From: Candidatus Latescibacterota bacterium
GTDB taxonomy: Bacteria > Latescibacterota > UBA2968 > UBA8231
Reading direction: 5' to 3'
Assembly: GCA_964291625.2 (NCBI GenBank)
Contig: OZ220089.1
Span: forward strand, 260,542-324,541
DNA length: 64,000 bases
In this document: one piece after another, positions 1 to 64,000 of the stretch
Layout of the letters: every line of letters starts with the position of its first letter
Numbering within the stretch: the stretch's first letter is position 1
Notes under the pieces: generated by a model
What the model saw: the letters and a program-made list of their open reading frames with translations, nothing else
Database searches by the model: none
What the model was told of the DNA's origin: nothing
Translations under genes and position numbers: made by a program

Positions 1-483
1 GTCTTCGGGTACTCCGGCGATCCGGAGGAGGCGCGGCACGACACCGGGGAGATGACGGCGACGCTGACGACCAACTTCACCGCCGCCGCCGTCTGCCTCG
101 GCCACCTGGCCAACGACCTGGAGGGCCGCGGGCAGGGCGGCATCATCGCCGTGAGCTCCGTCGCCGGCGACCGGGGGCGGCAGTCGAACTACGTGTACGG
201 CGCCTCGAAGGGGGGGCTGAACGTCTTTCTGCAGGGCCTGCGGAACCGTCTGGCCCCTGCCGGGGTGCACGTGATGACGGTGAAGCCGGGGTTCGTGGAC
301 ACGCCCATGACCCAGGGCCGCGAGGGGCTGTTCCTGGTGGCCTCGCCGGAGCGGGTGGCCGCCGACATCCTGCGCGCCTGGCGTCGGCGGCGGAACGTGG
401 TCTACACGCCCTGGTTCTGGCGCTGGATCATGCTCCTGATCCGCCTCGTGCCGGAGGGGTTGTTCAAGCGCCTGAGGCTGTAG
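1..483 (+). CDS. short-chain dehydrogenase/reductase (SDR), C-terminal part; the 5' end lies left of the window
   Basis: ORF 52..483 stays open in the same frame back to nt 1. It contains the SDR active-site segment (VSSVAGDRG ... YVYGASKGG, i.e. S...YxxxK) followed by KPGFVDTPM. Confidence 0.8.
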   Translation, partial: VFGYSGDPEEARHDTGEMTATLTTNFTAAAVCLGHLANDLEGRGQGGIIAVSSVAGDRGRQSNYVYGASKGGLNVFLQGLRNRLAPAGVHVMTVKPGFVDTPMTQGREGLFLVASPERVAADILRAWRRRRNVVYTPWFWRWIMLLIRLVPEGLFKRLRL

Positions 484-2698
484 GGGCCGGAGGGTCCGGA
501 TCCTCCAGGGCCTCTCGCAGGCGGGCGGCGAGGTTGGTGTTCCGGCGGGCCGGGCGGTCGTTCTCGATGGCCCGCCGCAGGGCGCGCTGGCTGCCGATGA
601 GGACGAAGAGCTCCCGGGCCCGGGTGACGGCGGTGTAGAGCAGGTTGCGCTGCAGCATCGGGTAGTGCTGGGTGGTCAGGGGCAGGACGACGGCCGGGAA
701 CTCCGAGCCCTGGGCGCGGTGGATGCTGATGGCGTAGGCCATGCTCAGCTGGTCGAGCTCGGCCAGCTCGTAGCGCTGCACGCCGCCGTCGTCGAAGACG
801 ACCTCGGCGAAGGACTCTTCCCCCGTTTCCAGGCGGCCGATGCGCCCCAGGTCGCCGTTGAAGACCCCCTTGTCGTAGTTGTTGCGCACCTGCATCACCC
901 GGTCTCCCTCGCGCAGCTCGCGGTCGCCGATGGCGTGAGGCTTGCGCCCCGGGTTCAGGCGCTCCTGGAGCTGGCGGTTGAGCTGCACCGCGCCGGTCTC
1001 TCCGCGGTACATGGGAGTCAGGACCTGGATCTGCCGCATGGGGTCGAGATCCCGGCCCTGCGGCATCCGCCGGGACACCAGGTCCACCAGGCGCTGGGAG
1101 ACCCGGGCGGGGTCGTCCTCCTCGACGAAGTAGAAGCCGGAGTCGGCGCGGTTGTCGATCCGGGGCCACTCGCCGCCGTTGATGCGGTGGGCGTTGGTGA
1201 CGATGAGGTTGTCGCCCGCCTGGCGGTAGATGTGGCGCAGGCGCGCCACGGGCACGACGCCGGAGTCGATGACATCCCCGAGGAGATTGCCGGGACCGAC
1301 CGAGGGCAACTGGTCGGCGTCGCCCACGAGGACCAGCCGGGCGCCGTCGGGGACGGCCCGGAGCAGCGCGTTCATCAGGTTGATGTCGACCATGGAGCTC
1401 TCGTCGACGATGACCGCCTCCGCTTCGATGGGCTGGTTGCCATCGCGGCGGAAGCCGCCCTCCCGGGGGGCGTACTCCAGAAGCCTGTGGATGGTTCGGG
1501 CCTCGCGGCCGGTGGCCTCGCCCAGGCGCTTGGCGGCCCGCCCCGTGGGCGAGCACAGGGCCACCCGCAGGCCGGACGCCTCCAGGCGCCCCACGATCTG
1601 GCGGGTGATGGTGGTCTTGCCCGTGCCGGGGCCGCCGGTGACGACCAGGACCTTCCCCGCCCCCATCTGCTCCAGGGCCCATCGCTGGTCCTCTCCCAAG
1701 GACGCCTCCTCCTCGGCATCCGCCTCCCCCACCTCCTTCGCCAGGGCCGGACCCGGGGAGGTGAGTATCCGCTCCAGGGCCCGGGCCACCCCCCGCTCGG
1801 CCCGGTGCAGCCGCCCCGGATAGCAGTCCCGCCCCTCCACGACTACGTCACCCGCTTCCTGGAGGGCCGAGAGGGCCTCCGGTACTCGGCTGGAGTCGAC
1901 GCCGAGGAGGAGCTCGGTCGCCGAGGCCAGCTCCTCCTCGGGCAGGAAGAGATGGCCCTCGTCGGCGGCTTCCTGCAGCAGGTAGCGGAGGCCGGCGCGC
2001 ACGCGCTCCGGGGCGTCGCGGGCGATGCCGAGATCCCCGGCGATGCGGTCCGCCGTCTGGAAGCCGATGCCGCGCACGTCGCGCTGCAGCCGGTAGGGAT
2101 CCTGCCGGACGCTGTGGATCGCCTCCGCGCCGTACTGCTGGTAGATGCGTACCGCGTGCCCCGTGCCGACGCCGTGGGACTGGAGGAAGACCATGACGTC
2201 GCGGATGCGCCGCTGCTCCTTCCAGGCCTCGGCGATGGCCTGAGCCCGCTTGCGCCCCAAACCCTCGATCTCCAGCAGCCGCCGCGGCTGAGCGTCGATC
2301 ACTTCGAGGGAGGAGTCGCCGAAGCGGGCGACGATGCGCCTGGCCATGACCGGACCGATCCCCTTGATCAGCCCCGAGCCGAGGTAACGCTCGATGCCTT
2401 CGGCGGTGGCGGGGTACTCGGGGATGCACGACTCCACCCGCAGCTGGCGGCCGAAGCGGGGATGGAGGTCCCAGCTCCCCTCCAGCCGCACGCTCTCGCC
2501 GGCGGAGACCGCCATGGTGCCGACGACGGTGACCGGCTCCCCCTCGCCTTCCGGGCGCAGCCGGGCGATGGTGTAGCCGTTCTCCGGGTTCTGGAAGGTG
2601 ATGTGGTCGATGAGCCCCTTGAGGCGCACACCCGGCCCGGAGGCCGGGTCCTCCGGCGGCGCCCTCCCGGGGCCTTCGAAGAGGTCGCGCTCGCTCAC
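464..2698 (-). CDS. recD2: RecD2-type (RecD-like) SF1B DNA helicase
   Basis: Real part of ORF 464..3199. GTG start at 2698 overlaps the upstream stop (ATGTGA). Motifs: Walker A VVTGGPGTGKTT, IVDESSMVD, LVGDADQLPSVGPG, SIHRAQGSEF, LLYTAVTRAR. N-terminal HhH-like GIGPVMARRIV and the typical LIDHITFQNPENGYTI N-terminus are present. Confidence 0.9.
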   Translation of the reverse strand: MSERDLFEGPGRAPPEDPASGPGVRLKGLIDHITFQNPENGYTIARLRPEGEGEPVTVVGTMAVSAGESVRLEGSWDLHPRFGRQLRVESCIPEYPATAEGIERYLGSGLIKGIGPVMARRIVARFGDSSLEVIDAQPRRLLEIEGLGRKRAQAIAEAWKEQRRIRDVMVFLQSHGVGTGHAVRIYQQYGAEAIHSVRQDPYRLQRDVRGIGFQTADRIAGDLGIARDAPERVRAGLRYLLQEAADEGHLFLPEEELASATELLLGVDSSRVPEALSALQEAGDVVVEGRDCYPGRLHRAERGVARALERILTSPGPALAKEVGEADAEEEASLGEDQRWALEQMGAGKVLVVTGGPGTGKTTITRQIVGRLEASGLRVALCSPTGRAAKRLGEATGREARTIHRLLEYAPREGGFRRDGNQPIEAEAVIVDESSMVDINLMNALLRAVPDGARLVLVGDADQLPSVGPGNLLGDVIDSGVVPVARLRHIYRQAGDNLIVTNAHRINGGEWPRIDNRADSGFYFVEEDDPARVSQRLVDLVSRRMPQGRDLDPMRQIQVLTPMYRGETGAVQLNRQLQERLNPGRKPHAIGDRELREGDRVMQVRNNYDKGVFNGDLGRIGRLETGEESFAEVVFDDGGVQRYELAELDQLSMAYAISIHRAQGSEFPAVVLPLTTQHYPMLQRNLLYTAVTRARELFVLIGSQRALRRAIENDRPARRNTNLAARLREALEDPDPPAPTASGA

Positions 2699-3336
2699 AT
2701 CAAGGCAGCTCGCAGCAGCAGGGTGACGGCCGCCCCGAGGGCGGCGCCGGCCACCAGTTGCGCCGGCGAATGGGCCTGCCGCCGCCAGCGGGCCCACCCC
2801 GCCGCCAGGGGCAGCAGCGCGCACAGGGGCCACCACGCGGCTTCCACGAGGGTGGCCGCCAGCGCCGCCCCTCCCCCGGCGCCGGTGGTGTGGATGCTGA
2901 TCTTCCACCGGCGGTTCACCAGGCCGACGCCGGCGGCGCCCACTGCGAAGGACGCCGCCGCCCAGCGCTGCACCGGCGGCATCTGCAGCCCCTGGAGGAG
3001 CGCGAACCCGACGGCGTAGCAGAGGGTCCCGACGAGCAGGAACCGGCTGCGCAGAGGGCGGGGGGGATCGTAGATGTCGTCGACTCCCCCGCCCCTGGCC
3101 AGCCAGCCCAGGAGGGCCGCGGGGCCGATGGAGAACAGCAGGATGGCCAGGGCCTTGCCCCCCGCCGACCTCAGGGGATCGCCGCCGGCGGGCAGCCACA
3201 GGAAGACGACCAGGGCCAGTCCCGGCGGGCTCAGGAGATGGGTGATGCAGCGCGCCGCCCCGTCGGTCCAGCCCGACCGGTCCGCCGCGGCTTGCGCGTC
3301 TCCGTCCCCGCCGTCACCCCCGGGCCGGGCCCTCAC
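2695..3336 (-). CDS. PAP2-superfamily membrane phosphatase-like protein
   Basis: C-terminal part of ORF 2695..3546. Multi-pass hydrophobic protein with PAP2-like motifs (KISIHTTGAGG; RRQAHSPAQLVAGAALG). Proposed GTG start at 3336 overlaps the PqqD stop as GTGA. The start is inferred. Confidence 0.6.
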   Translation of the reverse strand: MRARPGGDGGDGDAQAAADRSGWTDGAARCITHLLSPPGLALVVFLWLPAGGDPLRSAGGKALAILLFSIGPAALLGWLARGGGVDDIYDPPRPLRSRFLLVGTLCYAVGFALLQGLQMPPVQRWAAASFAVGAAGVGLVNRRWKISIHTTGAGGGAALAATLVEAAWWPLCALLPLAAGWARWRRQAHSPAQLVAGAALGAAVTLLLRAALM

Positions 3337-3770
3337 CGCTTCCACTTCTTGCCGCTGGCATCCCTCCCTCTCCTGGCCCCCCCGGAACCCGCTTTGCCGG
3401 CGCCCTCCACGAGGAAGCCGATGAACCGCTTCTGACCGAGGGTCTTCAGGTAGGAGAGCAGGGAGACCTCCGCTTCCTTGCGGTCGAGCTTGTACCGGTC
3501 CCGGAGGCCTTCGATCATGTCCGCCACCGAGTTGCGGCCGTCGCACATCTGCCAGACCTGCGCGCCCACCTCGTCGAGGGTGATGGTCCGCTTCTCGGGG
3601 ATGTAGAAGAGCTTCGACAGGAGGCGGGTCTTCCAGGTCTCCTGCCGCGTCACCGTTATCCGGATCTCACCCTCCTCCGTCTTCTCCCACGCCAGCAGCT
3701 CGTTGCGGGCCGGCCGCGACTCCAGCATGGCGTCCCGCGTCAGCCGCGGCTTCTTCTTCGTGGCAAACAT
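3333..3770 (-). CDS. PqqD-family (RiPP-recognition-element-like) small protein
   Basis: ORF 3333..3770. The core ITLDEVGAQVWQMCDGRNSVADMIEGLRDRYKLDRKEAEVSLLSYLKTLGQKRFI matches the PqqD/peptide-chaperone pattern. An alternative ATG lies at 3728. Either start overlaps the upstream gene by 60-104 nt. Confidence 0.7.
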   Translation of the reverse strand: MFATKKKPRLTRDAMLESRPARNELLAWEKTEEGEIRITVTRQETWKTRLLSKLFYIPEKRTITLDEVGAQVWQMCDGRNSVADMIEGLRDRYKLDRKEAEVSLLSYLKTLGQKRFIGFLVEGAGKAGSGGARRGRDASGKKWKR

Positions 3771-4788
3771 ATCCGTCCATGACTTCGTCGAGGGTGTCGC
3801 CGCCTTGTTCGCGCTTCTTGAACAGATGCTCGACGATGCAGATGCGATTCAAGTCGGGGCAGTGCCAGACCGCGCCCCGCAGGTAGCGCCTCGGCCTCGG
3901 GTTGACGAAGGGCAGGGGCCGCAGCACCTGGCGCCAGCGGCTCTGGGGCCGGCCGGTGACGCGCAGGCCATCGTGGCCGCGGAAGTCGGCCCGGGCGATC
4001 TCGTGGTTCACGTCGCGCAGGTCCTTGCGGAAGAAGGAAGGGTACCAGTTTGAAAGGTCCGTCCCCTTCAGCAGCATGTGGGCCATGCTCAGGCGGTGCA
4101 CGCGCAGGACCTGGGCGCCCCCGTCCTTCTCGAAGGTCATCTTCACGTGGCCCGACTTCAACTCCTTCTCGGTGAGCTCGAAGTCCGCGGGGGCGTGGAA
4201 GGTGAGGCCGTACAGGCTCCAGTACTGCAACTCGCCGCGGGGGTGGTCCTCGAGGGTGGGCAGGATCTCGTTCACCAGGCCGATCACGCCGCCGCCGTCG
4301 TCCTTTGCCGCGAGCACCCGCAGGAGCACGATGCGGCCGCAGTCCGGACAGGCGCGGGCCAGGTTGTAGGCCCGGTAGTCTGCCTCCCAGACGAAAGTCT
4401 CGTACTCGCTGCCCTCGAGCCAGCGCTTGTCCTGGAGGAACTTCGCGCGCCGCTCGACGCGCAGCTCCATGCCCGCCTTGTCGGCTTTCTTCTGCAGCTG
4501 GGAGAGATAGCGCCCCACGAGGTCCTCGACGGGCCGGCGGATGCCCCGCTTGGGAGGGGCCCGCCACTCGACCTCGGCCCGCACCATGCGGGTGTCGTCG
4601 AGGCGCGCGTAGCCGCTGGCGGCGTCGCCGTCGACCCGGCCCATCTCCCACTCCTCCGGGACGCGCAGCCGGATCCCCTGCCAGCCGAAGTCGTAGCGTC
4701 TGCCCCCCGCGGCCTGACGGGATCTTCCGGCGGGCTGCCGGGTCGGAGCCCCGCCTTCCACGGCCGGAAGTCCGTCGCTTGCGGACAT
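3667..4788 (-). CDS. hypothetical protein (373 aa), no recognised domain
   Basis: C-terminal in-frame part of shadow-extended ORF 3667..7461, starting at ATG 4788 (MSASDGLPAVEGG...). Balanced composition (W, Y, K, F rich: YETFVWEADYRAYNLARACPDCGRIVLLRVLA), unlike the Arg/Pro-rich upstream extension. Confidence 0.6.
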   Translation of the reverse strand: MSASDGLPAVEGGAPTRQPAGRSRQAAGGRRYDFGWQGIRLRVPEEWEMGRVDGDAASGYARLDDTRMVRAEVEWRAPPKRGIRRPVEDLVGRYLSQLQKKADKAGMELRVERRAKFLQDKRWLEGSEYETFVWEADYRAYNLARACPDCGRIVLLRVLAAKDDGGGVIGLVNEILPTLEDHPRGELQYWSLYGLTFHAPADFELTEKELKSGHVKMTFEKDGGAQVLRVHRLSMAHMLLKGTDLSNWYPSFFRKDLRDVNHEIARADFRGHDGLRVTGRPQSRWRQVLRPLPFVNPRPRRYLRGAVWHCPDLNRICIVEHLFKKREQGGDTLDEVMDGYVCHEEEAAADAGRHAGVAAGPQRAAGVGEDGGG

Positions 4789-4811
4789 GGACCTTCCCGA
4801 CCCGGACGCGC

Positions 4812-7295
4812 TTAGAAGATGAGGACCGACACCGACTTCTGGATCAGGGCGATGGAGATCGACGCCATGCCCATGAGCGCCATGCCGCAGGCGAAGCCGA
4901 CGGCGAGGACGGGCGCGTACGTGCGCCACTGTTGTCGTCCGTAGCGGTTCCAGAAGTAGTACCGGGCCAGCATGGCGCCGATGACCTCGGTGATCATCCA
5001 GTGCGGTATCGTCGTCAGGGCGCGGACGTACCCAAAGACGAGGAGGATCGGCAGCCCGAAGGCCGACAGAAAGATGTAGCTGCCCAGGCCGACGACGGTC
5101 CCGGCGACGATGAGGTTCGGCTTGATGGCGCGGAAGAGCCACGGCTCGTCGGTGGAACGCTGGATCCAGGGACTGGTGAAGTTCGGATCGGTGTCGACGG
5201 CGAAGTAGTACTCCCAGCCGGCGGGCAGGGACTGGGCGCTGGAGGCGAGGAGGGCGGGGCGAGGCGTGTCGACGACGCCGATCACCGGTCTCTCGCCCTC
5301 GACCAGGTCGGGGATGCGGTCCGGGGTGGCGACGGCGTCGCGGACCAGCTCGGCGGCGTGCGCCAGGCCCGCGACAGCGGGGCCGGCGGCGCTCACCTCG
5401 TAGCCCGCTCCGGCCGGGAGCGCCTTCTCCAGGGCGCCGGGCGGCAAGGGCGGCACGTCTTCGGGCATACCCTCGCCGAAGTGGGTGTAGAAGGCGCGCT
5501 TCTCGGACCAGGGGCCGGCCTCCCCGAGCTTGCCCTGCGACTCTATCCACTTGCTGTCGGCGGCGCGCACTCGCCAGTACCACCACTCCCCTTCCACCAG
5601 GTTCGAGGGCACCCAGGTGGCGCTGTTGCGCTCCGGCGACTCCTTCAGCTCGCTCTTCAGGGTGCCGGTGAACCAGATGCATGTCTGCAGGGCCCGGAGG
5701 CGCCACATGACCTGGGCATAGGGGTACGAGGCCGAGGGGATGGGGGCCAGCTTCCAGATGTAGGAGGAGTAGAGGAAGGTGGCGAAGAGCACGATGGGCA
5801 CCATCACCACCTCGGCCTTGATGATGCTCGTGAACTTGGTGCCCGTGAGCTCGATCTCGCGGAACTTCTGGGTCTGGGAGCCGTAGTTGCCCAGCGGGAA
5901 GGGCATGAACCAGATGTCCACGCCCTGGTACCCGGAGAGGATGATCGTCGCCTCGCGCACGTAGGGGATCTCGATCGTCTGCCCCACCATGCCCACGAGG
6001 CGCGCGTTGACGAAGGACTGGAACGGCGTCAGCACGAACCCGAAGAACAGGAAGAACCAGATGAACTGGTGGAAGGCGGGCAGGAAGATCCAGGCGATGA
6101 CGATGAGGCCGGCGGCGGTGAGCCCGTACAGGGTCAGGGCGATCCACATGGGGAAGTCGCCGCGCCCTTCGGGCACCGCCCAGGAACCGCCCCCCCTGCC
6201 GGAGGCCCTGGCGGCGGCGGCGGTGCGCAGCCCCTGCACGACCTGCCAGATACCGATGAGGGCGATGGCGATGGTCGTGCCGATGCCGAAGCTCATCCAG
6301 AAGTCGACGGAGTTGACGAAGAAGGTCTCGATGGCGCCCATGCCGGGCTGCCAGATCTGCAGGTAGCCGAGGTCGTAGAGGATCGGGTTGGCCACCGAGT
6401 GGGCGACGACGCCGAGGAAGGTGCCCATGACCCCCCAGAAAGGCATGACGAGGCCGGCGAAGATCGGCCCCAGATGGGCGGTGAACCCGAGGGGGGTGGC
6501 GGGGATGAAGTTGCCCGTGACCTGGGTGAAGTCGACGAAGGGAATGGGGATCAGCTGGATCGGCTTGGTGAGCAGGGAGCCGGAGATCGCCGGGATCGCC
6601 ACGTACAAGGTGCCGAAGACCAGGCCGATCATGGCCCCGGCGGAGAACGCCCTCCAGCGCCACGACTCCACCCCCTGGGTGGTCTCGGCCAGGGCCGTGG
6701 CCCCCTGGGCGGCGACGGGCGCGAAGGGAAAGGGCAGGCGCTCGTAGTCGGAGTTCAGCCGGAAGAGGGCATAGGCCATGGTGAACCACGAGACCCGCGA
6801 GATCACGAACTGCGCCAGCAGCAGCGAGATGGGGATGATCCAGTCGGTGTGCAGGAAGGTCCGCTGCAGCAGCGCCGGCGACTCCAGGGGCGGCGCCCAC
6901 CAGTCCGGGATCAGGTTGGCGATGCCGAACTGCTGCGCCGGCGGCGACTGGCGCAGGTACTGGTTCCACAGCAGCCCCTCGAAGGCGCCGGTCTCGGCGG
7001 CGATCAGTCCCGCCGCCACGTAGTAGAGGACGTATACCTCCTGGCGCGTCAGGGAGGTGAAGGAGCGCTTGGTGATCTCGGCGAAGAGGATGATCGTCAC
7101 CCACTCCGCCGCGGCGCCGAGGGAACCGCCCACCATGAGGCTGAGGTACATGTTCCCCGGGATCATGACGAAGGCGACGAAGAAGACGCCGAGGATCGCC
7201 TTGCGGGTGAAGCCGTCCTCGAACTCGGTCGGCGTCTCGAGGAGGTCGCGGTACTCTTCGACTTCCTGGTTGGCGTTGCTCTTGCGTCTCAGCAT
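4812..7295 (-). CDS. 827-aa polytopic membrane protein, OPT (oligopeptide transporter)-superfamily-like, with a ~200-aa soluble insert
   Basis: ORF 4812..7295. It has many predicted TM helices. The N-terminal segment FTRKAILGVFFVAFVMIPGNMYLSLMVGGSLGAAAEW resembles the OPT N-terminus. A hydrophilic insert (TLKSELKESPERNSATWVPSNLVEGEWWYWRVRAADSKW...) lies between TM bundles. The family assignment is tentative. Confidence 0.6.
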   Translation of the reverse strand: MLRRKSNANQEVEEYRDLLETPTEFEDGFTRKAILGVFFVAFVMIPGNMYLSLMVGGSLGAAAEWVTIILFAEITKRSFTSLTRQEVYVLYYVAAGLIAAETGAFEGLLWNQYLRQSPPAQQFGIANLIPDWWAPPLESPALLQRTFLHTDWIIPISLLLAQFVISRVSWFTMAYALFRLNSDYERLPFPFAPVAAQGATALAETTQGVESWRWRAFSAGAMIGLVFGTLYVAIPAISGSLLTKPIQLIPIPFVDFTQVTGNFIPATPLGFTAHLGPIFAGLVMPFWGVMGTFLGVVAHSVANPILYDLGYLQIWQPGMGAIETFFVNSVDFWMSFGIGTTIAIALIGIWQVVQGLRTAAAARASGRGGGSWAVPEGRGDFPMWIALTLYGLTAAGLIVIAWIFLPAFHQFIWFFLFFGFVLTPFQSFVNARLVGMVGQTIEIPYVREATIILSGYQGVDIWFMPFPLGNYGSQTQKFREIELTGTKFTSIIKAEVVMVPIVLFATFLYSSYIWKLAPIPSASYPYAQVMWRLRALQTCIWFTGTLKSELKESPERNSATWVPSNLVEGEWWYWRVRAADSKWIESQGKLGEAGPWSEKRAFYTHFGEGMPEDVPPLPPGALEKALPAGAGYEVSAAGPAVAGLAHAAELVRDAVATPDRIPDLVEGERPVIGVVDTPRPALLASSAQSLPAGWEYYFAVDTDPNFTSPWIQRSTDEPWLFRAIKPNLIVAGTVVGLGSYIFLSAFGLPILLVFGYVRALTTIPHWMITEVIGAMLARYYFWNRYGRQQWRTYAPVLAVGFACGMALMGMASISIALIQKSVSVLIF

Positions 7296-7313
7296 TCTCG
7301 GAAGGGCCGCGGT

Positions 7314-10300
7314 TCAGGCGGAGACGGAATCGGCGGGGGCGCCGGCCAGCAGTTCCTGCCCCTGGCTCCGGTAGGCCTCCTTGGCCTCGGAGTCGACGGT
7401 GCGCCAGATGAGGAACTGCTTGCGGATGACGTTCATGAAGCGCTGGTTGACGCGCCGCCACGAGGCGTCCTCGCCGCTCAGGCGGCGGATGTCGAGCTGG
7501 ATCTGGTAGATGTTGTGCTCGGACTCGGGCAGGGCGCGGATGACGACGTGCTGGCTCACCCCCAGGTCGAAGGGCGCCAGCCAGATGTTCATGTCGATGG
7601 TGTACCCCTCGCCGTACTCGGAGTCGAGGCGGCCCAGCTTGGCGCCGTCGGTGTAGAAGGTCCCGATCGATTCCTCGGAGTAGGAGTCGAAGTAGCCGAT
7701 GAGGAAGACCGACAGGCCGAGGACGTCGCGCCCCGCCACGGTGAAGGGGAACTCGAAGTGCCAGTCGTCCCCTTCGGGCCGGGGCAGCCGCCAGCGGCGG
7801 GTCACGTCGGGTACCGCCATCTGCGACGCCCGGCGCGCCGGGTAGATGGTGGAGAGCATGACCACCGCCATCACCAGGATGCAGGAGAGCACCGCCGACA
7901 GGGACGAGTAGTTGAGGGTGAAGCCGGTGACCACCCCGAGCTGGGTCAGAAGGGTCGCCGTGATCTGACCGACGAGGTAGCCGGCCACCACCCCGAGGAC
8001 GGAGTAGACGCAGGACTCGGCCATGAACAGCCAGGCGATATGCCCCGGCGCCAGGCCCACGGAGGAGTAGATGCCGATCTCGCGGAAGCGCTCGTAGACG
8101 CTGCCCATCATCGTGTTGAGGACGATGAGGGCGGCGATGAGGATCGGCACGAAGAGGTTGGCCACCCCCGACAGCGAGGTCATGCCCAGGGAGCTGTAGA
8201 TCGACACCTTGATGTAGTCGTCCCCCGGCTCCTGGATGCCGGCGAAGAGGGTCACCGCCAGGCGCGACAGGAACTGCTCGATCTCGGCGCGCTCGTCGAC
8301 GCCCTCGTCGAAGCGGATCGCCACCGACTGCAGGGGATTGCCGCTGCCCACGTTGCGCAGCGTGTGGTACGGCAGGATCAGGGTGTTGGCCGGCTCCAGG
8401 TGGACGAAGGGCTTGATCACCACCTGCGCGTCCTCGAGGCCCTGCTTCTCCCGCTGCTCCTCCTCGGCGATCTCCTGCACCGCCTGGCCGCCGGTGACGG
8501 CGAAGTCGGCGGGCGTCATCGTCTCGTCGTCGAGGTCCTTCAGCTCCTTCATGCGCGTGGAGTTGATGATGCCGATGACGGTGAACTGCTCGCCGAAGAC
8601 GCGCACCGTGGCGCCGCCGGCGTCGACCTCGCCCATGTCGATGCCGAGCTTGTCGGCCCCGAGCATATCGTTGGGCAGGATGCAGACCCTCTCCTCGCCC
8701 TCCTGGAACCAGCGTCCCGCCAGCAGGGCCTGGTCGAGGCCTGTCACCTCGGTCTCGGACGGGGTCAGGCCGAGGACGCCGAGGGCGTTATGGGCATCCT
8801 CGCCGTACTTGATCTTGATGTGGGCCTTCTTCTGGTTGTCGTACCAGCTCCGCGGCGCGATGGCGGCCCGGTCGCCGAAGTTGCTGTGGGCGTACTCGAG
8901 GACCGACTCCTCCAGCGGCGTCCACGCCTTGCTGCGGATCAGCAGGCCCTCGTAGAGCCCCTCGTTGTCGCGCTCGATCTGGTTGTAGCGCAGGGCCGTC
9001 TGGATGGACGTGAAGGACAGGACCGTGAAGGTGAGCAGCAGCAGGGTGACGAAGGTCAGCGCCGTGCGCAGCTTGCGGCGCTTCATGTTGCTGATGCCCA
9101 GGAGGAAGGCGGTGAGGGAGGCGCTGGAGCGGCTCACGTCGGTGTCGTGGATGACCGCCACCTCGGTGCGCAGTTTCTTCATCTGCTCGTTGAAGCGGCC
9201 GGAGATGATCCACATGACGAGGACCGCGAGGACGAGGATCACGAAGGCCAGGAGGATGACGAAGGGGTTGGACAACTCGAAGGCCGGGTGGACGAAGGAG
9301 AGGACGATCCAGATGACGAGGAAGATGCCCGCGAAGCCCATGATCTGGCGCTGGATCGTGGCCGCGGTGATCAGCAGGCGCTCGGCGAAGTAGGCGCAGG
9401 GCAGGACCAGGGCCATGAAGAAGATGATGCCCTGGATGACGTCGTTCTGGGTCGACTTGACGTCGGGATAGGCCCGCGACTCGAGGCCGATGGCCGAGCG
9501 CGTGTGGCGCACGAACGCGCTCCACTCCTTGCGCTCCAGGGCCGCCGCCGCCCGTTCCAGCTCTCCCCGGGCGCGCTCGTGCAGGTCGTTCAGGCGCTGG
9601 TTCTCGATGGCGAAGCTCCGCAGCTCGCGCATGCGGGCCTCGTCGAGGGTCCACATGTCCCTGGCCGACTGGTAGGAGGTGCGCGCGAAGGAGGATCCCG
9701 GCTCCATGGCGAAGCCCGCGCCCAGGGCCTCCTCCTTGTCGTCGGGGTTCTCGGAGTTCAGCAGCAGGGAGCGGAAGCCGAGGATCCCGGCGCCGAAGCC
9801 CATCTTCACCAGGGCTCCCGGCCGGGCGAAGAGCACGCCCACCGGCTCGTCCTTGGCCGAGGGGCCCTCCCCGATGGTGTATCCGTACTCCACGGGGGAG
9901 GCGTTGGTCTCGTCGAAGACGGTGACCTCGGAGAGCTTGGTGAGGTAGCGGGGATCGACGATGTCGAAGAAGTTGAAGGCCTGGCACGGGAAGAGGACGA
10001 CCATCCACTCCTTGTCGCGCCAGTCCATCTTGATCAGCATCGGGTAGGCCTGGTCGCCCTGGATGCCGCGGTCCGGCGCGTAGCTGACCCGTCCGGTGGC
10101 CGGGTCCATGCGGTAACCCTCCACCTGGACCTGCTCGACGCGGATGCGGTTGACGAAGAAGGCGCCGTCGCCGTCGACGACTTCGAAGTACTCGCCGCGC
10201 ACGCCCTTGTAGGACTTCTTCTTGCCGTTGCGCACGACGCCGACAGCGCCCGTGCGCGGCAGGTCGGGAACGATGCTGCGCCTCGGGAAGACCATGGTCC

Positions 10301-12152
10301 GCGCCTTCAGGGACCGCATCGTGTCCTTGAGGCGCATCTTGAAGTCGGGGAACAGCTCCGGATCCTCGAAGGCCATGTGGAACATCCCCGCCAGGGCCCG
10401 GATCTGCCGCGAGAGGTTGTCGTAGCGGATGTGCTGCGCCCGGTCGAGGGGCGTGTCGACGAGGAACCGGGCATCGTTGACGGTGACGAAGGCCAGGGCG
10501 GGGGTGCCCGTGGTCAGCACCAGCTCGCTGTTCACGGAAATCTCGCCGGGGACGAAGGTCTCCCAGCTCTTCCCCCCCTCGGGACTGATGCCGTTCACCA
10601 GGACGTCGCGGAAGCTGTAGCCCAGCTCGCGGCTCACCTTTCGCGAGTACCCCATGAAGTTCTTGCCGAAGGGTGCGAAGTAGCGCTTGTAGTAGAAGCT
10701 CGAGTTGCTGTTCCAGATGCCGAGCTCGTCGGTCTGCGTCGACAGGTCGAGGCTGATGAACAGGTTCACGTCGAGGGAATCGACCTTCGGATCGACCCAC
10801 TCGCGGTAGAAACCCAGGCGCAGGTCCTCGTCGTCGCCGAGCTCCCTCAGCAACTCGTCGGAGGTGTCGAAGGAGGCCTGGCGCCGGTCGCCCCCCTTCC
10901 GGTAGCGGAGCCGCCAGTCGTCGCCGTCGCGGACGATCAGGTCTTCCCCGTCGGCCATGGAGGCCCTGGCCACGGCGCGCACCAGCAGGGTGTCGGTCTC
11001 GGCCACGGAGCGCACCAGCGCCTCCTTGCCGCTGAAGGTCTCCTCGCCGAGACGGTAGGTGACCCCGTCCTCCCCCTCGCCGATCAGCCCGCGGGCCAGG
11101 GACGCTTCGACGACCCGGCGCAGGACCATGCGGTCGATGAAGGGGTTCTCGTCGCGCAGGTAGCGCTGGATGAAGTCGTCGATGCCGCGCAGGGCGAGGT
11201 GGTGCGCGGAGGTGGCGAGGAACAGGACCGAGCGCGCCGGGGGATGCTCGCGGAAGTACCGGGCCAGCTCGAGCAGGGCCGTGATCCCCGCCGCCTGCTC
11301 GGCGCCGGGTGCGAGGGAAGGCACGACCGACATGGCGTCGTAGTACGACTCCAGGACGATCACGTCCTCCTGGAGCAGAGGGTCGTAACCGGGGATGAAG
11401 CCCATGACGTTCCAGGCCGGGCGCCGCTCCCAGTCCATGCGGTACTCGAGGTGGACCGAGGGCGGCGTACCCGCGCCCTCGATCGCCTCCCGCAGCAGTC
11501 CGCCGTCCGCGCCGCTGACCCAGAACCGGGGCAGGTCGAGGGGCATGGTGAGGAACTTCTTCTCGCCTTCGAGATAGACGGTCGAGTCGGGCTCGATGAA
11601 GACGACGGCGGCAGCGCCGAGGTAGGCGCCGTTGAGCCAGTTGTCGCCGGAGTTGAAGTCGAGGACGACGACGGCTCCCGCCACGTCCTGGCCGTCGAGC
11701 TCCTCGAACTCCCCCCGGCCGCCGTAGATCAGGGGCCCGTGGATGCCGCCGTCGGGCAGGGTCGAGGTGCGCACCAGGTTGGGCCACAGTCCGTGGAGCT
11801 CCACGGACGGCCCTCCCGCGATCCTCAGCCGCCCTCCCTGGTCGACGGGCACGGAGACGTCGTACTTGTGGAAGGTGATGTCGTGCAGACCGATCTGCCG
11901 GAACTGGCGGTGCACGTGCAGGGCCGCCTGCTCGGCGCCGGGATAGCCGGCCACGCGCGAACCGAGGCCCGAGAAGAATCCCACGGTCTGGCGCAGACGG
12001 TCCTCCGGCGCCAGCTCGCGCAGGGCCTCGAAGTCGACTTCGGCCGCCGCCGGCGCCGCCGCGAGGACGGCGAGCAGGCCGAGGGACCCCGCGCGCAGAC
12101 GGAGAAACGGGCGGATATCGGTCATGACCGGGTAATGATCGGCAAACGGCAT
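7314..12152 (-). CDS. fusion protein: signal peptide + PA/M28-peptidase-like ectodomain + long unknown region + MacB-type FtsX permease (MacB periplasmic core + FtsX TM domain) + C-terminal extension
   Basis: Real part of ORF 7314..12764. ATG at 12152, or ATG at 12125 giving MTDIRPFLRLRAGSLGLLAVLAAAPAAAEV. PA/M28 pattern: VVVLDFNSGDNW ... PGAEQAAGITALLELARYF ... VLFLATSAHHLALRG. MacB TM1 signature ISNMKRRKLRTALTFVTLLLLTFTVLSF. FtsX signature ERFREIGIYSSVGLAPGHIAWLFMAESCVYSVLGVVAGYLVG ... STIYPARRASQMAVP. Confidence 0.75.
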   Translation of the reverse strand: MPFADHYPVMTDIRPFLRLRAGSLGLLAVLAAAPAAAEVDFEALRELAPEDRLRQTVGFFSGLGSRVAGYPGAEQAALHVHRQFRQIGLHDITFHKYDVSVPVDQGGRLRIAGGPSVELHGLWPNLVRTSTLPDGGIHGPLIYGGRGEFEELDGQDVAGAVVVLDFNSGDNWLNGAYLGAAAVVFIEPDSTVYLEGEKKFLTMPLDLPRFWVSGADGGLLREAIEGAGTPPSVHLEYRMDWERRPAWNVMGFIPGYDPLLQEDVIVLESYYDAMSVVPSLAPGAEQAAGITALLELARYFREHPPARSVLFLATSAHHLALRGIDDFIQRYLRDENPFIDRMVLRRVVEASLARGLIGEGEDGVTYRLGEETFSGKEALVRSVAETDTLLVRAVARASMADGEDLIVRDGDDWRLRYRKGGDRRQASFDTSDELLRELGDDEDLRLGFYREWVDPKVDSLDVNLFISLDLSTQTDELGIWNSNSSFYYKRYFAPFGKNFMGYSRKVSRELGYSFRDVLVNGISPEGGKSWETFVPGEISVNSELVLTTGTPALAFVTVNDARFLVDTPLDRAQHIRYDNLSRQIRALAGMFHMAFEDPELFPDFKMRLKDTMRSLKARTMVFPRRSIVPDLPRTGAVGVVRNGKKKSYKGVRGEYFEVVDGDGAFFVNRIRVEQVQVEGYRMDPATGRVSYAPDRGIQGDQAYPMLIKMDWRDKEWMVVLFPCQAFNFFDIVDPRYLTKLSEVTVFDETNASPVEYGYTIGEGPSAKDEPVGVLFARPGALVKMGFGAGILGFRSLLLNSENPDDKEEALGAGFAMEPGSSFARTSYQSARDMWTLDEARMRELRSFAIENQRLNDLHERARGELERAAAALERKEWSAFVRHTRSAIGLESRAYPDVKSTQNDVIQGIIFFMALVLPCAYFAERLLITAATIQRQIMGFAGIFLVIWIVLSFVHPAFELSNPFVILLAFVILVLAVLVMWIISGRFNEQMKKLRTEVAVIHDTDVSRSSASLTAFLLGISNMKRRKLRTALTFVTLLLLTFTVLSFTSIQTALRYNQIERDNEGLYEGLLIRSKAWTPLEESVLEYAHSNFGDRAAIAPRSWYDNQKKAHIKIKYGEDAHNALGVLGLTPSETEVTGLDQALLAGRWFQEGEERVCILPNDMLGADKLGIDMGEVDAGGATVRVFGEQFTVIGIINSTRMKELKDLDDETMTPADFAVTGGQAVQEIAEEEQREKQGLEDAQVVIKPFVHLEPANTLILPYHTLRNVGSGNPLQSVAIRFDEGVDERAEIEQFLSRLAVTLFAGIQEPGDDYIKVSIYSSLGMTSLSGVANLFVPILIAALIVLNTMMGSVYERFREIGIYSSVGLAPGHIAWLFMAESCVYSVLGVVAGYLVGQITATLLTQLGVVTGFTLNYSSLSAVLSCILVMAVVMLSTIYPARRASQMAVPDVTRRWRLPRPEGDDWHFEFPFTVAGRDVLGLSVFLIGYFDSYSEESIGTFYTDGAKLGRLDSEYGEGYTIDMNIWLAPFDLGVSQHVVIRALPESEHNIYQIQLDIRRLSGEDASWRRVNQRFMNVIRKQFLIWRTVDSEAKEAYRSQGQELLAGAPADSVSA

Positions 12153-12163
12153 GGGCCCCGCAA

Positions 12164-12694
12164 TCACCGCCGGGGGGCGAGACCTCCCCCGTAGCCCGCC
12201 CTGGCCAGGGCCCTCACCGCGTAGTAGGTGATCAGCCCCGTCATCGCCCCGGAGAGGACGCCGCCCACCAGGAAGAGGGGCAGCAGCCGCAGCAGACCCG
12301 CCTGGGAGAGGTAGATCTCGGCCACCAGCAGCTGCGTCACCTGGTGGACGACGGCTCCCGCGATGCTCAGCCCCACGGGGCTCAACAGGCCGGGCACGGA
12401 TCGCCGCAGGCCGACCATCGCGGCCAGGCTCGTGAGGGCGGCGCTGCCCCCGATGACCGACGCCGGGCCGGCCAGACCGCCGCTCAGCAGACCGCCGACG
12501 AGGACCTTCACGGCGCCCACCGCCGCCGCCGGACCGCCGCCGAAGAGCAGCAGCGTCGCCAGGACGGCGGCGTTGCCGAGTCCGAGCTTCATCCACGGCA
12601 GGGGGCGCGGCACCGCCGTTTCGAAGACGAAGAGGATCAGAGCGGCGGCCGACATCAGGCCCAGGAAGGCGGCGCGCCTGCCGGGCGAGAGCAT
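12164..12694 (-). CDS. Gx transporter family protein (heptaprenyl-diphosphate-synthase-component-I-like, PF07456-type membrane protein)
   Basis: ORF 12164..12694. Small glycine-rich multi-pass protein (PLPWMKLGLGNAAVLATLLLFGGGPAAAVGAVKVLVGGLLSGGL...). It sits in its usual pairing directly after a NusG-domain-II protein. Confidence 0.7.
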   Translation of the reverse strand: MLSPGRRAAFLGLMSAAALILFVFETAVPRPLPWMKLGLGNAAVLATLLLFGGGPAAAVGAVKVLVGGLLSGGLAGPASVIGGSAALTSLAAMVGLRRSVPGLLSPVGLSIAGAVVHQVTQLLVAEIYLSQAGLLRLLPLFLVGGVLSGAMTGLITYYAVRALARAGYGGGLAPRR

Positions 12695-13119
12695 CAGCGG
12701 CTGACCCCGTCGAAGGCGGGGCCGCCCTCGCCTTCGACCCGGACCACCAGATGGTTGGGGACACAGACCGCCACGTCGCCCACCGCCCGCAGCCAGCCGC
12801 GGCGGACGCAGATCCGCCGGGCGCAGGGAGAGGCGGCCACGCGGACGCGGCTGCCGTCGACCACCACCTCGCTCGCCCCGGCGGGGCCGGGGACCTCGAT
12901 CCGCGCCGCTTCGCTCAGCGGCAGGAGGCGCACGACCTCGCCTCCCACCTGGACGCTCGCCGACCGGGGGGTACCGCCGCCGGGCCTCGACACGAGCAGG
13001 ACCGCCGCCAACAGCAGAACCGCCGCCGCGAGGACGATGTCGCCCGGGCTGGGAGGCAGGGGCCGGTACGGCTTGACACTCCCCCTGGGGCTGTTTACAC
13101 TGCCGAGAGCGCCACGCAA
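12694..13119 (-). CDS. NusG domain II-containing (DUF1312-like) membrane-anchored protein
   Basis: ORF 12694..13119, with TTG as the only canonical start. One N-terminal TM helix, then the Cys-containing pattern SPCARRICVRRGWLRAVGDVAVCVPNHLVV typical of this family. Its stop overlaps the next start (TGATG). Confidence 0.65.
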   Translation of the reverse strand: MRGALGSVNSPRGSVKPYRPLPPSPGDIVLAAAVLLLAAVLLVSRPGGGTPRSASVQVGGEVVRLLPLSEAARIEVPGPAGASEVVVDGSRVRVAASPCARRICVRRGWLRAVGDVAVCVPNHLVVRVEGEGGPAFDGVSR

Positions 13120-13226
13120 GGCCGTATCTCGTTGTCGGCTATGGAGTAACCGCCGTTTCGCGAGGCCTGCTTCGAGGCCTCCGGCCCCCCCTTGCCCGTC
13201 GAGCCCGCAACGGCGCCACCGGGCTT

Positions 13227-15515
13227 GTGAGCCCCCTCTTGACGACCCCCCGGATCGCCATCGACGAAGCGCCCCCCCGCAACGGGGAGGAGCTGCCGGA
13301 GCGCCCGGGCCCCACCAACCTCGAGGCCCTGCTCGAGGACTCGCGGGACCACCTGCAGCTTCAGATGCTGCTCATCGAGGTCGCCTCGTGCAACGAGTCC
13401 GCCGACTTCGACCTGGTTGCGCGCGCCTACCACTTCGCGCACCAGGCCCACGCCGGCCAGATCCGCAAGTCGGGGGAACCCTTCCTCCAGCACATCGTCG
13501 AGGTGGCTCGAATCCTCGCCCAGCTGCGCCTCGACACGACCACCGTCGCCGCCGGCCTGCTCCACGACGTGGTCGAGGATACGGAGGTCACCCAGGACCA
13601 GATCGAGTCCCGGTTCGGGTCCAAGATCTCGGCCCTCATCGACGGGGTCACCAAGATCGAGCGCTTCCAGCTCGAGAGCCGCGAGGCCCGCCAGGCCGAG
13701 ACCTTTCGCAAGATGCTGCTTTCCATGGTCGAGGACATCCGGGTCATCCTGGTCAAGTTCGCCGACCGGCTGCACAACATGCGCACCCTGGACGCCCTCG
13801 ACGACCACCAGCGCCAGCGCATCTCCCACGAAACCCTGGAGGTCTATGCGCCCCTGGCCCACCGGCTGGGCCTGGCCCGGATCCGCTGGGAGCTGGAGGA
13901 CCGCAGCCTCAAGCATCTCGAGCCCGCGTTCTACCGTGAGATCCGGGAGAAGGTGGCCATGCGGCGCGAGGAGCGGGAGCGCCTGATCGACGGCTTCAAG
14001 ACGCCCCTGGCCGAGGAGCTGACCCGCAGCGGCATCGAGGCCGAGATCACCGGGCGTCCGAAGAACTTCTACAGCATCTACAACAAGATGCGCAGCCGGG
14101 TGAAGCCCTTCGAGGAGATCTACGACCTCACGGCGGTGCGCATCATCGTCGGCACCGTGCGCGAGTGCTACCACACCCTCGGCCTGGTGCACACCCTCTA
14201 CCGACCGATCCCCGACCGCTTCAAGGACTACATCGCCACGCCGAAGACCAATATGTACCAGTCCCTGCACACCACCGTCATCGGCCCCCAGGGCATGTCG
14301 GTGGAAGTGCAGATCCGCACCTGGGAGATGCACCACACGGCGGAGATCGGCATCGCCGCCCACTGGCGCTACAAGGGAGGCGGGGCCGGGGAGAGCAGCG
14401 ACCTCGACCAGCAGATGAACTGGCTGCGCCAGGTCCTCGACTGGCAGCGGGACGCCACCGACCCCGTGGAGTTCATGGAGAACCTGAAGATCGAGCTCTT
14501 CCAGGACGAGATCTTCGTCTTCACCCCCAAGGGGGATCTCCACCAGCTGCCGAAGGAGGCGACCCCCATCGACTTCGCCTTCGCCATCCACACCGACATC
14601 GGCCTCCATTGCCTCACCGCCAAGGTGGACGGCCAGATCGTGCCCCTGAGCACGCCCCTGACCAGCGGCGCCACGGTGCAGATCATCACCTCGCCCCACC
14701 AGAAGCCGAATCCGTCCTGGCTCGAGATGGTCAAGACCGCCAAGGCCCGCCAGGCGATCCGCCGCTGGGTGAAGGAGGAGCGGCTCTCCCAGAGCGTTCG
14801 CCTCGGCCAGGAGATCCTCGAGCACGAGCTGAAGCGCTACCGCCACCGCGCCGGCAGCGAGGCCCTCGAGGAGCTGGCGGCGGAGCTCAAGCTGGCCGAC
14901 ACCGAGCACCTCTACGCGGCCATCGGCTCCGGCGACCTGTCGGTGAGCCGCGCCGTCAACCGCCTCGTGCCGAATCCGCCGAAGCGGCGGGTGAGGCCGC
15001 TGATCCGCGACCGGCGGGGCATCCGCATCCAGGGCATGAACGACATGATGATCCACTTCGGGAAGTGCTGCACTCCGATCCCCGGGGACCCGATCATCGG
15101 CCTCATCACCCGGGGCCGGGGGCTGTCGGTGCATCGCACGGACTGCCCCAACTTCGCCGACCTCGCCGAGGACCCGGAGAGCCTCACGCCGGTGGCCTGG
15201 GACCTCGAGGAGGAACAGGCCTTCACGGTGCAGCTCCTCGTGCGCGGGCATGACCGCAAGTACTTCCTCTCCGACGTGACCCGAATCATCTCCGACACGG
15301 GGGCCAACATCGTCAGTTGCGAGACCCGGACCCTGGCTCACGTCGTGGAGGAGACGTTCCGGATCGACGTGCACGACTCCCGGCAGCTGCAGAAGATGGT
15401 GAAGAAGCTGCGCGGCGTGGAAGGCGTCACCGAGGTGCAGCGCGTCGACAAGGTTGCCGTGGAGGGGCCGAAGGACCCCGACGGGGAGGCCTGGAGTTCC
15501 GACGAGCGCCGGTGA
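13227..15515 (+). CDS. relA: bifunctional (p)ppGpp synthetase/hydrolase RelA/SpoT family
   Basis: ORF 13227..15515, GTG start with an alternative ATG at 13365. HD hydrolase motifs (HAGQIRKSGEPFLQHIVEV, LLHDVVEDT), synthetase block (GRPKNFYSIYNKM ... DLTAVRIIV ... YQSLHTTV), TGS (VFTPKGDLHQLPKEATPIDFAFAIHTDIG) and a C-terminal ACT-like domain. Confidence 0.9.
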   Translation: MSPLLTTPRIAIDEAPPRNGEELPERPGPTNLEALLEDSRDHLQLQMLLIEVASCNESADFDLVARAYHFAHQAHAGQIRKSGEPFLQHIVEVARILAQLRLDTTTVAAGLLHDVVEDTEVTQDQIESRFGSKISALIDGVTKIERFQLESREARQAETFRKMLLSMVEDIRVILVKFADRLHNMRTLDALDDHQRQRISHETLEVYAPLAHRLGLARIRWELEDRSLKHLEPAFYREIREKVAMRREERERLIDGFKTPLAEELTRSGIEAEITGRPKNFYSIYNKMRSRVKPFEEIYDLTAVRIIVGTVRECYHTLGLVHTLYRPIPDRFKDYIATPKTNMYQSLHTTVIGPQGMSVEVQIRTWEMHHTAEIGIAAHWRYKGGGAGESSDLDQQMNWLRQVLDWQRDATDPVEFMENLKIELFQDEIFVFTPKGDLHQLPKEATPIDFAFAIHTDIGLHCLTAKVDGQIVPLSTPLTSGATVQIITSPHQKPNPSWLEMVKTAKARQAIRRWVKEERLSQSVRLGQEILEHELKRYRHRAGSEALEELAAELKLADTEHLYAAIGSGDLSVSRAVNRLVPNPPKRRVRPLIRDRRGIRIQGMNDMMIHFGKCCTPIPGDPIIGLITRGRGLSVHRTDCPNFADLAEDPESLTPVAWDLEEEQAFTVQLLVRGHDRKYFLSDVTRIISDTGANIVSCETRTLAHVVEETFRIDVHDSRQLQKMVKKLRGVEGVTEVQRVDKVAVEGPKDPDGEAWSSDERR

Positions 15516-15544
15516 CCGCCGCCGCGTCCGGCACCGGGAGGCCG

Positions 15545-15574
15545 TTGACACGATGCGCGGAGCCCGGGTACCTT
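15545..15574 (+). promoter_or_regulatory. candidate sigma70-type promoter for hisC (TTGACA-N18-TACCTT)
   Basis: TTGACA at 15545-15550 and TACCTT at 15569-15574 lie 28 nt upstream of the hisC ATG, in the 86-nt relA-hisC spacer. This is sequence resemblance only. Confidence 0.25.
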
Positions 15575-15601
15575 GCCGCCGGTTCCGCTCGCACCCGGCC
15601 C

Positions 15602-16657
15602 ATGACCCCCTTCCTCCCCCACATCGCCGGCATGGCCGGATACCTCCCCGGCGAGCAGCCCGCCGACGGCGAGTACCTCAAGCTCAACACCAACGAGAAC
15701 CCCTACCCGCCGTCGCCGCTGGTCCTGGCGAGGCTGCGCGCCGCCCTCGACGGCCGCCTGCGCCGCTATCCCGACGCCGCCGCCACCGGGGTTCGCCGGC
15801 GTCTGGCGGCCCTCTTCGGCCGCGACGAGGATCAATTCCTGGTCGGCAACGGCTCCGACGAGCTGCTCAACGTCGCCGTGCGCTGCTTTGCCGGCGCCGC
15901 CGACGGGGTCGCCTTCGCCACGCCGACCTACCCCTACTACGCCAAGCTCGTGGAGCTGCAGGACGCCCGCCGGGTGGCCATCGAGTTCGACGATGACTTC
16001 GCCCTGCCGGCGTCTCTCTCCGCTGCCGACGCCCGGCTGACCCTGGTGCCCAACCCGAACTCTCCCTCGGGGACGGTCGTGGCCCGCGAGGATCTCGAGT
16101 CCCTGGCCGCCGGCCTGTCCGGCATCCTTCTCATCGACGAGGCCTACGTCGACTTCGCCCGCGGGGGCGCCCTCGATCTCGTGGGCCGCCACGCCAACGT
16201 GATCGTCGCCCGCACTCTGTCCAAGTCCTTCTCCCTCGCCGGACTCCGCATCGGCTTCTGCGTCGCCTCCCCCGAGGTGGTCCGCGGGATGGGCAAGGTG
16301 AAGGAGCACTACAACATCAACACCCTGAGCCAAGTCGCCGCCGAGGCCGCCCTCGAAGATGTCGACTGGATGCGGAGGAACGCCCGCCGGGTCGCCGCCA
16401 CCCGGTCGCGCCTGACCGGAGCCCTCCGCGGGCACGGCTGTCACGTCTGGGAGTCGGAGGCCAACTTCGTCCTCGCCCGGATGCCCTCCGGCGCCGACGC
16501 GGGGAGGATCGCCTCGGAGTTGAGGCGGCGCCGCATCCTGGTCCGCTACTTCGGCGGCGATCCGAGGCTCAGCGACTGCCTGCGCATCTCCGTCGGCACC
16601 GACTCGGAGATCGACCGGCTGCTCCAGGAGCTCCACGGGTTGATGCGGAAGGCCTGA
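15602..16657 (+). CDS. hisC: histidinol-phosphate aminotransferase
   Basis: In-frame ATG at 15602 within ORF 15317..16657. Motifs: LNTNENPYPPSP, PNPNSPSG, IDEAYVDF, and the PLP-lysine motif ARTLSKSFSLAGLRIG. Confidence 0.9.
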   Translation: MTPFLPHIAGMAGYLPGEQPADGEYLKLNTNENPYPPSPLVLARLRAALDGRLRRYPDAAATGVRRRLAALFGRDEDQFLVGNGSDELLNVAVRCFAGAADGVAFATPTYPYYAKLVELQDARRVAIEFDDDFALPASLSAADARLTLVPNPNSPSGTVVAREDLESLAAGLSGILLIDEAYVDFARGGALDLVGRHANVIVARTLSKSFSLAGLRIGFCVASPEVVRGMGKVKEHYNINTLSQVAAEAALEDVDWMRRNARRVAATRSRLTGALRGHGCHVWESEANFVLARMPSGADAGRIASELRRRRILVRYFGGDPRLSDCLRISVGTDSEIDRLLQELHGLMRKA

Positions 16658-16673
16658 ACCGCCCCTCCGGGTG

Positions 16674-17201
16674 CTACCGCCGCCCGGCCTCCCGCACCCG
16701 CTTCAGGGCGTCCACCTCCGACATCCTCAGACCGACGCGGCGCGAGATCTCGGCCGTTGACAGGCCCTGCTCGAGCATCTCGCGGGCCCGGCGGTAGGCC
16801 TCCCCCCCGGGATCCGGGAATCCCTCCGGCCGGCGCTGCGCGGTCCCGGAAGCCCTGGCCGCCCGGCCCTCCCCCGTGGCCCCCGCGAGGCGAGGCCCCG
16901 TCTCGGCCGGCCTCGGAGGCGGGACGGTGCCGGCGGCCTTCGGGGAGGCCGTCGATCCGGGGACCCGGGGCGGGGCGGGCCCTGAGGGGGGCGGTTGTTC
17001 GAGAGTCCGGCAGAGGTCGGACAGGCGTTGGCCCAGATTGTGCAGGCTCCGGTGCTGACCCTCCAGGAGGGTCAACCGCCGGTCCAGCTCGCGCTTCTGT
17101 TCCCGCAACCAGGACCGGAACCAGAAAGCCAGGGTCCCGGCGAGGATCAGGAAGAGCAGATCGAGGAGGATCTGGCGCAGGGCGGAGTCAGGAAGGTTCA
17201 C
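16674..17201 (-). CDS. hypothetical membrane-anchored protein with C-terminal HTH-like segment (DUF2802-like)
   Basis: ORF 16674..17201. N-terminal TM helix (ILLDLLFLILAGTLAFWF), coiled-coil-like stretch, Pro-rich linker, and a C-terminal LEQGLSTAEISRRVGLRMSEVDALKRV. Confidence 0.5.
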   Translation of the reverse strand: MNLPDSALRQILLDLLFLILAGTLAFWFRSWLREQKRELDRRLTLLEGQHRSLHNLGQRLSDLCRTLEQPPPSGPAPPRVPGSTASPKAAGTVPPPRPAETGPRLAGATGEGRAARASGTAQRRPEGFPDPGGEAYRRAREMLEQGLSTAEISRRVGLRMSEVDALKRVREAGRR

Positions 17202-17234
17202 CGGACCAATATACCCCCGTACCCCGCAAACCCG

Positions 17235-18236
17235 CTATCGATCATCCGCTGGAGGGATCCTCCCGGGGGCTGCAGCAGGTCCGATGCGGTCCCGCACCGG
17301 CGGCGTCCGGCCGCCCCGCTGATGGAGGCTGGCCAGCATGTCCCCCAACAGACCGGTGGAGAACAACTGGAATCCCACGATGATCAGCAGGATGGCGAGC
17401 ATCAACAGGGGATGGCGGTTCTGGATCGTGCCGGTCTGCCACCACAGGTTCGTGATGTATGCGCCGATGGCGCCGCCCGCGATCGTGCTCAGCAGCCCGA
17501 GGGAGCCGAAGAGATGCATGGGCGTCGACATGAAGCGGACCACGAAGGTGATGGACAACAGGTCGAGGAGACCGTTCAGGAGGCGCCGGGTGCCGAACTT
17601 GGAACGCCCGAAGCGGCGGGGATGGTGGGTCACCGGCAGCTCGGCGACGCGGTACCCGGCCCAGTGGGCGATGGCGGGCAGGAACCGGTAGAGCTCCCCG
17701 TACAGGTAGGGCAGGGCCTCCTCCACCACCTCTCGCCGGTACAACTTGAGGCCGCAGTTGAAGTCGTGCAGGCGGATGCCGGAGACGGCCGACGTGATCA
17801 GGTTGAAGAGCTTCGACGGCAGGGTCTTGGTGAGGGGATCGCGGCGCTTCCTCTTCCATCCCGACACCAGGTCCCGGCCGCCCTCCGCCTCGAGGGCAAC
17901 CAGCAGGTTGGGGATCTCCGCCGGATCGTCCTGCAGGTCCGCGTCCAGGGTCGCCACCAGCCGGCCCCTGGCTTCCTTGAAGCCGAGGGCCAGGGCCGCG
18001 GCCTTGCGGTAGTTGCGGCGGAAGCGGACCGCCCGCAGCCACCCGTAGCTTCCGGAGAGCCGTGCGAGCACCTCGAAGGAGCCGTCGGTGCTGCCGTCGT
18101 CGACGAAGACCACCTCGAAGGTGAGGCCCTGGCCGGAGAGGGCGGCCTCGACCTGCTCGCACAGAGGCTCGAGGCTCTCCTCCTCGTTGTACAGGGGAAC
18201 CACGATGGTCAGATCGATGGGGCCATCCGCAGACAT
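17235..18236 (-). CDS. family 2 glycosyltransferase, polyprenyl-phosphate sugar transferase type (ArnC/DPM1-like) with C-terminal TM helices
   Basis: ATG at 18236 within ORF 17235..18407. Motifs: TIVVPLYNEEES, VVFVDDGSTDGS, DADLQDDP (DxD), followed by two C-terminal TM helices. Confidence 0.85.
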   Translation of the reverse strand: MSADGPIDLTIVVPLYNEEESLEPLCEQVEAALSGQGLTFEVVFVDDGSTDGSFEVLARLSGSYGWLRAVRFRRNYRKAAALALGFKEARGRLVATLDADLQDDPAEIPNLLVALEAEGGRDLVSGWKRKRRDPLTKTLPSKLFNLITSAVSGIRLHDFNCGLKLYRREVVEEALPYLYGELYRFLPAIAHWAGYRVAELPVTHHPRRFGRSKFGTRRLLNGLLDLLSITFVVRFMSTPMHLFGSLGLLSTIAGGAIGAYITNLWWQTGTIQNRHPLLMLAILLIIVGFQLFSTGLLGDMLASLHQRGGRTPPVRDRIGPAAAPGRIPPADDR

Positions 18237-18397
18237 CGCCACTCCTCTTCGAGCCGGCCTCGTGGCCGCGGGATCTCCCTGGACTCCGTGCATGGTTCCA
18301 AGATAAGGCAGGAGAGAGGGCGGGGCTCCCATGGGATCAGACCCCGTCAGCCTCCCGTCACTATACTCTCTCAGGTCCTCACCTGCCCCCGGATGAC

Positions 18398-19816
18398 GTG
18401 ATCCCACTCGCCCCCGACGCCCACGTCCACCTGATCGCGGCCTGCGGCACGGCCATGGGCTCCCTGGCCGGAATGCTGAAGAGCCGCGGCCATCGCGTCA
18501 CCGGATCGGACCGCAACGTCTACCCGCCCCTGAGCGACTTCCTCCGGGCCGAGGGCATCCACCTCTTCGAGGGATTCGACCCGGGGAACATCGATCCCGC
18601 GCCTGACCTCGTCGTCGTGGGCAACGCTGTCTCCCGAGGCAATCCCGAGCTGGAGGCCGTCCTCGACGCCGGACTTCCCTACACCAGTCTTCCCGAGATC
18701 CTGCGCGACCTGTTCCTGGCCGGCCGCCGGCCGATCGTCATCACGGGCACCCACGGGAAGACCACGACGACGGCGATGGCCGCTTTTCTGCTGCGGTCCG
18801 GGGGGCTCGATCCCTCCTGGCTCGTGGCCGGCCTGCCGCGGGACCTGGATCGCCCCTACCATCTGGGCGGGGACCCCTGGTTCGTCATCGAGGGAGACGA
18901 GTACGACAGCGCCTACTTCGCCAAGACGGCGAAGTTCCTGTACTACCGCCCCCATCTGCTCATCATCAACAACATCGAGTTCGACCACGCCGACATCTAC
19001 CGCGACCTGGACGAGATCCGCCGAGCCTTCCGGCAGGTCGTCAACCAGGTGCCGCGCACCGGCCTGATCCTTGCCAACGGAGACGATCCCGTCGTCGCCG
19101 AGACCGTCGCCCAAGCCCCTGCTCCGGTGGAGACCTTCGGTCTGGGCTCCCACAACCACTGGCGGGCCCTCGAGGTGGAGAGCGGCCAGCGCGGGCAGTC
19201 CTTCGACCTCGTACGTGGCGGGCAGCCCTGCGGCCGCCCGCGGCTGTCCCTCGGCGGCGAGCACAACCTGCGCAATGCCCTCGGAGCGTTGGCGGCGGCG
19301 GCTTTCACCGGAGCCGACCTGGAACTTTGTGGCGCGGCCCTGCCCGGCTTTGTCGGCGTGAGCCGCAGGCAGGAGCACCTCGGCACCATCGGCGAAGTCC
19401 GGCTCATCGACGACTTCGCCCACCATCCCACGGCGGTGGCCCAGACCCTGGCCGGCCTTCGGCGGTCCTTTCCCGGGGGCCGGCTCTGGGCCGTCTTCGA
19501 GCCCGCCAGTGCCTCGAACGCGCGGGCCACCTTCGAGGCCCTCTACGTCCAGGCCTTTGCCAAGGCCGACGCCGTCATCCTCGGGGCGGTTCCGCGGCCG
19601 GAGCGCAGCGGCGAGGAGGAACCGTTCTCACCGGATCGCCTCGCCGGTCACCTGCGGACGCGGGGCGTCGAAGCCCGGCACCTGCCCTCGCCCGAGGCGA
19701 TCGCCGCGCACCTGGCCGACCACGCGGCCCGGGGCGATACGGTGCTGTTCATGAGCAACGCCGGCTTCGGCGGCGTGCAGCAGCTGACGGCGGAAGCCCT
19801 GCGCCGCCGGAGCTGA
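18398..19816 (+). CDS. mpl: UDP-N-acetylmuramate:L-alanyl-gamma-D-glutamyl-meso-diaminopimelate ligase (murein peptide ligase)
   Basis: ORF 18398..19816, GTG start. Motifs: HLIAACGTAMGSLAGML, VVGNAVSRGNPE, Mur-ligase P-loop ITGTHGKTTTT, IEGDEYDSAYF, NNIEFDHADIY, DDFAHHPTA. Confidence 0.85.
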   Translation: MIPLAPDAHVHLIAACGTAMGSLAGMLKSRGHRVTGSDRNVYPPLSDFLRAEGIHLFEGFDPGNIDPAPDLVVVGNAVSRGNPELEAVLDAGLPYTSLPEILRDLFLAGRRPIVITGTHGKTTTTAMAAFLLRSGGLDPSWLVAGLPRDLDRPYHLGGDPWFVIEGDEYDSAYFAKTAKFLYYRPHLLIINNIEFDHADIYRDLDEIRRAFRQVVNQVPRTGLILANGDDPVVAETVAQAPAPVETFGLGSHNHWRALEVESGQRGQSFDLVRGGQPCGRPRLSLGGEHNLRNALGALAAAAFTGADLELCGAALPGFVGVSRRQEHLGTIGEVRLIDDFAHHPTAVAQTLAGLRRSFPGGRLWAVFEPASASNARATFEALYVQAFAKADAVILGAVPRPERSGEEEPFSPDRLAGHLRTRGVEARHLPSPEAIAAHLADHAARGDTVLFMSNAGFGGVQQLTAEALRRRS

Positions 19817-19988
19817 TCCCGCCTTCCTCCACCCCATCAGGGACGCCCGGAAGCGAGACTCCCGGCAGCGAGTGGGTGTCTCCGTCGCCGGGAGTGTGAG
19901 CAGGCGGCCACGTTCCGGCGCTTCCTCCAGCGGTTCGACAACCCCCTGAATTCGCTCCAGAACAATGAGTTGCGGAATCACCCCAGAG

Positions 19989-20005
19989 CCGGCACGGGAG
20001 TTGCA
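19989..20005 (+). promoter_or_regulatory. candidate sigma54 (-24/-12) promoter: cGGCACG-GGAG-TTGCA
   Basis: CCGGCACGGGAGTTGCA at 19989-20005 matches TGGCACG-N4-TTGCW in every position except the first T. The GG-to-GC spacing is correct. It lies 67 nt upstream of the ATG at 20072, inside a 255-nt intergenic region. Confidence 0.4.
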
Positions 20006-20071
20006 CCGAGACGGGCCCGGCAGGCGGAAGGTCCTTCGCCCGCCCCCACCCCTTTCCCGGAGGCATTCCCC

Positions 20072-20743
20072 ATGCTGACTCGAGTGTTGCGCATCTCCCC
20101 CTGGCTGGCCGGCTGGCTCATCCTCACCGGCGCCGGCTCCGCTGGCGGCGAGCCGGGGCCCGTCGTCGTGAGCGAGTTGATGTGGGCGGGAAGCTCCGCC
20201 TCCAGCTCCGACGAGTGGATCGAGCTCTACAACCGCGGCTCCGACACGGTGAACCTCGCCGGCTGGACGATCACCCGCGGCGACGGCGAGGACGAGCGCC
20301 TGATGGTCCTCATCGAGTCCGGCCAGCTGCCGCCGGGCGGGGTCTTCCTGATCTCCAACTACGGCCACGAGGACGAACGCTCCCGCCTGGCGGCGGCACC
20401 CTCCCTCGTCGACCCGCAGGTCTCCCTGCCCAACAGCAAGCTCCGTCTCCGCCTCTACGACGGTCCCCCCGAGTCGGGAGCCGTCATCGACCTGGTCGAC
20501 GACGGAAAGGGCGCACCCTTCGGCGGCCTGAGCGGTGATATGAAAGCGGCCATGGTGCGGACCGACCTGGAGGCCCCGGGGGACGAGAAGAGTTCGTGGA
20601 CCACGGCCACCGCAGCCAGCGGATGGGACCCGGGGGCCACCGAGCTCGGCACCCCCGGTACCATGCCCGGCGAGCAGTCCTCGACGGAGATTCCCACCAA
20701 CGTATGGGCCGTCGCCTGGGGGACGATCAAGCACGGGCTCTGA
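20072..20743 (+). CDS. secreted lamin-tail-domain (LTD) protein
   Basis: ATG at 20072 within ORF 19970..20743. Signal peptide, then the LTD hallmark VVVSELMWAG...SDEWIELYNRGSDTVNLAGWTI...GGVFLISN. Confidence 0.75.
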   Translation: MLTRVLRISPWLAGWLILTGAGSAGGEPGPVVVSELMWAGSSASSSDEWIELYNRGSDTVNLAGWTITRGDGEDERLMVLIESGQLPPGGVFLISNYGHEDERSRLAAAPSLVDPQVSLPNSKLRLRLYDGPPESGAVIDLVDDGKGAPFGGLSGDMKAAMVRTDLEAPGDEKSSWTTATAASGWDPGATELGTPGTMPGEQSSTEIPTNVWAVAWGTIKHGL

Positions 20744-20851
20744 GAGCCGCGTCCGCCGACCGAGGTTCGTATCTTCCTGCAATCGGCATCTCGCAGCCCC
20801 GCCGCCCCGCAACCCGGATGGCGGCGGGGCCAGCACGACTACACCAGGGCC

Positions 20852-22573
<1,722 letters not shown>

Positions 22574-22584
22574 AAAGAACGCAA

Positions 22585-22617
22585 ACGAGCCCGGCCGCAA
22601 GGCGCGGGCGGGCTCGT
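22585..22617. terminator. strong GC hairpin between convergent genes; intrinsic terminator for the minus-strand ExbBD operon (U-rich tail on that strand), possibly bidirectional
   Basis: ACGAGCCCG (22585-22593) pairs with CGGGCTCGT (22609-22617). An inner 4-bp extension (22595-22598 / 22604-22607) leaves a 5-nt loop. On the minus strand the hairpin is followed by TTGCGTTCTTTTCA (22571-22584). Confidence 0.6.
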
Positions 22618-22639
22618 CAGGCGGGACCGGCGGCTCCGG

Positions 22640-23980
22640 CTACTGGGCGTACTGACTGACGTTGGCGATGCCGCCGGGCTGGGTCAGGGCGAAGACGATC
22701 AGGTTGACCCCGAACTGGAGGCCGCGCTCCCGGGCATCGGCATTCGGATCGCCCCAGAACCAACTGATGTTGAGGTCGGAGAAGATCACGGCCACCCGGC
22801 CCCGAAGCTCGAGCATCTCGAGGTCGAAGACGTTGCCGCCGGGCGCTCCTCCCTTGGGAGGTCCGTCGCCGAAGTCGTAGAAGCTGGAGAACAGGGAGTG
22901 GTTCTTCTCGACCCGCTGCCACCGGGCGCCGTCGCCGGAGAGGACCTTCTCGTCCTTCATGAGCGACTTGAACTGGCGGTCGAAGATGGTGCCCGCCGTG
23001 CCCGCCCCCGTGCCCTCCAGGCTGCCCTCCGAGTTGGCATGGCGGATCTCCTCCGCGAAGAGGAAGCCGCCCTGGCGGAGGTACTCTCCCAGGTTCTCCT
23101 TCTCCGTGGAGGAAAACTGGAAGATGGCGTTGTTCCCGGTCATGTAGAGGAACGGTTCCTTGAAGATCTGCGAGTCGCTCAGACGCAGCGTCACCCCCTC
23201 GATGCGGGCGTTGATGCGCGTATGGTCGCGCATGTAACGCATCAACTCCTCGACGGCGGTGGGGAAGCGGTCCGTGCTCTTGTTGGCCAGGTCGTAGTCC
23301 ATGACGCTCATGTTGAAGAACCCGCGGATGTTGCGCTTGTTCTCCGGGTCCTGGATCAGGATCGCCTGGTAGCGGCCGAAGTCGAGATCCTGGACGTTGA
23401 GCAACTCCTGCTTCAGACTCAGGGCCTCCTGAACGGGGGCCGCCGTCTCCGTGAGCTCGATCATCTCGACCTCGTCGAAGGCCAGATCCTCCGCCTTGGC
23501 CCCGGAGAACGCGCCCAGCACCTGGCTGCCGGGCAGCACCGCACCGAGGAGGTCGGAACCGATGGCGCTCACGTCGGCGATGGCGGTGATGTCGGTGGGC
23601 AGATCCGGCGGCGACAGCGACGCCAGCATTTCCATCTGCACCTCCGAGATCTCGGGCTGCTTGGCCAGGTCGAAGTTCTTCTCGAGGATCGGCGGCGGCG
23701 CCTGGAAGCGGATCAGCTTCGCCTCCTCCTCGGTGACCTGCTGCTCGTAGTACCAAGCGACGCCCCAGGCGACGGCCTCGATGACTATGGCCACCGCGAG
23801 ACTCACGAACAGGGCCGCCCGCCGGCCCGCCGTGGCCCGCCAGAGGACGTAGACCAGCACGGCACCAACGAGAGCGTTGAGCCCCAGCACCTGGGTCTTC
23901 GAGAAGAACCCGATGATGACGACATGAAGGAAGACAGCGATCCCGAAGGAGCCGTACAGTATCTTTCTACGCTCTTCCAC
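22640..23980 (-). CDS. membrane-anchored protein with C-terminal DUF4159 domain
   Basis: ORF 22640..23980. N-terminal TM helices, an acidic/Pro-containing linker (FQAPPPILEKNFDLAKQPEISE...SLSPPDLP), and a C-terminal DUF4159-like pattern (PFLYMTGNNAIFQFSSTEKENLGEYLRQGGFLFAEE ... GRVAVIFSDLNISWFWGD). It lies directly downstream of exbD. Confidence 0.7.
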   Translation of the reverse strand: MEERRKILYGSFGIAVFLHVVIIGFFSKTQVLGLNALVGAVLVYVLWRATAGRRAALFVSLAVAIVIEAVAWGVAWYYEQQVTEEEAKLIRFQAPPPILEKNFDLAKQPEISEVQMEMLASLSPPDLPTDITAIADVSAIGSDLLGAVLPGSQVLGAFSGAKAEDLAFDEVEMIELTETAAPVQEALSLKQELLNVQDLDFGRYQAILIQDPENKRNIRGFFNMSVMDYDLANKSTDRFPTAVEELMRYMRDHTRINARIEGVTLRLSDSQIFKEPFLYMTGNNAIFQFSSTEKENLGEYLRQGGFLFAEEIRHANSEGSLEGTGAGTAGTIFDRQFKSLMKDEKVLSGDGARWQRVEKNHSLFSSFYDFGDGPPKGGAPGGNVFDLEMLELRGRVAVIFSDLNISWFWGDPNADARERGLQFGVNLIVFALTQPGGIANVSQYAQ

Positions 23981-24046
23981 TTTCCGTTCCCCGTGGCTTG
24001 TTCAACTGATCCCCGCCGGCAAGGGCCGGCGGGGCGTTGGGGTCGA

Positions 24047-24454
24047 CTACTTCCCTCTCTGCGGCTCCGTGGCGATGATCTGGTCGACCACCCCCACCTG
24101 ACGAGCGATATCCATGATCTGCACGATCTGGCCATGGGTGGCGCGCTCGTCGCCCTGGATGATGATCATCGTCGTGTTGTCCAGGATCTGACGCTTCTCC
24201 TGGATCCGGTCCTTCAGGTTGGCGAAGGTCACGGTCTGGTGATTCAGCTTCATGTTGCCGTCCTGATCGACGACGATGAACAGGTTCTCCTTCTCGGGCG
24301 CCTGCGCCTCCTCCGCCTCGGGCAGTTTGATGTCGAGACCCGGGGTGATGGCGAAGACCGCCGTCACCATGAAGAAGATCAGCAGCTGGAACACCACGTC
24401 GATCATCGGCGTAAGGTCCGGCTTCTCGTCGTAGCGCCTTTTTTCCTGTGCCAT
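24047..24454 (-). CDS. exbD: ExbD/TolR-family biopolymer transport protein
   Basis: ORF 24047..24454. Canonical N-terminus DLTPMIDVVFQLLIFFMVTA, then a periplasmic domain with IIIQGDERATHGQIVQIMDIA. Confidence 0.85.
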   Translation of the reverse strand: MAQEKRRYDEKPDLTPMIDVVFQLLIFFMVTAVFAITPGLDIKLPEAEEAQAPEKENLFIVVDQDGNMKLNHQTVTFANLKDRIQEKRQILDNTTMIIIQGDERATHGQIVQIMDIARQVGVVDQIIATEPQRGK

Positions 24455-24478
24455 TATTCGGCCTCCGAGCCCCCCCGG

Positions 24479-25129
24479 TTAGGCGGTCTGGCTCTGCCAG
24501 CGGCGCAGCAGGGCATCCACGAACCCGTGCCCGTAGGGCTCGAACTGGATACCCTTGCCCTCGGCGCGCTGTGCGAAATAGGTGTAGATGGCCAGCGAAG
24601 GCACGGCGATGACGAGACCGGTCACCGTCGTGATCAGCGCCTCGGAGATACCGGCGGCGACGATCGTCGGCTCGCCCAGTCCCTTCTCGGCGATGCCCTC
24701 GAAGGCGCGGATCATTCCGTTCACCGTTCCCAGCAGGCCGAGGAGCACGACCGAGCTGGCGACGAACTGGATCACCGACAGGTAGCGCTCGAGGTAGCTG
24801 CTCGCGGCGCGCTCTACCGTGCCGTTCATCTCGGCGCGCATCTCCTCGATGCTGCGCTGCTCGCGGGAGAGGTGCTCGAAGCGCTCGATGCCCTCGGCGT
24901 AGACATCCCCCTCCAGACGGCCGATCTCCCTGCAGTACTCCTGGAGCTGGTCGAAGGAAGCCCCGGAGTCGATCCGGCCGGTGACGTCGTTGGTCACCTC
25001 GGACAGTTCATCCTCCGACCGCATCCGCGCGTAGGTGACGATGCGCTCGATGAAGAATCCGAGGGCCATGATCGACCACAAGCCGAGGGGCCACATGAAC
25101 GGTCCACCATCCTGAAAGAACTCCAGCAT
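24479..25129 (-). CDS. exbB: MotA/TolQ/ExbB proton-channel family protein
   Basis: ORF 24479..25129. Three TM helices and the conserved C-terminal block LGLLGTVNGMIRAF ... GISEALITTVTGLVIAVPSLAIY. Confidence 0.85.
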   Translation of the reverse strand: MLEFFQDGGPFMWPLGLWSIMALGFFIERIVTYARMRSEDELSEVTNDVTGRIDSGASFDQLQEYCREIGRLEGDVYAEGIERFEHLSREQRSIEEMRAEMNGTVERAASSYLERYLSVIQFVASSVVLLGLLGTVNGMIRAFEGIAEKGLGEPTIVAAGISEALITTVTGLVIAVPSLAIYTYFAQRAEGKGIQFEPYGHGFVDALLRRWQSQTA

Positions 25130-25218
25130 GATCGCTGATCCTCCTTGAGTTAGGGCTCAGATCTCTCGGCCCGAATCACTGAGTAAAAGGTTCATTGCGA
25201 TGCCATGGTTTCGGGTGC

Positions 25219-28200
25219 TCAGAGAACGCGCGCTTCCTCCAGCGCCTCCAACTGCTGCCTCGAGAAGTCCACCTGCGGCGAGAAGCGCTGGATGCTGCCG
25301 TACTTCTGGACCACCTGCTGGAACTCCTCGGCCGCTTTGCGGTACTCCTCGAGAGCCATGTACGCCGAGGCGATGTTGACGGCTGCGTTGACCGCCTGGT
25401 CGCTGTCCGGAAAGCGCTCGATCACCTCCTTGAAGATCTCGATGGACTCCACGTACTGCTCGCCGTCGAACAAGGACTCGCCCGCGGCGTAGACGTTGTA
25501 GGCCTCGATCTCCGACAGGTGGCCGAGGAGGACGGACGCCTTGCGGCGCAGGGGCCGGTCCTTGGCTTTCAGACGCTGCTCGGGGAACATCTCCAGGAAC
25601 TTCCGGTAGCTCGCCGAGGCGAGATCGTACTCCTTCTCGCCGTAGTAGTAGTCGCCCAGGGTGAATTGGCTGGCGGCGCCGAAATCGCCGTCGGGGTGCT
25701 CGGTGACGATCCGCTCGAAGAAGGGAAGGGCGTCGGCCTTGGTGTACTCCTCCCCCAGGTCGGAGAGGTGGATGATGGCCCACGCCTTGTTGTACAGGGC
25801 GTCGTCGACGACGTCCGACCGCGAATAGCGGCCCAGAACGGCGTCGTACTTGCGCATGGCCTCCCTGAAGATCCCCTTCTTGTTTTCCCGGGTCTCGCCC
25901 TGGGCCAGATTGAAGACCGCCTCCCCCGCCCGGAACAGGGACTGGGCCGCGAACTCGGAGCGCGGGAACTTCGAGGCGAGATCTTCGAAAGTCTTGCTGG
26001 ACTCGCGCCACTTGCCCATGCGGTACTCGGCAAAAGCGGCGTAGTAGTAGGCGTAGACCACCTTCTCGTCGTCGGGGTAGGCCGTGTAGTAGGTCCTGAA
26101 GGCCTCGGCCACGTAGGGCAGGTACTGCACGTTGCCGTCCCCCGACATCTTGTTGTATGCGGCTCCGATCTGGAACTGCGCGTTTCGCGCCCAGCCGATC
26201 TGCGGATAGTTGTCGACGATGGTCTGGTAGGTCTGGACCGCCTTCTCCAGGTCGCCGGACCGGAACTGGCTGTTGCCCTGCACGAAGAGGGCGTTGGCAA
26301 TGTCCTCCGCGTCGACGGCCAGATCGAGGAGCTGCTGCGAGGCCGCGACGCTCTGCTCGTATCGCCCGAGGCGGAAGTAGGCGCTGGCCATGCGGATCAG
26401 CACGCGCACCTTGTCCTCCTGCGTCGTCAGGCGCGCCAGCATGTCTTCGTAGGTGCGTATCGCATCCTCCGGATCCTGCTTCTCCGCCATGGAGATCAGC
26501 TGCAGCTGGGCGTTGCGGGCCAGGGTCTCGTCGCCGGACTCGATCACCTGCGTCAACAGCTTCGTGGCCTCCGCGTCCTGCCCCTGCGCGGCGAAGGAGA
26601 GGGCCATGGCGAAGTTGACCTTCAGCGCCATGCTCTCGGCAAGGTCCTGATCCAGGAGCCACTGGTAGTCGGCCAGGGCCCTGGAGAACCGGTTGGCCTT
26701 GTGGTAAGCCAGGGCGCGGCCGTAGCGAACCTCCCGGATCACGCCCGACTCGGGGTATTCGTCGATGACCTTCGTGTATCGATTGATGGCGTCCACATAG
26801 TTGTCGTTGTTGAGATCGAGCTGGGCGATCTGGTAGTGGGCCTGGGCCTCCAGCGCCCGATCGCCCGTGACGCCCTTCAGCAGTTGGTCGAGGACCCCGC
26901 GGCCCTCCTCGGAGCGGCCGGCGCCGATGTGGATGTTGGCCGCCTCGATCAGGGATGCCACGTAGACCTCGCCGGCCTCGCGGCCGACGCGGGAGAAGGC
27001 GTCGATGGCGCCGTCCAGCTCACCCCTCTGCTTGTAGAGGAGCCCGAGGCCGTAGTTGGCATCGGCGGCATGGCGGGTCTCGCCGTAGTTGTCGGCGATG
27101 ATGCGATAGGCCTCGATGGCCTCGTCGAAGCGCTGCTGCTCGGTGTTGACGCGGCCTATCCGCAGCAGGCAGAGAGGCGCCTGATCGGACCGTGGGAAGC
27201 TCTCCACCACCTGTCCGTAGACATCCAGGGCGGTCTCGTAGTCCTCCAGCTTCTCGGAGGACCAGCCGGCGCTGTACAGGGCGTTGGCCCGCAGGCCGGT
27301 TTCGCTGTCGGGATAGAGGGTGGCGACGGCGGAGTACTCCTGGCGGGCCTCTTCGAAGTCCCCTGCGAAGTAGCGGGCCTCGCCCTTGTTGTACTGGGCG
27401 ATGGGCGGGTACGGCGTGTCTCCGTAGAGTTCGATCACCTGGTTGTAGGTGGTGTAGGCCTCTTCGAAACGCTCCTGTTTCTGTGCCGGCTCCTCGGAGC
27501 GCTGGCCCCACTCCATGAAGTTGTCGCCGAGGCGCATCTGCACCTTGGCCTTGTAGAACCGCTCCTCCGCAGTCTCCTGGGCCGTTATCAGCTCCTCGTA
27601 AGCCTCCTCGAAGGCGCCCCCCCGCCGATAGATCTCGGCGACGCGAAGAGAGGAGGTCTCGAAGAGCTGCCGGTAGTTGTCGAAGTCGACGTTCTTGCCC
27701 TCCCGGAAGGAGCCGCGGAGCAACTCGTACATCCGGTCGTAGAGATCGCGAACCTCCCGGTAGCCGGCGATCGCCTCCTCGCTGCGCCCCATCTGGTCGA
27801 AGGCCTGCGCCTTGAGATAGGTGGCCTGGGCGATGACGGGACTGCTGGGGTAGACCTCGAGGACGACCTCGGCCTCCTCGACGGCCATCTCGTACTCCTC
27901 CTTCTCGTAGTAGGAGGAGGCGATCCGGAACTGCGAGTCGGAGGCGTAACGATCGTCGGGATAGGCCTCCAGCATGCCCCGAAGCGCGGTGATGGCGTCG
28001 TCGTAGCGCTCGAGGTTGAACAGGCTCCAGCCCGAGTAGAAGTACGCCTCCCCCGCCAGGTCGGAGCTGGGGAAGAGGTCGGCGTAGCGCTTGTACTCCT
28101 CGGCGGCCTTGTCAAACTCCTTCTGCAGGAAGCGCGTCTCCGCCACGCGGAACTGCACGAGGGACCGGAAGTCCTCGTCCACCTCCTCCATGGCGATCAC

Positions 28201-28512
28201 CTCGCGGAAGGCTCCCACCGCCTCCTCGTGCTGGCCGCTGCGCATGCGGGCGTTGCCCAGCTGGTACCAGGCCGCCGCCATCACCGGCAGCTCGAGGTCG
28301 TCGCCGAAGGTGACGCGCACGCTGTCGGTGCGCACGGCGGGGCTGTCGAACTTGACGATCTTCGAGTACTCGAGGATCGCCCCCTCGTACTCGCCCAGGG
28401 CGTAGAGGCTCTGGCCGGCGTCGAAGTTCGTCTTCAGCGTCTGCGGCACCGGGAGGAACAGGCTGGTGCCCACCCCCAGCCCCAGTGCGATCAGCCCGAT
28501 CCAGATCGTCAT
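25219..28512 (-). CDS. 1097-aa membrane-anchored tetratricopeptide-repeat (YbgF-like TPR) protein
   Basis: ORF 25219..28512. One N-terminal TM helix, then dozens of TPR-like units (recurrent A..Y..G..yy....Y..A...F, e.g. AQYNKGEARYFAGDFEEARQEYSAVATLYPDS). Confidence 0.85.
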   Translation of the reverse strand: MTIWIGLIALGLGVGTSLFLPVPQTLKTNFDAGQSLYALGEYEGAILEYSKIVKFDSPAVRTDSVRVTFGDDLELPVMAAAWYQLGNARMRSGQHEEAVGAFREVIAMEEVDEDFRSLVQFRVAETRFLQKEFDKAAEEYKRYADLFPSSDLAGEAYFYSGWSLFNLERYDDAITALRGMLEAYPDDRYASDSQFRIASSYYEKEEYEMAVEEAEVVLEVYPSSPVIAQATYLKAQAFDQMGRSEEAIAGYREVRDLYDRMYELLRGSFREGKNVDFDNYRQLFETSSLRVAEIYRRGGAFEEAYEELITAQETAEERFYKAKVQMRLGDNFMEWGQRSEEPAQKQERFEEAYTTYNQVIELYGDTPYPPIAQYNKGEARYFAGDFEEARQEYSAVATLYPDSETGLRANALYSAGWSSEKLEDYETALDVYGQVVESFPRSDQAPLCLLRIGRVNTEQQRFDEAIEAYRIIADNYGETRHAADANYGLGLLYKQRGELDGAIDAFSRVGREAGEVYVASLIEAANIHIGAGRSEEGRGVLDQLLKGVTGDRALEAQAHYQIAQLDLNNDNYVDAINRYTKVIDEYPESGVIREVRYGRALAYHKANRFSRALADYQWLLDQDLAESMALKVNFAMALSFAAQGQDAEATKLLTQVIESGDETLARNAQLQLISMAEKQDPEDAIRTYEDMLARLTTQEDKVRVLIRMASAYFRLGRYEQSVAASQQLLDLAVDAEDIANALFVQGNSQFRSGDLEKAVQTYQTIVDNYPQIGWARNAQFQIGAAYNKMSGDGNVQYLPYVAEAFRTYYTAYPDDEKVVYAYYYAAFAEYRMGKWRESSKTFEDLASKFPRSEFAAQSLFRAGEAVFNLAQGETRENKKGIFREAMRKYDAVLGRYSRSDVVDDALYNKAWAIIHLSDLGEEYTKADALPFFERIVTEHPDGDFGAASQFTLGDYYYGEKEYDLASASYRKFLEMFPEQRLKAKDRPLRRKASVLLGHLSEIEAYNVYAAGESLFDGEQYVESIEIFKEVIERFPDSDQAVNAAVNIASAYMALEEYRKAAEEFQQVVQKYGSIQRFSPQVDFSRQQLEALEEARVL

Positions 28513-28530
28513 GGAAGGAGTCTCCTCTTC

Positions 28531-29457
28531 CTACAGTTGCCAGGCCAGGGAGAACCGGTGGGAGCCGTTGGCCTCGGACAGTTCGAGGGGGATGTGGTAG
28601 CCGTAGTCGAAGAGCATCTTGTTCCAGCGGTACCCCAGACCCGCGTTCAGGTCGCCCTTGGCGTCCTCTTCGAAGGCCCGGCTGCCGCCGGCGCGAAGCA
28701 TCAGGCCCTCCACCAGGCTCGTCTCCCCGCCCAGCACCAGACGGCTCTCCGAACCATCGCCCCCCAAGTCCCGAACCGACCACTGAACCGAAAGCAGCAT
28801 CTGGTCCCGGCGGTGGCTCACCCCCACCGACAGGTCCATCGGAAGGTCCCCCGCCCCCGACTCCAGGGAGCCGCCGCAGTCGCAGGTGGCGTTCGGCTGA
28901 AGGACGTTCTGCAGTTGAACCCCCAGACGGGCCCCCTGAAACGGCGTCCGCCACAGAAGACCCACGTCGGCGCCCACCGAACCCGCGCTCTGACCCGACA
29001 CCGGGTCGTTGCTGTCGAAGTCCGACACCTGCCAGAACACGTACTTGCCCGTCAGGCCCAACTGGAGGTCCCGGCTCAGGCGATAGCCCACGCCCAGAAA
29101 CGCCCCGTTCTCCGACATCTGCTCCGAGCCGATGCGCTCGTAGCCTACCCCCAGCGCCAGACGGCCGCCCAGGGGCTGCGTCAGAGACACCACGTGCTGG
29201 CCGAGGTCGTCCTCCTCCAGACCCGAGTGCAGAAGCGACACGTTGGTGTACGCCAGCTGACGCCCCGTCAAGGTCGCCAGACCCGCCGGGTTGGCGAACA
29301 TCGCATCGCCGTTGTCGGCCACCGCCACGAAGGCGTTGCCCAGCGACGCCGACCGGGCGCCGGCCCCGAGATTCTGGATGTTCACCACCGCTTCCGAACC
29401 CGTCACAAGGGACAGTACGAAAGCGAGGGACACGGTGATGGTGATCCGGCTTGCCAT
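28531..29457 (-). CDS. outer-membrane beta-barrel, PorV/PorQ-like family
   Basis: ATG at 29457 within ORF 28531..29511 (MASRITITVSLAFVLSLVTGSEA). N-terminal signature GAGARSASLGNAFVAVADNGDAMFANPAGLA, alternating beta-strand pattern, and an aromatic-rich C-terminus ...HRFSLAWQL. Confidence 0.6.
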   Translation of the reverse strand: MASRITITVSLAFVLSLVTGSEAVVNIQNLGAGARSASLGNAFVAVADNGDAMFANPAGLATLTGRQLAYTNVSLLHSGLEEDDLGQHVVSLTQPLGGRLALGVGYERIGSEQMSENGAFLGVGYRLSRDLQLGLTGKYVFWQVSDFDSNDPVSGQSAGSVGADVGLLWRTPFQGARLGVQLQNVLQPNATCDCGGSLESGAGDLPMDLSVGVSHRRDQMLLSVQWSVRDLGGDGSESRLVLGGETSLVEGLMLRAGGSRAFEEDAKGDLNAGLGYRWNKMLFDYGYHIPLELSEANGSHRFSLAWQL

Positions 29458-29510
29458 TTTAGGCTCCTCCTTGCTGGCCGCCCGCGTCTCCCGCGGGCCT
29501 GGGCGAGACA

Positions 29511-30263
29511 TCAGCCGGCCGTCTCGAGCTCGAGACGACCGTCGCGGAAGATCCGGCCGATGTCGCGCTGGAATCGGCAGTTGATCCGTACCGTCTCCAC
29601 GGGCTCGTTGCGGTGGTCGAACCGCAACACGGCGTCGTGGATGACGACTTCGACTTCGCTCACGTCGTGGTGGAGAGCGGGGAAGATGAGGAACCCCTCC
29701 ACCTCCTGGCCGACGAAGACCTCCTCGTTCTTGTAGAGCGTTCGCCGCAGCAGATCGAGGCGCTCCTGGTACCGGGCGTACTCGTTGCCGCGGAAGCCGG
29801 TGGCGTAGGCCCGGTAATAGGTGTCGAGTTGCTGCAGCTGCAGGCTCCAGTACTCCGAGCCGCTCCCCGAGCGCAGGACGATGCGCGCGGGATCGATCTT
29901 GACCTTGGGATAGCGGTGGTTGGCGACCCGGAGGTGGAAGGTGGTGAACCGGGAGCGCTCGGCGTCGCCCTCCCAGAAGCGGGTGTCGCCGAAGGTGTAG
30001 GGGTTGGTCGACTGCGGACCGGAGACCGAATGGGGGAGGAACTGGCGGTTGAGATCGTCATCTGTGAGGGCCTGAAGCTCGACTCGGAAATCCCCTTGGA
30101 CGAAGGCGACGCCGCCTTGATCCGCCACCGTGCTCCCCAGCGGCTGCTGCAGGGAAGGCTGCAGGGGGCTGGCGTAATGATAGTAACCGCAGCCGGAGGC
30201 GCCACACAACCCCAGCAAGGCCGTAAGCCAGAGCGCACGTCGAAAGCGGGGGCATGGAATCAT
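29511..30263 (-). CDS. hypothetical lipoprotein (250 aa)
   Basis: ORF 29511..30263. Lipobox LLGLCGASGCG. No recognised domain. Normal composition rich in Y/F/R/E. Confidence 0.6.
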   Translation of the reverse strand: MIPCPRFRRALWLTALLGLCGASGCGYYHYASPLQPSLQQPLGSTVADQGGVAFVQGDFRVELQALTDDDLNRQFLPHSVSGPQSTNPYTFGDTRFWEGDAERSRFTTFHLRVANHRYPKVKIDPARIVLRSGSGSEYWSLQLQQLDTYYRAYATGFRGNEYARYQERLDLLRRTLYKNEEVFVGQEVEGFLIFPALHHDVSEVEVVIHDAVLRFDHRNEPVETVRINCRFQRDIGRIFRDGRLELETAG

Positions 30264-30296
30264 CGGCTGTCCGCGGAGTCCTCTCGGTCGAGGGCC

Positions 30297-31184
30297 TTAA
30301 TATAGTGTTTCGGGCGCGGCAAATGTAGATTTTATCCGGCCCCAGGTCGAGGACCGGACGAGGGTGGGGACCATGGGCGCCAGCCTGAGGTCGGTGAAGC
30401 GGTCGGCCAGCCGGAAGGCGTTGTATCCGCCGGAGAGGGACCACTTGGCGTCGAGCAGCTCCGAGTGCTCGTCGTAGTCGGCGAACTCCAGGTTGAACCC
30501 GATGACGTCGCCGGCGGCCAGCAGCCGGCGGCGGCTGAGGAAGTCGGCCGTCATGTCGACCTCGTCGAAGACGGCCAGACTGAACTCGTAGCTGACGACG
30601 GCCGGCCCCCCCTCGGAGCCCTCCACGGCCATCGCCGCCCGGGTATACGCTCCGTCGGGCTCGGAGTACCATGCGGCGGCGGAGAAGTTCACGAGAAAGT
30701 CCCCGTCCTCGTGAGGCCCTGCCAGCACGAAGTGGCTCGCCTGGGCGCCGTTGCGCTCGAGCTGCTCGCTCTGGCTCAGGTCGCTGAAGTCGGCGTACTG
30801 GCCTCCGGAGTGGTCGCCGTCGACGAAGATCTCCAGATCGTCGTCCTGGAAGATGCGGGTGGTGGCCGTCCCTTGGGGGCGGTCGACCTGGTGGATGTCG
30901 TCGCGGACCTGGGCGGCGAGGTAGATCCGATTGGTGTGCGGGCTCCAGCCGATCCATACCAGGATGTCCAGATCCTCGGCGTCGGCAGGAGCTTCATCCA
31001 CGAGATCGACGAAGTCCTCCGTCGTCAGCGTCGCCCGGCCGGCCTGCGCCCAGTCCCCCAGCTGGCCGTCCACCTCGGGGGCCGCGCCCTCCGGGAACTG
31101 GAGGGCCGCCACCTCCCGGCCTTCGGGCAGGTGGCCGCTGGCCGACGACGCGGCCAGCAGGACGGCCAGACAGAGGGCTCGCAT
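30297..31184 (-). CDS. secreted carbohydrate-binding-family-9-like (CBM9/DOMON-like) protein
   Basis: Real part of ORF 30297..31559. ATG at 31184 (MRALCLAVLLAASSASG) or at 31220. Pattern EVDGQLGDWAQAG ... RIYLAAQVRDDI ... FQDDDLEIFVDGDHSGG resembles CBM9-like modules. Confidence 0.55.
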   Translation of the reverse strand: MRALCLAVLLAASSASGHLPEGREVAALQFPEGAAPEVDGQLGDWAQAGRATLTTEDFVDLVDEAPADAEDLDILVWIGWSPHTNRIYLAAQVRDDIHQVDRPQGTATTRIFQDDDLEIFVDGDHSGGQYADFSDLSQSEQLERNGAQASHFVLAGPHEDGDFLVNFSAAAWYSEPDGAYTRAAMAVEGSEGGPAVVSYEFSLAVFDEVDMTADFLSRRRLLAAGDVIGFNLEFADYDEHSELLDAKWSLSGGYNAFRLADRFTDLRLAPMVPTLVRSSTWGRIKSTFAAPETLY

Positions 31185-31426
31185 GCCGGCCGGAGCCGAG
31201 TTGTGGCGCGCGCAGGTCATGGTCGATGCCGGCGGCTGCCCACTGGAGAGGATATCCAGTCGAGGGGGATGATCGCGGATCGGTCGCGCGTAAGATAGCC
31301 CCCTGCCGGGGGCCGGCAACCGGCTTCGGCCGCACCGGCCGGACGCTCCGCGGCCCCGTCCCGCGACGTGCCCCGGGTATGGGTGTCTTGCCCCTCTGCG
31401 GCGCCTCCTTAGGTTCGGTCGGACCG

Positions 31427-32911
31427 ATGATTCGACGATCGATCCTCCCCCTGGCGCTGGCGCTCTGCCTGGGGTGCGGCCCCTCGCCGCAGCCGCCCGC
31501 AGAAGCCGCCGCCGCCGAGCGCCACCTGGCGGAGGGCCGCTACGGCGAGGCCCTGGCACTCCTGCGGCAGCAGCTCGCGTCGGGGGACCTCCCTCGAGTG
31601 CACGCCGGCCTCGGGAACGCTCATGCCCGCCTCGGGCGCCTGGACTCCGCCGCCGCCCACTACCAGGCCAGCCTCTCCCTCGATCCGCGGCCGGTGGAGG
31701 TCCACCACAACCTCGGCGTCGTGCTGGCCGACCTCGGGCGCTTCGACGAAGCCGTGGCCGCCCTCGAGCGCGCCGTCGACCTGGACCCTGGATTCGCGCC
31801 CTCCCACCTGACCCTCGGGCTCTTCCGCAGCAAGGTCGGCGACTACAAGGGCGCCGAAGCCGCTTTCCGAGCGGCCGCCGATGCCGGAGACCCTTCCGCG
31901 CACCGGCACCTCGGCGGGCTCTACGTCCGGCTCGGCCGCTACGACGAAGCCGACCGCGCCTTGGAGCAGGCCCTGAAGGCGAACCCCCGCGACGCCGAGA
32001 GCCACCGCCTGCGGGCGGTCTCGCTGCGGTCCCGCGGCGACCTGGAGGGGGCCGCGGCCTCCTTCTCGCGCGCCGTGGAGCTGGCCCCCGACGACCACGA
32101 GGCGCTCTTCGGCCTGGCCAACGTGAGGATCGCCTCGGGCGACACCGAGGGCGGCCGTCGCCTGCTGGAACGGTACGAGCAGCTGCGCCAGGGCGCCGGC
32201 GAGGTCGAGCACCTGCGCCGCCTCCTGGATGGGCGCCCCGGGGACGTGGAGGCGCGGATGGCCCTCGCCGGGAGGCTCCTGCGGGACGGCCTCGAGCCGG
32301 AGGCGGCGAGACAGTACGAGGTGGTGCTGGCCTACGACGCCGGGCAGGTCGAGGCGCGGCTGCGCCTCGGGCAGCTGTACCGAGACCGGGGGGACACGCT
32401 CCGGGCCCTCCAGGCGCTGTCCGCCGCCCCCGTCGAGGACGCGCGCCTGGCCTTCTTCCTCGGCTCCCTGCAGCTGATGCACGGCGACCTGGAGGCGGGC
32501 GCCGCCACCCTCGAGCGCGCCGCTGTCCTGGACCCCGGCCGCGGGGAGGTCCTGAACAACCTCGGCAACGTCCGCCTGATGCAGGGGAACCCCGAGGCGG
32601 CGGCCGCCGCCTTCCGCCGGGCCCTCGCCGCTGCCGCGCCGTCGGCGCAGGCCGCCCTCAACCTGGGAACCCTCTGGGTCCAGGCCGGGCGAGAGGACAG
32701 CGCCGCCGCCTGCTACCGGCTGGCCCTGGGAATCGACCCGGACCTGGCCGCCGCCCATCTCGCCCTCGCCCGCCTGCACGACCGCGGCGGCCGCCGCGGC
32801 GAGGCCGCCGCCTCGTACGAACGTCTGCTCGCGGCCTCCCCGGACCCGGCCCTGCGGGAGGAGGCCCGCGTATACCTCCGCCGCTGGAGAGAGCGGTCCG
32901 GGGGCGGCTGA
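31427..32911 (+). CDS. TPR-repeat lipoprotein
   Basis: ATG at 31427 within ORF 31226..32911. Lipobox LALALCLGCG, then about 10 TPR units (e.g. HHNLGVVLADLGRFDEAVAALERAVDLDPGFA). Confidence 0.8.
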   Translation: MIRRSILPLALALCLGCGPSPQPPAEAAAAERHLAEGRYGEALALLRQQLASGDLPRVHAGLGNAHARLGRLDSAAAHYQASLSLDPRPVEVHHNLGVVLADLGRFDEAVAALERAVDLDPGFAPSHLTLGLFRSKVGDYKGAEAAFRAAADAGDPSAHRHLGGLYVRLGRYDEADRALEQALKANPRDAESHRLRAVSLRSRGDLEGAAASFSRAVELAPDDHEALFGLANVRIASGDTEGGRRLLERYEQLRQGAGEVEHLRRLLDGRPGDVEARMALAGRLLRDGLEPEAARQYEVVLAYDAGQVEARLRLGQLYRDRGDTLRALQALSAAPVEDARLAFFLGSLQLMHGDLEAGAATLERAAVLDPGRGEVLNNLGNVRLMQGNPEAAAAAFRRALAAAAPSAQAALNLGTLWVQAGREDSAAACYRLALGIDPDLAAAHLALARLHDRGGRRGEAAASYERLLAASPDPALREEARVYLRRWRERSGGG

Positions 32912-32918
32912 CGCTGAC

Positions 32919-34655
32919 GTGACACCCTGGACCCTCGTGGCCCTGGCCGCCGCCCTGGCGGGCTGCCGGCCGGAGGCGCCCCCCGGGGCCGCCGGGCCCG
33001 CGGAGGGGCCGCCGCCCGCGGGATTCGCCGTCCGCTTCGTCGACGCGGCCGCCGAGGTCGGCCTCGACGCCGCCCACGTGAGCGGCTTCAGCGAGGCGCG
33101 GTTCTTCCCCGAGACCATGGGCGGCGGCGGCCTGTTGTGGGACTACGACCGCGACGGCTGGCTGGACGTGTACCTCGTCAACGGCAGACCCCTCGCCCCC
33201 GGCGACGACGGCCCCCCCGTCGGCAACCGGCTGTTCCGCGGCCTCGGGGACGGCACCTTCGCGGAGACGACCTCCGCGGCGGGTGTGGGCCACCGGGGCT
33301 ACGGCAACGGCTGCGTCGCCGGCGATCTCGACGGCGACGGCGACGGCGATCTCTACGTCACCAACTACGGCGCCGATGTGCTCTTCCGGAACGACGACGG
33401 CGCCTTTGGCGACATCACCCTCGCCGCCGGCCTCGGAGACCCGGGCTGGGGCACGGGGTGCGCCGTCCTCGATCACGACCTCGACGGCGACCTGGACCTC
33501 TACGTGGCGCGCTACGTCGACTACGAGCTGGCCGACGCCGCGACGGAGACGGTCCCGTACCTCTCCCGCTCCGAGGGCGCCGGACCGGGAGGGCCGGGAT
33601 ACCCCCATCCCGACAACTTCGACGGCCTCGGCGACCTGCTGCTGCGCAACGACGGCGGCCCGGGTCCGGTCTTCACCGACGTGTCGGCCGCCGCCGGCGT
33701 CCACCTGGCCGGCGGCAAGGGCCTGGGCGTGGTCACCGCGGACGTGGACGGCGACGGCTGGACGGACCTGTACGTGGCCAACGACGCGACGCCGAACTAC
33801 CTCTTCATCAATCGCCGGGACGGGACCTTCGAGGAGCGGGCCGCCCGCTCCGGGGTCGCCTACGGCGAGAGCGGCCTGCCGGAGGCGGGCATGGGGGTCG
33901 ACGCCGCCGACTACGACGGCGACGGCCGCCTCGACCTCACGGTGACCAACTTCCAGGGAGAGCCGAACAGCCTCTTCCGCAACCAGGGGGACGGGTCCTA
34001 CTTCCTGCCCGAGGCGTACGCCTCGGGCACCGGCGCCGTCACGGTCCCCGCCCTGGCCTTCGGCACCAACTGGGTCGACGTGGACGGCGACGGCCGGCTG
34101 GACCTGTTCGCGGCCAACGGCCACGTCCTCGACAACGTGCGCTCCTTCGACCGCTCGACGACCTACCGCCAGCGCAACTTCCTGTTTCACAACCGCGGGC
34201 CGGGGGCCTACGGCAACACCCTCTTCGCCGACGTCACCTCCATCGCCGGCCCGGGCCTGGCCCAGGAGCGCGTGAGCCGCGGCTCGGCCGCCGGCGACCT
34301 GGACAACGACGGCGACCCGGACCTCCTGGTGATCAACCTCGGGGACCGGGTGTCGTTGCTGCGCAACGAGGGCGGCAACGGCAACGGCTGGCTGTCGGTG
34401 CGCCTGCGGCGGGCCTCCTCCGGCGGCGGCGAGGGCGCCCGGCTGCGACTGCACTCGCCGTCGGGAACACAGTGGCGGGAGGTCAGCAGCGGCCGCAGCT
34501 ACCTGTCCCAGAGCGATCCCCGGGTGCTCTTCGGCCTCGGGCCGGACAGCCGGGTGGACAGCCTGGAGGTCTGGTGGCCGGGCGGGGCCCGCGAGGTCTA
34601 CCGGGACCTGGAGGCGGGCCGGTTCCTCGACCTGGTCGAGAACGGGGCCCGCTGA
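32919..34655 (+). CDS. CRTAC1-family lipoprotein (FG-GAP/VCBS repeats + ASPIC/UnbV domain)
   Basis: ORF 32919..34655. Lipobox LAAALAGC. Repeats DYDRDGWLDVYLVN, DLDGDGDGDLYVTN, DHDLDGDLDLYVAR, DVDGDGWTDLYVAN, DYDGDGRLDLTVTN, DLDNDGDPDLLVIN. UnbV-like end RSYLSQSDPRVLFGLG. Paralog of 20852..22573. Confidence 0.8.
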   Translation: MTPWTLVALAAALAGCRPEAPPGAAGPAEGPPPAGFAVRFVDAAAEVGLDAAHVSGFSEARFFPETMGGGGLLWDYDRDGWLDVYLVNGRPLAPGDDGPPVGNRLFRGLGDGTFAETTSAAGVGHRGYGNGCVAGDLDGDGDGDLYVTNYGADVLFRNDDGAFGDITLAAGLGDPGWGTGCAVLDHDLDGDLDLYVARYVDYELADAATETVPYLSRSEGAGPGGPGYPHPDNFDGLGDLLLRNDGGPGPVFTDVSAAAGVHLAGGKGLGVVTADVDGDGWTDLYVANDATPNYLFINRRDGTFEERAARSGVAYGESGLPEAGMGVDAADYDGDGRLDLTVTNFQGEPNSLFRNQGDGSYFLPEAYASGTGAVTVPALAFGTNWVDVDGDGRLDLFAANGHVLDNVRSFDRSTTYRQRNFLFHNRGPGAYGNTLFADVTSIAGPGLAQERVSRGSAAGDLDNDGDPDLLVINLGDRVSLLRNEGGNGNGWLSVRLRRASSGGGEGARLRLHSPSGTQWREVSSGRSYLSQSDPRVLFGLGPDSRVDSLEVWWPGGAREVYRDLEAGRFLDLVENGAR

Positions 34656-34664
34656 ACTCTCCCG

Positions 34665-37283
34665 CTACGGCTCTATGCCCGCGTAGATGGTGATGAAGCC
34701 TCGCGTCCGGGTCTTCACCGGCTCGAACCGGAGGTCGCGGCGGCTGACCTCGAAACCGAGGGTGGTGGTCAGCAGGTAGCCCTGGTAGTCGGACAGGTTC
34801 ATGATCTGCACCGTCGTCGTCAGCCCCCTGTAGGAGGGGCTGGCCCCGGGGGGCACCGGGTCCCGCAGCTGGTTGAAGACCTCGTACTCCACGCCCCCTT
34901 CGACGAAGCTCTTCTGCATGATCGGGTGGCGGAGGACGATCATGAAGAGCTCGGTCAACTCCTGGCGGCGCGACTCTTCCCGGGCCACCGGGGCCGAGCG
35001 CGACCACTCGCTCTTCCACCGGGGTGTGACGAGCGTCTGCCCGAGGCTCCAGCTGTAGTGGGCCTTGTTGATCACCCCGAGGAACCAGGACGACCGGCGC
35101 TGGCCCCGCAGCTCCAGGTCGAGGTCGTCGTCGACCTGCCGCCACCAGGTCCACTTCACCTTGTTGTCCAGGGAGAGATCGCCCCTCCGGTGCTGCCAGC
35201 CCGCCCAGGTCGTGTTCACCCAGGTGTCCTGCGCCGCCAGCGGGTCGAGGACGGGGAAGAGATCCCCCCGGGCGTTGGGCAGCTGCACCCACTGCAGCAG
35301 GTCGTCGCGGATCGTGTCCCGGACCCGGCGCAGGTCCTGGAAGAGACGCAGACGCCCCCGGGCGGCGGTGTTCCAGTCGACGGCGAGCTGTCCGTAGTTG
35401 GCCCGGTTGTGGCGGTCGTCGGAGATCTGCTCCACCTCCATGCGGCCCAGGGTGAGGCGGATGTCGGGCCCGACGTGGAAGCCGCCGTAGAGGTTGAAGC
35501 CCTGCTGGTCGCGCCGGTAGGGGAAGTCGGGCCGCTCGTCGTTCTCGAAGCGGTCCACCGTGCCGTTGTGGTTGGCGTCGACGCCGTAGAGGTACGCCGG
35601 GCGGTCGGCGAAGTAGCGCAGGAAGGGCTCCTCCCAGTCGGGGAGCAGGTTCTGGCGCTCCTCGTTGTCGTTCTGGTTGAAGTCCCAGATGCGGTCGTTG
35701 TTCTCGTCGAGCCCCGGGAAGACGTCCTCGTCCCCCGCGCTCGAGCCCTTGCGGCGCCAGTCCGGAGCCCTGTCGTAGTCGTCGTTGTCCTCGACGAACT
35801 CGTAGATCTCGAAGAGGTTGTCGTAGTCCGGCACCGAGGTCTCCTTCTCCACGGTGGCGAAGGAGGTGGAGTACCCGGGGTCCATGCCGAAGGCCTCGAG
35901 GAGGCCGAACCACGGGTAGTCCTTGCGGGAGACGTTGAGCAGCCACCCCAGGGACCGGTCCCGGGCGGTCTCGTGGCGCTCCCGGTGCGGGTTGGGGTAC
36001 TTGCGGTAGCGGTGGTTGAGGTTGACCTCGAGGTAGCCGTCGAGCCCGTGGAGGTCCGTCGTCTGCACCGTGAAGCCGGCGATCTGGTTGCCCGTGGGCA
36101 TGCCGTAGTCGAAGCGCAGGACGCGCTGGTTGGAGCCGTCCCTGACGTTGCCCCGGGCCCTGGCGAGGGGCAGAAAGACGACGACGTCGTCGGCGTTGAC
36201 CTGGCGGTCGGAGGCGATGTCGATGCGGTAGTCGTTGGCCACCACCAGCTCGACCTCGACGCGCTCGATCTCCGTCGGGTCGGGTCCCGCGTAGGTGCGG
36301 TCGCCGAAGTCGTAGGTGACGACGATCTCGTCGCCGTCCGCCGCCAGGAACCCGGCCCGCTGCAGGCCGCCCTCCACGAGGGGGCGGAAGCCGATCTCGG
36401 AGGCGCGGACGGTGCCGCCGTCGAGGTCGTGGATCCGCAGGTCCGAGGAGAACAGGGCGCCCCCGGAGCCGTCGCCGGGAGAGTCGTCGGAGATGCGCAC
36501 CTGGATGCGGTTGACGGTGCGGAAGTTCTGGCCCTCCGAGAGCACGCCGGAGATGATGTCGCTACCGAAGCCGTCGAGCTGGGTGACCGAGTGGTGGGCG
36601 TTGACGTAGGTGCCGCCCACGACCAGGAAGTCGCCGACCTGGGACTCCATCCGGCCCCCGAAGAGGTTGGTGTTGCTGGTGCGCCCCTCCGGCAGGAACG
36701 AGGGCGAGTTGGGCTCGTTGATGCGCGACAGGAGGAGGGTGACGGCGTGCTTGTCGGAGGCGAAGTCCCACTGCAGGCCGTTGAACTCCGGCTTGCTGAA
36801 GGTCATCGGCGTAAGGGTCGTGCGGATGCGGTTGCCCACGGTGACCGCCAGGTGGTACTGCCCCTTGTGATCGGAAGCCACGGCGAGGCTCGAGAACCAG
36901 CCGCTGAAGCGGCCCGTCTTCTCCAGCACGCTGCCGAAGGGCACCGAGTTCTGCTGGCGCCAGTCGTAGACCAGCCAGCCGCGGGTCAGCAGGTTGCCGT
37001 AGGCATCGTACCAGTAGTCCCCCTCCAGCGACGTGGAGACGTAGCGCTGGTAGTTCTGGCGGGCGTAGTTGGAGTACTGCCACTGCTTCCACTGGTACTC
37101 CGCGTAGAGCTCCTGGGGCACGTACCACTTGCGCAGGGCCGGGTCGAGGGCGTCGAAGATCACCCCCGGCCCCGTGGGCTCGAAGCTGACCCGGCCGCCG
37201 CGCTTGACCGTGCCCAGGCGGGCGCCGTAGTCCTGGGCCCCGGCGGCGGCGGCCAGCAGCAGAATCGTCAGTATCCGCACCAT
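34665..37283 (-). CDS. family-B large secreted/outer-membrane protein (872 aa), unknown family, paralog of 39241..41958
   Basis: Real part of ORF 34665..38792. ATG at 37283 (MVRILTILLLAAAAGAQ signal peptide). Aromatic-rich, beta-strand-like composition. Blocks shared with the paralog: VANDYRIDIAS, DYGMPTGN, RYPNP, PDWEEPFLRYFADRP, GVDANHNGTVDRFENDERPDFPYRRDQQGFNLYG. Confidence 0.75.
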   Translation of the reverse strand: MVRILTILLLAAAAGAQDYGARLGTVKRGGRVSFEPTGPGVIFDALDPALRKWYVPQELYAEYQWKQWQYSNYARQNYQRYVSTSLEGDYWYDAYGNLLTRGWLVYDWRQQNSVPFGSVLEKTGRFSGWFSSLAVASDHKGQYHLAVTVGNRIRTTLTPMTFSKPEFNGLQWDFASDKHAVTLLLSRINEPNSPSFLPEGRTSNTNLFGGRMESQVGDFLVVGGTYVNAHHSVTQLDGFGSDIISGVLSEGQNFRTVNRIQVRISDDSPGDGSGGALFSSDLRIHDLDGGTVRASEIGFRPLVEGGLQRAGFLAADGDEIVVTYDFGDRTYAGPDPTEIERVEVELVVANDYRIDIASDRQVNADDVVVFLPLARARGNVRDGSNQRVLRFDYGMPTGNQIAGFTVQTTDLHGLDGYLEVNLNHRYRKYPNPHRERHETARDRSLGWLLNVSRKDYPWFGLLEAFGMDPGYSTSFATVEKETSVPDYDNLFEIYEFVEDNDDYDRAPDWRRKGSSAGDEDVFPGLDENNDRIWDFNQNDNEERQNLLPDWEEPFLRYFADRPAYLYGVDANHNGTVDRFENDERPDFPYRRDQQGFNLYGGFHVGPDIRLTLGRMEVEQISDDRHNRANYGQLAVDWNTAARGRLRLFQDLRRVRDTIRDDLLQWVQLPNARGDLFPVLDPLAAQDTWVNTTWAGWQHRRGDLSLDNKVKWTWWRQVDDDLDLELRGQRRSSWFLGVINKAHYSWSLGQTLVTPRWKSEWSRSAPVAREESRRQELTELFMIVLRHPIMQKSFVEGGVEYEVFNQLRDPVPPGASPSYRGLTTTVQIMNLSDYQGYLLTTTLGFEVSRRDLRFEPVKTRTRGFITIYAGIEP

Positions 37284-37300
37284 CCCCTTCTCCCCGCTCT

Positions 37301-39244
37301 TCAGTAGGCCACGGCGAGAACGCCGTGGTGGTCCTCGGCAAAGGCGTCGGCGTCGATCCGCAGGCGCCAGATATAGGTGCCCGGCGCCAGGGGGCGGCCG
37401 TCGGCGCCGCGGCCGTCCCACAGGTATTCCGAGGGCCCCAGGCCGTGGAGCCCGAGGTCGGCGTGGGCCACGCGCCGGCCGGAGAGATCGAAGAGCTCGA
37501 AGCGCACCGGGGCCCTGTCGGTCAGTTGCAGCAGGTTGAACTGCACCCGCAGTCCGTCGTTGAGGCCGTCTCCGTTGGGCGTCACCACCCGGGTGGAGAG
37601 GGCGATCTGTCCCACGAGGCGGCCGATCTGCTCCTCCGGGATGGCCACGAAGAGACCGGACAGCTCGTCGTGGTCGCCGGGCCCGAAGTCGGCGGCATCG
37701 CCGCCCTCGAGGGGCTGGGGCACGGAGGGATAGCGGCTGTTGATGGCGCGGCCCGAGAACGTGGTCCCGAAGCGGAACACCGGCAGATCGAAGGTGAACT
37801 CGAGGACGTCCCCCGCCCCGGAGATGAGGGGCAGGCCGATGCGGAAGGCGTCGTGCCTCGAGAACAGGACCTCCGCCTCCAGGGCCTCGCCGTTCAACCG
37901 CACCTCGCGCACCCGCTCCATGGGGACCGTCGTGTCCACCTCGAGCTGGTCGAAGCCGAGGACCGCTCCCGCCCGGCCCACGCGGACGGCGTAGCGGAAG
38001 CTGGCCGGCTCCTCGACCTGCGCGAGTCGCGGATAGACCTCCGCCCGCAGGGTGTCGGCGATCGGCGGCCTCAGATAGGGGAAGGAGATGCTGTCCACCT
38101 GCCGGGTGTCGAAGAGGCGGCCGGCGAACTCCAGCCGGAACTGCACCCAGCGGCGCGGGATCGGGGCGGTGACCGGCGCCCCGAGGGCCGCCGACTTCCA
38201 GGGGCTCCAGCTGTCGACGTCCTCGACCACCCCGGCGCGGTCCTGGGACTCGAGGTCCCGGTACTCCTCCGGGGTGATCTCGGCGAGGATGGTGCTCTCC
38301 GGATCCTCCGGGTCGGGCACGCGGCGCCGGAAGACCAGCGGCGTGTCGTCGTTGCCCGTGCGCACTCGCACCCTCATCTCGGAGAACGCGGGCGGCCCGG
38401 CGATCTCCTCCACCCAGCGCAGCGGCCCGATGGAGGCCCGCCCCCCGAGGTCGATCAGGTCCGAGTAGTAGACCCCTCCGTCCAGGTACCCGGTGCCGTA
38501 GACCTCCAGCTCGTCCACCTCGAAGGGCCGCTCGCTCAGGGAGCGCAGCTTCACCTGGCGCACGTAGCGCGGGTCCACGCGCACGTCGACGACGGGGTCG
38601 GTGTTGTTGGTGACCCGCTCCACGAGGATGTCCGGACTGCCGGCGGCGCGATCCGTCTGCCGCGGGTTGATCCACACCTCGTAGGCGCGCAGGTAGTCGT
38701 CGTGGAAGGGCGTCTCCGGCGTGGCCGCGACGGTGTTGCGCGGATAGAAGCGGATGCGCTCGACCCCCACCTGGCGCCCGAAGTCGAGCCACACCCAGAT
38801 CCCGAAACTGGTCAGGGTCGGCTCGAGGAGGGTCGGCTTGCGCTCGAAGGCCACGGTGTGGTCGCCGTTCACCAGCCCCTCCAGCTGCCTGCGCACCAGG
38901 GCGGAGGGCCGGCCGATGGAGTTCGGCGCCCGGATGCGGCCGCCCCTCTCGAGGACGAGGCCGGCGATGTTGGTCTCGCCGTCGTAGTACCGGGGGCTGA
39001 TCCAGCCCGGGCGATGGTCGAACTCGATGTCGGCGCCGGGGGCGTTCCCCGTGTCGAGGACCGCCCGGACGCCGGACTTCACCAGGTGGACGGGGTCTCC
39101 CCGGCCGCCCCCTTCGGCCCAGGAACGGCCGCCGTCCCCGAGGGTGTAGCGGCCGAGCTGGGCCCCGGCGCCGTCGGCGCAGGCCAGGACCGCCAGGGCG
39201 AGGGCCGCGGCGCCGGCCCGCCGGGTGCGGAGGCCGCGGCTCAC
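37301..39244 (-). CDS. family-A secreted protein: F5/8-type-C (discoidin)-like N-domain + FlgD-Ig-like C-terminal domain (647 aa)
   Basis: Real part of ORF 37301..39457. GTG at 39244 overlaps the upstream stop as GTGA (VSRGLRTRRAGAAALALAVLACADGAGAQ). N-domain: LVNGDHTVAF...FGIWVWLDFGRQVGVERIRFYPRN...FEVDELEVYG. C-terminus: VVTPNGDGLNDGLRVQFNLL...FELFDLSGRRV...WDGRGADGRPLAPGTYIWRLRI...GVLAVAY. Confidence 0.75.
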   Translation of the reverse strand: MSRGLRTRRAGAAALALAVLACADGAGAQLGRYTLGDGGRSWAEGGGRGDPVHLVKSGVRAVLDTGNAPGADIEFDHRPGWISPRYYDGETNIAGLVLERGGRIRAPNSIGRPSALVRRQLEGLVNGDHTVAFERKPTLLEPTLTSFGIWVWLDFGRQVGVERIRFYPRNTVAATPETPFHDDYLRAYEVWINPRQTDRAAGSPDILVERVTNNTDPVVDVRVDPRYVRQVKLRSLSERPFEVDELEVYGTGYLDGGVYYSDLIDLGGRASIGPLRWVEEIAGPPAFSEMRVRVRTGNDDTPLVFRRRVPDPEDPESTILAEITPEEYRDLESQDRAGVVEDVDSWSPWKSAALGAPVTAPIPRRWVQFRLEFAGRLFDTRQVDSISFPYLRPPIADTLRAEVYPRLAQVEEPASFRYAVRVGRAGAVLGFDQLEVDTTVPMERVREVRLNGEALEAEVLFSRHDAFRIGLPLISGAGDVLEFTFDLPVFRFGTTFSGRAINSRYPSVPQPLEGGDAADFGPGDHDELSGLFVAIPEEQIGRLVGQIALSTRVVTPNGDGLNDGLRVQFNLLQLTDRAPVRFELFDLSGRRVAHADLGLHGLGPSEYLWDGRGADGRPLAPGTYIWRLRIDADAFAEDHHGVLAVAY

Positions 39245-41958
39245 TGCAGCCCCGCGTTCATGCTCACGAAGAGCAGCGACGAGCGTTCGGCCGGTCCCGA
39301 CTCCGGGGCGCGGTCTCCTACCTGGATGCCGCCGCGCGTGACCAGCTGGTAGCCCTGGTAGCCGACCCGGTTGATCACCTGCACGATCAGGGTTCGGGCC
39401 GTGAAGCCGCTGTCGAGCTCCCGGCGCTCCCCCTCCAGCAGCCAGCCCCGGGTCCACTCCAGGCCGAGCTGCAGCTCGGTGTCGAAGAGTTGCTTACCGT
39501 AGCGGGCGTAGTAGTTGACGCTGGTCAGCTCGGAGAGCAGCGGCTGCCGCCACATGAGGAAGAGGGACTCCTCCAGGCTGCGGGCCGGGGGCCGCCGGGC
39601 GTCGTAGGGGCGGTCGGCGCGGTACTCGCTCTTCCAGCGCGGCTCCAGCAGTCCCCGGCCCACCGGGATCGACCACTCGGCCCGGTTGATCAGGCCCAGG
39701 AACCCCGACCTCACCCGCCTCTCCTCCAGGCGCACCTCGTCCTCGTCCCGGCGCTGCCGGAAGGTCTCCCACTTGAACCGGTGGAAGAGGCGCACGCCCC
39801 GTCCCGGCCGCTGATCGAGGTCGGCGTAGAAGGTGTTGCGCCAGGTGTCCCGGGAGGGCAGCAGGTCCCGGTCGTCCTCCATGCGCCCCGTCGAGCCGCT
39901 CGGCTGCACCCAGGTCTGCAGATGATCGGGGATGTCGTCGCGCACCGAGGCGCCGAAGTCGAAGAGGCGGAGGCGGGAGCGCCCCAGGCGCCCGGTCCAG
40001 GCGAGCATGGCGTACCACGACTCCGTCCTGCCGTCGCCGGAGATCAGGCGCATGCGCTGGCGGCCGGCCACGAGGCGGGCGTCGGGGGTGACGAAGAGCT
40101 TGCCGTGGAGGTTGAAGCCGCGGTGGTCGCGCCGGTAGGGGTAGTCGGCATGCAGGTCGTTCTCGAAGGGGTCGGCGGTGCCGTTGTGGTTCATGTCGAC
40201 GCCGAAGAGGAACTCGGGCCGGTCCGACCGGAAGCGCAGGAAGGGCTCCTCGTAGTCGGGAACCAGGTTGCGGTTGTAGTTGAGGGAGACCGCCACCGGC
40301 TCTCCCGGCCGCGCGAAGGCCCCTGCCGGGCGGCGGGTGTTGTTCTGGTTGTAGTCGTAGATGTAGTCGCGGTTGAAGTCGACGCCGGGGAAGGCGATCC
40401 CGCCCGAACCGGTCTGCCACGGCCGCGACCACTCGGGGACGGCGTCGTGGTCGTCGTCGTCGTCGACCAGCTCGTAGAGCATGGGCACGGGGGCCTTGTA
40501 CTGGATCAGGCCGTTGCCGAGGGTCAGCCAGTGGTTGGTGCTGTAGGCGTCGTCCATGGAGAACGTCTCCAGGAACAGGCCCCACGGATAGAGGTTCCAG
40601 GCGGCGATGCCGTAGGCGGCCCAGGCGGTGCGCACCATCTCGTGGTGCCGGCTCAGCCGCGGATTGGGATACCTCCGGTGCTGGCGGTTGAGGACCGTCT
40701 CCCCCTGCACCGACAGACCGTGCCAGTCCACCAGGTCCCAGTCGAAGCCGACCAGCTCGTTGGCCGTGGGCAGGCCGTAGTCGAGGAGCAGGACGCGGCC
40801 GTTGCTCTCGTCCCGGACGTTGCCCGCCGCCCGCGCGTAGGGGAGGAAGACCGTCTCCGGGTTGCGCAGGCCGTCCGTCTGGAGATTCGAGGCGAGCTCG
40901 ATCCGGTAGTCGTTGGCCACGGCCAGCTCCACGGCGGCCGCCGTCAGCGCCCTCGGGTCGAGGCCGAGCTCGTGCAGGCCCCCCAGGTCGTACTCCAGGA
41001 GCAGGCGCTCCGACCCGTCCACCACCAGGGCGCCTTCGCGCAGGCGCCCTCCCTCGATCAACGGAAGGAGGCCGAGGTCCCGGCCGCTGATGCGCACCCC
41101 GTTGGTGTCGGTGAAGACGATGTCGTGGCGGAAGACCCGGGCGCCGCCGACCCCGTCCGCCGGCGAGTCGTCCCGGACCTGCACCCAGAGCTTGTCCGGG
41201 GTACGGTTCTGATTGCTGGTGAGCACGCCGGCCAGCGGGTTGCCGGCCCGGAACTCCGGCTCGGTGTTGGAGTTGTGCAGGTTCACGTAGGTCAGCCCGA
41301 AGCTGCCGGCCGCGAAGGGGACGTAGCCCAGCCGGCCGCCCATCAGGTGGGTCACGTTCCGGCGGGGGCCGGTGGGCTGGCTCGGCCGGGAGAGGAGCAG
41401 GGTGCTCTCGAGCCGGTCCCTGGCATAGTCGAGGCGCACCCCCTCGAAGCGGGGCTTGCGCAAGGTCAGGGGCGTGAGCTGCGCGTCGAGGACACTGCCC
41501 ATCATGAGGCGGTAGGTCTCCCCGCCCCGCCGGTCCGAGGCGATGGCGAGCCCCTGGAAGGCTCCCGGGAACTGAGGCCACAGGATGTCCGAGCCCTCCC
41601 GCGACGGCTGCACCTGCTCCCAGGAGTAGACCAGCCAGCCGCGGCCCAGGTGCTCGCCGAAGGAGTCGTACCACTCCTCCCCCGCCAGGAACGGGTCCAG
41701 GTAGCGCAGGTAGCGGTCGCGGGCGTAGTTGGCGCCGGTTTCGTACCAGTGGGCGGCGTAGGTCCCGGCCAGGCTTCGGGAGGCGTACCACTTGTGCAGG
41801 GCCGGAGTCGTGTAGTCCACCTCGAAGCGCGGGGACAGGTCGGCCAAGGCCCGCGTGGGGTGACTCTGTCCCTCCACCAGGGGCGGGAAGCCCCCGGCCA
41901 GGAGCAGGGCCGCCCACAGGGCCGCACGGGGCCCCCGACCGGTCGCCGGAGCGGGCAT
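39241..41958 (-). CDS. family-B large secreted/outer-membrane protein (905 aa), paralog of 34665..37283
   Basis: ORF 39241..41958. Signal peptide. Shared blocks: VANDYRIELAS, DYGLPTAN, RYPNP, PDYEEPFLRFRSDRP, GVDMNHNGTADPFENDLHADYPYRRDHRGFNLHG. Its start overlaps the upstream stop (TGATG). Confidence 0.75.
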   Translation of the reverse strand: MPAPATGRGPRAALWAALLLAGGFPPLVEGQSHPTRALADLSPRFEVDYTTPALHKWYASRSLAGTYAAHWYETGANYARDRYLRYLDPFLAGEEWYDSFGEHLGRGWLVYSWEQVQPSREGSDILWPQFPGAFQGLAIASDRRGGETYRLMMGSVLDAQLTPLTLRKPRFEGVRLDYARDRLESTLLLSRPSQPTGPRRNVTHLMGGRLGYVPFAAGSFGLTYVNLHNSNTEPEFRAGNPLAGVLTSNQNRTPDKLWVQVRDDSPADGVGGARVFRHDIVFTDTNGVRISGRDLGLLPLIEGGRLREGALVVDGSERLLLEYDLGGLHELGLDPRALTAAAVELAVANDYRIELASNLQTDGLRNPETVFLPYARAAGNVRDESNGRVLLLDYGLPTANELVGFDWDLVDWHGLSVQGETVLNRQHRRYPNPRLSRHHEMVRTAWAAYGIAAWNLYPWGLFLETFSMDDAYSTNHWLTLGNGLIQYKAPVPMLYELVDDDDDHDAVPEWSRPWQTGSGGIAFPGVDFNRDYIYDYNQNNTRRPAGAFARPGEPVAVSLNYNRNLVPDYEEPFLRFRSDRPEFLFGVDMNHNGTADPFENDLHADYPYRRDHRGFNLHGKLFVTPDARLVAGRQRMRLISGDGRTESWYAMLAWTGRLGRSRLRLFDFGASVRDDIPDHLQTWVQPSGSTGRMEDDRDLLPSRDTWRNTFYADLDQRPGRGVRLFHRFKWETFRQRRDEDEVRLEERRVRSGFLGLINRAEWSIPVGRGLLEPRWKSEYRADRPYDARRPPARSLEESLFLMWRQPLLSELTSVNYYARYGKQLFDTELQLGLEWTRGWLLEGERRELDSGFTARTLIVQVINRVGYQGYQLVTRGGIQVGDRAPESGPAERSSLLFVSMNAGLQ

Positions 41959-44460
41959 CAGTAGGCCACGTGCACGAGGCGGACCCGGCTGGTGCGCCGG
42001 CCTCCGGTGTCCACGCCCACCCCGACGCGGGCGGCATAGATGCCCGGCGCCACGAGGGCGCCCGAGTCGTCGCGGCCGTCCCAGGGGAAGTCATGGCGGC
42101 CGCTGGCCTGGGGCGGCACCCGGGTCAGGTCGCGCACGAGCCGGCCGGAGAGGTCGTGGATGCCCACCGTGATCCGCGGCGGCCCCCGCACCTGGAAGAC
42201 CTGGAAGGAGAGGACGGCCTCGTCGTTGACGCCGTCGCCGTTGGGGGTCAGCACCGGCGGCGTCACCTCCAGCGGCGCCAGCAGGCGCCCGGCCTCCAGG
42301 TCGGAGACGACCACCAGGGACTGGCTCTCCACCAGGTCGGTGGCGTCTCCCTCGCTGGCGATCTGCAGGATCCCGGGCTTCCGAGGAGCGGGACAGCTCG
42401 ACCCGGAAGGTGGTGCCGCTGAGGAAGACCTGGGTGCGGATGCGGGCCGCATAGACCGAGCGGCCCGAGGTGACCGGCCCGGGAAAGCGGACGTCCACGC
42501 CTCCCTCCACCGGAGCGGCGGAGGCGGTGGCCAGCAGGTCGACGGCGTTCCCCGTGCGCAGGCGGGCCTCGGAGCCGGCGTGCAGCGACACCAGTGTCAT
42601 GGGCGCGCTCGAGGAGGAGCGGATCCCCATGCGGTCGAAGCCCGGGTCGCCCGCCCGGAAGCGGGGCCGCATGTAGATGGTGAACTCCTGATCGACCCCC
42701 GCGGGCACCTCGCTGGTGGGCCAGATCTCGGCCCACACCTGGTCCACCAGGGGCTCGGCGAGACCGATCCGCAGGCCGCGTATGGCGGCGCGCCTCAGGG
42801 GGTTGATGGTCAACAGGCGCACCTGGGCCAACGCGTAGCGCCGCGGACTCGGCGAGCGGAAGGGCTCCGGCGACTCGCGGTAGACCTCGCTCCAGCTGCT
42901 CCACTTCTGCCCGGGCACGTAGAGCGTGTCCACGGGACCCCGGTTCGACTCGCGGGCCCTCTCCCAGCGCTCCTGCTCGATGGGGAAACCGGCGGCGTCG
43001 AGGTATCTCAGCTCCTGGCGCAGGTCGTCTCCCGAGCGCGTGCGGACCTCGATGCGGGTCTCCCGCGGCGCCTCCCCCTCCCACGACAGGGAGCTGAACA
43101 TGCGCGACCCCGGCAGGGCGATCAGGGGGGAGGTGAGGACCACCTCCGAGACGAAGCCCTCGCCGAAGGCCAGCATCTCGGCGAGCTGGCCGCTCTCCTG
43201 CTCGGTGCCGAGCAGCGCCAGGGCCCGCAGCTGCACGTGGCGCACCTCCTGCAGCGGGAAGCTCTCCTCCAGCTGGTGGAAGCGGTCGCGGTTCAGGCGC
43301 TCGTCCAGCTCGTTCCAGACGCGCTCCCCGTTGGGGTCGATGGAGCCGTCGGAGAGCAGCACCTGGTAGGCCCGAAGCGGCTGCTCGGGGGTGACCAGGC
43401 GCACCCGGTCGAGCCAGTACTTGGCGCCCAGGTCGACCTCCAGCTGGTTGCGCCGGCGCACCTGGTCATACGGCTTGATGGGGAACCACGTGTAGAAGAA
43501 CCCGTCCGTCGAGATGGTGCGCACCAGGTCGCCGATGGCCCGGGTCTGGAGGTTGATGAGCCGCTGCGTGTTGAGGACCACGTTCTCTCCGGGGGTGATC
43601 ACCTCCAGCTCCGCCACCCGGGGGCGCTCGCGGCGGAAGTGGCGCACCGGCCCCCGTTCGGCCTCGGGCAGGTCGCTCCAGGTCGCCTCGGAGACCGGGA
43701 TCTCCCGGCCCGCCACCGTGGTGCGGTGGTAGGCCACCGCGCCCCGGTCCTCCGGCGGCAGGGCCGCGTGCTCCTCCGGCGAGACCTCGCGGCCTCGGTC
43801 CCCGTCCGAGCCGAGGGCCTCCAGACGGACGAACTGCACCACCTGGCCCGTCACCCCCGGAGGCAGGGGGCGCTGCGGCTTGATGTCGAAGACGAAGTGC
43901 CGCCCGTCCTTGTTGGGCAGGACCACCTGGCCGGCGCGGAAGTACTCCAGGTCGTCGTTGAGGCGGCCGAGCCCGTTGGAGAGGCGTACGCGGAACTTCA
44001 GGAACGGATCGCCCTCGCCCTCGGGCGCGAACCGCACCACCACCTGCTCGGCGATCACGGCGCGGCCGAGGTCGATCTCGACGAACCAGTCCTCCACATC
44101 GTCGGCCGGGTCGGGCTCCCACCAGGTGAGGGGGTCCCCGTCGTGCACCAGGGATCCCGTCTCCGCGCCGCTGCCGATGGCGTGGACGCCGCCCGTGACC
44201 GTGTCGGAGTCGGCGAATATGGCCATGTACTCGTGGGCATCGAGGGCGGCGTTGCCCCGCCGCTGCAGCCCCCGGGGGGTCACGGTGCCGTCAGGCCCCA
44301 GCTCCAGGGCGCCCTCGGGCAGCTGCCACGCCGACCAGTGAGCGGCGCGGTCGACGACGACCTCCGTCGGCCTCAGCCGGTACCCCTCCTGGGGGGCTGC
44401 GGCGGTGCCCAGGAGCACGAGAGCGGCCGCGAGCCAGCTGGGCGGGCGGGGACGGACCAT
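41958..44460 (-). pseudogene. family-A protein (F5/8-type-C-like + FlgD-Ig-like tail) interrupted by a frameshift near 42371-42390
   Basis: ORF 42091..44460 carries the signal peptide, discoidin-like domain (DGDPLTWWEPDPADDVEDWFVEIDLGRAV) and body, up to ...TTFRVELSRSS. It then degenerates into Arg/Gly/Pro junk. The expected tail (ILQIASEGDATDL...VLTPNGDGVNDEAVLSF...IHDLSGRLV...WDGRDDSGALVAPGIYAARV...VHVAY) is in another frame, in ORF 41958..42452. The total span of 2503 nt is not a multiple of 3. Confidence 0.6.
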
Positions 44461-46272
44461 TCAGTAGGCCAGTTCCACCACGCCCCGGCGCCGGCCGGTG
44501 CCGCCGTCGGCATGCACGCGCAGCTCGTAGAGGTAGAGGCCGGGAGGGACCCGGCGGCCGCTGCTGTCGAGACCGTCCCAGGCGGCGGTGAGGGTGCCGG
44601 CGCCGTGCTCCGCCTCCCAGGCCCGGACCAGGGGGCGGCCGTCGACAGCGAAGATGTCGAGGGTCAGCCTCGCCGGTTCCATGAGCTTGAGGAGGGTGAA
44701 GGTCAGCTCGAGCCGGTCGTTGACGCCGTCGGCGTTCGGGGTCGTCACGGGGCTGGCGGCCCTCAGGTTGGAGATCAGGGACAGGCGCCCCGCTGCCGCC
44801 CCGTGGCGGACGACCAGACCGCCTCCGGGCTCGCCGTCGATGTCGGCGGGGCGCGCGACCTGGTAGGCCACCCTCGATCCCCCCTCCTCGGTGCGCCGGT
44901 CGATGGCCTGCACCTCGAACCTCGTGCGCTCGTGGAAGACCGTGGCCGTGAACTCCACCTGCAGGAAGCTGCCGTCCTGCACCACCCGGCGGGGCAGGTT
45001 GACGGTGAAGCCGGTGCCCGGCTCGACGTCGATGAAGGGCAGGACCTCCAGGTCGTCGACGCGGATGCTTTGGACCTCGCCGATCTCGGCCGCCGTCCTT
45101 ACCTGCAACTGCCGGAAACCGGTGTCCCGGTGAGACTCGGAGCCGGTGCGGTCCAGGTGGACCTGAAGGGAGAGGGTGAAGGGGCTCTCCACCCCGGCCC
45201 GCGCCTCCAGGGGCGAGATCTCGGCCGCCAGGTCCCGGGCGACCGGTGGATGGATGTACTCGAACCGCAGCTCCCGCAGGCCGGCGCCGGGTTCCGTCAG
45301 GGTGATCTGGAACTGCAGGTAGCGTTTCAGGGGTGGCGAGCGCACGAGTCCGTCGGTGACCGGCTCCCATGGGCTCCAGGCCGGATTGGGCTCGACCGGC
45401 CCCCTGTCCTCCGGCGGGGCGTTCTCCCAGCCCGCCTTGCTGTACTGGATCACGTCGCCGCCCTGGATCAGGTAGTAGAGGAGGGGGCTCCGGTCCGGCC
45501 CGGTGCGGGTGCGCACCACCACGGGCGCGGTGGAGATGTCGCCGCCCTCGTAGAGCACGCGTCCCCACACGGGCTCCGGCCGGCCGGCCCGCAGCGGCTG
45601 GGACTCGTACTCCCCCACGGGGACCGTGCCGTCCGAGTAGACCTCCAGCTCGGCGATCTCCCAGGCGCGGTCGACCTGCGGCTCCAGGGCCAGCAGGCGC
45701 GCCTCCACGCTGGGGAAGCGCTTGTCCACCACGGGGGAGGTGTTCTCGTTGGGGGCCTTGAAGAACATCAGCCGGCGGGAGTCGGCCAGGGGGTCGAGAC
45801 TCTGCGCCGCGGACAGGGTGAACTCCTGCAGGAACCGGTTGCGGTTGCGGAAGTCGAGGCGGGGGAAGAACCGGACGCGGTTCATACGGAAGGTGGCCCC
45901 CAGGTCGACCCACAACGTGGAGGACCGCTCCACGCCCTCCTGCAGGTCGGGATCGAAGAAGGTGGTCGGATCGCCGTCGAAGAGCGCTTCGCCGCCGGGC
46001 AGCGGCGTGAACCCCCTCTCCGGGTCCGAGTACAGCACCCGTCCGCCGCGCTCGCCGAGGGTGGCGGTCAGGTTCGCGTTGGCCTCCACGTCCCACATCC
46101 AGATGCCGTCCCCGGTGACGGCGACGTACCGCGAGGAGGACTCCGCCCCCCGCCAGGAGAGCTCGGGGCCGACGGAGACGTAGCGGACCTCGCCGGCCGA
46201 CGGTCGGCCCAGCGACAGGAGGGCGGCCGCTACCGCCAGCGGCCGCATCATCGCCAGGTGAGTTGCGGCCAT
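44461..46272 (-). CDS. family-A secreted protein: F5/8-type-C-like N-domain + FlgD-Ig-like C-terminal domain (603 aa)
   Basis: ATG at 46272 within ORF 44461..46317 (MAATHLAMMRPLAVAAALLSLG). N-domain: LFDGDPTTFFDPDLQEGVERSSTLWVDLGATFRMNRVRFFPR. Tail: VTTPNADGVNDRLELTFTLL...LDIFAVDGRPLV...WDGLDSSGRRVPPGLYLYELRV...GVVELAY. Confidence 0.75.
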   Translation of the reverse strand: MAATHLAMMRPLAVAAALLSLGRPSAGEVRYVSVGPELSWRGAESSSRYVAVTGDGIWMWDVEANANLTATLGERGGRVLYSDPERGFTPLPGGEALFDGDPTTFFDPDLQEGVERSSTLWVDLGATFRMNRVRFFPRLDFRNRNRFLQEFTLSAAQSLDPLADSRRLMFFKAPNENTSPVVDKRFPSVEARLLALEPQVDRAWEIAELEVYSDGTVPVGEYESQPLRAGRPEPVWGRVLYEGGDISTAPVVVRTRTGPDRSPLLYYLIQGGDVIQYSKAGWENAPPEDRGPVEPNPAWSPWEPVTDGLVRSPPLKRYLQFQITLTEPGAGLRELRFEYIHPPVARDLAAEISPLEARAGVESPFTLSLQVHLDRTGSESHRDTGFRQLQVRTAAEIGEVQSIRVDDLEVLPFIDVEPGTGFTVNLPRRVVQDGSFLQVEFTATVFHERTRFEVQAIDRRTEEGGSRVAYQVARPADIDGEPGGGLVVRHGAAAGRLSLISNLRAASPVTTPNADGVNDRLELTFTLLKLMEPARLTLDIFAVDGRPLVRAWEAEHGAGTLTAAWDGLDSSGRRVPPGLYLYELRVHADGGTGRRRGVVELAY

Positions 46273-46273
46273 C

Positions 46274-47233
46274 TCAGAACGGCGCCCAGTTCGGGTGCAG
46301 GTCGTCGTACGGATCATCGGTCACCCGCTCCTCGGCGCCGCCCTCGACGGGGACGATGTAGATGTCGTAGCGCGTCTCCACGTCGACCAGCCGGGCGAAG
46401 GCGATGCGGGTGCCGTCGGGAGACCAGGTGGGAGTCTCCTCCCAGGCCTCGCCGAAGGTCAGCTGCCGGGCGCCGCTGCCGTCGGCGGCCATGACCCAGA
46501 TGTGGCTGATGTCGAAATCGTCCGGATCCAGCGCGACATAGGCGATCCAGGCCCCGTCGGGCGACCACGAAGGTTGTCCGGCGTACTGGCCCTCCGGCGA
46601 GAGCCGCTCCGTGCCGCCGCCGGCCGGGTCCATGATGGTGATACCGTCCTCGCCGTCGTAGGCGATCGAGGCGCCGTCGGGCGACCACGCGGGCGACCGG
46701 CCCCACGGGGCCAGGGGCTCGTGGGTGAGCCTCTCCACGCCGCTGCCGTCGGCGTTCATGACGAAGACCTGCGGCCCCCTCCCTCCCCCGCCGCTGCGCT
46801 CGAAGGCGATGCGCTGGCCGTCGGGCGACCAGGCGGGAGCCGAGTCGTAGGCGTCGCCGCGCGTCAGGTTCACCGGGTTCCCGCCGTCGGCGTCCATGAC
46901 GTAGATCTCGAGGTCCCCGTCGCGGATCGAGCTGAAGGCCACCTTCGTCCCGTCCGGCGACCGGGCCGGCTGCTCGCCCCGGCGGGTGAAGTAGAGGGTT
47001 TCCAGGGAGTCGGGGAAGGTGCCGTCCGACTTCGGCAGACCGATCAGGCCCGAGGACAGGTTCACCACCTCGCCGCTCTCCAGGTCCAGGGAGTGCACCT
47101 CCAGGTCGCGCAGGTATTCGCTCTCGAGGCGCCGGTTCGAGGTGAACAGGAGCTGAGTAGCGTAGGCCGACCCGTCCGGCAGGACCACCTGCGCCGTGTC
47201 CTCCGGCTCCGGTGCCGTGAACTCCACGGTCAC
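46274..47233 (-). CDS. PD40 (TolB-like) beta-propeller protein; corresponds to the C-terminal two thirds of the LRR-PD40 paralogs (array copy 1, split)
   Basis: ORF 46274..47233, with GTG at 47233 overlapping the stop of 47230..47778 as GTGA. Repeats: PARSPDGTKVAFSS..DGDLEIYVMDADG, PAWSPDGQRIAFE, PAWSPDGASIAY, PSWSPDGAWIAY, PTWSPDGTRIAFA. In copies 2 and 3 the same sequence is fused in-frame to the LRR part. Confidence 0.65.
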   Translation of the reverse strand: MTVEFTAPEPEDTAQVVLPDGSAYATQLLFTSNRRLESEYLRDLEVHSLDLESGEVVNLSSGLIGLPKSDGTFPDSLETLYFTRRGEQPARSPDGTKVAFSSIRDGDLEIYVMDADGGNPVNLTRGDAYDSAPAWSPDGQRIAFERSGGGGRGPQVFVMNADGSGVERLTHEPLAPWGRSPAWSPDGASIAYDGEDGITIMDPAGGGTERLSPEGQYAGQPSWSPDGAWIAYVALDPDDFDISHIWVMAADGSGARQLTFGEAWEETPTWSPDGTRIAFARLVDVETRYDIYIVPVEGGAEERVTDDPYDDLHPNWAPF

Positions 47234-47778
47234 CCCCCCTCGCGGAGGGCGGCGGCCTGGGCCCGGGCCGCCTCGCTCAGCGGGTTGCCGGTGAGATCGA
47301 CGCTCTGCAGGCTGTCCAGACCCGCCAGGGCCGACACCTCCGCCACCTCGTTGTCGGCCAGCAAGAGCACCTGCAGGCCCTTCAGCGACTCCAGGGGCGT
47401 GACCTCCTCGACCCGGTTGCTCCCCAGGTCGAGGTAGCGCAGCCGCGTCAGCCCCGACAGCGGCGACAGGTCGCGGATCTCGTTGCCGTACAGGTCCAGG
47501 GCCTCCAGCCGGCTCAGCTGCTCGATGCCGTCCAGGTTCGCGATCCCCCGCTCCTTGGCCGTCAGCGAGACCAGCCCGGCCGCGTCGCCTGTCTCCCCCG
47601 CGGCTTCGGTCACCGCCGACTGCAGGGCCGAGTCCGCGAAGACCAGGGCGACGCCCGTGCCGCCCCCGGGGCCGGGGCCGACGGGCGGGTCGGGCTCGGA
47701 GCCGCAGCCGGCCAGCATCAGGACGGCCACCAGGGCCGCGAGCTTCCAGGTCATCACCATCGCAGGCGCTCCGGACAT
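47230..47778 (-). CDS. leucine-rich-repeat lipoprotein; corresponds to the N-terminal third of the LRR-PD40 paralogs (array copy 1, split)
   Basis: ATG at 47778 within ORF 47230..47856 (MSGAPAMVMTWKLAALVAVLMLAGCGS lipobox). 22-residue LRRs (LEALDLYGNEIRDLSPLSGLTRLRYLDLGSNRVEEVTPLESLKGLQVLLLADNEVAEVSALAGLDSLQSVDLTGNPL). It ends at a TGA created by a C7/G7 homopolymer. Confidence 0.65.
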   Translation of the reverse strand: MSGAPAMVMTWKLAALVAVLMLAGCGSEPDPPVGPGPGGGTGVALVFADSALQSAVTEAAGETGDAAGLVSLTAKERGIANLDGIEQLSRLEALDLYGNEIRDLSPLSGLTRLRYLDLGSNRVEEVTPLESLKGLQVLLLADNEVAEVSALAGLDSLQSVDLTGNPLSEAARAQAAALREGG

Positions 47779-47779
47779 C

Positions 47780-49309
47780 TCAGAACGGCGTCCAGTTGGG
47801 GTCCATGTCATCGTGGGGATCGTCGGTGACCCGCTCCTCGGCACCGCCCTCGACATCGACGATGTAGATGTCGTAGCGGATATCCTGCTCCGACTGCCGC
47901 GCGAAGGCGATCCGGGTGCCGTCGGGGGACCACGTCGGGTTGCTGTCCCAGGTCTCGGCGAAGGTCAGCTGCCGGGCGCCGCTGCCGTCGGCGCCCATGA
48001 CCCAGACGTGGCTGAAGTCCCTGGCCGTGTCCGCCTTGGTGTAGGCGATCCGTTCACCGTCCGGCGACCACGTCGGGCGCGTCCCCCCGAGGCCAGCCTG
48101 CGAGATGAGATGCAGGGATCCGCTGCCGAGCTCGAGGAGGTGGATTCCCCAGTCGGTCCCCATGGCGGAGACGCAGGCGATGGACGCGCCGTCGGGCGAC
48201 CACGCCGGCGAGCCGGCCCAGGGGGCCAGGGGTTCGTACGTGAGCTGCTCCACGCCGCTGCCGTCGGCGTTCATGACGAAGATGTGGGGCACCCCGCCGT
48301 CGCGTTCCGACACGAAGGCGATGCGCCGCCCGTCGGGCGACCAGGCGGGACCCGAGTCGAACGCGTCGTGGCGGGTGAGGTTCACCGGATCGCCTCCGTC
48401 CGCGTCCATGACATAGATCTCCATGTCGCCGTCCCGGAAGGAGGCGAAGACCACCCTCGTCCCGTCGGGCGACCGGGCCGGCTCCTCGCTGGTCCGCGAG
48501 GCGTAGTGCCGTTCCAGCGAGTCGGGAACCGAGCCGTTGGAAAAGGGGACGGCGGCCAGGACCGAGCACAGGTTCACGACCTCGCCGGTCTCCAGGTCCA
48601 GGGAATGCACCTCGCGGCTGGACAGGTAGCCGCCCTCGAGCCGCCGATTCGAGGAGAACAGGAGCACCGAGGCGCCCAGGGGAGGGGCCGGACCCTCCGG
48701 CGGGATCACCTCCACGCTGTCCTCCGCCTCCGGCACGGCGACCTCCACGGTCACGCCGCGCTCGCGGAAGGCGGCGGCCTGGGCCTGGGCCGCCTCGCTC
48801 AGCGGGTTGCCGGTGAGATCGACGCTCTGCAGGCTGTCCAGACCCGCCAGGGCCGACACCTCCGTCACCTCGTTGTCGGCCAGGAGCAGCACCTGCAGGC
48901 TCCTCAGCGACTCCAGGGGCGTGACCTCCTCGACCCGGTTGCTCCCCAGGTCGAGGTAGCGCAGCCGCGTCAGCCCCGACAGCGGCGACAGATCGCGGAT
49001 CTCGTTGCCGTACAGGTCCAGGGCCTCCAGTCGCGTCAGCTGCTCGATGCCGCCCAGGTCGGCGATCCCCCGCTCCTTGGCGGTCAGGGAGACCAGCCCG
49101 GCCGCGTCACCCGTCCCGGCCCCGACGGCGGCCTCCTCCACCGCCGCCTGCAGCGCCGAGTCCGCGAAGACCAGGGCGACGCCCGTGCCGCCCCCGGGGT
49201 CGGGGTCGGGCCCGATGGGGCCGTCCGGGTCCGAGCCGCAGCCGGCCAGGGCCAGGGCGGCCGCCAGGGCCGTGAGCTTCCGGGTCATCGTCGAGTGCGC
49301 TCCCGACAT
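47780..49309 (-). CDS. LRR + PD40 beta-propeller lipoprotein (array copy 2, 509 aa)
   Basis: ATG at 49309 within ORF 47780..49342 (MSGAHSTMTRKLTALAAALALAGCGS). Pro-rich linker, 5-6 LRRs, then PD40 repeats. Ends DDPHDDMDPNWTPF. Confidence 0.85.
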   Translation of the reverse strand: MSGAHSTMTRKLTALAAALALAGCGSDPDGPIGPDPDPGGGTGVALVFADSALQAAVEEAAVGAGTGDAAGLVSLTAKERGIADLGGIEQLTRLEALDLYGNEIRDLSPLSGLTRLRYLDLGSNRVEEVTPLESLRSLQVLLLADNEVTEVSALAGLDSLQSVDLTGNPLSEAAQAQAAAFRERGVTVEVAVPEAEDSVEVIPPEGPAPPLGASVLLFSSNRRLEGGYLSSREVHSLDLETGEVVNLCSVLAAVPFSNGSVPDSLERHYASRTSEEPARSPDGTRVVFASFRDGDMEIYVMDADGGDPVNLTRHDAFDSGPAWSPDGRRIAFVSERDGGVPHIFVMNADGSGVEQLTYEPLAPWAGSPAWSPDGASIACVSAMGTDWGIHLLELGSGSLHLISQAGLGGTRPTWSPDGERIAYTKADTARDFSHVWVMGADGSGARQLTFAETWDSNPTWSPDGTRIAFARQSEQDIRYDIYIVDVEGGAEERVTDDPHDDMDPNWTPF

Positions 49310-49310
49310 C

Positions 49311-50840
49311 TCAGAACGGCGTCCAGTTGGGGTGCATGTCATCGTGCGGATCGTCGGTCACCCGCTCCACGTCGCCGCCCTCCGCGGGGACGATGTAGAT
49401 GTCGTAGCGGGTCTCCTGCTCCGTCTGCCGCGCGAAGGCGATGCGGCGGCCGTCGGGGGACCACGTGGGGGTCCGGTCCCAGACCTCGGCAGAGGTCAGC
49501 TGCCTGGCGCCGCCGCCGTCGGCATCCATGACCCAGATGTGGCTGGAGTCGGTGGTCGTGTCGACGACGGTAAAGGCGATCCGGGCGCCGTCGGGCGACC
49601 ACGACGACTCCCCGCCCTCCGGGGAGAGAAGGCGCATCACTCCGCTGGCCAAGTCCAGCACGTAGATCCCTTGCACGCCTCCCTGGGACGAGAGACAGGC
49701 GATCGACGAGCCGTCGGGGGACCACGCGGGCCAGAAAACCCACGAGGCCTGGGGCTCGTCGGTGAGCTGCTCCACCCCGCCGCCGTCGGCGTCCATGACG
49801 AAGAGCTGGCCCAGCCGTCCTCCGTCGTTGCGGTTCGACACGAAGGCGATGCGCCCTCCGTCGGGCGACCAGGCCGGATACTGGTCATTCGCCGGGTGGC
49901 GCGTCAGGTTCACCGGGTCGCCGGCGGCGGCGTCCTGGACGTAGATCTCCTGGTCCCTGTCCCGGCGCGAGGTGAAGGCCACCCGGGTGCCGTCCGGCGA
50001 CCGGGCCGGTTCCTCGCTGCTTCGCGGGTGGTAGGCGGTCAGGGAGTCGGGCACGGTGCCGTCGGCCAGGGGGAGAACGGCCAGGGCCGGGGACAGGTTG
50101 ACCACCTCGCCGGTCTCCAGGTCCAGGGAGTGGACCTCGAGGCCGGAAAGGTAGGAACCCTTCGTGCGCCGGTTGGAGGAGAACAACAACTGCGAACCGC
50201 GCAGAGCACGGCCAGGCTCCCCGGGTGGTTCCTCGGGCGGGACCACCTCGACGCTGTCCTCCGGCTCCGGCTCCGGCGCGGTCAGCTCCACGGTCACGCC
50301 GCGCTCGCGCAGGGCGGCGGCCTGGACCCGGGCCGCCTCGCTCAGCGGGTTGCCCGTGAGATCCAGGCTCTGGAGGCTGTCCAGACCGGCGAGGGCGGAG
50401 ATCTCCGTCACCCCGTTGTCGGCCAGCAGCAGCACCCGCAGGCCCTTCAGCGACTCCAGGGGCGAGACCTCCTCGACCCGGTTGCTCCCCAGGTCGAGGT
50501 AGCGCAGCCGCGTCAGCCCCGACAGCGGCGACAGGTCGCGGATCTCGTTGCCGTACAGGTCCAGGGCCTCCAGCCGGGTCAGCTGCTCGATGCCGTCCAG
50601 GTTCGCGATCCCCCGCTCCTTGGCCGTCAGGGTGACCAGCCCGGCCGCGTCGATGGTCCCGGCCGCGACCTCGGCTTCGTCCACGGCCGCCTGCAGCGCC
50701 GAGTCCGCGAAGACCAGGGCGGCGCCCGCGCCACTCCCCGGGTCGGGATCGGGCCCGATGGGCGGGTCCGGCTCCGAGCCGCAGCCGGCCAGGGCGCACA
50801 GGACCAGGGCTCGCGTTGATGCCGCCGTCATGGACCTCAT
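49311..50840 (-). CDS. LRR + PD40 beta-propeller lipoprotein (array copy 3, 509 aa)
   Basis: Last 509 codons of ORF 49311..56636, ATG at 50840 (MRSMTAASTRALVLCALAGCGS). Same architecture as copy 2. Ends DDPHDDMHPNWTPF. Confidence 0.85.
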   Translation of the reverse strand: MRSMTAASTRALVLCALAGCGSEPDPPIGPDPDPGSGAGAALVFADSALQAAVDEAEVAAGTIDAAGLVTLTAKERGIANLDGIEQLTRLEALDLYGNEIRDLSPLSGLTRLRYLDLGSNRVEEVSPLESLKGLRVLLLADNGVTEISALAGLDSLQSLDLTGNPLSEAARVQAAALRERGVTVELTAPEPEPEDSVEVVPPEEPPGEPGRALRGSQLLFSSNRRTKGSYLSGLEVHSLDLETGEVVNLSPALAVLPLADGTVPDSLTAYHPRSSEEPARSPDGTRVAFTSRRDRDQEIYVQDAAAGDPVNLTRHPANDQYPAWSPDGGRIAFVSNRNDGGRLGQLFVMDADGGGVEQLTDEPQASWVFWPAWSPDGSSIACLSSQGGVQGIYVLDLASGVMRLLSPEGGESSWSPDGARIAFTVVDTTTDSSHIWVMDADGGGARQLTSAEVWDRTPTWSPDGRRIAFARQTEQETRYDIYIVPAEGGDVERVTDDPHDDMHPNWTPF

Positions 50841-52373
50841 CAGAAGGGCGCCCAGCACGGGTCCCTGTCGACGCCCGGATCGTCGGTGAGCTGCTCGCCG
50901 GCGCCCCCCTCCGCGGGGATGACGTAGAGGTCGTAGGCAATCCCTTCCGCCCGGTCCTCCCGCGCCAGGACGATGCGGGCGCCGTCGGGAGACCACCTGG
51001 GGGGGCCGCGCCGGAAGAACCGCCCCACGGTCAGCTGGCGGGCCTCCCCGCCCCGGGCGGGGATCTTCCACACCTGGCTCCTCGAATTCGACGGTCTCCA
51101 CGTAGGCGATCCAGCGGCCGTCCGGGGACCACGATGGCCCCCACGCCAGTCCGTCGTCGTCGGTGAGGAGCCGGGCCTCCCGGCTGGACAGGTCCAGGAC
51201 GAAGATCCCTGAAAAGCCGTGGCCGTCGTACTTGTTGAAGGCGATCGACGAGCCGTCCGGCGACCACGCCGGATGCTCGGCGCTTTGGCTCAGGGGATCT
51301 GAGGTCACCTGCTCCACGCCGCTGCCGGCGGCGTCCATGACGAAGATGTCGGTGTTGTTGCGCCAGGGCCGGATCTCGACGTCGCCGTTGCGGTCGGAGA
51401 CGAAGGCGATGCGCTCCCCGTCGGGCGACCAGGCGGGATTCGCGTCATAGGCCTGGTGAAGGGTGAGGTTCTCCGGCCGGCCGCCGTCGGCGTCCATGGC
51501 GTAGATCTCGTAGTTGCCGAAGTCCCGATACGAGGTGAAGGCGATCCTTCTCCCGTCGGGGGACTGGGCCGGCTCCACCCCGTGGCGCGGCGGCGGCCGC
51601 CCGCTGGAATCGTCCCCGGACAGGGGCGCCTCGGCCAGGGCTTCCGCCAAGTTGACGACCTCGCCAGTCCCCGAGTCCAGGGAATGCACCTCGAGGTCCC
51701 AGTCGTCCCCGGTCCGGCGGCTCGAGACGAAGACGATCGGCAGCTCCCCCAGGACGACCCCGCCCCCGCCCGGATCCTCCGGCTCCTCGGGCTCCGTGAT
51801 GTCCACGGTCACGCCCCGTTCCCGCAGCGCCGGCACCTGGGCGTCGACGGCGTCCCCGGTCAACGGGTTGCCCGTGAGGTCGACGCTGTTCAGGCTGTCG
51901 AGACCCGCCAGGGCGGAGATCTCCCTCACCTCGTTGTCGGCCAGCACCAGCACCTGAAGGCTCTTCAGCGACGCCAGGGGGGTCACCTCCTCCACCCGGT
52001 TGTTCCCGAGGTCGAGGTAGCGCAACCGTTTGAGCCCCGCCAGCGGCGACAGGTCCAGGATCTCGTTGCCGTACAGGTCCAGGGCCTCCAGTCGCTCCAG
52101 CTGCCCGATGGCGCCCAGGTCGGCGATACCCCGCTCCCTGGCGTTCAGGGAGACCAGCTCCTCCGCGCTTCCGGCAGCGGCCGCCGCGGCCTCTTCCACC
52201 GCCGCCTGCAGGGCCGAGTCGGCGAATACCAGGGCGACGCCGGTGGGGCCGACGGGATCGGGACCGGGACCGACGGCCGGGTCCGGCTCCGAGCCGCAGC
52301 CGGCCAGGACCCAGACGCAGACCGCCATCCGGGGGGTGGTCTCCACGATCCTCCGCAAGGTCGGAAAGTCCAT
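50840..52373 (-). pseudogene. LRR + PD40 lipoprotein (array copy 4, most divergent) interrupted by a frameshift near 51065-51085
   Basis: The frame of ORF 49311..56636 encodes MDFPTLRRIVETTPRMAVCVWVLAGCGS..., the LRRs and the PD40 repeats up to ...RWIAYVETVEFEEPG, then junk. The last propeller blade and conserved C-terminus (VWKIPARGGEARQLT...RWSPDGARIVLA...DDPGVDRDPCWAPF) are in ORF 50840..51073. The 1534-nt span is not a multiple of 3. An alternative ATG lies at 52328. Confidence 0.6.
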
Positions 52374-52408
52374 GATTATTAAGGGGTTATGGACAATTGT
52401 GGACTTAG

Positions 52409-54496
52409 TCAAGCGTCTTCGCAGCAGAAGACGCCCACGGACCAGGGCTCGATCCGAACCTCGAAGGCCCCATCCTCGACCGCCACTTCGCCGCCCGTGA
52501 GCAGGTCCTCCGCGCTCCGGATTGGCCCGGGGCGCAACCTCGCCTTTGCGGAGGACCGCTCGAGGTTGAAGGCGAAGACCAGCCGCCCGCCGCGCCGGGA
52601 CCTGCGGAGGGTGGTGACCAGGGGGTCGCCGGCCACCGCCACGGGCGGCTCGATGCCGGCCTCCTCCACGAGGCCGAGGACCAGCGGCGGATGGCCGACA
52701 TCCCCGAATCCCGCCGACAGGGTCAGGCCGTACCAGGTGAAGCGTCCGTCGCCGCTGCGCACGGCCACCACCTGGCTGCCGAGCCGGGCGATCGCGGTGG
52801 TGTCCCCTTGCGGCTCGAGCACGGCGTACCCGCAGGGGGACGAGACGGCCACCGACCCGTACGGTGTCCGCAACCGGTTCTCCCCTCTCCGGATGTCGTG
52901 GGGCGTCACCGCCGAGAAGTCCTCCACGCGGACGCCGAAGCGCTCGGCGAAACCCTCGGGAGGGGCCTCGCTCGACAGGCCGTCGGCCTGGTAGAGTCCG
53001 AAGCTGCCCTCGGCGACCAGCCGTGTCCCAGGACTCTCCTCCAGGGTCCGATGGATGCGGTCCCGTGCCTCTGCGCCCATGAGGGCGAGGTTGGGCAGGA
53101 AGAGGAGGCGGTAGCCCGACCAGTCCATGCGCGGCGACAGGATGTCGGCGGGGATGCCGTGACGCCAGAGGGTCCGGTAGACCCCCCGGAGATCGGCGTT
53201 GAAGCGCTCGGTCTCGCCGTTGAGGCCGAAGAGCTCCTGGGACTCCGGGTGGTAGACGATGCCCACCTCCGCCCGGGGGCACCCGAGGGGCAGGTGGTCC
53301 TTCATCCTCTCGATGCCGTCCACGGCGGCGGCCACCGCTCGCAGACGCGCCGTGGGCCGTCCGTCGAGGGCGGCGAGGTTGTACCCGGGGGACTCGAAGC
53401 TGAGGTACTCGGGGCGGTACTGCCAGAACATGCATCCCGCGGCGCCGCCGGCGAGGGTCATCCACAACAGGGTGGTCAACTCGCGCGGATCGGACTGCTT
53501 CTTCCAGGTCACCCCGCCGCGAGACATGCCGGCGTAGATCTCCTCGTTCCACCAGCGGCCGTTCACGCCCTGGCTGCGCGAGAGATCGAAGCTGAAGGCC
53601 CGATCGGCGAGCGGGTACGGGTCCTCCGAGGTGAGCAGGTTGTTCGAGGACATGGACATGCCCCAGCTGTCCACGTGTCGGGCGCACTCGTCGTCCCAGG
53701 GGCGCGGCGTGGAGGCGGCGTGGGCCCGGAGCTCGTGGAGGGGGTCGATCCTCCGGGCCTCGGCCACCATCCATCGCAGGTGGTCCACGAGGTTCAGGCG
53801 GTGGAAGCGCAGGTAGAGCAGCATCTCCACCACGTTGTGGTTCGACCGCGGCGGCTCCACGTCCTCCCAGTCCCGGTAGCGGCGCAGGAGCCGGACGTTC
53901 AGTTCCTCGAGGGTGAAGCGCTCGCGCAGCCAGGCCTTGTAACGAGCCCGGGTATGGCCGCAGTAGCAGGGCAGGCCGTCCCCGTGACGGGGCCAGGACG
54001 GGCTCACGCCGTCCCAGAGCCCCCACACCAGAAGGTTGGGCCGGTCCTTGTAGCGGGCGACCACGTGCCGAAGGAGAGCTCCGCCGCGCTCGCGCCAGGC
54101 CGGGTGGTCGCAGCAGTGGACCATCGCCCCCTGGGGTGTGGCGGGGCTCGCGTCTCCCAGGCTCGGCTCGCCCCGGTGGCTGACGGTCCTCATGTCCGGG
54201 TGCTCCCGGAGCAGCCACTCGGGACAGGCGCCGTGAGTGGCGAGAGTGATGTCCATCCACACCCAGAGACCGTGCTTCGCCGCCAGATCGAAGAGCCGGT
54301 CGAAGTCGTCGAGCTGGTAGACGCCCGGAGCCGGCTCCATCCAGTTCCAGTAGCTGAAGCTGCGCACGACCCGGAGACCGGCCTGCCGGATCCGCGCGAA
54401 ATCCCCGTCCCACAGACCGGTCCCCGGGACCGGCGCACGGTAGTACTCCACTCCCACGGGGAAGGGTGTGTCCGGATGGAGCCTGAATGCGGGCAT
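52409..54496 (-). CDS. glycoside hydrolase family 42-like (beta-galactosidase-type) protein
   Basis: ORF 52409..54496. N-terminal GH42 TIM-barrel pattern (GVEYYRAPVP...WDGDFARIRQAGLRVVR..YWNWMEPAPGVYQLDDFDRLFDLAAKHGLWVWMDI...CPEWL). Central trimerisation-domain pattern (YRLLFLPNLALMGAEARDRIHRTLEE). No signal peptide. Confidence 0.8.
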   Translation of the reverse strand: MPAFRLHPDTPFPVGVEYYRAPVPGTGLWDGDFARIRQAGLRVVRSFSYWNWMEPAPGVYQLDDFDRLFDLAAKHGLWVWMDITLATHGACPEWLLREHPDMRTVSHRGEPSLGDASPATPQGAMVHCCDHPAWRERGGALLRHVVARYKDRPNLLVWGLWDGVSPSWPRHGDGLPCYCGHTRARYKAWLRERFTLEELNVRLLRRYRDWEDVEPPRSNHNVVEMLLYLRFHRLNLVDHLRWMVAEARRIDPLHELRAHAASTPRPWDDECARHVDSWGMSMSSNNLLTSEDPYPLADRAFSFDLSRSQGVNGRWWNEEIYAGMSRGGVTWKKQSDPRELTTLLWMTLAGGAAGCMFWQYRPEYLSFESPGYNLAALDGRPTARLRAVAAAVDGIERMKDHLPLGCPRAEVGIVYHPESQELFGLNGETERFNADLRGVYRTLWRHGIPADILSPRMDWSGYRLLFLPNLALMGAEARDRIHRTLEESPGTRLVAEGSFGLYQADGLSSEAPPEGFAERFGVRVEDFSAVTPHDIRRGENRLRTPYGSVAVSSPCGYAVLEPQGDTTAIARLGSQVVAVRSGDGRFTWYGLTLSAGFGDVGHPPLVLGLVEEAGIEPPVAVAGDPLVTTLRRSRRGGRLVFAFNLERSSAKARLRPGPIRSAEDLLTGGEVAVEDGAFEVRIEPWSVGVFCCEDA

Positions 54497-54557
54497 TGAG
54501 GAAACCTCCCGGCGCCACTAAGCTCTTTCGCCCACCTTGGAGAAACGCGGCTCGTCG

Positions 54558-56384
54558 ATGAACATCCTGGGGATCTCCGCCTACTACCACGACAGCGCCG
54601 CCTGCCTCGTGCGGGACGGCGAGATCGTGGCCGCGGCCCAGGAGGAGCGCTTCACCCGCAGGAAGCACGACCACGAGTTCCCGGCCAAGGCCGTCGACTT
54701 CTGCCTCGACTACGGCGGCCTCGATCCCGGAAACCTCGATCTGGTCGCCTTCTACGACAAACCGCTCCTCAAGTTCGACCGCCTCCTCGAGACCTGGATC
54801 AGCTTCGCCCCGAGGGGCTTCAAGCTCTTTCTCATGGGCATGCCCTTGTGGTTGAGGCAGAAGCTGCACACCCCCCGGGAACTCGACCGCGGCCTGCGCG
54901 GCGGCTACGGAGGGCGCTACCTCTTCCCCTCCCACCACGAGTCGCACGCGGCCAGCGCCTTCTACCCCTCCCCCTTCCAGGAGGCCGCCATCGTCACCCT
55001 GGACGGCGTCGGCGAGTGGGCCACGGGAACCATCGCCAGGGGCCGGGACCACGAGATCGAGATGCTCAGGGAGATGCGCTTCCCCCACTCCCTCGGCCTG
55101 CTCTACTCGGCCTTCACCTACTTCACCGGTTTCCGGGTCAACAGCGGCGAGTACAAGCTCATGGGCCTGGCGCCGTACGGCGAGCCCGTCTACCGCGACC
55201 TCATCGTCGAGGAGATGCTCGACATCAAGGAGGACGGCTCCTTCCGCATGGACATGTCCTACTTCGGGTTCTGCCATACCGATGTCATGACCACGCCGAA
55301 GATGGACCGGCTCTTCGGAGGGCCGCCGCGGCAGCCGGAGGGCGAGATCACCCGGCGCGAGATGGACCTGGCCGCCTCGATCCAGGCGGTGACCGAGGAG
55401 ATCGTGCTGAAGATCGCGGGCCACGCCCACGAGCTGACGGGCGCCCGCCACCTGGTGATGGCCGGCGGCGTCGCCCTCAACTGCGTCGCCAACGGCCGCC
55501 TGCTGCGCGAGGGACCCTTCGAGGACCTGTGGGTCCAGCCCGCCGCCGGAGACGCGGGGGGCGCCCTCGGAGCGGCCCTGTTCACCTGGCACCAGCTCCT
55601 GGGCAACCCCCGAAGGGCGGCGCCCCGGGACAGTCAGGGAGGGTCCCTGCTCGGCCCCCGCTTCGACGACGACGAGATCCGCCGGGACCTGGACGCGGCC
55701 GGAGCAGTGTACCGTCGCTGCGAGGAAGAGACCGAGCTGATCGACCGCATCGCGGAGCTGGTGGCGCAGGAGAAGGTGGTGGGGCACTTTGCCGGCCGCG
55801 CCGAGTTCGGTCCGCGGGCCCTCGGCAGCCGCTCCATCCTCGGCGACGCGCGCTCCGCCGAGATGCAGTCGGTGATGAACCTCAAGATCAAGTTCCGCGA
55901 GTCCTTCCGGCCCTTCGCCCCCGCCGTCCTGCGCGAGGACGTGGGCGAGTTCTTCGAGATGCCGCCCGGGTACGACAGTCCCTACATGCTCGTCGTGGCG
56001 CCGGTCCGGGAGGAGCATCGGCTGCCTTCCGGCTCGACTCCCGGGGGGCTGGAACAGCGCCACGAGAGGCGCTCCACGGTCCCGGCCATCACCCACGTCG
56101 ACTACTCCGCCCGCGTGCAGACCGTCGACGCCGGCCACCACCCCCGGTTCCGCAGGATCGTCGAGCGCTTCAAGGAGCGGACGGGAACCCCGGTCCTGAT
56201 CAACACCAGCTTCAACGTCCGCGGCGAGCCGATGGTGAACACCCCCGCCGACGCCTACCGCTGCTTCATGGCCACCGGCATGGACGCCCTGGTGCTGGAG
56301 AGCTGCCTCCTTCTGAAGGAGGACCAGCCCGAGGCCCGGGCCTTCGACGCCTCGGCGTACCTCTCCGAGTTCGCCCTGGACTGA
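54558..56384 (+). CDS. NodU/CmcH-family carbamoyltransferase
   Basis: ATG at 54558 within ORF 54537..56384. Motifs: MNILGISAYYHDSAACLVRDGEIVAAAQEERFTRRKHD, HHESHAASAF, VTLDGVGEW, LMGLAPYGEP, VMAGGVALNCVANG, and the C-terminal NTSFNVRGEPMV. Confidence 0.9.
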   Translation: MNILGISAYYHDSAACLVRDGEIVAAAQEERFTRRKHDHEFPAKAVDFCLDYGGLDPGNLDLVAFYDKPLLKFDRLLETWISFAPRGFKLFLMGMPLWLRQKLHTPRELDRGLRGGYGGRYLFPSHHESHAASAFYPSPFQEAAIVTLDGVGEWATGTIARGRDHEIEMLREMRFPHSLGLLYSAFTYFTGFRVNSGEYKLMGLAPYGEPVYRDLIVEEMLDIKEDGSFRMDMSYFGFCHTDVMTTPKMDRLFGGPPRQPEGEITRREMDLAASIQAVTEEIVLKIAGHAHELTGARHLVMAGGVALNCVANGRLLREGPFEDLWVQPAAGDAGGALGAALFTWHQLLGNPRRAAPRDSQGGSLLGPRFDDDEIRRDLDAAGAVYRRCEEETELIDRIAELVAQEKVVGHFAGRAEFGPRALGSRSILGDARSAEMQSVMNLKIKFRESFRPFAPAVLREDVGEFFEMPPGYDSPYMLVVAPVREEHRLPSGSTPGGLEQRHERRSTVPAITHVDYSARVQTVDAGHHPRFRRIVERFKERTGTPVLINTSFNVRGEPMVNTPADAYRCFMATGMDALVLESCLLLKEDQPEARAFDASAYLSEFALD

Positions 56385-56400
56385 GGGAGACCACTGTCCC

Positions 56401-56838
56401 ATGCTCCGGATCGACCTCCGGCCCGACCGGAAGAAGCTGCGGCACTTCGGCTTCATCGCCCTCGGCGGCTTCGGGGCCCTGGCGGCCATGGCCTGGTTCG
56501 AGCGGCTGGTCTTCGCCTTCGGCCTGGGCGAGGCCCGTCCCATCGCCGCCGGGGTCCTGGCGGGGCTGGGACTCCTGTCGGCCCTTCTCTCCCTCGTCCA
56601 CCCCAGGGCCAACCGTCCCTTGTACGTCGGCCTCACCCTGCTCGCCCTGCCGGTTGGCTACCTGGTCTCCTACCTGACGATGGGCGCCCTGTTCTTCCTC
56701 CTCATCACCCCCCTGGGCCTGCTCTTCCGGATCATCGGGCGCGACCCCCTGCAGCGGCGGTTCCGAAGGGAGGCCGAGTCCTACTGGATCCCCCTGGGGC
56801 CGCGGCCACCCCGGGAGCGCTACTTCCGGCAGTTCTGA
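56401..56838 (+). CDS. SxtJ-family small membrane protein
   Basis: ORF 56401..56838. Three or four TM helices. It occupies the position directly after a NodU-type carbamoyltransferase and ends ...PLQRRFRREAESYW. The family call is from memory of the conserved trio. Confidence 0.65.
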   Translation: MLRIDLRPDRKKLRHFGFIALGGFGALAAMAWFERLVFAFGLGEARPIAAGVLAGLGLLSALLSLVHPRANRPLYVGLTLLALPVGYLVSYLTMGALFFLLITPLGLLFRIIGRDPLQRRFRREAESYWIPLGPRPPRERYFRQF

Positions 56839-56858
56839 CCGCAGAGACGGAGACCGAC

Positions 56859-57059
56859 GTGACAGACGATCCGCAAAGCGACGACCTCGCCGCCCAGGCC
56901 CGGCAGAAGCGCAGCGGCCTGGCCTCCGAGTTCCTCGCCTTTCTGAGGGACAACAAGAAGTGGTGGCTGGCGCCGATCCTGCTCACCATCGCCGGCCTCG
57001 GGCTGGTGGTCATGCTCAGCGGCACCGCCGCGGCGCCCTTCATCTACACCTTGTTCTGA
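56859..57059 (+). CDS. DUF5989-family small membrane protein
   Basis: ORF 56859..57059 (66 aa). Characteristic EFLAFLRDNKKWWLAPILLTIAGLGLVVML...AAPFIYTLF C-terminus. Confidence 0.65.
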   Translation: MTDDPQSDDLAAQARQKRSGLASEFLAFLRDNKKWWLAPILLTIAGLGLVVMLSGTAAAPFIYTLF

Positions 57060-57119
57060 TCCCTTCGGCGGCGCCCGCCGGGGCCTGGCGGACAGACGGG
57101 TCCGACCCCGCGGAGGAGA

Positions 57120-57136
57120 CCCGCCCTCGGGGCGGG
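57120..57136. terminator. GC-rich hairpin between convergent genes (weak terminator candidate, no U-tract)
   Basis: CCCGCCC (57120-57126) / GGGCGGG (57130-57136) with a 3-nt loop, in the 98-nt spacer between the ends of 56859..57059 (+) and 57158..58021 (-). Confidence 0.3.
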
Positions 57137-57157
57137 CCCTCGCGGGAAGGTGTCTGT

Positions 57158-58021
57158 CTACTGCTCGGTGGGGGCGCTGCCGGCGGCGGCGGTGGAGTCG
57201 GGCGCGGACGCCGGGTCGTGAAGCACCAGGAGGCGCACGTCCCTGAGGCCGATGGCGAACCGGGAGGAGCCGGCGTACCCGGTGAAGGCGGAGTCGACGC
57301 GGCTGCGGTACTGGTAGTCGCGCTCGCCGGAGAGGCGCACGGTGCTGGCCTCGACGGTGGCCGTGATCGTCTTCCCCGATCTGAGGGAGATGACGATGGG
57401 CCGGACCTCGACCCCGGCTTCCCTGAACTCGATCTTCTCGATCTTGCTCATGTCGAGGCTGCGCCGCCTCCGGCCCTGCTCGAAGGCGAACTCGCGCTGG
57501 CCGCGGAAGAGAAGGTTCTGCACCTGGAACATGCGGCCCTTCTCGTTGACCAGCGTCGCCCGCAGGGGCGGCTTCGGCTTGATGGGCACGCCGCCGTCCG
57601 GATGGTGCAGGACGACCTCGGCCACGTCGCGCAGCAGGACCGTGAAGGGGCCGAGCCGGGTCGAGCCCGAGACGCTCTCCGGCGGGATGCCGCCGCCGAG
57701 GGCTTCGACGTTGGCCGCGGTGGAAGCGATGACGTAGGTCCCCCGCTCCTCCTTGCCGGTGCGCATCCGAACGACGAGGTCCTGCTGCTCCTCGCGGGGA
57801 CCGCTGGCAAAGCGGAAACGGTCGATCTCGCGCAGGGGGACCTCCCGGCGGACGCCCTTCAGATAGTAGGACAGGGAGGTCTTGCCCCGGACCTTCAACT
57901 TCGTCAGCTCGAAGCGGTTGCCCTGCCGGTCGATGAGGGTGGCCGCCAGGTCGGCCGCCGACGGGGCCGCCCCGAGGGCGAGGAAGCACGAGGCCAGGGT
58001 GAGGATGCGAGCCGCCATCAT
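57158..58021 (-). CDS. hypothetical secreted protein (287 aa)
   Basis: Real part of ORF 57158..58684. ATG at 58021 (MMAARILTLASCFLALGAAPSAA), overlapping the upstream stop as ATGA. No recognised domain. Confidence 0.6.
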   Translation of the reverse strand: MMAARILTLASCFLALGAAPSAADLAATLIDRQGNRFELTKLKVRGKTSLSYYLKGVRREVPLREIDRFRFASGPREEQQDLVVRMRTGKEERGTYVIASTAANVEALGGGIPPESVSGSTRLGPFTVLLRDVAEVVLHHPDGGVPIKPKPPLRATLVNEKGRMFQVQNLLFRGQREFAFEQGRRRRSLDMSKIEKIEFREAGVEVRPIVISLRSGKTITATVEASTVRLSGERDYQYRSRVDSAFTGYAGSSRFAIGLRDVRLLVLHDPASAPDSTAAAGSAPTEQ

Positions 58022-58710
58022 CGCTGCGGCTCCTGCTGCTGCGAGTCCGGTCCTTCCTGGGTATCGGTGCCCAGATCGATGATCACCGGCGTGGGCCGGC
58101 CGAAGGCGACCTCGAAGGACCGGATCTCGTCGAGCCCCGAGGGGCTGTTCTCGAGGCGCAGCTTGTAGGTGCCCACGGGCAGGATGAAGTAGCGCAACTC
58201 GCTCGTGGTCATGCCCCGGCCGAGGACGGTGCGCATGGTGTAGTCGAGAAACAGGAACGGGATCTGGGAGAACCCCTGCCCCCCGGTGATCAGGACCTGC
58301 ACCCTGCCGAGGTGGAGGACGACGTGGGCCTCCTGTCCCATCTGGATCTTCACGCCGCGCTCGACGACGCTGTCCTTGATGTCGGTGTTGACGGTGACGT
58401 CGTAGGTGCCCGGGTCGAGGTCGACGACGAGCCGGTTCTCGGACCACGAACGCTCGAAGGCGGAGGGCGAGAAGGCGGAAGCCCTCGGCATGTCCTCGTA
58501 GACGATCTCTCCGCTCTCGGAGTCCTCGACGAAGAAGTTCAACTCCTGGATGCCGCCGGCCTCGAGGAAGAGCCGGCCCTTGCCCTCGGGGATCGGGGGA
58601 GGTCCGTACGCCGACCCGCCACCGCTCTGGGTGCTGGCGCAGGCAAGGAGGAAGCAGGCCGCCAGAGGCGAGGCGAAGCACCACCAGGTCGATCGGATTC
58701 GGGAGGTCAC
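58018..58710 (-). CDS. hypothetical lipoprotein (230 aa)
   Basis: ORF 58018..58710. Lipobox ACFLLACAS. Beta-rich composition. No recognised domain. Confidence 0.6.
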   Translation of the reverse strand: MTSRIRSTWWCFASPLAACFLLACASTQSGGGSAYGPPPIPEGKGRLFLEAGGIQELNFFVEDSESGEIVYEDMPRASAFSPSAFERSWSENRLVVDLDPGTYDVTVNTDIKDSVVERGVKIQMGQEAHVVLHLGRVQVLITGGQGFSQIPFLFLDYTMRTVLGRGMTTSELRYFILPVGTYKLRLENSPSGLDEIRSFEVAFGRPTPVIIDLGTDTQEGPDSQQQEPQR

Positions 58711-58750
58711 AGGATCCTCCTTTCAGAGGAAGAACGCGTCGGTTGGGTAC

Positions 58751-60439
58751 CTAGTTCCCCGACGGGGAATTGTCAACCAGGCGGACGACGAGGATGTTCC
58801 TCTCCGGCCCCGCCGCGGAACGGGCCTGGCGCCGGAAGGACCGTTCGTCGGTCCGGAAATCGGGATAGGCGGCGGCCGTGGTCACGCCCCGCGCCAGCAG
58901 CTCGCTCCACAGCGGTTCCACGCGCTTCACGAAGCCCGCCGCCACCACGAAGTAGTCGGCCCCTTCCGCCGCCAGCGAGTCGAGCCGGGAGGCCTCGAAG
59001 AGATCCGGGGTGATCTGCCAGCCCTTGCGGTGGCAGTAGTAGAGCAGGGTCGGGCTTCGGGTGCGGAACGGCCCGCCCCGGTCCTCGTCGATGTCGCCGG
59101 CCACAAGCCGCGCGCCGGCCGGCATCCGCGCGTCGAGGACGCGTCCGGCGAGCTCGCAGGTGCGGTAGTAGTCGTAGATCCTGTTCCCGGGGCGGTAGTA
59201 GTCCCCCAGCTTCCACAGGCCGCCGGCCGCCACCGCCGCCAGGGACAGGGCCACCAGCGACCGCGCCCGGAGCGACCCCGGCCGGAGCCGCCGCAGCTGC
59301 CGGCCCACGACGCCGGACAGGCACGCGCCTCCCGGCTCCCACAGGGCAGCCAGGGGCGCGGCGGCGAAGACCGCCGCCGGCAGGGCGAAGGGCAGCTGGT
59401 AGTAGTGGAGCCGGCGGTTGCCCTCGGGGATGAGGAGGACGTACAGCAGCAGGCCGCCGAGCCAGGCGTAGAGGGGCCACACCTCTCGCCCTTGCCGGGG
59501 GCCGCCGTCACCGCGGGGCCACAGGCCGGCGAGTCCGGCCGCCGCCAGGAGAACACCCATGGGCGTCAGCACGGCCTCGACGAACCGGCCCGCCATGAGG
59601 CGGTAGAAGCCGCCCTGCAGGAGCAGGTCGTGGCTCCACTTGTCGTAGCCCCGGCGGCCCCAGATGCCGAAGGTGAGCCCCGTCTCCTCGAAGAGGCCGG
59701 CGGCGTGCACGTGCCAGGCCGCAGCCGGCGCCACCGCCACCAGCAGATAGAGCCACAGCGACCCGCGGCGCACGAAGGAAGGCCCCCAGCGGCCGAGGGC
59801 CATGGCCACGAGGGGGAATCCGAGGTACAGGGTTGGGATCTTGAGGGCGAAGCAGAGGCCGGCGATCCCGGCGGCGGCCAGCAGCCAGGCCGTCCCCTCC
59901 CGGCAGGCGCGGCCGAAGGCGCTCAGGGCGGCGGCGCTCAGCAGCAGCATGAGCGCCTCGGGCATGAAGGCGCGGCCGAAGAACAGGCTCAGGGGCAGCA
60001 TCAGGTAGATGGCCACGGCCAGGCGCGCCCCCGCGGCGCTCCCGAGCCAGGCGCGGGCCAGGGAGTACAGGGGGACGGCCGCGGCGGTGGAGAAGAGGGC
60101 CGCCAGCGACCGCCCCATCCACTCGTGGGCGCCGCCCGCCAGGGAGTAGAGGCAGGCCACCAGGAAGGGGAACAGGGGCAGGTTCATCTCCACGTACCCC
60201 GGCGTGTTGCCGCGCCAGTCCACGCGGGGATGGAAGAGGGTGAATCCCTCTTCGTGGAAGTTGCGGGCGATGGCCGCCGTGTCGGCCTGGCGCCACGCCT
60301 GGTGGTCGATGAGGGGCGCCGTCACCTCCACGAGGCGGAGGCCGAGGCCGGCCGCCAGGAGCAGGAGAAGCCAGCGGTCGGACAGCAGGCGGCCGGGTCC
60401 CGCGTCGGCCGCCGGAGAGCTCTTCAGAAGGCTCGCCAA
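58751..60439 (-). CDS. ArnT/PMT-like family 39 glycosyltransferase (polytopic membrane protein)
   Basis: ORF 58751..60439, with TTG as the only canonical start. About 10-12 TM helices. First-loop pattern TAPLIDHQAWRQADTAAIARNF typical of GT39/ArnT-like enzymes. C-terminal soluble domain. Confidence 0.75.
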   Translation of the reverse strand: MASLLKSSPAADAGPGRLLSDRWLLLLLAAGLGLRLVEVTAPLIDHQAWRQADTAAIARNFHEEGFTLFHPRVDWRGNTPGYVEMNLPLFPFLVACLYSLAGGAHEWMGRSLAALFSTAAAVPLYSLARAWLGSAAGARLAVAIYLMLPLSLFFGRAFMPEALMLLLSAAALSAFGRACREGTAWLLAAAGIAGLCFALKIPTLYLGFPLVAMALGRWGPSFVRRGSLWLYLLVAVAPAAAWHVHAAGLFEETGLTFGIWGRRGYDKWSHDLLLQGGFYRLMAGRFVEAVLTPMGVLLAAAGLAGLWPRGDGGPRQGREVWPLYAWLGGLLLYVLLIPEGNRRLHYYQLPFALPAAVFAAAPLAALWEPGGACLSGVVGRQLRRLRPGSLRARSLVALSLAAVAAGGLWKLGDYYRPGNRIYDYYRTCELAGRVLDARMPAGARLVAGDIDEDRGGPFRTRSPTLLYYCHRKGWQITPDLFEASRLDSLAAEGADYFVVAAGFVKRVEPLWSELLARGVTTAAAYPDFRTDERSFRRQARSAAGPERNILVVRLVDNSPSGN

Positions 60440-61626
60440 CTGGGCGAACGCTCGTCCCGGTCGTCGGTTCGCGTGAGGTTGACGGGCATCACCGGTCTCT
60501 CGGTGGTGTCGTCCCAGTCGAAGCCGGCGGCGGGCAGCAGGTAGATGTCGAAGGTGCCGCGGGACCGGCCCCTCTCGTCGGTGACGAACTCGCCGTCCTC
60601 ACCGATCTTCATCTTCCCCGAGTAGGCCAGGCCGCGGCCGTCGGGAGACCACGCCGGGTTGAGCTCGAAGGTGTTCTCCGCCACGGTGACCCGCACCTGC
60701 TCGGTGAGGTCGCCCCCGGCCACGAGCAGCTCCTGGCCGCCGAAGCGTTCGGAGGCCATCACCAGCCGCAGGCCGTCGGGCGACCACGCCGGTTGCTGGT
60801 CGATCTTCTTGTGCTCGGTGAGGCGGCGCATGCCGCTCCCGTCGACGTCGATCAGGTAGATCTCGTCGTTGCCCTCGAAGGCGCTCGAGGTGAAGGCGAT
60901 CCGGCGGCCGTCCGGACTCCAGGCGGGCTCCCGGCCCTCGACGAGCCTGCGCTTGTTGCCGCCGTCGGCATCCATCAGGTAGATGGCCACGTCCCCCTCC
61001 CGCTGGCTGACGAAGGCGATGCGCCCACCGTCGGGAGACCAGGCGGCCCCCTGGTCGCGCTCGGCGTGCTCGGTGAGCCGGCGCCGGTCGCTGCCGTCGG
61101 CGTTCATCACCCAGACGTCGATGTTCGACATCACCGTGCCCATGGTGAACAGGATCCGGCGACCGTCGGGGGACCACTTCGGCTGCTTCTCCACTTCGTA
61201 GGTGTCGGTGAGCCGCGAGACCTCGCCCGAGGCCACGTCGACGGTGAAGAGGTCCCAGTTGCGGACGCGGGTCGGCGTTGAGGCGTAGAGGATGGTACCG
61301 GTGCGCTGGAAGGGGGCGTTGGCGCCGGGGGGAATGGAGAACTTCACCCTCTGCCGGCCGACGCCGCTCACCGGGGGCGAGTCGAGGGTCAGACGCCGGG
61401 TCTCCACGTACTCGCCGGCGACGACGGACACCCGGTAGTCGCCGCTCTTGAGATCCGAATAGGTGGAGGTGCCGGCCTTGGCGAGCCGGTTGTGGTGCAT
61501 CTGCAGGTCCTGCGCGTCGAGCCGCAGCAACTGCCCGTCGCCGCCCTCGATCTCGACGACGACCTCGTTGCTGCCGCATGCGGCCAGGGCCATGCAGGCG
61601 GCGGTCAGGGTAGCTGCGTACCTCAC
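60424..61626 (-). CDS. PD40 (TolB-like) beta-propeller lipoprotein with N-terminal beta-sandwich-like domain
   Basis: ORF 60424..61626, GTG start. Lipobox MALAACGS. Repeats: PKWSPDGRRILF, AAWSPDGGRIAFVS..EGDVAIYLMDADG, PAWSPDGRRIAFTS, PAWSPDGLRLV, PAWSPDGRGLAY. Ends SPSWRAF. Confidence 0.85.
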   Translation of the reverse strand: MRYAATLTAACMALAACGSNEVVVEIEGGDGQLLRLDAQDLQMHHNRLAKAGTSTYSDLKSGDYRVSVVAGEYVETRRLTLDSPPVSGVGRQRVKFSIPPGANAPFQRTGTILYASTPTRVRNWDLFTVDVASGEVSRLTDTYEVEKQPKWSPDGRRILFTMGTVMSNIDVWVMNADGSDRRRLTEHAERDQGAAWSPDGGRIAFVSQREGDVAIYLMDADGGNKRRLVEGREPAWSPDGRRIAFTSSAFEGNDEIYLIDVDGSGMRRLTEHKKIDQQPAWSPDGLRLVMASERFGGQELLVAGGDLTEQVRVTVAENTFELNPAWSPDGRGLAYSGKMKIGEDGEFVTDERGRSRGTFDIYLLPAAGFDWDDTTERPVMPVNLTRTDDRDERSPSWRAF

Positions 61627-61734
61627 GTCTCCTCCGAGCGGGCTTCGGTTCGTCGAACGGGTTGAAGGGCGGTCCGCCGGCCGGTGACGGGGCGCGGGCC
61701 CCGGGCGAGGCCGGTCCCGAGGAGCGGTGCCGCC

Positions 61735-62235
61735 CTACTGGAACAGGTCCTTGACCTTGCCCCAGGTGCTGATGCTGACGTCGGTCGAAGGTCCCGGGGC
61801 GATGTCCCGCCACCCGGCCCCGGCGATGACCCGCAGGGCTTCGGCCCCGGGTCCGCTGGACACCACGGATCCCTCGTGCTCGATCAGGAGATGGTCGGTG
61901 CCGGCGGCGGCGCGCTCCCGCAGCCAACCGACGACCGGCCCCGGCCTGGAGGGATCGGAGAGCAGCTCCTGCAGAGCCACCGTCTTCAGCCCCGGGACCC
62001 GTGCGGGCGAGGGCGTGACGGCGATCCACTCGACCTCCGGCAGGCCGCGGATCAGGCGATGGGTGGTCCTGGCGCGTTCGACCTGGCCTGGCATGGCGGG
62101 ATGAAAGAAGAAGTAGAGGTGGTGGCCGGCGGCCTCCGGGCCGGAGGCCCTCGACCCGGGCGGACCAAGAAGGAGCAGGGCCAGCGCCAGGGCCGGCGCC
62201 GGCAGAAGTCGCAGGGTGTCGTGGCTGGAGGTCAT
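61735..62235 (-). CDS. hypothetical secreted protein (166 aa)
   Basis: ORF 61735..62235. Signal peptide LRLLPAPALALALLLLGPPGSRA. Its start overlaps the upstream stop as ATGA. Confidence 0.5.
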   Translation of the reverse strand: MTSSHDTLRLLPAPALALALLLLGPPGSRASGPEAAGHHLYFFFHPAMPGQVERARTTHRLIRGLPEVEWIAVTPSPARVPGLKTVALQELLSDPSRPGPVVGWLRERAAAGTDHLLIEHEGSVVSSGPGAEALRVIAGAGWRDIAPGPSTDVSISTWGKVKDLFQ

Positions 62236-63293
62236 TCCGCGCGCAGGGCGTCGTTGAGACGGATGCTGTCGACGCCTTCCAGGACCCGGGTCTTCGAGAG
62301 GTGGTCGCTCAGGATCTGCTCGACCTGTATGATGCCGACGCGGCTCGGCAGGGTCCTGCCCAGCACCTCGCCGGTCTCGGGGTCCGTCAACTCCCGGCCC
62401 TGGTCCCAGACGGCGAACTTGTCGCCGTTCCGGATGCCGTCGGCCAAGCCGAGGTTAATGTACGCGACGGCGCCGTCCACTACCATGATCCTCCCGGCGA
62501 CCTGGAGGGAGGGAGGGGGCCGGATCTGCTCGGCGATGCCGTCGGCGGCGTTCTTCGCCCAGGCCGCCAGGGCCTTGCCCACCAGGGACTCGCGGAAGGT
62601 GTCCGAATTCCAGGCGAGATCGTCGAGGAAGAAGTACTGCTTGTCGAGAGGGACGAAGGCGGCCGGGTTGGTGATCCCCGTGCGCTTGCTGTCCATCACC
62701 CCCTCGGTGGACAGCTCCCCTCCCCGGCGCCCGTCGATGGCGTTCACCAGGGTCAGGTCGGCCATGACGATGCCCTCGTAGCTGCGGTAACCGCCGAGGG
62801 GCACGGTCGCCTGGAACCGCTTCATCGTCAGCTCCTCGATGTTGCCGAGGATCACCCAGTCGGCGCCGAGAAAGGCACCGATGCCCGCCGCGCGAGCGTG
62901 TCCGATCTCGCCGGTGAGCTCCGGCGGTTCCAGGTAGGCCAGGGCCGAGTCGACCGGGACGATCTGGTAGAAGCTGTTGCGGGCGAGGCTGTCGCCCAGG
63001 GTCTTGGCGAGGCCGCGGTGGATGTCCCAGGCCCCCTTGTATCCCGAGCTATCGAGGAACGGCAGCAGCAGGATCTTCTGTCCCAGGAAGTCCGTGCCTT
63101 CGCGGGGGATCACGGGCGGCGGCAGCGGCGCCTCGGCGGACTCCTCGGCGGCCGGCTCGGCGGCGGCTTCCTCCTCCTCCATCATCACCACCGACTCGAG
63201 GCCCGGCATGGTGGCGCAGGCCCCCAGGAGCAGGCCGCCCAGGGCGAGAGCGGCGGCCAGGGGCGCCCTGGCCGGCCGGGGCCTGCGGCTCCG
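62232..63293 (-). CDS. lipoprotein-like module (CsgG/LpoB-like N-part, beta-rich C-part), encoded in-frame with and not separated by a stop from the larA-like ORF
   Basis: Lower part of ORF 62232..63992. RSRRPRPARAPLAAALALGGLLLGACAT looks like a lipoprotein signal peptide. It is followed by GQKILLLPFLDSSGYKGAWDIHRGLAKTLGDSLARNSFYQIVPV...LGADWVILGNIEEL and GRIMVVDGAVAYINLGLADGIRNGDKFAV. No ATG/GTG/TTG lies at the module boundary, so the left and right limits are nominal. Confidence 0.5.
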   Translation of the reverse strand, partial: RSRRPRPARAPLAAALALGGLLLGACATMPGLESVVMMEEEEAAAEPAAEESAEAPLPPPVIPREGTDFLGQKILLLPFLDSSGYKGAWDIHRGLAKTLGDSLARNSFYQIVPVDSALAYLEPPELTGEIGHARAAGIGAFLGADWVILGNIEELTMKRFQATVPLGGYRSYEGIVMADLTLVNAIDGRRGGELSTEGVMDSKRTGITNPAAFVPLDKQYFFLDDLAWNSDTFRESLVGKALAAWAKNAADGIAEQIRPPPSLQVAGRIMVVDGAVAYINLGLADGIRNGDKFAVWDQGRELTDPETGEVLGRTLPSRVGIIQVEQILSDHLSKTRVLEGVDSIRLNDALRAE

Positions 63294-64000
63294 AGCCAGG
63301 ACGTACGGCCCCCGGGGAACGACCGCCACCGGCGCGGCCTCGCCGTGGCGGATCCTGGCGGCCTGGAGGCCCGCTTCGACGGAGCCGGCGGGCTCCACCA
63401 GGCCCCGCAGATGGGGGCCGCCGGCGTCGACGCCCTCGCTGTAGAGCAGCACCCGGGCCCGGCGCAGGACCTTGCACAGCTCCTGGAGCTGCCACTGGTC
63501 GATGCGGAAGAACCCGGGGTCCCCGAGCCTCTCCTCGAAGGCCTCGGGGCTCTCCGTCTCCTCGAGGAGCCGGACGAACTCGGGGCTGCCCAGGCCCTCG
63601 GCGCAGCGCGCCGCCAGCACGATCGTGCCCCCTTCGGCGACCACCGGCAGCACCGCGGTCAGGCCCTTCACCGCCTGGTAGAAGGTCAGGTCCAGGGGGT
63701 AGCCGGCGCTGGTGGTGACCACGATCGGGACAGGCTCCTCGACCCATGCGGAAGCCCCGGCCTCGACGAAGGCCACCCCCGTGGCGTGGGCCTCCTCGAG
63801 ATCGCCGGCGAAGATCCCGGTCACCTCGCGGCGGTGGTTCATGGCCACGTTGAGGGTGAAGTCCACCCCCGCCGTGAGGGCCACCTCGAGGGCCTGCCGG
63901 TGGAAGGGATTGCCCTCGATGACGCCCTCCGCCGACTTGGGGTGACTCATCAGCTCGGGCCCGTGGAGGACCCGCATCGTGTCGACGCCCACGATCCCGG
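63294..64000 (-). CDS. larA: nickel-dependent lactate racemase (LarA)-family protein, C-terminal ~235 aa; the 5' end lies right of the window
   Basis: Upper part of ORF 62232..63992, open to the window edge. LarA/DUF2088 C-terminal pattern: HPKSAEGVIEGNPFHRQALEVA...DFTLNVAMNHRREVTGIFAGDLEEAH...IVVTTSAGYPLDLTFYQAVKG...GTIVLAARCAEGLG. Confidence 0.7.

Follow-up and report, generated by a model that had tools for sequence, protein, structure and literature searches.

The locus described here looks like an undescribed membrane machine rather than a peptide-antibiotic factory. Sequence comparison with distant relatives indicates that its stable core, which recurs across many uncultured bacteria, consists of two genes, one encoding a 1612-aa fusion protein and the other an OPT-like membrane protein, and a literature search revealed no description of a fusion/OPT-like system. 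In the window, which is the whole 64-kb stretch of DNA analysed (64,000 nucleotides), the module is encoded by a minus-strand operon, and all features given below with coordinates lie on that strand. GC3 and Pfam matches bear out the gene order of the original prediction, namely NusG_II, Gx, the fusion, the 827-aa membrane protein, a 373-aa protein and PqqD, and all six genes were judged real by codon-position GC (GC3 0.88–0.96). The first gene (12694..13119) encodes a NusG domain II protein (PF07009, E = 2e-21) with one N-terminal TM helix (aa 26–44 by hydropathy). It occurs in 64 loci, where it overlaps the Gx gene by a median of 1 nt, and its position upstream of the module is conserved only in the main Latescibacterota-type cluster. 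The Gx transporter/Hpre_diP_synt_I gene (12164..12694; PF07456, E = 3e-30) encodes a small polytopic membrane protein with 4 or 5 hydrophobic segments by hydropathy and ends 11 nt before the fusion gene starts. A DUF6785 gene stands between the two in 37 of 83 loci and is lacking in the window. The fusion, OPT-like and 373-aa genes are spaced 18–33 nt apart, a range that also covers the gap after PqqD. PAP2 and RecD2, previously assigned to the operon, are neighbours in some loci only and fall outside the module.

The fusion protein (7314..12152) forms the centre of the module and is composed of a signal peptide, a PA/M28-like ectodomain, three TM helices, a MacB-type permease and a C-terminal cytoplasmic domain. 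This architecture and topology agree with the original prediction. Pfam matches were obtained for Peptidase_M28 (aa 248–329, E = 1e-6), MacB_PCD (aa 1041–1218, E = 2e-6) and FtsX (aa 1334–1445, E = 2e-15). Hydropathy places a signal or anchor segment at aa 21–39, the ectodomain up to ~aa 904, three TM helices at aa 905–983, MacB TM1 at aa 1032–1050, a periplasmic domain at aa 1051–1326, TM2–4 at aa 1327–1436 and a tail reaching to aa 1612. We collected 574 homologs, and most of the best 120 are near full length with 55–99% identity. The architecture is common (503 loci in GTDB species genomes), but its existing annotation is generic, reading only ‘FtsX-like permease family protein’ or ‘M28 family peptidase’. 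Across Latescibacterota loci, the fusion typically shows 72–75% identity (range 57–99%), compared with about 60–65% for RelA and about 56% for RecD2 across the same phylum.

The periplasmic ectodomain (aa 40–904; 9441..12035) begins with a PA plus M28-like module at about aa 51–335 and 455–580, split by a ~110-aa insert that is absent from relatives of 1465–1550 aa, and followed by ~320 aa without an assigned family. Profile alignment relates it to 2ek8 (E = 1.2e-13) and 6hc6, both aminopeptidases with a PA domain, and less strongly to nicalin (7tm3, E = 2e-4) and the transferrin receptor. The predicted PA domain is supported by the alignments to 2ek8 and 6hc6 and by a PF02225 match in a paralog, but Pfam does not match it on the window protein itself. 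At the metal and catalytic positions of M28, HxD is replaced by YYD (aa 270–272), D by E285/Q and EE by HH (aa 317–318); D469 is retained and the final His is lost. Because the catalytic Glu-Glu pair is present in no homolog examined, the module is probably a pseudo-peptidase, which points to binding rather than hydrolysis.

A non-catalytic M28 module is also what speaks for a scaffold in quality control or biogenesis of membrane proteins or the envelope, in which the ectodomain would act as a client gatekeeper like nicalin or nicastrin, and the OPT-like and UPF0182 neighbours, all large and polytopic, would serve as its partners or clients and not as transporters. The profile match to nicalin (7tm3), part of the ER multipass-translocon BOS complex, fits this idea, as do the housekeeping-level conservation and the housekeeping neighbours of the cluster (RelA, a Mur ligase and RecD2). 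We nevertheless consider it improbable, as the likeness to nicalin is generic to M28, with 2ek8 and 6hc6 scoring far better, and none of the cluster's identified genes encodes a protease or a chaperone.

Three extra TM helices (aa 905–983; 9204..9440), with hydropathy peaks at aa 905–927, 937–955 and 965–983, tether the ectodomain to the permease. Their motifs P..(5)..ERL and HP are invariant even in homologs at 23–26% identity. The permease module (aa 1019–1445; 7818..9098) comprises an elbow helix, TM1, a periplasmic core of ~275 aa and TM2–4, and its PDB profile matches are MacB (5lil), YtrF (9o9x), LolC (7arh) and LolF. In the AF2 model, the periplasmic permease domain reaches a pLDDT of about 80–90 and has its best Foldseek match in the MacB periplasmic region 3ftj (E = 1.8e-6, TMt 0.61), whereas the membrane region is modelled poorly, most TM helices having a pLDDT <50. 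The TM2–TM3 coupling-helix motif ER..E....S.VGL.P and the C-terminal permease motif YP..A....P...R.W are both kept in the distant homologs at 23–26% identity. In MacB, LolC and FtsX, these two motifs dock the ATPase.

Directly after TM4, where a nucleotide-binding domain would be, lies the C-terminal cytoplasmic domain (aa 1446–1612; 7317..7817), which is not a P-loop fold according to AF2 and Foldseek. Sequence searches of Pfam and the PDB with this ~170-aa tail gave nothing at E up to 10, which marks it as a new family at the sequence level, and it is present and alignable in homologs at 23–26% identity. AF2 models it with a pLDDT of about 80 in the order beta-alpha-beta5-alpha-alpha. Foldseek on the fusion returned a long run of Bet v 1, PYL, CoxG and Ups1 matches (E about 1e-2, prob 0.9–0.98, 150–175 columns), which we infer to fall on the tail, aligned positions not being displayed. 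The modelled domain thus possibly adopts a helix-grip (Bet v 1/START-like) fold.

Whereas the ATPase is normally fused or adjacent in MacB, Lol and FtsEX systems, none adjoins the fusion. In agreement with the original prediction, the 64 kb contain no Walker A plus LSGGQ pair in any of six frames, and tblastn with an ABC nucleotide-binding domain returned nothing below E = 1. Among 87 sequences (1.87 Mb, window included; about 90 loci), a single ABC ATPase was found; it lies in locus L002, ~6 kb away from the fusion on the far side of a transposase. None stands beside the fusion in these loci, and the permease is thus an orphan at the locus level. A possible reading, only slightly less likely than the tentative model given below, is an ordinary ATP-driven mechanotransmission machine of the MacB type (type VII ABC), with the fusion as its permease and an ATPase that is encoded elsewhere in the genome and perhaps also serves other permeases. 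Working from the periplasmic side, such a machine would pull out or expel a component of the envelope, with the OPT-like, PsbP-like and PqqD-like proteins in accessory or regulatory roles. The whole MacB permease anatomy, including the elbow helix and both docking motifs, is kept also at 23–26% identity, as expected if an ATPase encoded elsewhere still binds. Moreover, there are precedents both for orphan permeases of the FtsX type (the ADOP family, TIGR03434) and, in other ABC classes, for ATPases that are shared. An essential role in the envelope would agree with the very high conservation, and one fusion paralog adjoins a divergent ExbD pair, an envelope context. However, the loci without an adjacent ATPase gene come from very distant lineages, the conserved tail occupies the place of the nucleotide-binding domain, and the obligate OPT-like neighbour is left unexplained.

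This neighbour is an 827-aa polytopic membrane protein (4812..7295) with about 12 hydrophobic segments by hydropathy and an insert of ~210 aa (aa 515–725, nt 5121–5753) that is probably periplasmic. Searched directly, it has no Pfam match at E up to 10, no PDB sequence match and a weak OPT match to TIGR00728 (E = 1.3e-3, 17 bits). An exhaustive profile search with its family gathered 1040 representative clusters, and 16 of 41 sampled family members passed PF03169, the Pfam OPT model (best E = 1.3e-17). The earlier ‘OPT-like’ label therefore stands via intermediate sequences, which make the protein a divergent member of the OPT superfamily. Aligning DUF6785 with the 827-aa family by hhalign gave a probability of 96% (E = 2e-9, 565 columns), and this profile comparison extends the OPT-like assignment to DUF6785/DUF6784 proteins.

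In 67 loci, the OPT-like gene comes after the fusion gene at a median distance of 21 nt. The pairing persists at 23–26% identity, where the gene order is DUF6785, fusion, OPT in one locus (L087), fusion, OPT in two (L088 and L089) and fusion, OPT, DUF6785 in another (L090). Two DUF6785-plus-fusion pairs lie in tandem in L003. Could the genes be mere neighbours through conserved genome order in one phylum, without forming a functional unit? In most Latescibacterota loci, the synteny extends to the flanking RelA and RecD2 genes, one on either side, so conserved order alone is weak evidence within the phylum. This explanation is nonetheless extremely unlikely, since the fusion-plus-OPT-like pair survives in unrelated neighbourhoods at 23–26% identity and in tandem duplicates, and since the genes are separated by 3–30 nt or overlap. 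Outside Latescibacterota, the loci have GFO_IDH_MocA, a GH43-related protein, GHL6/ThuA, AP_endonuc_2 and Crp as neighbours, and these catabolic enzymes and the Crp-type regulator fit an uptake role. On three short contigs, an OPT-like family member has no adjacent fusion (L091 and L092/L093, the latter two carrying the same gene).

One class of fusion paralogs pairs with UPF0182 instead of the OPT-like protein, which favours the scaffold described above. The UPF0182 family has been linked to FtsH protease regulation and membrane-protein homeostasis in Actinobacteria (2026 preprint, 10.1101/2025.11.14.688347). The connection is indirect, however; it was drawn in another phylum and bears on a single paralog class.

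The core is followed in the window by genes for a 373-aa soluble protein (3667..4788) and a 131-aa PqqD-family (RiPP-recognition-element-like) protein (3333..3728). The 373-aa protein has no Pfam or NCBIfam match and, by hydropathy, no TM segment. Its homologs form 128 clusters, all unnamed or ‘hypothetical protein’, and those with a named source all come from MAGs labelled Latescibacterota or Gemmatimonadota. The AF2 model (pLDDT 83.9, pTM 0.78) matches TplEi (5h7y, E = 2.6e-5), PsbP (1v2b, TMt 0.62), Mog1 and EagT6 in Foldseek. The model thus indicates a tandem PsbP/Mog1-like fold and suggests that the protein probably works as an adaptor, not as an enzyme. A basic, proline-rich loop (aa 279–300) is invariant, and the last 28 residues are predicted to be disordered.

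The PqqD-like ORF passes the PqqD model (PF05402, E = 5e-13; 49.5 bits against a cutoff of 23.4), and its profile matches PqqD (5sxy and 3g2b) as well as the lasso-peptide recognition elements TbiB1 (5v1u) and 9x90. It has a conserved C-terminal ASGKKW motif and no TM segment by hydropathy. The conserved start M-L-x-S-R-P corresponds to the Met at 3728, which yields 131 aa; an upstream ATG lies at 3770. Its overlap with the 373-aa gene, previously put at 60–104 nt, is real and amounts to 62 nt from the conserved start, but 104 nt holds only for the upstream ATG. The two genes overlap in 59 of 62 loci by 26–62 nt (exactly 29 nt in 44 of these), a conservation that again argues against mere neighbourhood. 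None of the findings named beforehand as fatal to the original prediction (a common architecture annotated with a known function, a cognate ATPase just outside the locus, an ORF failing the PqqD model) emerged. Both genes were seen only in the main cluster of Latescibacterota-type MAGs sampled and no distant or paralogous locus examined that keeps the fusion-plus-OPT core has either of them. This distribution suggests additions specific to that cluster.

A genuine PqqD-family protein resembling lasso-peptide leader-binding proteins would suit the processing and export of a ribosomal peptide or lipopeptide proposed originally, with PqqD binding the leader, M28 trimming, and MacB and OPT exporting. 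MacB-type pumps do export peptides and toxins, and the modelled tail fold may tentatively bind lipids or other hydrophobic ligands. Our analysis, however, lends this proposal no backing, and we regard it as very unlikely. With the catalytic residues lost throughout the family, trimming or processing by the M28 module is unlikely, and gaps of just 18–33 nt leave no room for a precursor gene. The screen for maturases covered the window operon and the loci with Pfam-annotated neighbours, and it yielded no radical-SAM, YcaO, lanthipeptide, lasso B2/C or other such enzyme; the ±10 kb flanks of 80 GTDB loci were searched by tblastn only, the queries being the window proteins, an ABC ATPase domain and a DUF6785 protein. 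The 373-aa fold resembles a PsbP-like adaptor, not an enzyme, and neither it nor PqqD belongs to the core. Furthermore, OPT transporters of characterised function are importers, which argues against export, and the typical identity across the phylum and the housekeeping neighbours are unlike those of natural-product clusters.

We therefore lean, tentatively, towards an inner-membrane complex in which the fusion and its OPT partner carry out periplasmic capture and translocation. The conserved pairing, the OPT-like nature of both partner types, the inactive peptidase and the lack of a local ATPase speak for this model, and the protein-binding (PsbP/Mog1/TplEi-like) and peptide-binding (PqqD) folds of the accessory proteins fit it. 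The retained docking motifs, UPF0182 as the partner of one paralog, the OPT-like members without an adjacent fusion and the poor AF2 membrane region speak against it, and identity this high would be expected of an essential envelope machine more than of a nutrient importer. Gene adjacency links the members; from it we infer their physical association, and transport direction, substrate and energy source are likewise proposed.

In this capture model, the core would comprise the large MacB-fold (FtsX-type) permease with its non-catalytic PA/M28 aminopeptidase-like receptor domain in the periplasm, and one or two OPT-superfamily polytopic proteins (the 827-aa protein, plus DUF6785 in many relatives). 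The pseudo-peptidase ectodomain and the MacB periplasmic core would capture a peptide-like or other small periplasmic ligand and hand it to the OPT-type partner, which would move it across the inner membrane. Characterised OPT transporters use proton-motive force, and translocation would be energised in this way through the OPT partner, or else by an ATPase encoded elsewhere. The MacB-like four-helix bundle would couple the two membrane sides, with the conserved coupling helix and the fused C-terminal domain on the cytoplasmic side. In Latescibacterota, the tandem PsbP-like adaptor and the PqqD-like peptide-binding protein, their genes putatively translationally coupled, would join there and may regulate the complex or receive its cargo.

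The central gene of this operon encodes a MacB-fold permease joined both to a non-catalytic PA/M28 ectodomain and to a cytoplasmic domain of a new kind; the gene lies persistently beside genes of the OPT superfamily, with no ATPase encoded at its locus. The permease shares the MacB/LolC/FtsX fold and has no cognate ATPase in its operon. All six operon genes of the original prediction are supported by codon-position GC (GC3 0.88–0.96 and GC2 0.42–0.58 for the minus-strand ORFs), and four also by Pfam matches: NusG_II (12694–13119), Gx/Hpre_diP_synt_I (12164–12694), the 1612-aa fusion (7314–12152; M28, MacB_PCD and FtsX) and PqqD (3333–3728), which has a conserved start Met at 3728. The 827-aa OPT-like protein (4812–7295, minus strand) and the 373-aa protein (3667–4788, minus strand) had zero matches in the Pfam scan. 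A RelA/SpoT gene lies divergently upstream of NusG_II, so that the operon begins at NusG_II. A scan for operon promoters and terminators gave counts at chance level. Exact copies of all four core proteins occur on one 4.79-Mb public contig, and close cluster members of the fusion, 827-aa, 373-aa and PqqD proteins carry the names 'FtsX-like permease family protein', 'hypothetical protein', 'hypothetical protein' and 'PqqD family protein', respectively.

The window has a G+C content of ~70%, and mechanical ORF lists are therefore full of artefacts. A 2629-aa antisense ORF at 4305–12194 (plus strand) was rejected as one of these on its non-coding codon-position GC (e.g. GC3 0.42–0.58). The same applies to long ORFs at 13095–15551 and 3740–4651 (both minus strand), which overlap real genes on the opposite strand or in another frame and show the wrong codon-position GC. 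Downstream of PqqD, a PAP2-like ORF (2695–3336, minus strand; 22.1 bits, under the Pfam cutoff of 27.2) and RecD2 follow with 4-nt overlaps. PqqD and PAP2 are separated by a variable insert of up to ~2 kb in many related loci, and the 4-nt PqqD/PAP2 coupling of the window genome is a non-conserved feature. Elsewhere in the window, genes at 16674–28530 encode DUF2802-like, GT2 glycosyltransferase, Mur ligase, lamin-tail-domain, FG-GAP/ASPIC, DUF4159 and 1103-aa TPR proteins with no evident link to the module.

Hydropathy reproduces the topology originally proposed for the fusion, with a signal/anchor segment (aa 21–39), an ectodomain up to ~aa 904, three TM helices (aa 905–983), a cytoplasmic elbow, the permease and a cytoplasmic tail of ~170 aa. 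The permease part matches MacB, YtrF, LolC and LolF in PDB profile searches. Its FtsX domain, formed by the C-terminal three-helix bundle and TM1, is recognised by PF02687 (E 2.2e-15, 57 bits against a cutoff of 25.5), and the periplasmic core between TM1 and TM2 (aa 1051–1326 by hydropathy, 275 aa) by PF12704 (28.7 bits, cutoff 27). An AF2 model of aa 890–1612 is confident in the periplasmic domain, for which the best structural match is the periplasmic region of MacB, 3ftj (E 1.8e-6, TMt 0.61). The TM helices of the same model are of low confidence, and we therefore conclude nothing on the packing of the tail or of the three extra helices.

The fusion has a four-TM FtsX-domain bundle and a large periplasmic core in common with MacB, LolC-LolE-LolF and FtsX (type VII ABC), and it shares with these permeases the elbow helix, the YP..A motif and the motif of the coupling helix between TM2 and TM3. 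The N-terminal elbow helix and the C-terminal YP..A motif are retained, and the coupling-helix motif ER.REIG..S.VGL.P is kept at 23–26% identity. In contrast to MacB, LolC and FtsX, there is no fused or adjacent ATPase in ~90 loci, the N-terminal extension measures ~1000 aa and comprises the signal peptide, the PA/M28-like ectodomain and the three additional TM helices, TM4 is followed by a new ~170-aa cytoplasmic domain, and an OPT-like neighbour gene takes the place of an ATPase/adaptor gene. NCBIfam scores lie far under every family cutoff (e.g. 33 bits against 966 for MacB and 25 against 473 for LolC).

The transmission of ATP-driven motion across a membrane is classically exemplified by MacB-type permeases. 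The claim that the 64 kb hold no ABC ATPase gene was upheld, as a scan of all six frames of the window found no Walker A and LSGGQ pair, and tblastn of the window with an ABC nucleotide-binding domain gave no match at E < 1. No ABC ATPase lies within ±10 kb of the fusion in 80 GTDB loci. The sole one across 87 sequences (1.87 Mb) is found in the comparison locus L002, where it is 6 kb distant from the fusion, with a transposase in between. The main rival to our favoured reading is that the fusion belongs to an ordinary ATP-driven MacB machine, the ATPase of which is encoded elsewhere. Even the most distant homologs keep the ATPase-docking motifs of MacB/LolC/FtsX, and an essential envelope function would agree with how strongly the fusion is conserved; we consider this rival only slightly less likely than the favoured reading.

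Functionally uncharacterised permeases of the FtsX type with no neighbouring ATPase gene are known from Acidobacteria as ADOP duplicated orphan permeases (TIGR03434). Their likeness to the fusion is confined to orphan status. ADOP proteins consist of two tandem MacB_PCD and FtsX modules and have no peptidase-like domain, whereas the fusion has one module. Membership of the fusion in this family was rejected on that single module and on a score of 33.7 bits against a cutoff of 622.

The ectodomain contains an M28 fold (PF04389, 29.1 bits against a cutoff of 21.3, model positions 1–78 of 193). Its family profile aligns over ~285 positions with the PA-domain M28 aminopeptidases 2ek8 (E 1.2e-13) and YwaD (6hc6), and more weakly with nicalin and the transferrin receptor. 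As in 2ek8 and YwaD, a PA domain is inserted within the M28 fold. Unlike these aminopeptidases, the fusion is joined to a permease, its M28 fold is split by a ~110-aa insert, and a conserved Y-Y-D / E / H-H set occupies the ligand positions. The co-catalytic zinc site of M28 peptidases (ligands H, D, E, D, H) is incomplete and their catalytic Glu (EE pair) missing: the HxD motif is replaced by Y270-Y271-D272, the bridging Asp by E285/Q and the Glu-Glu pair by H317-H318, while the last His is lost, leaving D272 and D469 as the only retained catalytic-site positions. The replacement residues are themselves invariant. Since the catalytic apparatus is gone, and the Glu-Glu pair occurs in no homolog examined, including relatives at 23–26% identity, the M28 module is probably a pseudo-peptidase. 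The transferrin receptor and nicalin likewise do without the co-catalytic zinc site.

At the opposite end of the protein, the tail gave no match in a Pfam scan of 15 tails or in the PDB profile search. It is modelled by AF2 with a pLDDT of ~80 and the order beta-alpha-beta5-alpha-alpha. Foldseek with the model of aa 890–1612 returned dozens of Bet v 1, PYL, CoxG and Ups1 (helix-grip) matches of tail-like length at E ~1e-2, which would suggest a helix-grip fold for the tail; the assignment is tentative because the Foldseek output gives no aligned positions.

Characterised members of the OPT family (PF03169/TIGR00728, TC 2.A.67) function in the proton-coupled uptake of oligopeptides or metal chelates. 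The 827-aa protein is, like them, a polytopic membrane protein. It differs from them in failing PF03169 (no match at E up to 10) and in a ~210-aa insert, which is probably periplasmic. The only direct match is a weak one between its C-terminus and TIGR00728 (17 bits, cutoff 128), and a PDB profile search with its family found no sequence match to solved structures. An exhaustive profile search with the family recovered 1040 representative clusters, many of 620–690 aa. PF03169 is passed by 16 of the 41 sampled family members (best E 1.3e-17), and such intermediates were recovered at E 1e-55 to 1e-80, for example the family member P0436, which scores 64 bits against 25.8. Because these intermediates pass PF03169, the 827-aa protein can be placed, through them, as a probable, divergent member of the OPT superfamily. 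It has no Pfam match to DUF6785/DUF6784 (PF20581/PF20580). A shallow hhalign comparison of its family with DUF6785 reached E 5.6e-4 at a probability of 30%, and a deeper family profile aligned end to end with DUF6785/DUF6784 (probability 96%, E 2e-9, 565 columns). Judged by these profile alignments, the DUF6785/DUF6784 family is OPT-like as well, with the 827-aa protein only a remote relative.

Adjacency of an OPT-like family member to a giant FtsX fusion was found in 4 of 7 sampled distant places, and a family member stands without an adjacent fusion on three contigs, all of them short. Mere co-location of the genes is one of the lesser alternatives. To our knowledge, no characterised OPT protein has been reported with a giant FtsX fusion as its neighbour, and literature searches likewise returned none. 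At its cytoplasmic N-terminus the 827-aa protein also displays a conserved acidic peptide, EEYRDLxExPxEFxxGFT (within aa 1–31, window 7203–7295), which is retained even in the absence of PqqD.

Homologs of the fusion number 574 in the protein collection and occupy 503 loci in GTDB species genomes; we inspected the best 80 of these and, in addition, about ten distant loci. The best 80 come nearly all from Latescibacterota MAGs, several being labelled Gemmatimonadota. Their common order is RelA on the opposite strand, then NusG_II, Gx, DUF6785 where present, fusion, OPT-like, 373-aa, PqqD, a variable stretch, PAP2 and RecD2, with short intergenic gaps. Of the 83 loci compared at that stage, 37 have a DUF6785/DUF6784 gene (~655 aa) placed between Gx and the fusion (e.g. 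L014, 7975–9951). In the window Gx and the fusion are 11 nt apart (12153–12163), so this lineage is without a second OPT-like partner at that position. Across the best loci the fusion is typically 72–75% identical to the window protein (range 57–99%), with RelA at ~60–65% and RecD2 at ~56% identity.

Outside this main cluster, only the core of fusion and OPT-like/DUF6785 genes persists. Among the comparison loci, the fusion is followed by an OPT-like gene in L002, by OPT in L088 and L089, and by OPT and DUF6785 in L090. L003 holds two tandem pairs of DUF6785 and fusion, L086 has the order Crp, DUF6785, fusion and OPT-like, and L087 has DUF6785, fusion and then a true Pfam OPT protein. Over the C-terminal two-thirds, the distant fusions share 23–26% identity with the window protein, and they align with it end to end, tail included. 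AP_endonuc_2 genes (xylose-isomerase-like TIM barrel) are found repeatedly at distances of a few kb from the fusion in loci that do not belong to the main Latescibacterota cluster (L002 2937–3761; L003 15854–16219 and 19916–20935; L084 17963–18754; L085 9014–9856), often accompanied by PhyH, GFO_IDH_MocA and glycoside-hydrolase-like genes.

Two-copy genomes hold a second paralog class, in which the fusion is paired with UPF0182 beside a divergent ExbD pair. In L042, L046, L059, L078 and L084 this paralogous fusion is 67–69% identical, is preceded by two divergent ExbD genes and is followed by a 939-aa UPF0182 protein; the OPT-like, 373-aa and PqqD genes are absent at these loci. UPF0182 has been linked to FtsH regulation in a 2026 preprint (10.1101/2025.11.14.688347). 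The UPF0182 paralog and this preprint together suggest that the fusion could act as a nicalin-like gatekeeper in membrane-protein homeostasis, which we consider one of the lesser alternatives.

In L001 (1–2843), a metagenome contig identical to the window, the fusion gene is annotated in two pieces (ORFs of 736 and 225 aa), probably through a frameshift or an assembly error. Contigs 98–99% identical to the window (L004, L005 and others) are assigned to Gemmatimonadaceae in some records and to Candidatus Latescibacterota in others, and single fusion loci carry Planctomycetota, Aminicenantes or Handelsmanbacteria labels. The taxonomy recorded for these MAGs is inconsistent.

The 373-aa protein has 128 homolog clusters, all unnamed or 'hypothetical', and those homologs with a named source belong to Latescibacterota MAGs or to MAGs labelled Gemmatimonadota. 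A 330-aa protein encoded after the OPT-like gene of L086 proved unrelated. The AF2 model of the 373-aa protein (pLDDT 83.9) was compared by Foldseek with PsbP, CyanoP and Mog1, giving a probability of 1.0, E 2.6e-5 to 1e-3 and TMt 0.5–0.65 per domain, and both domains also align with the T6SS immunity protein TplEi. The protein is thus predicted to consist of tandem PsbP/Mog1-like domains, a resemblance of fold only and not a sequence-family membership. Two tandem PsbP-like alpha/beta domains are likewise present in TplEi. In contrast to PsbP, Mog1, TplEi (Tsi-like) and the DUF1795 Eag adaptors, to which it has no detectable sequence similarity, the 373-aa protein is cytoplasmic, without a signal peptide, and possesses an invariant, basic and proline-rich loop, RPxSRWRQxLRPLPxxxPRPR (aa 279–300, window 3889–3954; AF2 pLDDT 63–69). 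The loop resembles a docking motif that would become ordered upon binding, for which PqqD and the fusion tail would be candidate partners. As modelled, the protein is probably a protein-binding scaffold or adaptor rather than an enzyme.

Its last 28 residues, predicted to be disordered, are encoded by the stretch that overlaps PqqD. Of 62 loci, 59 show such an overlap, of 26–62 nt, and in 44 of these it is exactly 29 nt long. A frameshift fusion of the two genes was rejected, as direct translation of the comparison locus L015 and the locus-wide count gave overlaps of just 26–62 nt. The PqqD protein itself scores 49.5 bits with PF05402 (cutoff 23.4), and its profile matches PqqD (5sxy, 3g2b) and lasso leader-binding proteins (5v1u, 9x90) in the PDB, whereas all system-specific PqqD models of NCBIfam stay below their cutoffs. 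The domain is common to PqqD 5sxy and the lasso recognition element TbiB1 5v1u. Unlike such RiPP recognition elements, the window protein has neither a partner maturase nor a precursor gene in its operon, carries a ~45-aa N-terminal extension and a conserved C-terminal ASGKKW motif (window 3336–3362), and is translationally coupled to the PsbP-like protein. The ASGKKW motif and the N-terminal peptide of the OPT-like protein are possible interaction peptides.

These features bear on the original prediction of a peptide or lipopeptide processing and export module, for which we found no support: the peptidase is probably dead, and the 'unknown' has a predicted adaptor fold. No RiPP maturase was found in the window operon or in loci with Pfam-annotated neighbours, and the intergenic distances from the fusion to the OPT-like gene, from there to the 373-aa gene and behind PqqD, at 18–33 nt, leave no space for a precursor gene. 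In the sampled loci, PqqD and the 373-aa protein are moreover confined to the main Latescibacterota-type cluster, which is conserved across the phylum among housekeeping genes. Export is one of the lesser alternatives. A PqqD-family protein that occurs without RiPP machinery is also a caution for RiPP pipelines that bait with recognition elements.

We tentatively favour a capture-and-translocation complex of the inner membrane, formed by the fusion and its OPT partner, the links between the proteins being all genomic. The ectodomain and the MacB periplasmic core of the fusion would bind a periplasmic ligand, which the OPT partner would carry inward by proton-motive force. The cytoplasmic face would regulate the complex or receive its cargo; it would comprise the coupling helix and the tail, joined in Latescibacterota by the pair of PsbP-like and PqqD-like proteins. 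An uptake role would agree, if weakly, with the catabolic and Crp-type genes that neighbour the fusion in loci outside Latescibacterota. A further proposal, which we think improbable, is that the MacB-fold permease works without any ATPase, its cycle being coupled to the OPT-type partner driven by proton-motive force or gated by the helix-grip-like tail with the PsbP-like and PqqD-like proteins.

Our searches of the literature on DUF6785/DUF6784, on FtsX with OPT and PqqD, and on orphan/ADOP permeases found no description of this module. The fusion family, with 503 loci in species-level genomes, keeps a whole permease, has no adjacent ATPase in the ~90 loci examined and goes together with OPT-superfamily proteins, and within one phylum it is better conserved than RelA or RecD2. 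DUF6785/DUF6784 and many 620–830-aa 'hypothetical' membrane proteins can now be placed, on the profile evidence, as putative OPT relatives, and a 'hypothetical protein' so far seen only in Latescibacterota-type MAGs gains a predicted fold, tandem PsbP-like. The family thereby raises the question of whether a MacB fold is functional without an ATPase or is served by a shared ATPase encoded elsewhere. If the ATPase-free reading were true, the fusion would represent a new hybrid transporter class or a trans-envelope signalling device, with a secondary transporter having co-opted the permease fold of type VII ABC systems, and this would be categorically new.

Follow-up and report, generated by a model that had tools for sequence, protein, structure and literature searches.

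A recurrent Latescibacterota gene module pairs exported lectin-like proteins with a new family of predicted giant outer-membrane barrels

The window analysed here, a 64,000-nucleotide stretch of DNA from a Latescibacterota bacterium, carries nine minus-strand genes (52373..34665) in the order G1-G2-G3-G4-A3-A2-B2-A1-B1 (Table 1), each in a reading frame with a GC3 periodicity of at least 0.9. An earlier, sequence-only reading had described a same-strand operon of envelope proteins in this order, and both the layout and every junction that it quoted are present in the sequence. Its proposal of one transcript fits these data, since the junctions are tight and no terminator enrichment was found in the locus. 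The AT-rich spacer that separates G1 from a GH42 gene 35 nt upstream on the same strand holds the sole sigma-70-like promoter match within 34000-53999, and by these features is likely the start of the operon.

Table 1. Features of the A/B locus and its surroundings in the window.
Feature	Position	Strand	Details
GH42-G1 spacer	52374..52408	-	35 nt, AT-rich (37 % GC)
G1, LRR + PD40 lipoprotein paralogue	50840..52373	-	conceptual translation ~511 aa
G1/G2 junction	TGATG at 50840	-	sequence
G2, LRR + PD40 (TolB-like propeller) lipoprotein, intact	49311..50840	-	509 aa, LAGC lipobox
G2/G3 junction	TGAGATG at 49309/49311	-	sequence
G3, LRR + PD40 lipoprotein, intact	47780..49309	-	509 aa
G3/G4 junction	TGAGATG at 47778/47780	-	sequence
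G4, LRR + PD40 lipoprotein, frameshifted	46274..47778	-	G7 run at 47239
G4/A3 junction	TGAGATG at 46272/46274	-	sequence
A3, exported, CHU_C/FlgD_ig-like C-terminal domain	44461..46272	-	603 aa
A3/A2 junction	TGAATG	-	sequence
A2, exported, F5/8-type-C-like domains, FlgD_ig/CHU_C-like C-terminal domain	41958..44460	-	~834 aa, frameshifted
A2/B2 junction	TGATG at 41958	-	sequence
B2, giant-barrel family (predicted), cognate to A2	39241..41958	-	905 aa
B2/A1 junction	GTGA at 39241-39244	-	sequence
A1, exported, GTG start	37301..39244	-	647 aa
A1/B1 junction	17-nt spacer, GGAG-rich stretch ahead of B1	-	sequence
B1, giant-barrel family (predicted)	34665..37283	-	872 aa
F1, secreted CBM9-like protein	30297..31247	-	~300 aa, C-terminal tag STWGRIKSTF
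F5, probable lipoprotein	29511..30263	-	~250 aa
PorV/PorQ-family small outer-membrane barrel	28531..29457	-	NF033709, full-length alignment

Three of the nine genes (G1, G4 and A2) are frameshifted in this assembly, which the sequence-only reading overlooked. Near 51080 the reading frame of G1 changes from 0 to 2, and the gene is masked in the ORF list by an artefactual 2,441-aa ORF; G4 has a 1-nt deletion in its G7 run and appears in that list as two pieces of 319 aa and 208 aa; and A2 has a 1-nt insertion at 42382. Two of the three shifts are absent from strain L016 (96.5 % identical), where G4 and A2 are intact.

G1 is 55-57 % identical to G2-G4, an alignment that spans its frameshift. The description of the four G proteins as LRR+PD40 lipoproteins stood for the window, where the LAGC lipobox is found in all four and G2, the copy scanned, contains LRR_4/LRR_8 and PD40 domains, but it does not carry over to other loci, in which the LRR is conserved and the propeller is not. 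LRR lipoproteins recur beside the A/B module, with the PD40 domain added in some lineages. Two assignments of G were rejected: the TolB equivalog model (TIGR02800) reached 168.3 bits (cut-off 343) and covered the propeller alone, and a PorE-like identity did not agree with a protein made of a lipobox, LRR and PD40 propeller and devoid of TPR, CRD and OmpA_C domains.

The composition proposed for the A proteins, namely a signal peptide, a discoidin-like domain and a FlgD-Ig-like C-terminal domain, was largely borne out. Signal peptides are visible at their N-termini, and A2 matches PF22633 at 29.7 bits (cut-off 27.8), the only A protein to pass a Pfam discoidin cut-off; the PF00754 match of an A3 orthologue is weak. 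The AF2 model of A1 (pLDDT 86) contains discoidin/CBM32-like and Ig-like domains, and its fold matches include neuropilin b1b2, factor VIII C domains, CBM32 and chitosan-binding modules (TM 0.75 normalised to the target). The A2 HMM match and the A1 fold together place A among F5/8 type C (discoidin)/CBM32 proteins. Strands 565-645 of the same model form an Ig-like beta-sandwich that closes this Sec-exported protein at its C-terminus and matches the PorU and FlgD Ig domains. These data support A as a multi-domain, lectin-like, non-enzymatic exported protein.

Within the window this C-terminal domain subtype is confined to A1, A2 and A3. Against PF13585 CHU_C (cut-off 27), A1 scores 27.0 bits, A3 22.5 and A2 16.5, and PF13585 is present in most A1 orthologues, three of which PGAP names as T9SS type-B or gliding C-terminal domain proteins. 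A2 exceeds the cut-off of FlgD_ig PF13860 (38.9 bits), and all three A proteins of the window come close to or reach the cut-offs of the two families. Among PDB sequences the domain is closest to the FlgD Ig (3osv, E = 2.9e-06). Unlike FlgD, the A proteins carry the Ig domain as the C-terminal module of large secreted proteins, and the locus has neither a flagellar context nor a FlgD N-terminal domain. On these scores the A C-terminal domain appears to lie on the border between the T9SS type-B (CHU_C) and FlgD-Ig families. The earlier statement that the locus has no characterised counterpart is therefore too strong for A, as this border domain and the NCBI naming point to the known logic of cargo, PorP-SprF and PorE (PMC9143113).

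B belongs to no known family: searches with 32 family members gave no Pfam match even at E <= 1, and no match in NCBIfam or relative among PDB sequences was found. B1 and B2 are paralogues (37 % identity), both with a signal peptide, in a family of ~1,000 clusters at 50 % identity. Among the MAG homologues listed, B1 homologues are ~60 % identical, and the MAGs are labelled Latescibacterota, Gemmatimonadetes/Gemmatimonadota and Handelsmanbacteria. In the AF2 model of B1 (pTM 0.70), long antiparallel strands form a barrel of ~26 strands; residues 259-375 make up an inserted beta domain, and EF-hand-like acidic loops lie at 499-590. The N-terminal 110 residues of B are highly conserved and are modelled with low confidence. 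This predicted large barrel agrees with the earlier view of B as the outer-membrane component, and B1 and B2 belong to a new protein family that is predicted on this basis to form giant outer-membrane barrels. The invariant D/N loops of B include DANHNGTVDRFE, the canonical EF-hand pattern, making the acidic loops putative calcium-binding loops.

The best fold matches of B are SlpA, MtrB, LptD, SprA and usher barrels, with TM-scores of ~0.2. B resembles the MtrB-MtrA/C and LptD-LptE systems in its predicted strand number (~26) and in having a partner protein encoded by the adjacent gene, but it shows no sequence relation to MtrB or LptD, its loci lack cytochromes and LPS-transport domains, and it is multi-copy instead of a single essential gene. 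Assignment of B to PorP/SprF (PF11751/TIGR03519) was rejected, with no HMM match and a protein of 872-905 aa and ~26 predicted strands, as was assignment to the TonB-dependent transporters/SusC, with no plug or TonB_dep_Rec HMM match at E <= 1.

The A/B pairing that had been noticed twice at this locus proved to be widespread. Counting an A gene as paired when it ends <=400 nt upstream of B on the same strand, A lies directly upstream in 87 of 99 related B genes, and the pairing is subfamily-specific, with A1-like genes preceding B1-like (n=55) and A2-like genes preceding B2-like (n=24). The whole A3-A2-B2-A1-B1 order is found again, at 57-75 % identity, in many MAGs of Latescibacterota and "Gemmatimonadetes", with several copies of the A/B module per genome. 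These recurring pentads adjoin LRR lipoproteins, one of which precedes A3 in other genomes as well, and a CBM9-like protein.

The conserved module extends past the end of the locus as first drawn to F1 and F5; in the window, two plus-strand genes lie between B1 and these two. The F1 family, whose CBM9 match is weak, adjoins A/B in 49 of 83 loci, and F5 comes after F1 in 14 related loci. A PorV/PorQ-family gene comes after F5 in the window, L008, L016 and L017; its product in the window scores 84.8 bits against NF033709 (cut-off 90, E = 8.1e-24), and its membership of the module is uncertain. A PPIase lipoprotein gene also recurs near the module.

In type IX secretion, type-B-CTD proteins bind cognate PorP/SprF barrels, to which PorE lipoproteins also bind (PMC9143113, PMC12618676). 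PorP is a 14-strand barrel of ~33 kDa and ~300 aa. Type-B cargo, like A, is an exported non-lipoprotein ending in an Ig-like domain with similarity to CHU_C; as with A, B and G here, its gene adjoins that of a cognate outer-membrane barrel, several such pairs occur per genome, and a repeat-domain lipoprotein is encoded nearby. The hosts of both systems belong to the FCB group. In contrast to PorP/SprF, B is much larger (870-905 aa), carries EF-hand-like loops and shows no sequence similarity; G has LRRs, with or without PD40, in place of the PorE domains; and the A C-terminal domains of the window fall under the TIGR04131 cut-off (A1, 15.4 bits, well below 35).

By analogy with this arrangement, we propose, at about even confidence, that B barrels act as exporters or surface anchors for their cognate A lectins, by way of the C-terminal domain of A. 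B would be seated in the outer membrane as a ~26-strand barrel with calcium-binding loops, and A, comprising discoidin/CBM32-like and Ig-like domains and no enzyme domain, would leave the cytoplasm by Sec export. The C-terminal Ig-like domain of A would then be recognised by the cognate barrel, A1 by B1 and A2 (perhaps A3 too) by B2, which would move A through the outer membrane, keep it on the outer face, or both. The LRR(-PD40) lipoproteins and F1 would be accessory subunits, and the locus probably builds a cell-surface capture device that, once assembled, would bind extracellular glycans or glycoconjugates. The closest analogy is the set of type-B-CTD cargo, PorP/SprF and PorE, although B is no PorP homologue; A may also depend on type IX secretion.

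The glycan side of this model bears on a different reading, in which B is an oligosaccharide import channel and A and F1 are surface glycan feeders, like SusC with SusD/E/F. We consider this a serious alternative, though rather unlikely; on this reading, the numerous paralogous modules of a genome would do the work of polysaccharide utilisation loci. SusC/SusD loci, like A/B, are multi-copy and join a large outer-membrane barrel to surface carbohydrate-binding-type proteins, and the discoidin/CBM32-like folds of A, the weak CBM9-like match of F1 and the diversification of the modules are all in keeping with uptake, as is the cytoplasmic GH42 encoded upstream in the window. B, however, lacks a TonB-dependent receptor or plug signature, and A is not a TPR lipoprotein like SusD; in place of a lipid anchor it has a sorting-type C-terminal domain, which suggests secretion or anchoring. 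ExbB/ExbD, which would also suit uptake, are part of the extended syntenic block, but this linkage is limited to the window, L016 and L017. The GH42 gene, from which, together with the galactose-binding-like folds of A, the sequence-only reading had tentatively drawn a glycan-capture function, is indeed present upstream of G1; the link is nonetheless weak, because the enzyme has no signal peptide and is cytoplasmic, the intervening spacer carries a promoter-like site, and GH42 occurs in 0 of 83 related loci. Unlike Sus loci, the A/B loci mostly lack glycoside hydrolases, and none was found among the flanking ORFs scanned. As some Sus modules do, one locus architecture (type-iii) adjoins sugar transport and catabolic genes, here a CUT1 ABC sugar transporter (SBP_bac_1 and permeases) and an MR_MLE (sugar-acid) dehydratase, neighbours that fit an uptake channel or a display scaffold equally well. 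Together with the CBM32-like and CBM9-like folds, these neighbours lend some indirect support to glycan capture, which stays a speculative function for the locus.

B might instead act as an autonomous translocon for the adjacent A, engaging its C-terminal domain in a two-partner-like fashion independently of a T9SS. The subfamily-specific pairing of each B with one or a few A proteins speaks for this, as do the wide barrel and its matches to ushers and SprA; moreover, no T9SS core gene (SprA/Sov, PorK/L/M/N) was found in the window or the flanks examined (~20-kb loci), nor any link between Latescibacterota and T9SS in the literature searched. We nevertheless judge it distinctly unlikely: neither a POTRA nor any other known domain for recruiting substrates is present in B, the module shows no consistent linkage to an energy source or chaperone, and the passage of a folded, multi-domain protein of 600-830 aa would normally call for a very large gated pore. 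To our knowledge, CHU_C-type domains are otherwise known only alongside T9SS, and the search for core genes covered the window and flanks. It is very improbable that B with bound A forms a static layer on the cell surface, or an array that stabilises the outer membrane, with no part in ligand capture. SlpA, which has such a surface-layer and outer-membrane-stabilising role in Deinococcus, is the best fold match, one distant B member has a weak SlpA_C match, the B1 family is highly conserved, and the putative calcium-binding loops could make lattice contacts. At TM-scores of ~0.2, however, the resemblance to SlpA is one that large barrels share in general; SLH and coiled-coil domains are missing from B, so many diversified paralogous modules in one genome would be out of the ordinary for an S-layer, and the domains of A are typical ligand-binding folds.

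A broader form of the display model, which we put forward tentatively and hold to be improbable as a whole, would make A, B, the LRR lipoprotein and F1/F5 a self-contained outer-membrane secretion-and-display (or glycan-uptake) system specific to Latescibacterota and their relatives, in which a calcium-binding, ~26-strand B translocates and anchors lectins bearing the C-terminal domain without a canonical T9SS translocon. If true, this reading would add a new class to the known outer-membrane machines.

Latescibacterota are uncultured bacteria, found widely in sediments and frequently as symbionts of sponges. The A/B module, not described before, recurs in such bacteria, ranks with the most conserved and most often repeated of their envelope gene sets, and may bear on how they contact polymers or hosts at the cell surface. 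Its central protein, B, has no family assignment, making the B family a clear candidate for a new Pfam/NCBIfam model and for structural work. If our model of A-B interaction is right, the rule that pairs C-terminal-domain cargo with a cognate barrel would reach beyond Bacteroidota, to a much larger and unrelated barrel, and would open a way to study how Latescibacterota adhere or capture glycans.

Raw ORF lists of this region are rich in artefacts because the window is about 70% G+C, and we defined genes by third-position GC periodicity together with their translations. The resulting operon begins with four tandem genes for LRR and PD40 lipoproteins (G1-G4) and ends with a pentad, A3-A2-B2-A1-B1, that encodes exported lectin-like proteins (A1-A3) and giant-barrel proteins (B1 and B2). 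Identity between paralogues is 55-72% for the G copies, 26-30% for the A copies and 37% for B1 and B2. All of the gene junctions quoted in the sequence-only reading were found in the sequence, and its account of the operon was essentially right apart from three genes that proved to be frameshifted (G1, G4 and A2). The sole promoter-like match in 34000-53999 falls in an AT-rich 35-nt spacer immediately 5′ of G1, and terminator-like sites show no enrichment, a pattern that fits a predicted single transcript spanning G1 to B1.

Coordinates of the operon and of associated genes in the window
Feature	Position	Strand	Description
G1	52373..50840	-	~511 aa, conceptual
G2	50840..49311	-	509 aa
G3	49309..47780	-	509 aa
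G4	47778..46274	-	~501 aa, conceptual
A3	46272..44461	-	603 aa
A2	44460..41958	-	~834 aa
B2	41958..39241	-	905 aa
A1	39244..37301	-	647 aa, GTG start
B1	37283..34665	-	872 aa
TPR and FG-GAP/UnbV_ASPIC genes	31538..34655	+	convergent, between B1 and F1
F1 and F5	31247..29511		CBM9-like secreted protein; probable lipoprotein
F1	30297..31247	-	tag carrier
PorV/PorQ-ExbBD block	22640..29457	-	PorV/PorQ-family barrel, 1,103-aa TPR protein with YbgF/BamD-like repeats, ExbB, ExbD, DUF4159
PMT_2 block	57158..61644	-	two lipoprotein-like genes of no known family (290 aa, 224 aa), PMT_2 glycosyltransferase, PD40 lipoprotein
Small secreted protein	61735..62244	-	169 aa, beside PD40 lipoprotein; tag carrier

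B1 and B2 matched nothing in Pfam or NCBIfam, Pfam gave no match at E ≤ 1 over 32 members of the B family, and a B profile found no sequence relative among PDB sequences; scans of five distant members likewise gave no more than generic large-barrel similarity. B2 of the window has no identical entry on record. The AF2 model of B1 (pLDDT 71.5, pTM 0.70) contains about 25-26 long antiparallel strands and a beta domain inserted at residues 259-375. It is poor in two regions, the highly conserved N-terminal 110 residues and an acidic loop region (499-590) whose invariant residues fall in EF-hand-like patterns, e.g. DANHNGTVDRFE. Foldseek searches of the PDB with this model returned large outer-membrane barrels only (SlpA, MtrB, LptD, SprA and ushers), at a TM of about 0.2. 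With only such barrels matched and no known family among the results, the B proteins are, by their predicted fold, a new family of giant outer-membrane barrels. Assignment of B to LptD, ushers, SusC/TBDT, PorP/SprF or SlpA was rejected, as Pfam, NCBIfam, the PDB profile search and Foldseek revealed nothing beyond generic large-barrel similarity. Homologues of B1 number at least 919; none has a name, and the MAGs that encode them carry the labels Latescibacterota, Gemmatimonadetes or Handelsmanbacteria. A profile search matched 1,015 clusters (340 at E ≤ 1e-30) among 1.84 billion cluster representatives. A relative is encoded in 530 stretches of species-level genomes, with several copies per chromosome. 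The earlier claim that these proteins have no characterised counterpart is true of B but untrue of the C-terminal domain of A.

Each of A1-A3 bears a signal peptide and, at the other end, a C-terminal domain some 100 residues long, with TPNGDGxND and WDG...PGxY motifs and AY at its end. Against Pfam cut-offs of 27 for both CHU_C and FlgD_ig, this domain scored 27.0 and 27.9 bits, respectively, in A1, 16.5 and 38.9 bits in A2, and 22.5 and 20.4 bits in A3, while TIGR04131 gave A1 15.4 bits only; judged by these scores, its membership of known families appears borderline. PF13585 is present on most of the 120 A1 orthologues listed, some of which NCBI names ‘T9SS type B sorting domain-containing protein’. 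The AF2 model of A1 is all-beta (pLDDT 86): its N-terminal sandwiches match discoidin/CBM32 folds (neuropilin b1b2, factor VIII C domains, CBM32 and chitosan-binding modules), and its terminal domain matches PorU and FlgD Ig domains. By a local HMM, this subtype of C-terminal domain occurs on A-like proteins only, while FG-GAP proteins carry weaker relatives, and the last 107 residues of A1, used as a word-index query, gave 15 matches, all short fragments.

The pairing of A with B was evaluated in 83 related loci, which hold 99 B genes with sufficient upstream sequence. For 87 of these, an A gene ends ≤400 nt upstream on the same strand, and the pairs follow subfamily, A1-like with B1-like in 55 cases and A2-like with B2-like in 24, so that the A-B synteny singled out for checking by the sequence-only reading is strongly conserved. 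The pentad was found again in exact order in many genomes; Latescibacterota genomes with the module include OX638377.1, OZ220690.1 and OZ244561.1. A second common arrangement is A2-B2-A1-B1-LRR lipoprotein-A3, and the LRR lipoprotein and A3 therefore constitute a conserved unit. G1-G4 all have a LAGC lipobox, and in G2, the copy scanned, the LRR is followed by a PD40 propeller with a score below the TolB cut-off. LRR-PD40 fusions of this type also lie 3′ of the pentad in one related locus (L085). The propeller was rejected as a conserved partner of A and B; the LRR is the part kept in related loci. Also rejected as a member was the GH42 gene directly upstream of G1, which is cytoplasmic, has its own AT-rich spacer and is absent from 83/83 related loci, and with it fails the earlier argument that its presence points to glycan capture.

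Several further genes recur beside A and B: F1, a CBM9-like protein of about 300 aa whose [ST]xWGxIKxxF tag is strictly C-terminal; F5; a PPIC-type PPIase lipoprotein; and a DUF6785/6784 membrane protein. A TMTC-like O-mannosyltransferase with TPR repeats is frequent near B genes. F1 and F5 lie directly 3′ of B1 in four loci (L008, L009, L012 and L017), and in the window they are parted from it by the two plus-strand genes (TPR and FG-GAP/ASPIC). Genes of these two kinds occur near B loci in other genomes too, and some of the FG-GAP proteins there bear a weaker FlgD_ig-type C-terminal domain (L003). The C-terminal tag, in the form [ST]xWGx[IVL]Kxx[FY], is common to two unrelated small secreted families, F1 and the 169-aa protein, and in related loci 17/17 matching ORFs have it ≤15 residues from the stop; the tag may serve in sorting or docking.

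Other loci embed the module differently. On one Latescibacterota chromosome (L001/L002, 1..9946), a single A-B pair comes after six F1 paralogues in tandem and a gene for a prepilin peptidase (Peptidase_A24). In L060-L069 (e.g. L068, 2089..21084), the order is F1-A-B-A-A-DUF6785, adjoining a divergent CUT1 ABC sugar transporter, a PPIC-type PPIase lipoprotein, an isochorismatase-family gene and an MR_MLE-family dehydratase. The PMT_2 block of the window also adjoins A/B modules in L058 and L072-L081. The order PorV/PorQ-TPR-ExbB-ExbD-DUF4159 stands directly 3′ of the pentad and F1-F5 in L017; the PorV/PorQ-family barrel scores 84.8 bits against a cut-off of 90. This block was not adopted as a core part, its linkage being confined to close relatives, and it could be either an energised envelope machine tied to the module or a mere neighbour.

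In Bacteroidota, proteins with type B C-terminal domains are secreted and anchored by binding to cognate PorP/SprF barrels, to which PorE lipoproteins attach in turn (PMC9143113, PMC12618676); T9SS has been suggested in other FCB phyla (PMC11285876). Three features of the module recall that system: the C-terminal domain that A carries, the cognate barrel encoded next to A and a repeat-domain lipoprotein nearby. B differs from PorP/SprF, however, in having no family match, being three times larger and comprising about 26 strands rather than 14, and the likeness is one of functional analogy, not a family assignment. Because domain, barrel and lipoprotein mirror the type B logic, we propose that B would carry the A lectins encoded beside it to the cell surface and/or anchor them there via their C-terminal domain, with the LRR lipoproteins and F1 as putative accessory subunits and capture of glycans or glycoconjugates as the likely output. 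The outer-membrane apparatus envisaged earlier, in which B would be the membrane component and the A proteins the binders on display, gains support from both the fold prediction and the strong conserved synteny.

CBM-type folds and multi-copy diversification would also suit Sus-like uptake, with B as the channel and A and F1 as surface glycan binders, as would the CUT1 ABC transporter and MR_MLE dehydratase next to one locus type; yet B shows neither a plug nor a TonB-receptor signature, and glycoside hydrolases are scarce. Autonomous two-partner-like secretion and a static surface lattice are both less likely. We rate the module as of the same kind as a C-terminal-domain cargo with its cognate outer-membrane barrel, and give a modest probability to its being a machine of a separate class. 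The literature searched contained no link between Latescibacterota and T9SS or type IX secretion and no description of the module or the B family, and the sponge-Latescibacterota genome paper makes no mention of this system.

Three frameshifts fall inside this one 17.7-kb operon: the frame of G1 changes near 51080, G4 has lost one base within a G7 run at 47239, where a 96.5% identical strain reads GCGCGGCG, and A2 has an extra G at 42382. In that strain (L016, ‘Gemmatimonadaceae bacterium COS4_bin_9’), G4 and A2 are intact at exactly these sites, and these two shifts therefore either arose in the assembly or are very recent lesions. Candidate causes for the three shifts are assembly error, recent decay and a variable tract. 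The isolate name of this nearest relative, from a MAG series, resembles IRC4_bin_45 and SB0661_bin_36 in the match list, and names of this type may denote marine sponge microbiomes. If the sponge origin is true, the expansion of ‘eukaryotic-like’ LRR-PD40 lipoproteins to four copies may reflect a symbiotic way of life.

Follow-up and report, generated by a model that had tools for sequence, protein, structure and literature searches.

Probable gene conversion of the LRR block, beside diverging propellers, in a tandem array of predicted LRR-PD40 lipoprotein genes

Concerted evolution among bacterial surface paralogues is represented by babA/babB of Helicobacter and by ligA/ligB of Leptospira, the latter pair sharing an identical N-terminal half, and the models of cassette-based variation are the pilE/pilS, vlsE and msp2 systems. 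In mammals, domain-restricted gene conversion has been described between the tandem paralogues TLR1 and TLR6, the proposed rationale being that shared partners require co-evolution of the converted block, whereas the other domains diversify (Kruithof et al., 2007; PMC2077338). Here we describe four adjacent genes within a window of 64,000 nucleotides (the whole stretch of DNA that was analysed). They are very likely a real tandem set in which the LRR block is homogenised by conversion while the propellers diverge, and their products would be envelope-anchored bipartite binders. Conversion is a known process, found here in an unstudied, lineage-specific family of LRR-propeller lipoproteins.

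The array lies on the minus strand between 46274 and 52373 and is made of four head-to-tail units of 1506-1534 nt. ORFs and reading frames confirm the original prediction of units of ~1.53 kb, with coding sequences of exactly 1530 nt in copies 2 and 3; the period exceeds the 500-nt limit of Tandem Repeats Finder, so that this program makes no array call. The first copy transcribed is copy 4 (c4, 50840-52373, 1534 nt from ATG to stop), which has a signal peptide with a LAGC lipobox (Cys codon at 52298), a tether at 52298-52236, the LRR at 52235-51801, a linker at 51800-51738 and the propeller at 51737-50843. The intact coding sequence of copy 3 (c3, 49311-50840; 49311-50839 and 1529 nt from stop to stop) has its LRR at 50720-50286 and its propeller at 50189-49314, and its ATG overlaps the stop codon of copy 4 by one base (TGATG). 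Copy 2 is also intact (c2, 47780-49309; 47780-49310 and 1531 nt from stop to stop; LRR 49177-48743, propeller 48664-47783) and has an alternative start at 49288. The last copy transcribed is copy 1 (c1, 46274-47778; 46274-47779 and 1506 nt from stop to stop; LRR 47649-47222, propeller 47152-46277).

The copies are co-oriented and tightly packed (gaps of 0-1 nt, widening to 22 nt with the downstream alternative starts), a search for terminator-like sites between them found none, and one promoter-like site lies upstream; the array is apparently one operon. The promoter-like site (52375-52403, minus strand) falls in the AT-rich spacer between the stop codon of a GH42 gene and the ATG of copy 4, and is the sole sigma-70-type match within 44000-55000 (one match, against an expectation of 0.1 in shuffled sequence). 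In the related genome G002 this spacer is almost unchanged, in G007 it is mostly kept, and the extract of G006 covers its last ~16 nt only. The neighbours of the array are the GH42 enzyme and large FlgD-Ig/discoidin proteins. Syntenic GH42-array-A1 loci were found in G002, G006 and G007, and in G004 as fragments; the arrays of these four genomes contain 3, 4, 4 and 5 copies, and three different propeller types occupy the first slot across the five species.

Each copy preserves the same order, namely the LAGC lipobox, a disordered tether (Pro/Gly/Asp, ~20-25 residues beyond the Cys), an internalin-type LRR of four to five repeats, a disordered acidic linker and a TolB-like PD40 propeller. Pfam recognizes LRR_4 (E 1e-18 to 1e-20, three stretches) and PD40 (E 1e-30 to 1e-38, four stretches) in all four. 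By the criterion of a hydrophobic signal peptide ending in [LVI][ASTVI][GAS]C, the copies are predicted to be bacterial lipoproteins (signal peptidase II substrates). LAGC is also the lipobox of most relatives (LTGC, LSGC or LAAC in a few), and among 50 homologues C17 is invariant and L12, A13, L14 and G16 nearly so. The AF2 model of copy 2 has a mean pLDDT of 83, with residues 1-35 and 185-200 disordered and values mostly of 85-96 over residues 205-500. In Foldseek this model matches the propeller of TolB best (E 1e-17, rmsd 3-3.8 A over ~300 columns, target-normalised TM ~0.6), and a PDB profile search retrieved the LRRs of internalins and of Roco (E as low as 5e-64) together with TolB (E 2e-34). 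Pfam PD40, AF2 and Foldseek thus agree in predicting a PD40/TolB-like beta-propeller as the C-terminal domain, probably six-bladed by analogy with TolB.

This fusion of an LRR with a TolB-like propeller behind a lipobox had been taken for an unrecognised architecture. It is not unique, and the number of protein clusters at 90% identity that share it is well above a hundred; the few with a source name come from Gemmatimonadota/Gemmatimonadaceae MAGs and are called "LRR domain-containing protein". Among the best 150 matches of an all-against-all representative search, just three or four clusters at 50% identity (~500-660 aa) were full-length matches, a search that giant multi-repeat LRR or PD40 proteins dominate and that is poor for counting the exact architecture. 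This genome (G000) encodes eight full-length members, and there are 7-9 matching loci per genome. A search of the literature on LRR lipoproteins in Gemmatimonadetes found nothing relevant.

The LRR blocks of copies 1, 2 and 3 are 91.5-92.8% identical (92-95% over a 300-nt core) and their propellers 76-77%, so the propeller-coding two thirds are indeed the more diverged, as originally predicted. The 15 mismatches counted by eye between 47278-47596 and 48789-49108 were also 15 on recounting, though the two segments are shifted by ~11 nt from the correct alignment, in which c1 and c2 are offset by 1522. The identical runs, put at ~90-125 nt, reach that length between c1 and c3 (112 nt) and fall short of it between c1 and c2 (88 and 65 nt) and between c2 and c3 (69 nt). 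Copy 4 had been described as diverged throughout, but it shows the same gradient against the other copies (82-84% in the LRR block, 66-67% in the propeller) and a mosaic 5' tract of its own. We looked in the block identities for uniform divergence along the units and did not find it.

Part of this gradient is constraint. The LRR blocks of unlinked paralogues are 85-87% identical and exceed the propellers by ~10-20 points as well (for example, 86.7% vs 68.3% for c2 and its paralogue p5), so the raw identity gradient overstates conversion. In its extreme form this explanation does away with recombination, the LRR being merely under stronger purifying selection or codon constraint, alike in every comparison. 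The low LRR dN and the many LRR residues invariant in the 50 homologues speak for it too, yet we regard it as very improbable. Pairs among copies 1-3 have a synonymous divergence (dS) of 0.13-0.16 over the LRR and of 0.38-0.46 over the propeller, whereas orthologue pairs between this genome and G002 show no LRR deficit (0.11-0.23 and 0.10-0.20, respectively). The LRR/propeller dS ratio is 0.29-0.36 for copies 1-3 and 0.44 for the tandem pair p5-p6, whereas pairs that include p8, a distant singleton, have 0.68-1.18 and those of c4 with p5, p6 and p7 have 0.87-1.22. Furthermore, LRR blocks of paralogues are more alike than those of orthologues (93.0% nucleotide identity for c1-c2 vs 90.6% for c1-G002_e and 89.6% for c2-G002_c), and the propellers behave in the opposite way (paralogues 76%, orthologues 92-95%).

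Constraint alike in every comparison is also at odds with the trees. In the propeller tree the clades follow orthologous position with bootstrap values of 95-100: c4 is orthologous to G002_a (bootstrap 100), c3 to G002_b and G007_b, c2 to G002_c, G007_c and G006_b, and c1 to G002_e and G006_c. The LRR tree pairs neighbours within a genome (G007_c with G007_d at 100, G006_a with G006_b at 99, G002_d with G002_e at 76) and clusters c1, c2 and c3 together with G002_b. In AU tests the LRR data rejected the propeller topology (delta lnL 250, p 1.6e-49) and the propeller data rejected the LRR topology (delta lnL 2132). Constraining only the four orthologue groups was likewise rejected by the LRR data (delta lnL 163; AU p below 1e-48 for either rejection of orthology), and in the tree of third codon positions some same-genome neighbours still pair (G007_c and G007_d, bootstrap 95).

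Recombination was examined with a Sawyer-type and a MaxChi-type test, both our own implementations and not the RDP or GENECONV programs. Permutation of the longest identical run was significant for c1-c2 (p=0.001 at all polymorphic sites, p=0.0002 at third codon positions) and for c1-c3 (p=0.03), and not for c2-c3. The tract test gave p<=0.0033 in seven of seven query/paralogue/orthologue triplets, with all four copies among the queries. At ~440-550 nt, the LRR/linker boundary, the informative sites change abruptly from resembling the paralogue to resembling the orthologue (permutation p<=0.0033).

The tracts, all on the minus strand, can be placed in each copy. In copy 2 the paralogue-like (converted) tract is 48782-49219 (chi-square 88.9, permutation p<=0.0033), and the sites matching c1 or the orthologue G002_c number 35 and 20 inside it and 16 and 196 outside. 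The corresponding paralogue/orthologue counts are 29/12 inside and 16/204 outside for copy 1 (47295-47662) and 19/1 and 35/212 for copy 3 (50444-50627), both with p<=0.0033, although some of the paralogue-like sites may mark events in the G002 lineage instead. The 112-nt run identical in c3 and c1 ends at 50466. In a nearest-neighbour scan with 120-nt windows, c1 reached 99% identity with c3 over alignment nt 181-360 and 95-98% with c2 over 241-480. The mosaic 5' tract of copy 4 (52076-52244; 20/5 inside, 33/318 outside, p<=0.0033) is nearer to other copies of the array, as well as to G006_a and to G006_b, than it is to G002_a, its orthologue. The same pattern was found independently in three related genomes. 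The incongruent trees, the AU tests, the dS deficit confined to the LRR, the switch of sites and this recurrence bear out the original prediction of concerted evolution of the LRR segment beside propeller divergence.

These patterns indicate that the propellers were duplicated before the five related species with the locus diverged, which would be why each propeller has a positional orthologue. In the tether and LRR block, same-genome paralogues are as alike as orthologues or more so, and the alignments point to repeated overwriting of these first 440-550 nt after the Cys codon by short non-reciprocal tracts, mostly between neighbours. The tracts would end at the LRR/linker boundary, where linkers vary in length and the propellers, only 66-77% identical, would offer too little homology for heteroduplex extension, and selection would act against any tract erasing a specialised propeller. 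By offering shared homology, the LRR block would at the same time drive unequal crossing-over, which fits the differing copy numbers and the differing propeller types in the first slot. GC3 values are 0.97-0.98 in the LRR blocks of copies 1-3, 0.93 in that of copy 4 and 0.93-0.95 across the propellers, which hints at a GC bias of conversion, in counts too small for a claim.

In this assembly copies 1 and 4 contain frameshifts. In copy 1, a run of seven G on the coding strand (47233-47239; C7 when the plus strand is read) is one base short, splitting the gene into an LRR ORF (47230-47856) and a propeller ORF (46274-47233), with REGG* in place of RERGVTVE; orthologues have CGCGGC at this site and no G run, and the deletion may be a sequencing error. 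Copy 4 has a 2-nt deletion near 51077 (GAGGAGAG to GAGGAG) relative to G002, G006 and G007. Both copies may be pseudogenes. Copy number and both frameshifts are read from a single assembly plus synteny.

These indels bring in the possibility of an assembly or polishing artefact, i.e., an array that was collapsed, expanded or made chimeric, or LRRs falsely homogenised by multi-mapping reads. The window contains three frame-breaking indels (at 47234, 51077 and 42380), and genome-wide G7/C7 runs show a mild excess of frame changes (26 of 332, vs a 3.8% baseline) in a GC3-phase test at homopolymers, used instead of blastn gaps against relatives, a gauge of indel error that is noisy inside paralogue arrays. 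Still, two thirds of each unit are unique, identical runs do not exceed 112 nt and independent assemblies repeat the propeller types in the same order (the four types here are those of G002 a, b, c and e). The hazard raised originally for near-identical repeats is small. In all the related assemblies neighbouring LRRs are homogenised, between differing pairs of copies, identity within the converted blocks is 91-99% and not 100%, and the array sits in a 4.79 Mb contig. Collapse or expansion is therefore unlikely, and we give the artefact as a whole very little credence.

The broken copies could also be viewed as programmed variation, the frameshifted genes being silent donor cassettes and the G7 run a slipped-strand on/off switch. 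In its favour, two copies out of four have lost their frame, in one case at a homopolymer, the first-slot copy of G007 is broken too (by other mutations), and recombination between copies is frequent. However, every copy retains a start codon and a lipobox, exchange hits the conserved LRR and not the variable part, and so homogenises rather than diversifies, the G run is peculiar to copy 1 as against its orthologues, and G002 has five intact copies, all of which makes such a programme highly improbable. Cassette-based antigenic or phase variation of the pilE/pilS or vlsE type combines one expression site with promoterless or truncated silent cassettes and diversifies the variable region by exchange, and we rejected assignment of the array to it. 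A very recent duplication of whole units followed by positive selection on the propellers, the LRR keeping its original likeness, would suit the fairly high propeller dN/dS between paralogues (0.47-0.66) and the variable copy number but is hardly believable, since positional propeller orthologues in G002, G006 or G007 (86-95% nucleotide identity) make the duplications older than the species splits, selection on amino acids cannot yield a propeller dS three times that of the LRR, and tests for equal synonymous divergence in both domains and for absence of orthologous propeller clades in relatives found neither.

Conversion confined to the LRR block, the reading we prefer, leaves the role of the two domains to be considered. 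The invariant or near-invariant LRR positions of the 50 homologues include exposed strand residues (D91, R110, D113, S155 and T159), placed on the concave face by our own assignment from the LxxLxLxxN register. Such a conserved face across the family points to one common partner, and the propeller differences fixed by lineage (16% of columns group-specific, vs 3% in the LRR) point to different ligands, as might be expected of bipartite binders anchored in the envelope. One could go further and see a modular receptor repertoire, in which an LRR kept uniform by conversion docks one shared partner (possibly a large secreted protein whose gene follows immediately downstream within that strand block), the propellers are a diversified set of ligand binders and the LRR block is the handle by which whole propeller cassettes are swapped, conversion being an organising principle and not a mere by-product of proximity. 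The range of three to five copies and the three first-slot propeller types in five species fit this proposal, which we nevertheless consider rather unlikely.

The locus provides a well-controlled bacterial case of domain-confined gene conversion, since positional orthologues in four related genomes and an unlinked paralogue serving as internal control make conversion separable from constraint. It also brings to light an uncharacterised expansion of LRR-plus-propeller lipoproteins in one Gemmatimonadaceae sub-lineage, within a phylum in which little is known about envelope biology. Should the LRR be a common docking module and the propellers bind variable ligands, the family would offer a tractable model of one interface held constant while another diversifies. 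For annotation, orthology within the family should be called from the propeller, never from the LRR, and two of the four copies will read as broken in this assembly.

Among known proteins, TolB resembles the array products in the C-terminal PD40 beta-propeller, the best Foldseek match and, over residues 263-458, the best profile match. Unlike TolB, they carry an LRR in place of the N-terminal alpha/beta domain, are lipidated (as predicted) and not soluble, and share only 18-20% identity with it. We rejected them as TolB orthologues: the match covers the propeller only (query 263-458 vs TolB 221-407), there are eight paralogues and no tol-pal genes are found nearby. With the internalins of Listeria (InlA/InlB/InlH) and the Roco LRR of Chlorobium they share 22-residue repeats of the form LxxLxLxxNxI (E 1e-44 to 5e-64), and differ from internalins in having only four to five repeats and a predicted lipid anchor, in a host that is presumably diderm. 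Pfam found no Ig-like inter-repeat region, LPXTG anchor or GW module in the array copies. Membership in the internalin family was likewise rejected, Pfam giving only LRR (LRR_4 and LRR_8) and PD40-type propeller families and the anchor being a lipobox.

As in babA/babB and ligA/ligB, RecA-type non-reciprocal exchange between envelope paralogues would produce mosaics with one part shared and another divergent, but those genes belong to host-associated pathogens and have known adhesin roles, whereas this family comes from environmental Gemmatimonadaceae. The parallel with TLR1/TLR6 lies in a contiguous LRR-containing block that became paralogue-like through independent conversions in each species, the remainder following orthology (PMC2077338). 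Unlike that pair, the array is bacterial, has three to five copies, apparently in one operon, and carries its converted block at the 5' end, and the part that diversifies is a beta-propeller and not the LRRs.

The array occupies positions 46274-52373 on the minus strand of the window (G000:C1:260542-324541), which belongs to a genome (G000) of 5.9 Mb in two contigs with a G+C content of ~71%, and consists, as the original prediction had it, of four head-to-tail units. Taken from stop to stop, the units of c1, c2 and c3 cover 46274-47779, 47780-49310 and 49311-50839, and c4 runs from ATG to stop at 50840-52373; the coding sequences of c2 (47780-49309) and c3 (49311-50840) are exactly 1530 nt each, also as predicted. 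Transcription follows the order c4, c3, c2, c1. The c4 stop and the c3 ATG overlap by one base, the first in-frame ATG of c2 comes one base after the c3 stop, and no terminator-like sites were found between the copies. The sole sigma-70-type promoter match in the 11 kb from 44000 to 55000 lies upstream of c4 (52403-52375), in an AT-rich spacer of 35 nt (52374-52408), and would make the c4 ATG almost leaderless. This spacer is near-identical in the related genome G002 and mostly conserved in another, G007; the extract from a third, G006, covers its last ~16 nt only. Downstream of the array, on the same (minus) strand, there are five large genes (34665-46317). Pfam recognises domains in just two of them, F5/8 type C (discoidin) and, in the other, FlgD_ig/CHU_C, a C-terminal domain resembling those of type IX secretion; the five products are possible partners for the LRR-propeller proteins. 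At 60427-61626 (minus strand), 8 kb upstream of the array, a gene encodes a 400-aa PD40 propeller protein that lacks an LRR.

All copies carry a LAGC lipobox, whose Cys is invariant across 50 homologues, together with Pfam matches to LRR_4/LRR_8 (E 1e-18 to 1e-20) and, in four stretches, to PD40 (E 1e-30 to 1e-38). We have modelled c2 with AlphaFold2 from a 50-sequence alignment (mean pLDDT 83): residues 1-35 and the linker (185-200) are disordered, and the LRR solenoid (~40-180) and an all-beta domain (205-502) are confident. The top Foldseek matches were TolB propellers (E 1e-17, ~300 aligned columns, rmsd 3-3.8 A, 18-20% identity), followed by S9 peptidase propellers. A profile search of PDB sequences retrieved the LRRs of Roco proteins and internalins (E 5e-64 to 1e-44) and TolB over residues 221-407 (E 2e-34), and no solved chain among the best 60 matches listed matched LRR and propeller together. 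On these grounds the description of an internalin-like LRR joined to a TolB-like propeller behind a lipobox was correct. The proteins are not TolB orthologues, since the N-terminal TolB domain and the tol-pal neighbours are absent, nor internalins, since Pfam found neither an inter-repeat region nor a wall anchor.

Among c1, c2 and c3, identity is 91.5-92.8% in the LRR block (92-95% in a 300-nt core) and 76-77% in the propeller, so that the proposed near-identity of the former against the greater divergence of the latter holds. The mismatches between 47278-47596 and 48789-49108, estimated at about 15, number exactly 15, although these ranges are ~11 nt out of register; the uninterrupted identical runs reach 88 nt (c1-c2) and 112 nt (c1-c3). 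The fourth copy had been considered diverged throughout, but it shows the same gradient, its identity to the others falling from 82-84% (LRR) to 66-67% (propeller).

Such a gradient could arise from constraint on the LRR alone, without any conversion. Even between c1-c3 and three unlinked paralogues of the same genome (p5-p7) the LRR blocks are 85-87% identical and the propellers only 64-68%; constraint of the ordinary kind at the protein level, or older exchange, thus explains a large part of the raw gradient, and the conversion signal is the excess above this baseline. Constraint falls short at silent sites. Among c1-c3, dS is 0.13-0.16 in the LRR versus 0.38-0.46 in the propeller (ratio 0.29-0.36), and the ratio is 0.44 for the tandem pair p5-p6. 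In the controls it is 0.68-1.18 (pairs with p8, a distant singleton) and 0.87-1.22 (c4-p5, c4-p6 and c4-p7), which shows that the LRR is not intrinsically slow at silent sites, and orthologues in G000 and G002 are also free of the deficit (LRR 0.11-0.23, propeller 0.10-0.20). The silent-site deficit in the LRR is thus specific to linked paralogues.

For the phylogenies, 31 members of the family were aligned by codon, with frameshifted copies held in frame by N placeholders for the analysis only. The propeller tree recovered positional orthologues at bootstrap values of 95-100: c4 with G002_a, c3 with G002_b and G007_b, c2 with G002_c, G007_c and G006_b, and c1 with G002_e and G006_c (letters denote the array copies of each relative). 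In the LRR tree, neighbouring copies of one genome pair up instead, namely G007_c with G007_d (100), G006_a with G006_b (99) and G002_d with G002_e (76), and c1, c2 and c3 cluster with G002_b. The propeller topology was rejected by the LRR data (delta lnL 250, AU p 1.6e-49), as were the four orthologue groups alone used as a constraint (delta lnL 163), and the LRR topology was rejected by the propeller data (delta lnL 2132). With third codon positions alone, some within-genome neighbours still stay together (G007_c and G007_d, bootstrap 95).

We have also scored each G000 copy at those positions that distinguish a paralogue from the G002 orthologue. The informative sites change from paralogue-like to orthologue-like ~440-550 nt past the Cys codon, with permutation p<=0.0033 in all seven triplets; for c3, the paralogue/orthologue counts are 19/1 inside 50627..50444 and 35/212 outside. 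A Sawyer-type run test gave p=0.001 for c1-c2 (0.0002 at third positions), was marginal for c1-c3 (p=0.03) and was not significant for c2-c3. Taken together, trees, AU tests, dS and site patterns support the concerted evolution of the LRR alongside propeller divergence that had been proposed, that is, concerted evolution restricted to one domain.

A scan for the nearest neighbour in each 120-nt window revealed a fine mosaic in the 5' third. In alignment coordinates, c1 shares 99% identity with c3 over nt 181-360, 95-98% with c2 over nt 241-480 and 95% with G002_d over nt 61-180; c2 shares 96% with G002_b over its first 120 nt, and G006_a and G006_b are closest to c4 at nt 61-360. Such a pattern implies numerous short events spread over several lineages. 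GC3 reaches 0.97-0.98 in the LRR blocks of c1-c3 (47222-47649, 48743-49177 and 50286-50720), 0.93 in that of c4 and 0.93-0.95 in the propellers, which, with very small counts, hints at GC-biased gene conversion.

The near-identical repeats had been flagged as an assembly hazard, but an assembly artefact is unlikely because two thirds of each unit are unique, identical runs do not exceed 112 nt, the homogenised blocks are less than 100% identical and the order of propeller types recurs in independent assemblies of other species (the four of G000 being a, b, c and e of G002). As assembled, two of the four copies have a broken reading frame, and either break may be real or a sequencing error. In c1 (47233-47239, minus strand) a G7 run is one base short, giving REGG* where the orthologues read CGCGGC; the deletion falls exactly at the LRR/linker junction and leaves a GTGA stop/start overlap. 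The c4 frame (minus strand) is broken at ~51077, before the last blades, by a 2-nt deletion relative to G002, G006 and G007 (GAGGAGAG to GAGGAG), a change less characteristic of homopolymer errors. In G007 the first-slot copy (extract L036, G007:C1 6250-7886) is a pseudogene with two frameshifts, just past the lipobox and in blade 2, that differ from the c4 break, so that the decay is independent. The flanking discoidin-domain gene (42091-44460, minus strand) carries one extra nucleotide at 42380 in comparison with G002 and G006, so that its last ~95 codons are read out of frame and give an Arg/Pro/Gly-rich tail. Genome-wide, coding phase is kept in 92% of evaluable G7/C7 runs and changes at 26 of 332 (7.8%), versus 4.7-5.1% for runs of 5-6 and a background of 3.8% at random positions; this mild excess corresponds to about a dozen frameshifts or errors linked to homopolymers.

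The genome contains eight full-length family members: the four array copies, a tandem pair (p5 and p6, C1:3.987 Mb) and the singletons p7 and p8. Four of the nine other same-genus genomes compared (G002, G004, G006 and G007) have the family, with the array at the same site, flanked on one side by a GH42 beta-galactosidase gene and on the other by the first of several genes for large secreted proteins; the remaining five, much more distant, have neither the family nor a GH42 orthologue. Copy number varies from three (G006) through four (G000; G007, counting its pseudogene) to five (G002), the array of G004 being fragmented. The first slot, next to GH42, holds an a-type propeller in G000 (50840-52373) and G002, a p7-type in G006 and G004 and the p5-like pseudogene in G007 (locus extracts L035, L036 and L037), and the extra copy d of G002, without counterpart in G000, combines a different propeller type with an LRR near-identical to that of its neighbour e. 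These differences suggest cassette replacement and unequal crossing-over, and fit unequal or ectopic recombination via the shared 5' block.

In a survey of 168 genomes of the phylum, at least six gave a full-length match (these five and one of another genus), a lower bound since few candidates were scored per genome. A search of 5.8 billion protein clusters at 90% identity returned 7955 matches below 1e-5. Nearly all of the best 120 (all E 1e-150 or lower) have LRR and PD40 Pfam matches; their sources are all metagenomes or MAGs, and the few that are named bear a generic name only. The architecture, unfamiliar when first noticed, is therefore uncharacterised but not unique. The family also has a longer form of 640-670 aa. 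One member of 999 aa, ~2x normal length (P0131, ENA, contig 17770), may be two adjacent copies fused via read-through or frameshift. A second tandem array, of ~eight LRR proteins of another family, is found on contig 2 (G000:C2:953000-962000); the signal peptide of these proteins is an ordinary one, their C-terminal domain is different and ends in ...SWGAIK..., and GC3 is lower (0.82-0.85).

The 3' limit of the tracts is the end of a conserved RERGVTVE motif, followed by a linker of variable length and then by propellers of 66-77% identity. Below this level of identity, RecA and mismatch-repair barriers would be expected to cut homologous recombination short. Variation in linker length and propeller divergence of this degree would stop tract extension, and selection probably reinforces the limit. 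Columns fixed within orthologue groups and differing between them make up 16% of the propeller and 3% of the LRR, consistent with specialised propellers. In the LRR, D91, R110, D113, S155 and T159 are invariant or nearly so among 50 homologues of 51% mean identity, and the LxxLxLxxN register places them on the exposed strand face; as to function, we infer from this pattern that the lipoproteins may share one conserved partner for the LRR face.

The process is a known one, and the lineage-specific lipoprotein family on which it acts here is unstudied. In TLR1/TLR6 of nine mammals, conversions that arose independently keep one block homogeneous and the remainder tracks orthology; the same rationale was proposed there, one block being kept in step with shared partners as the other domains diverge (PMC2077338).
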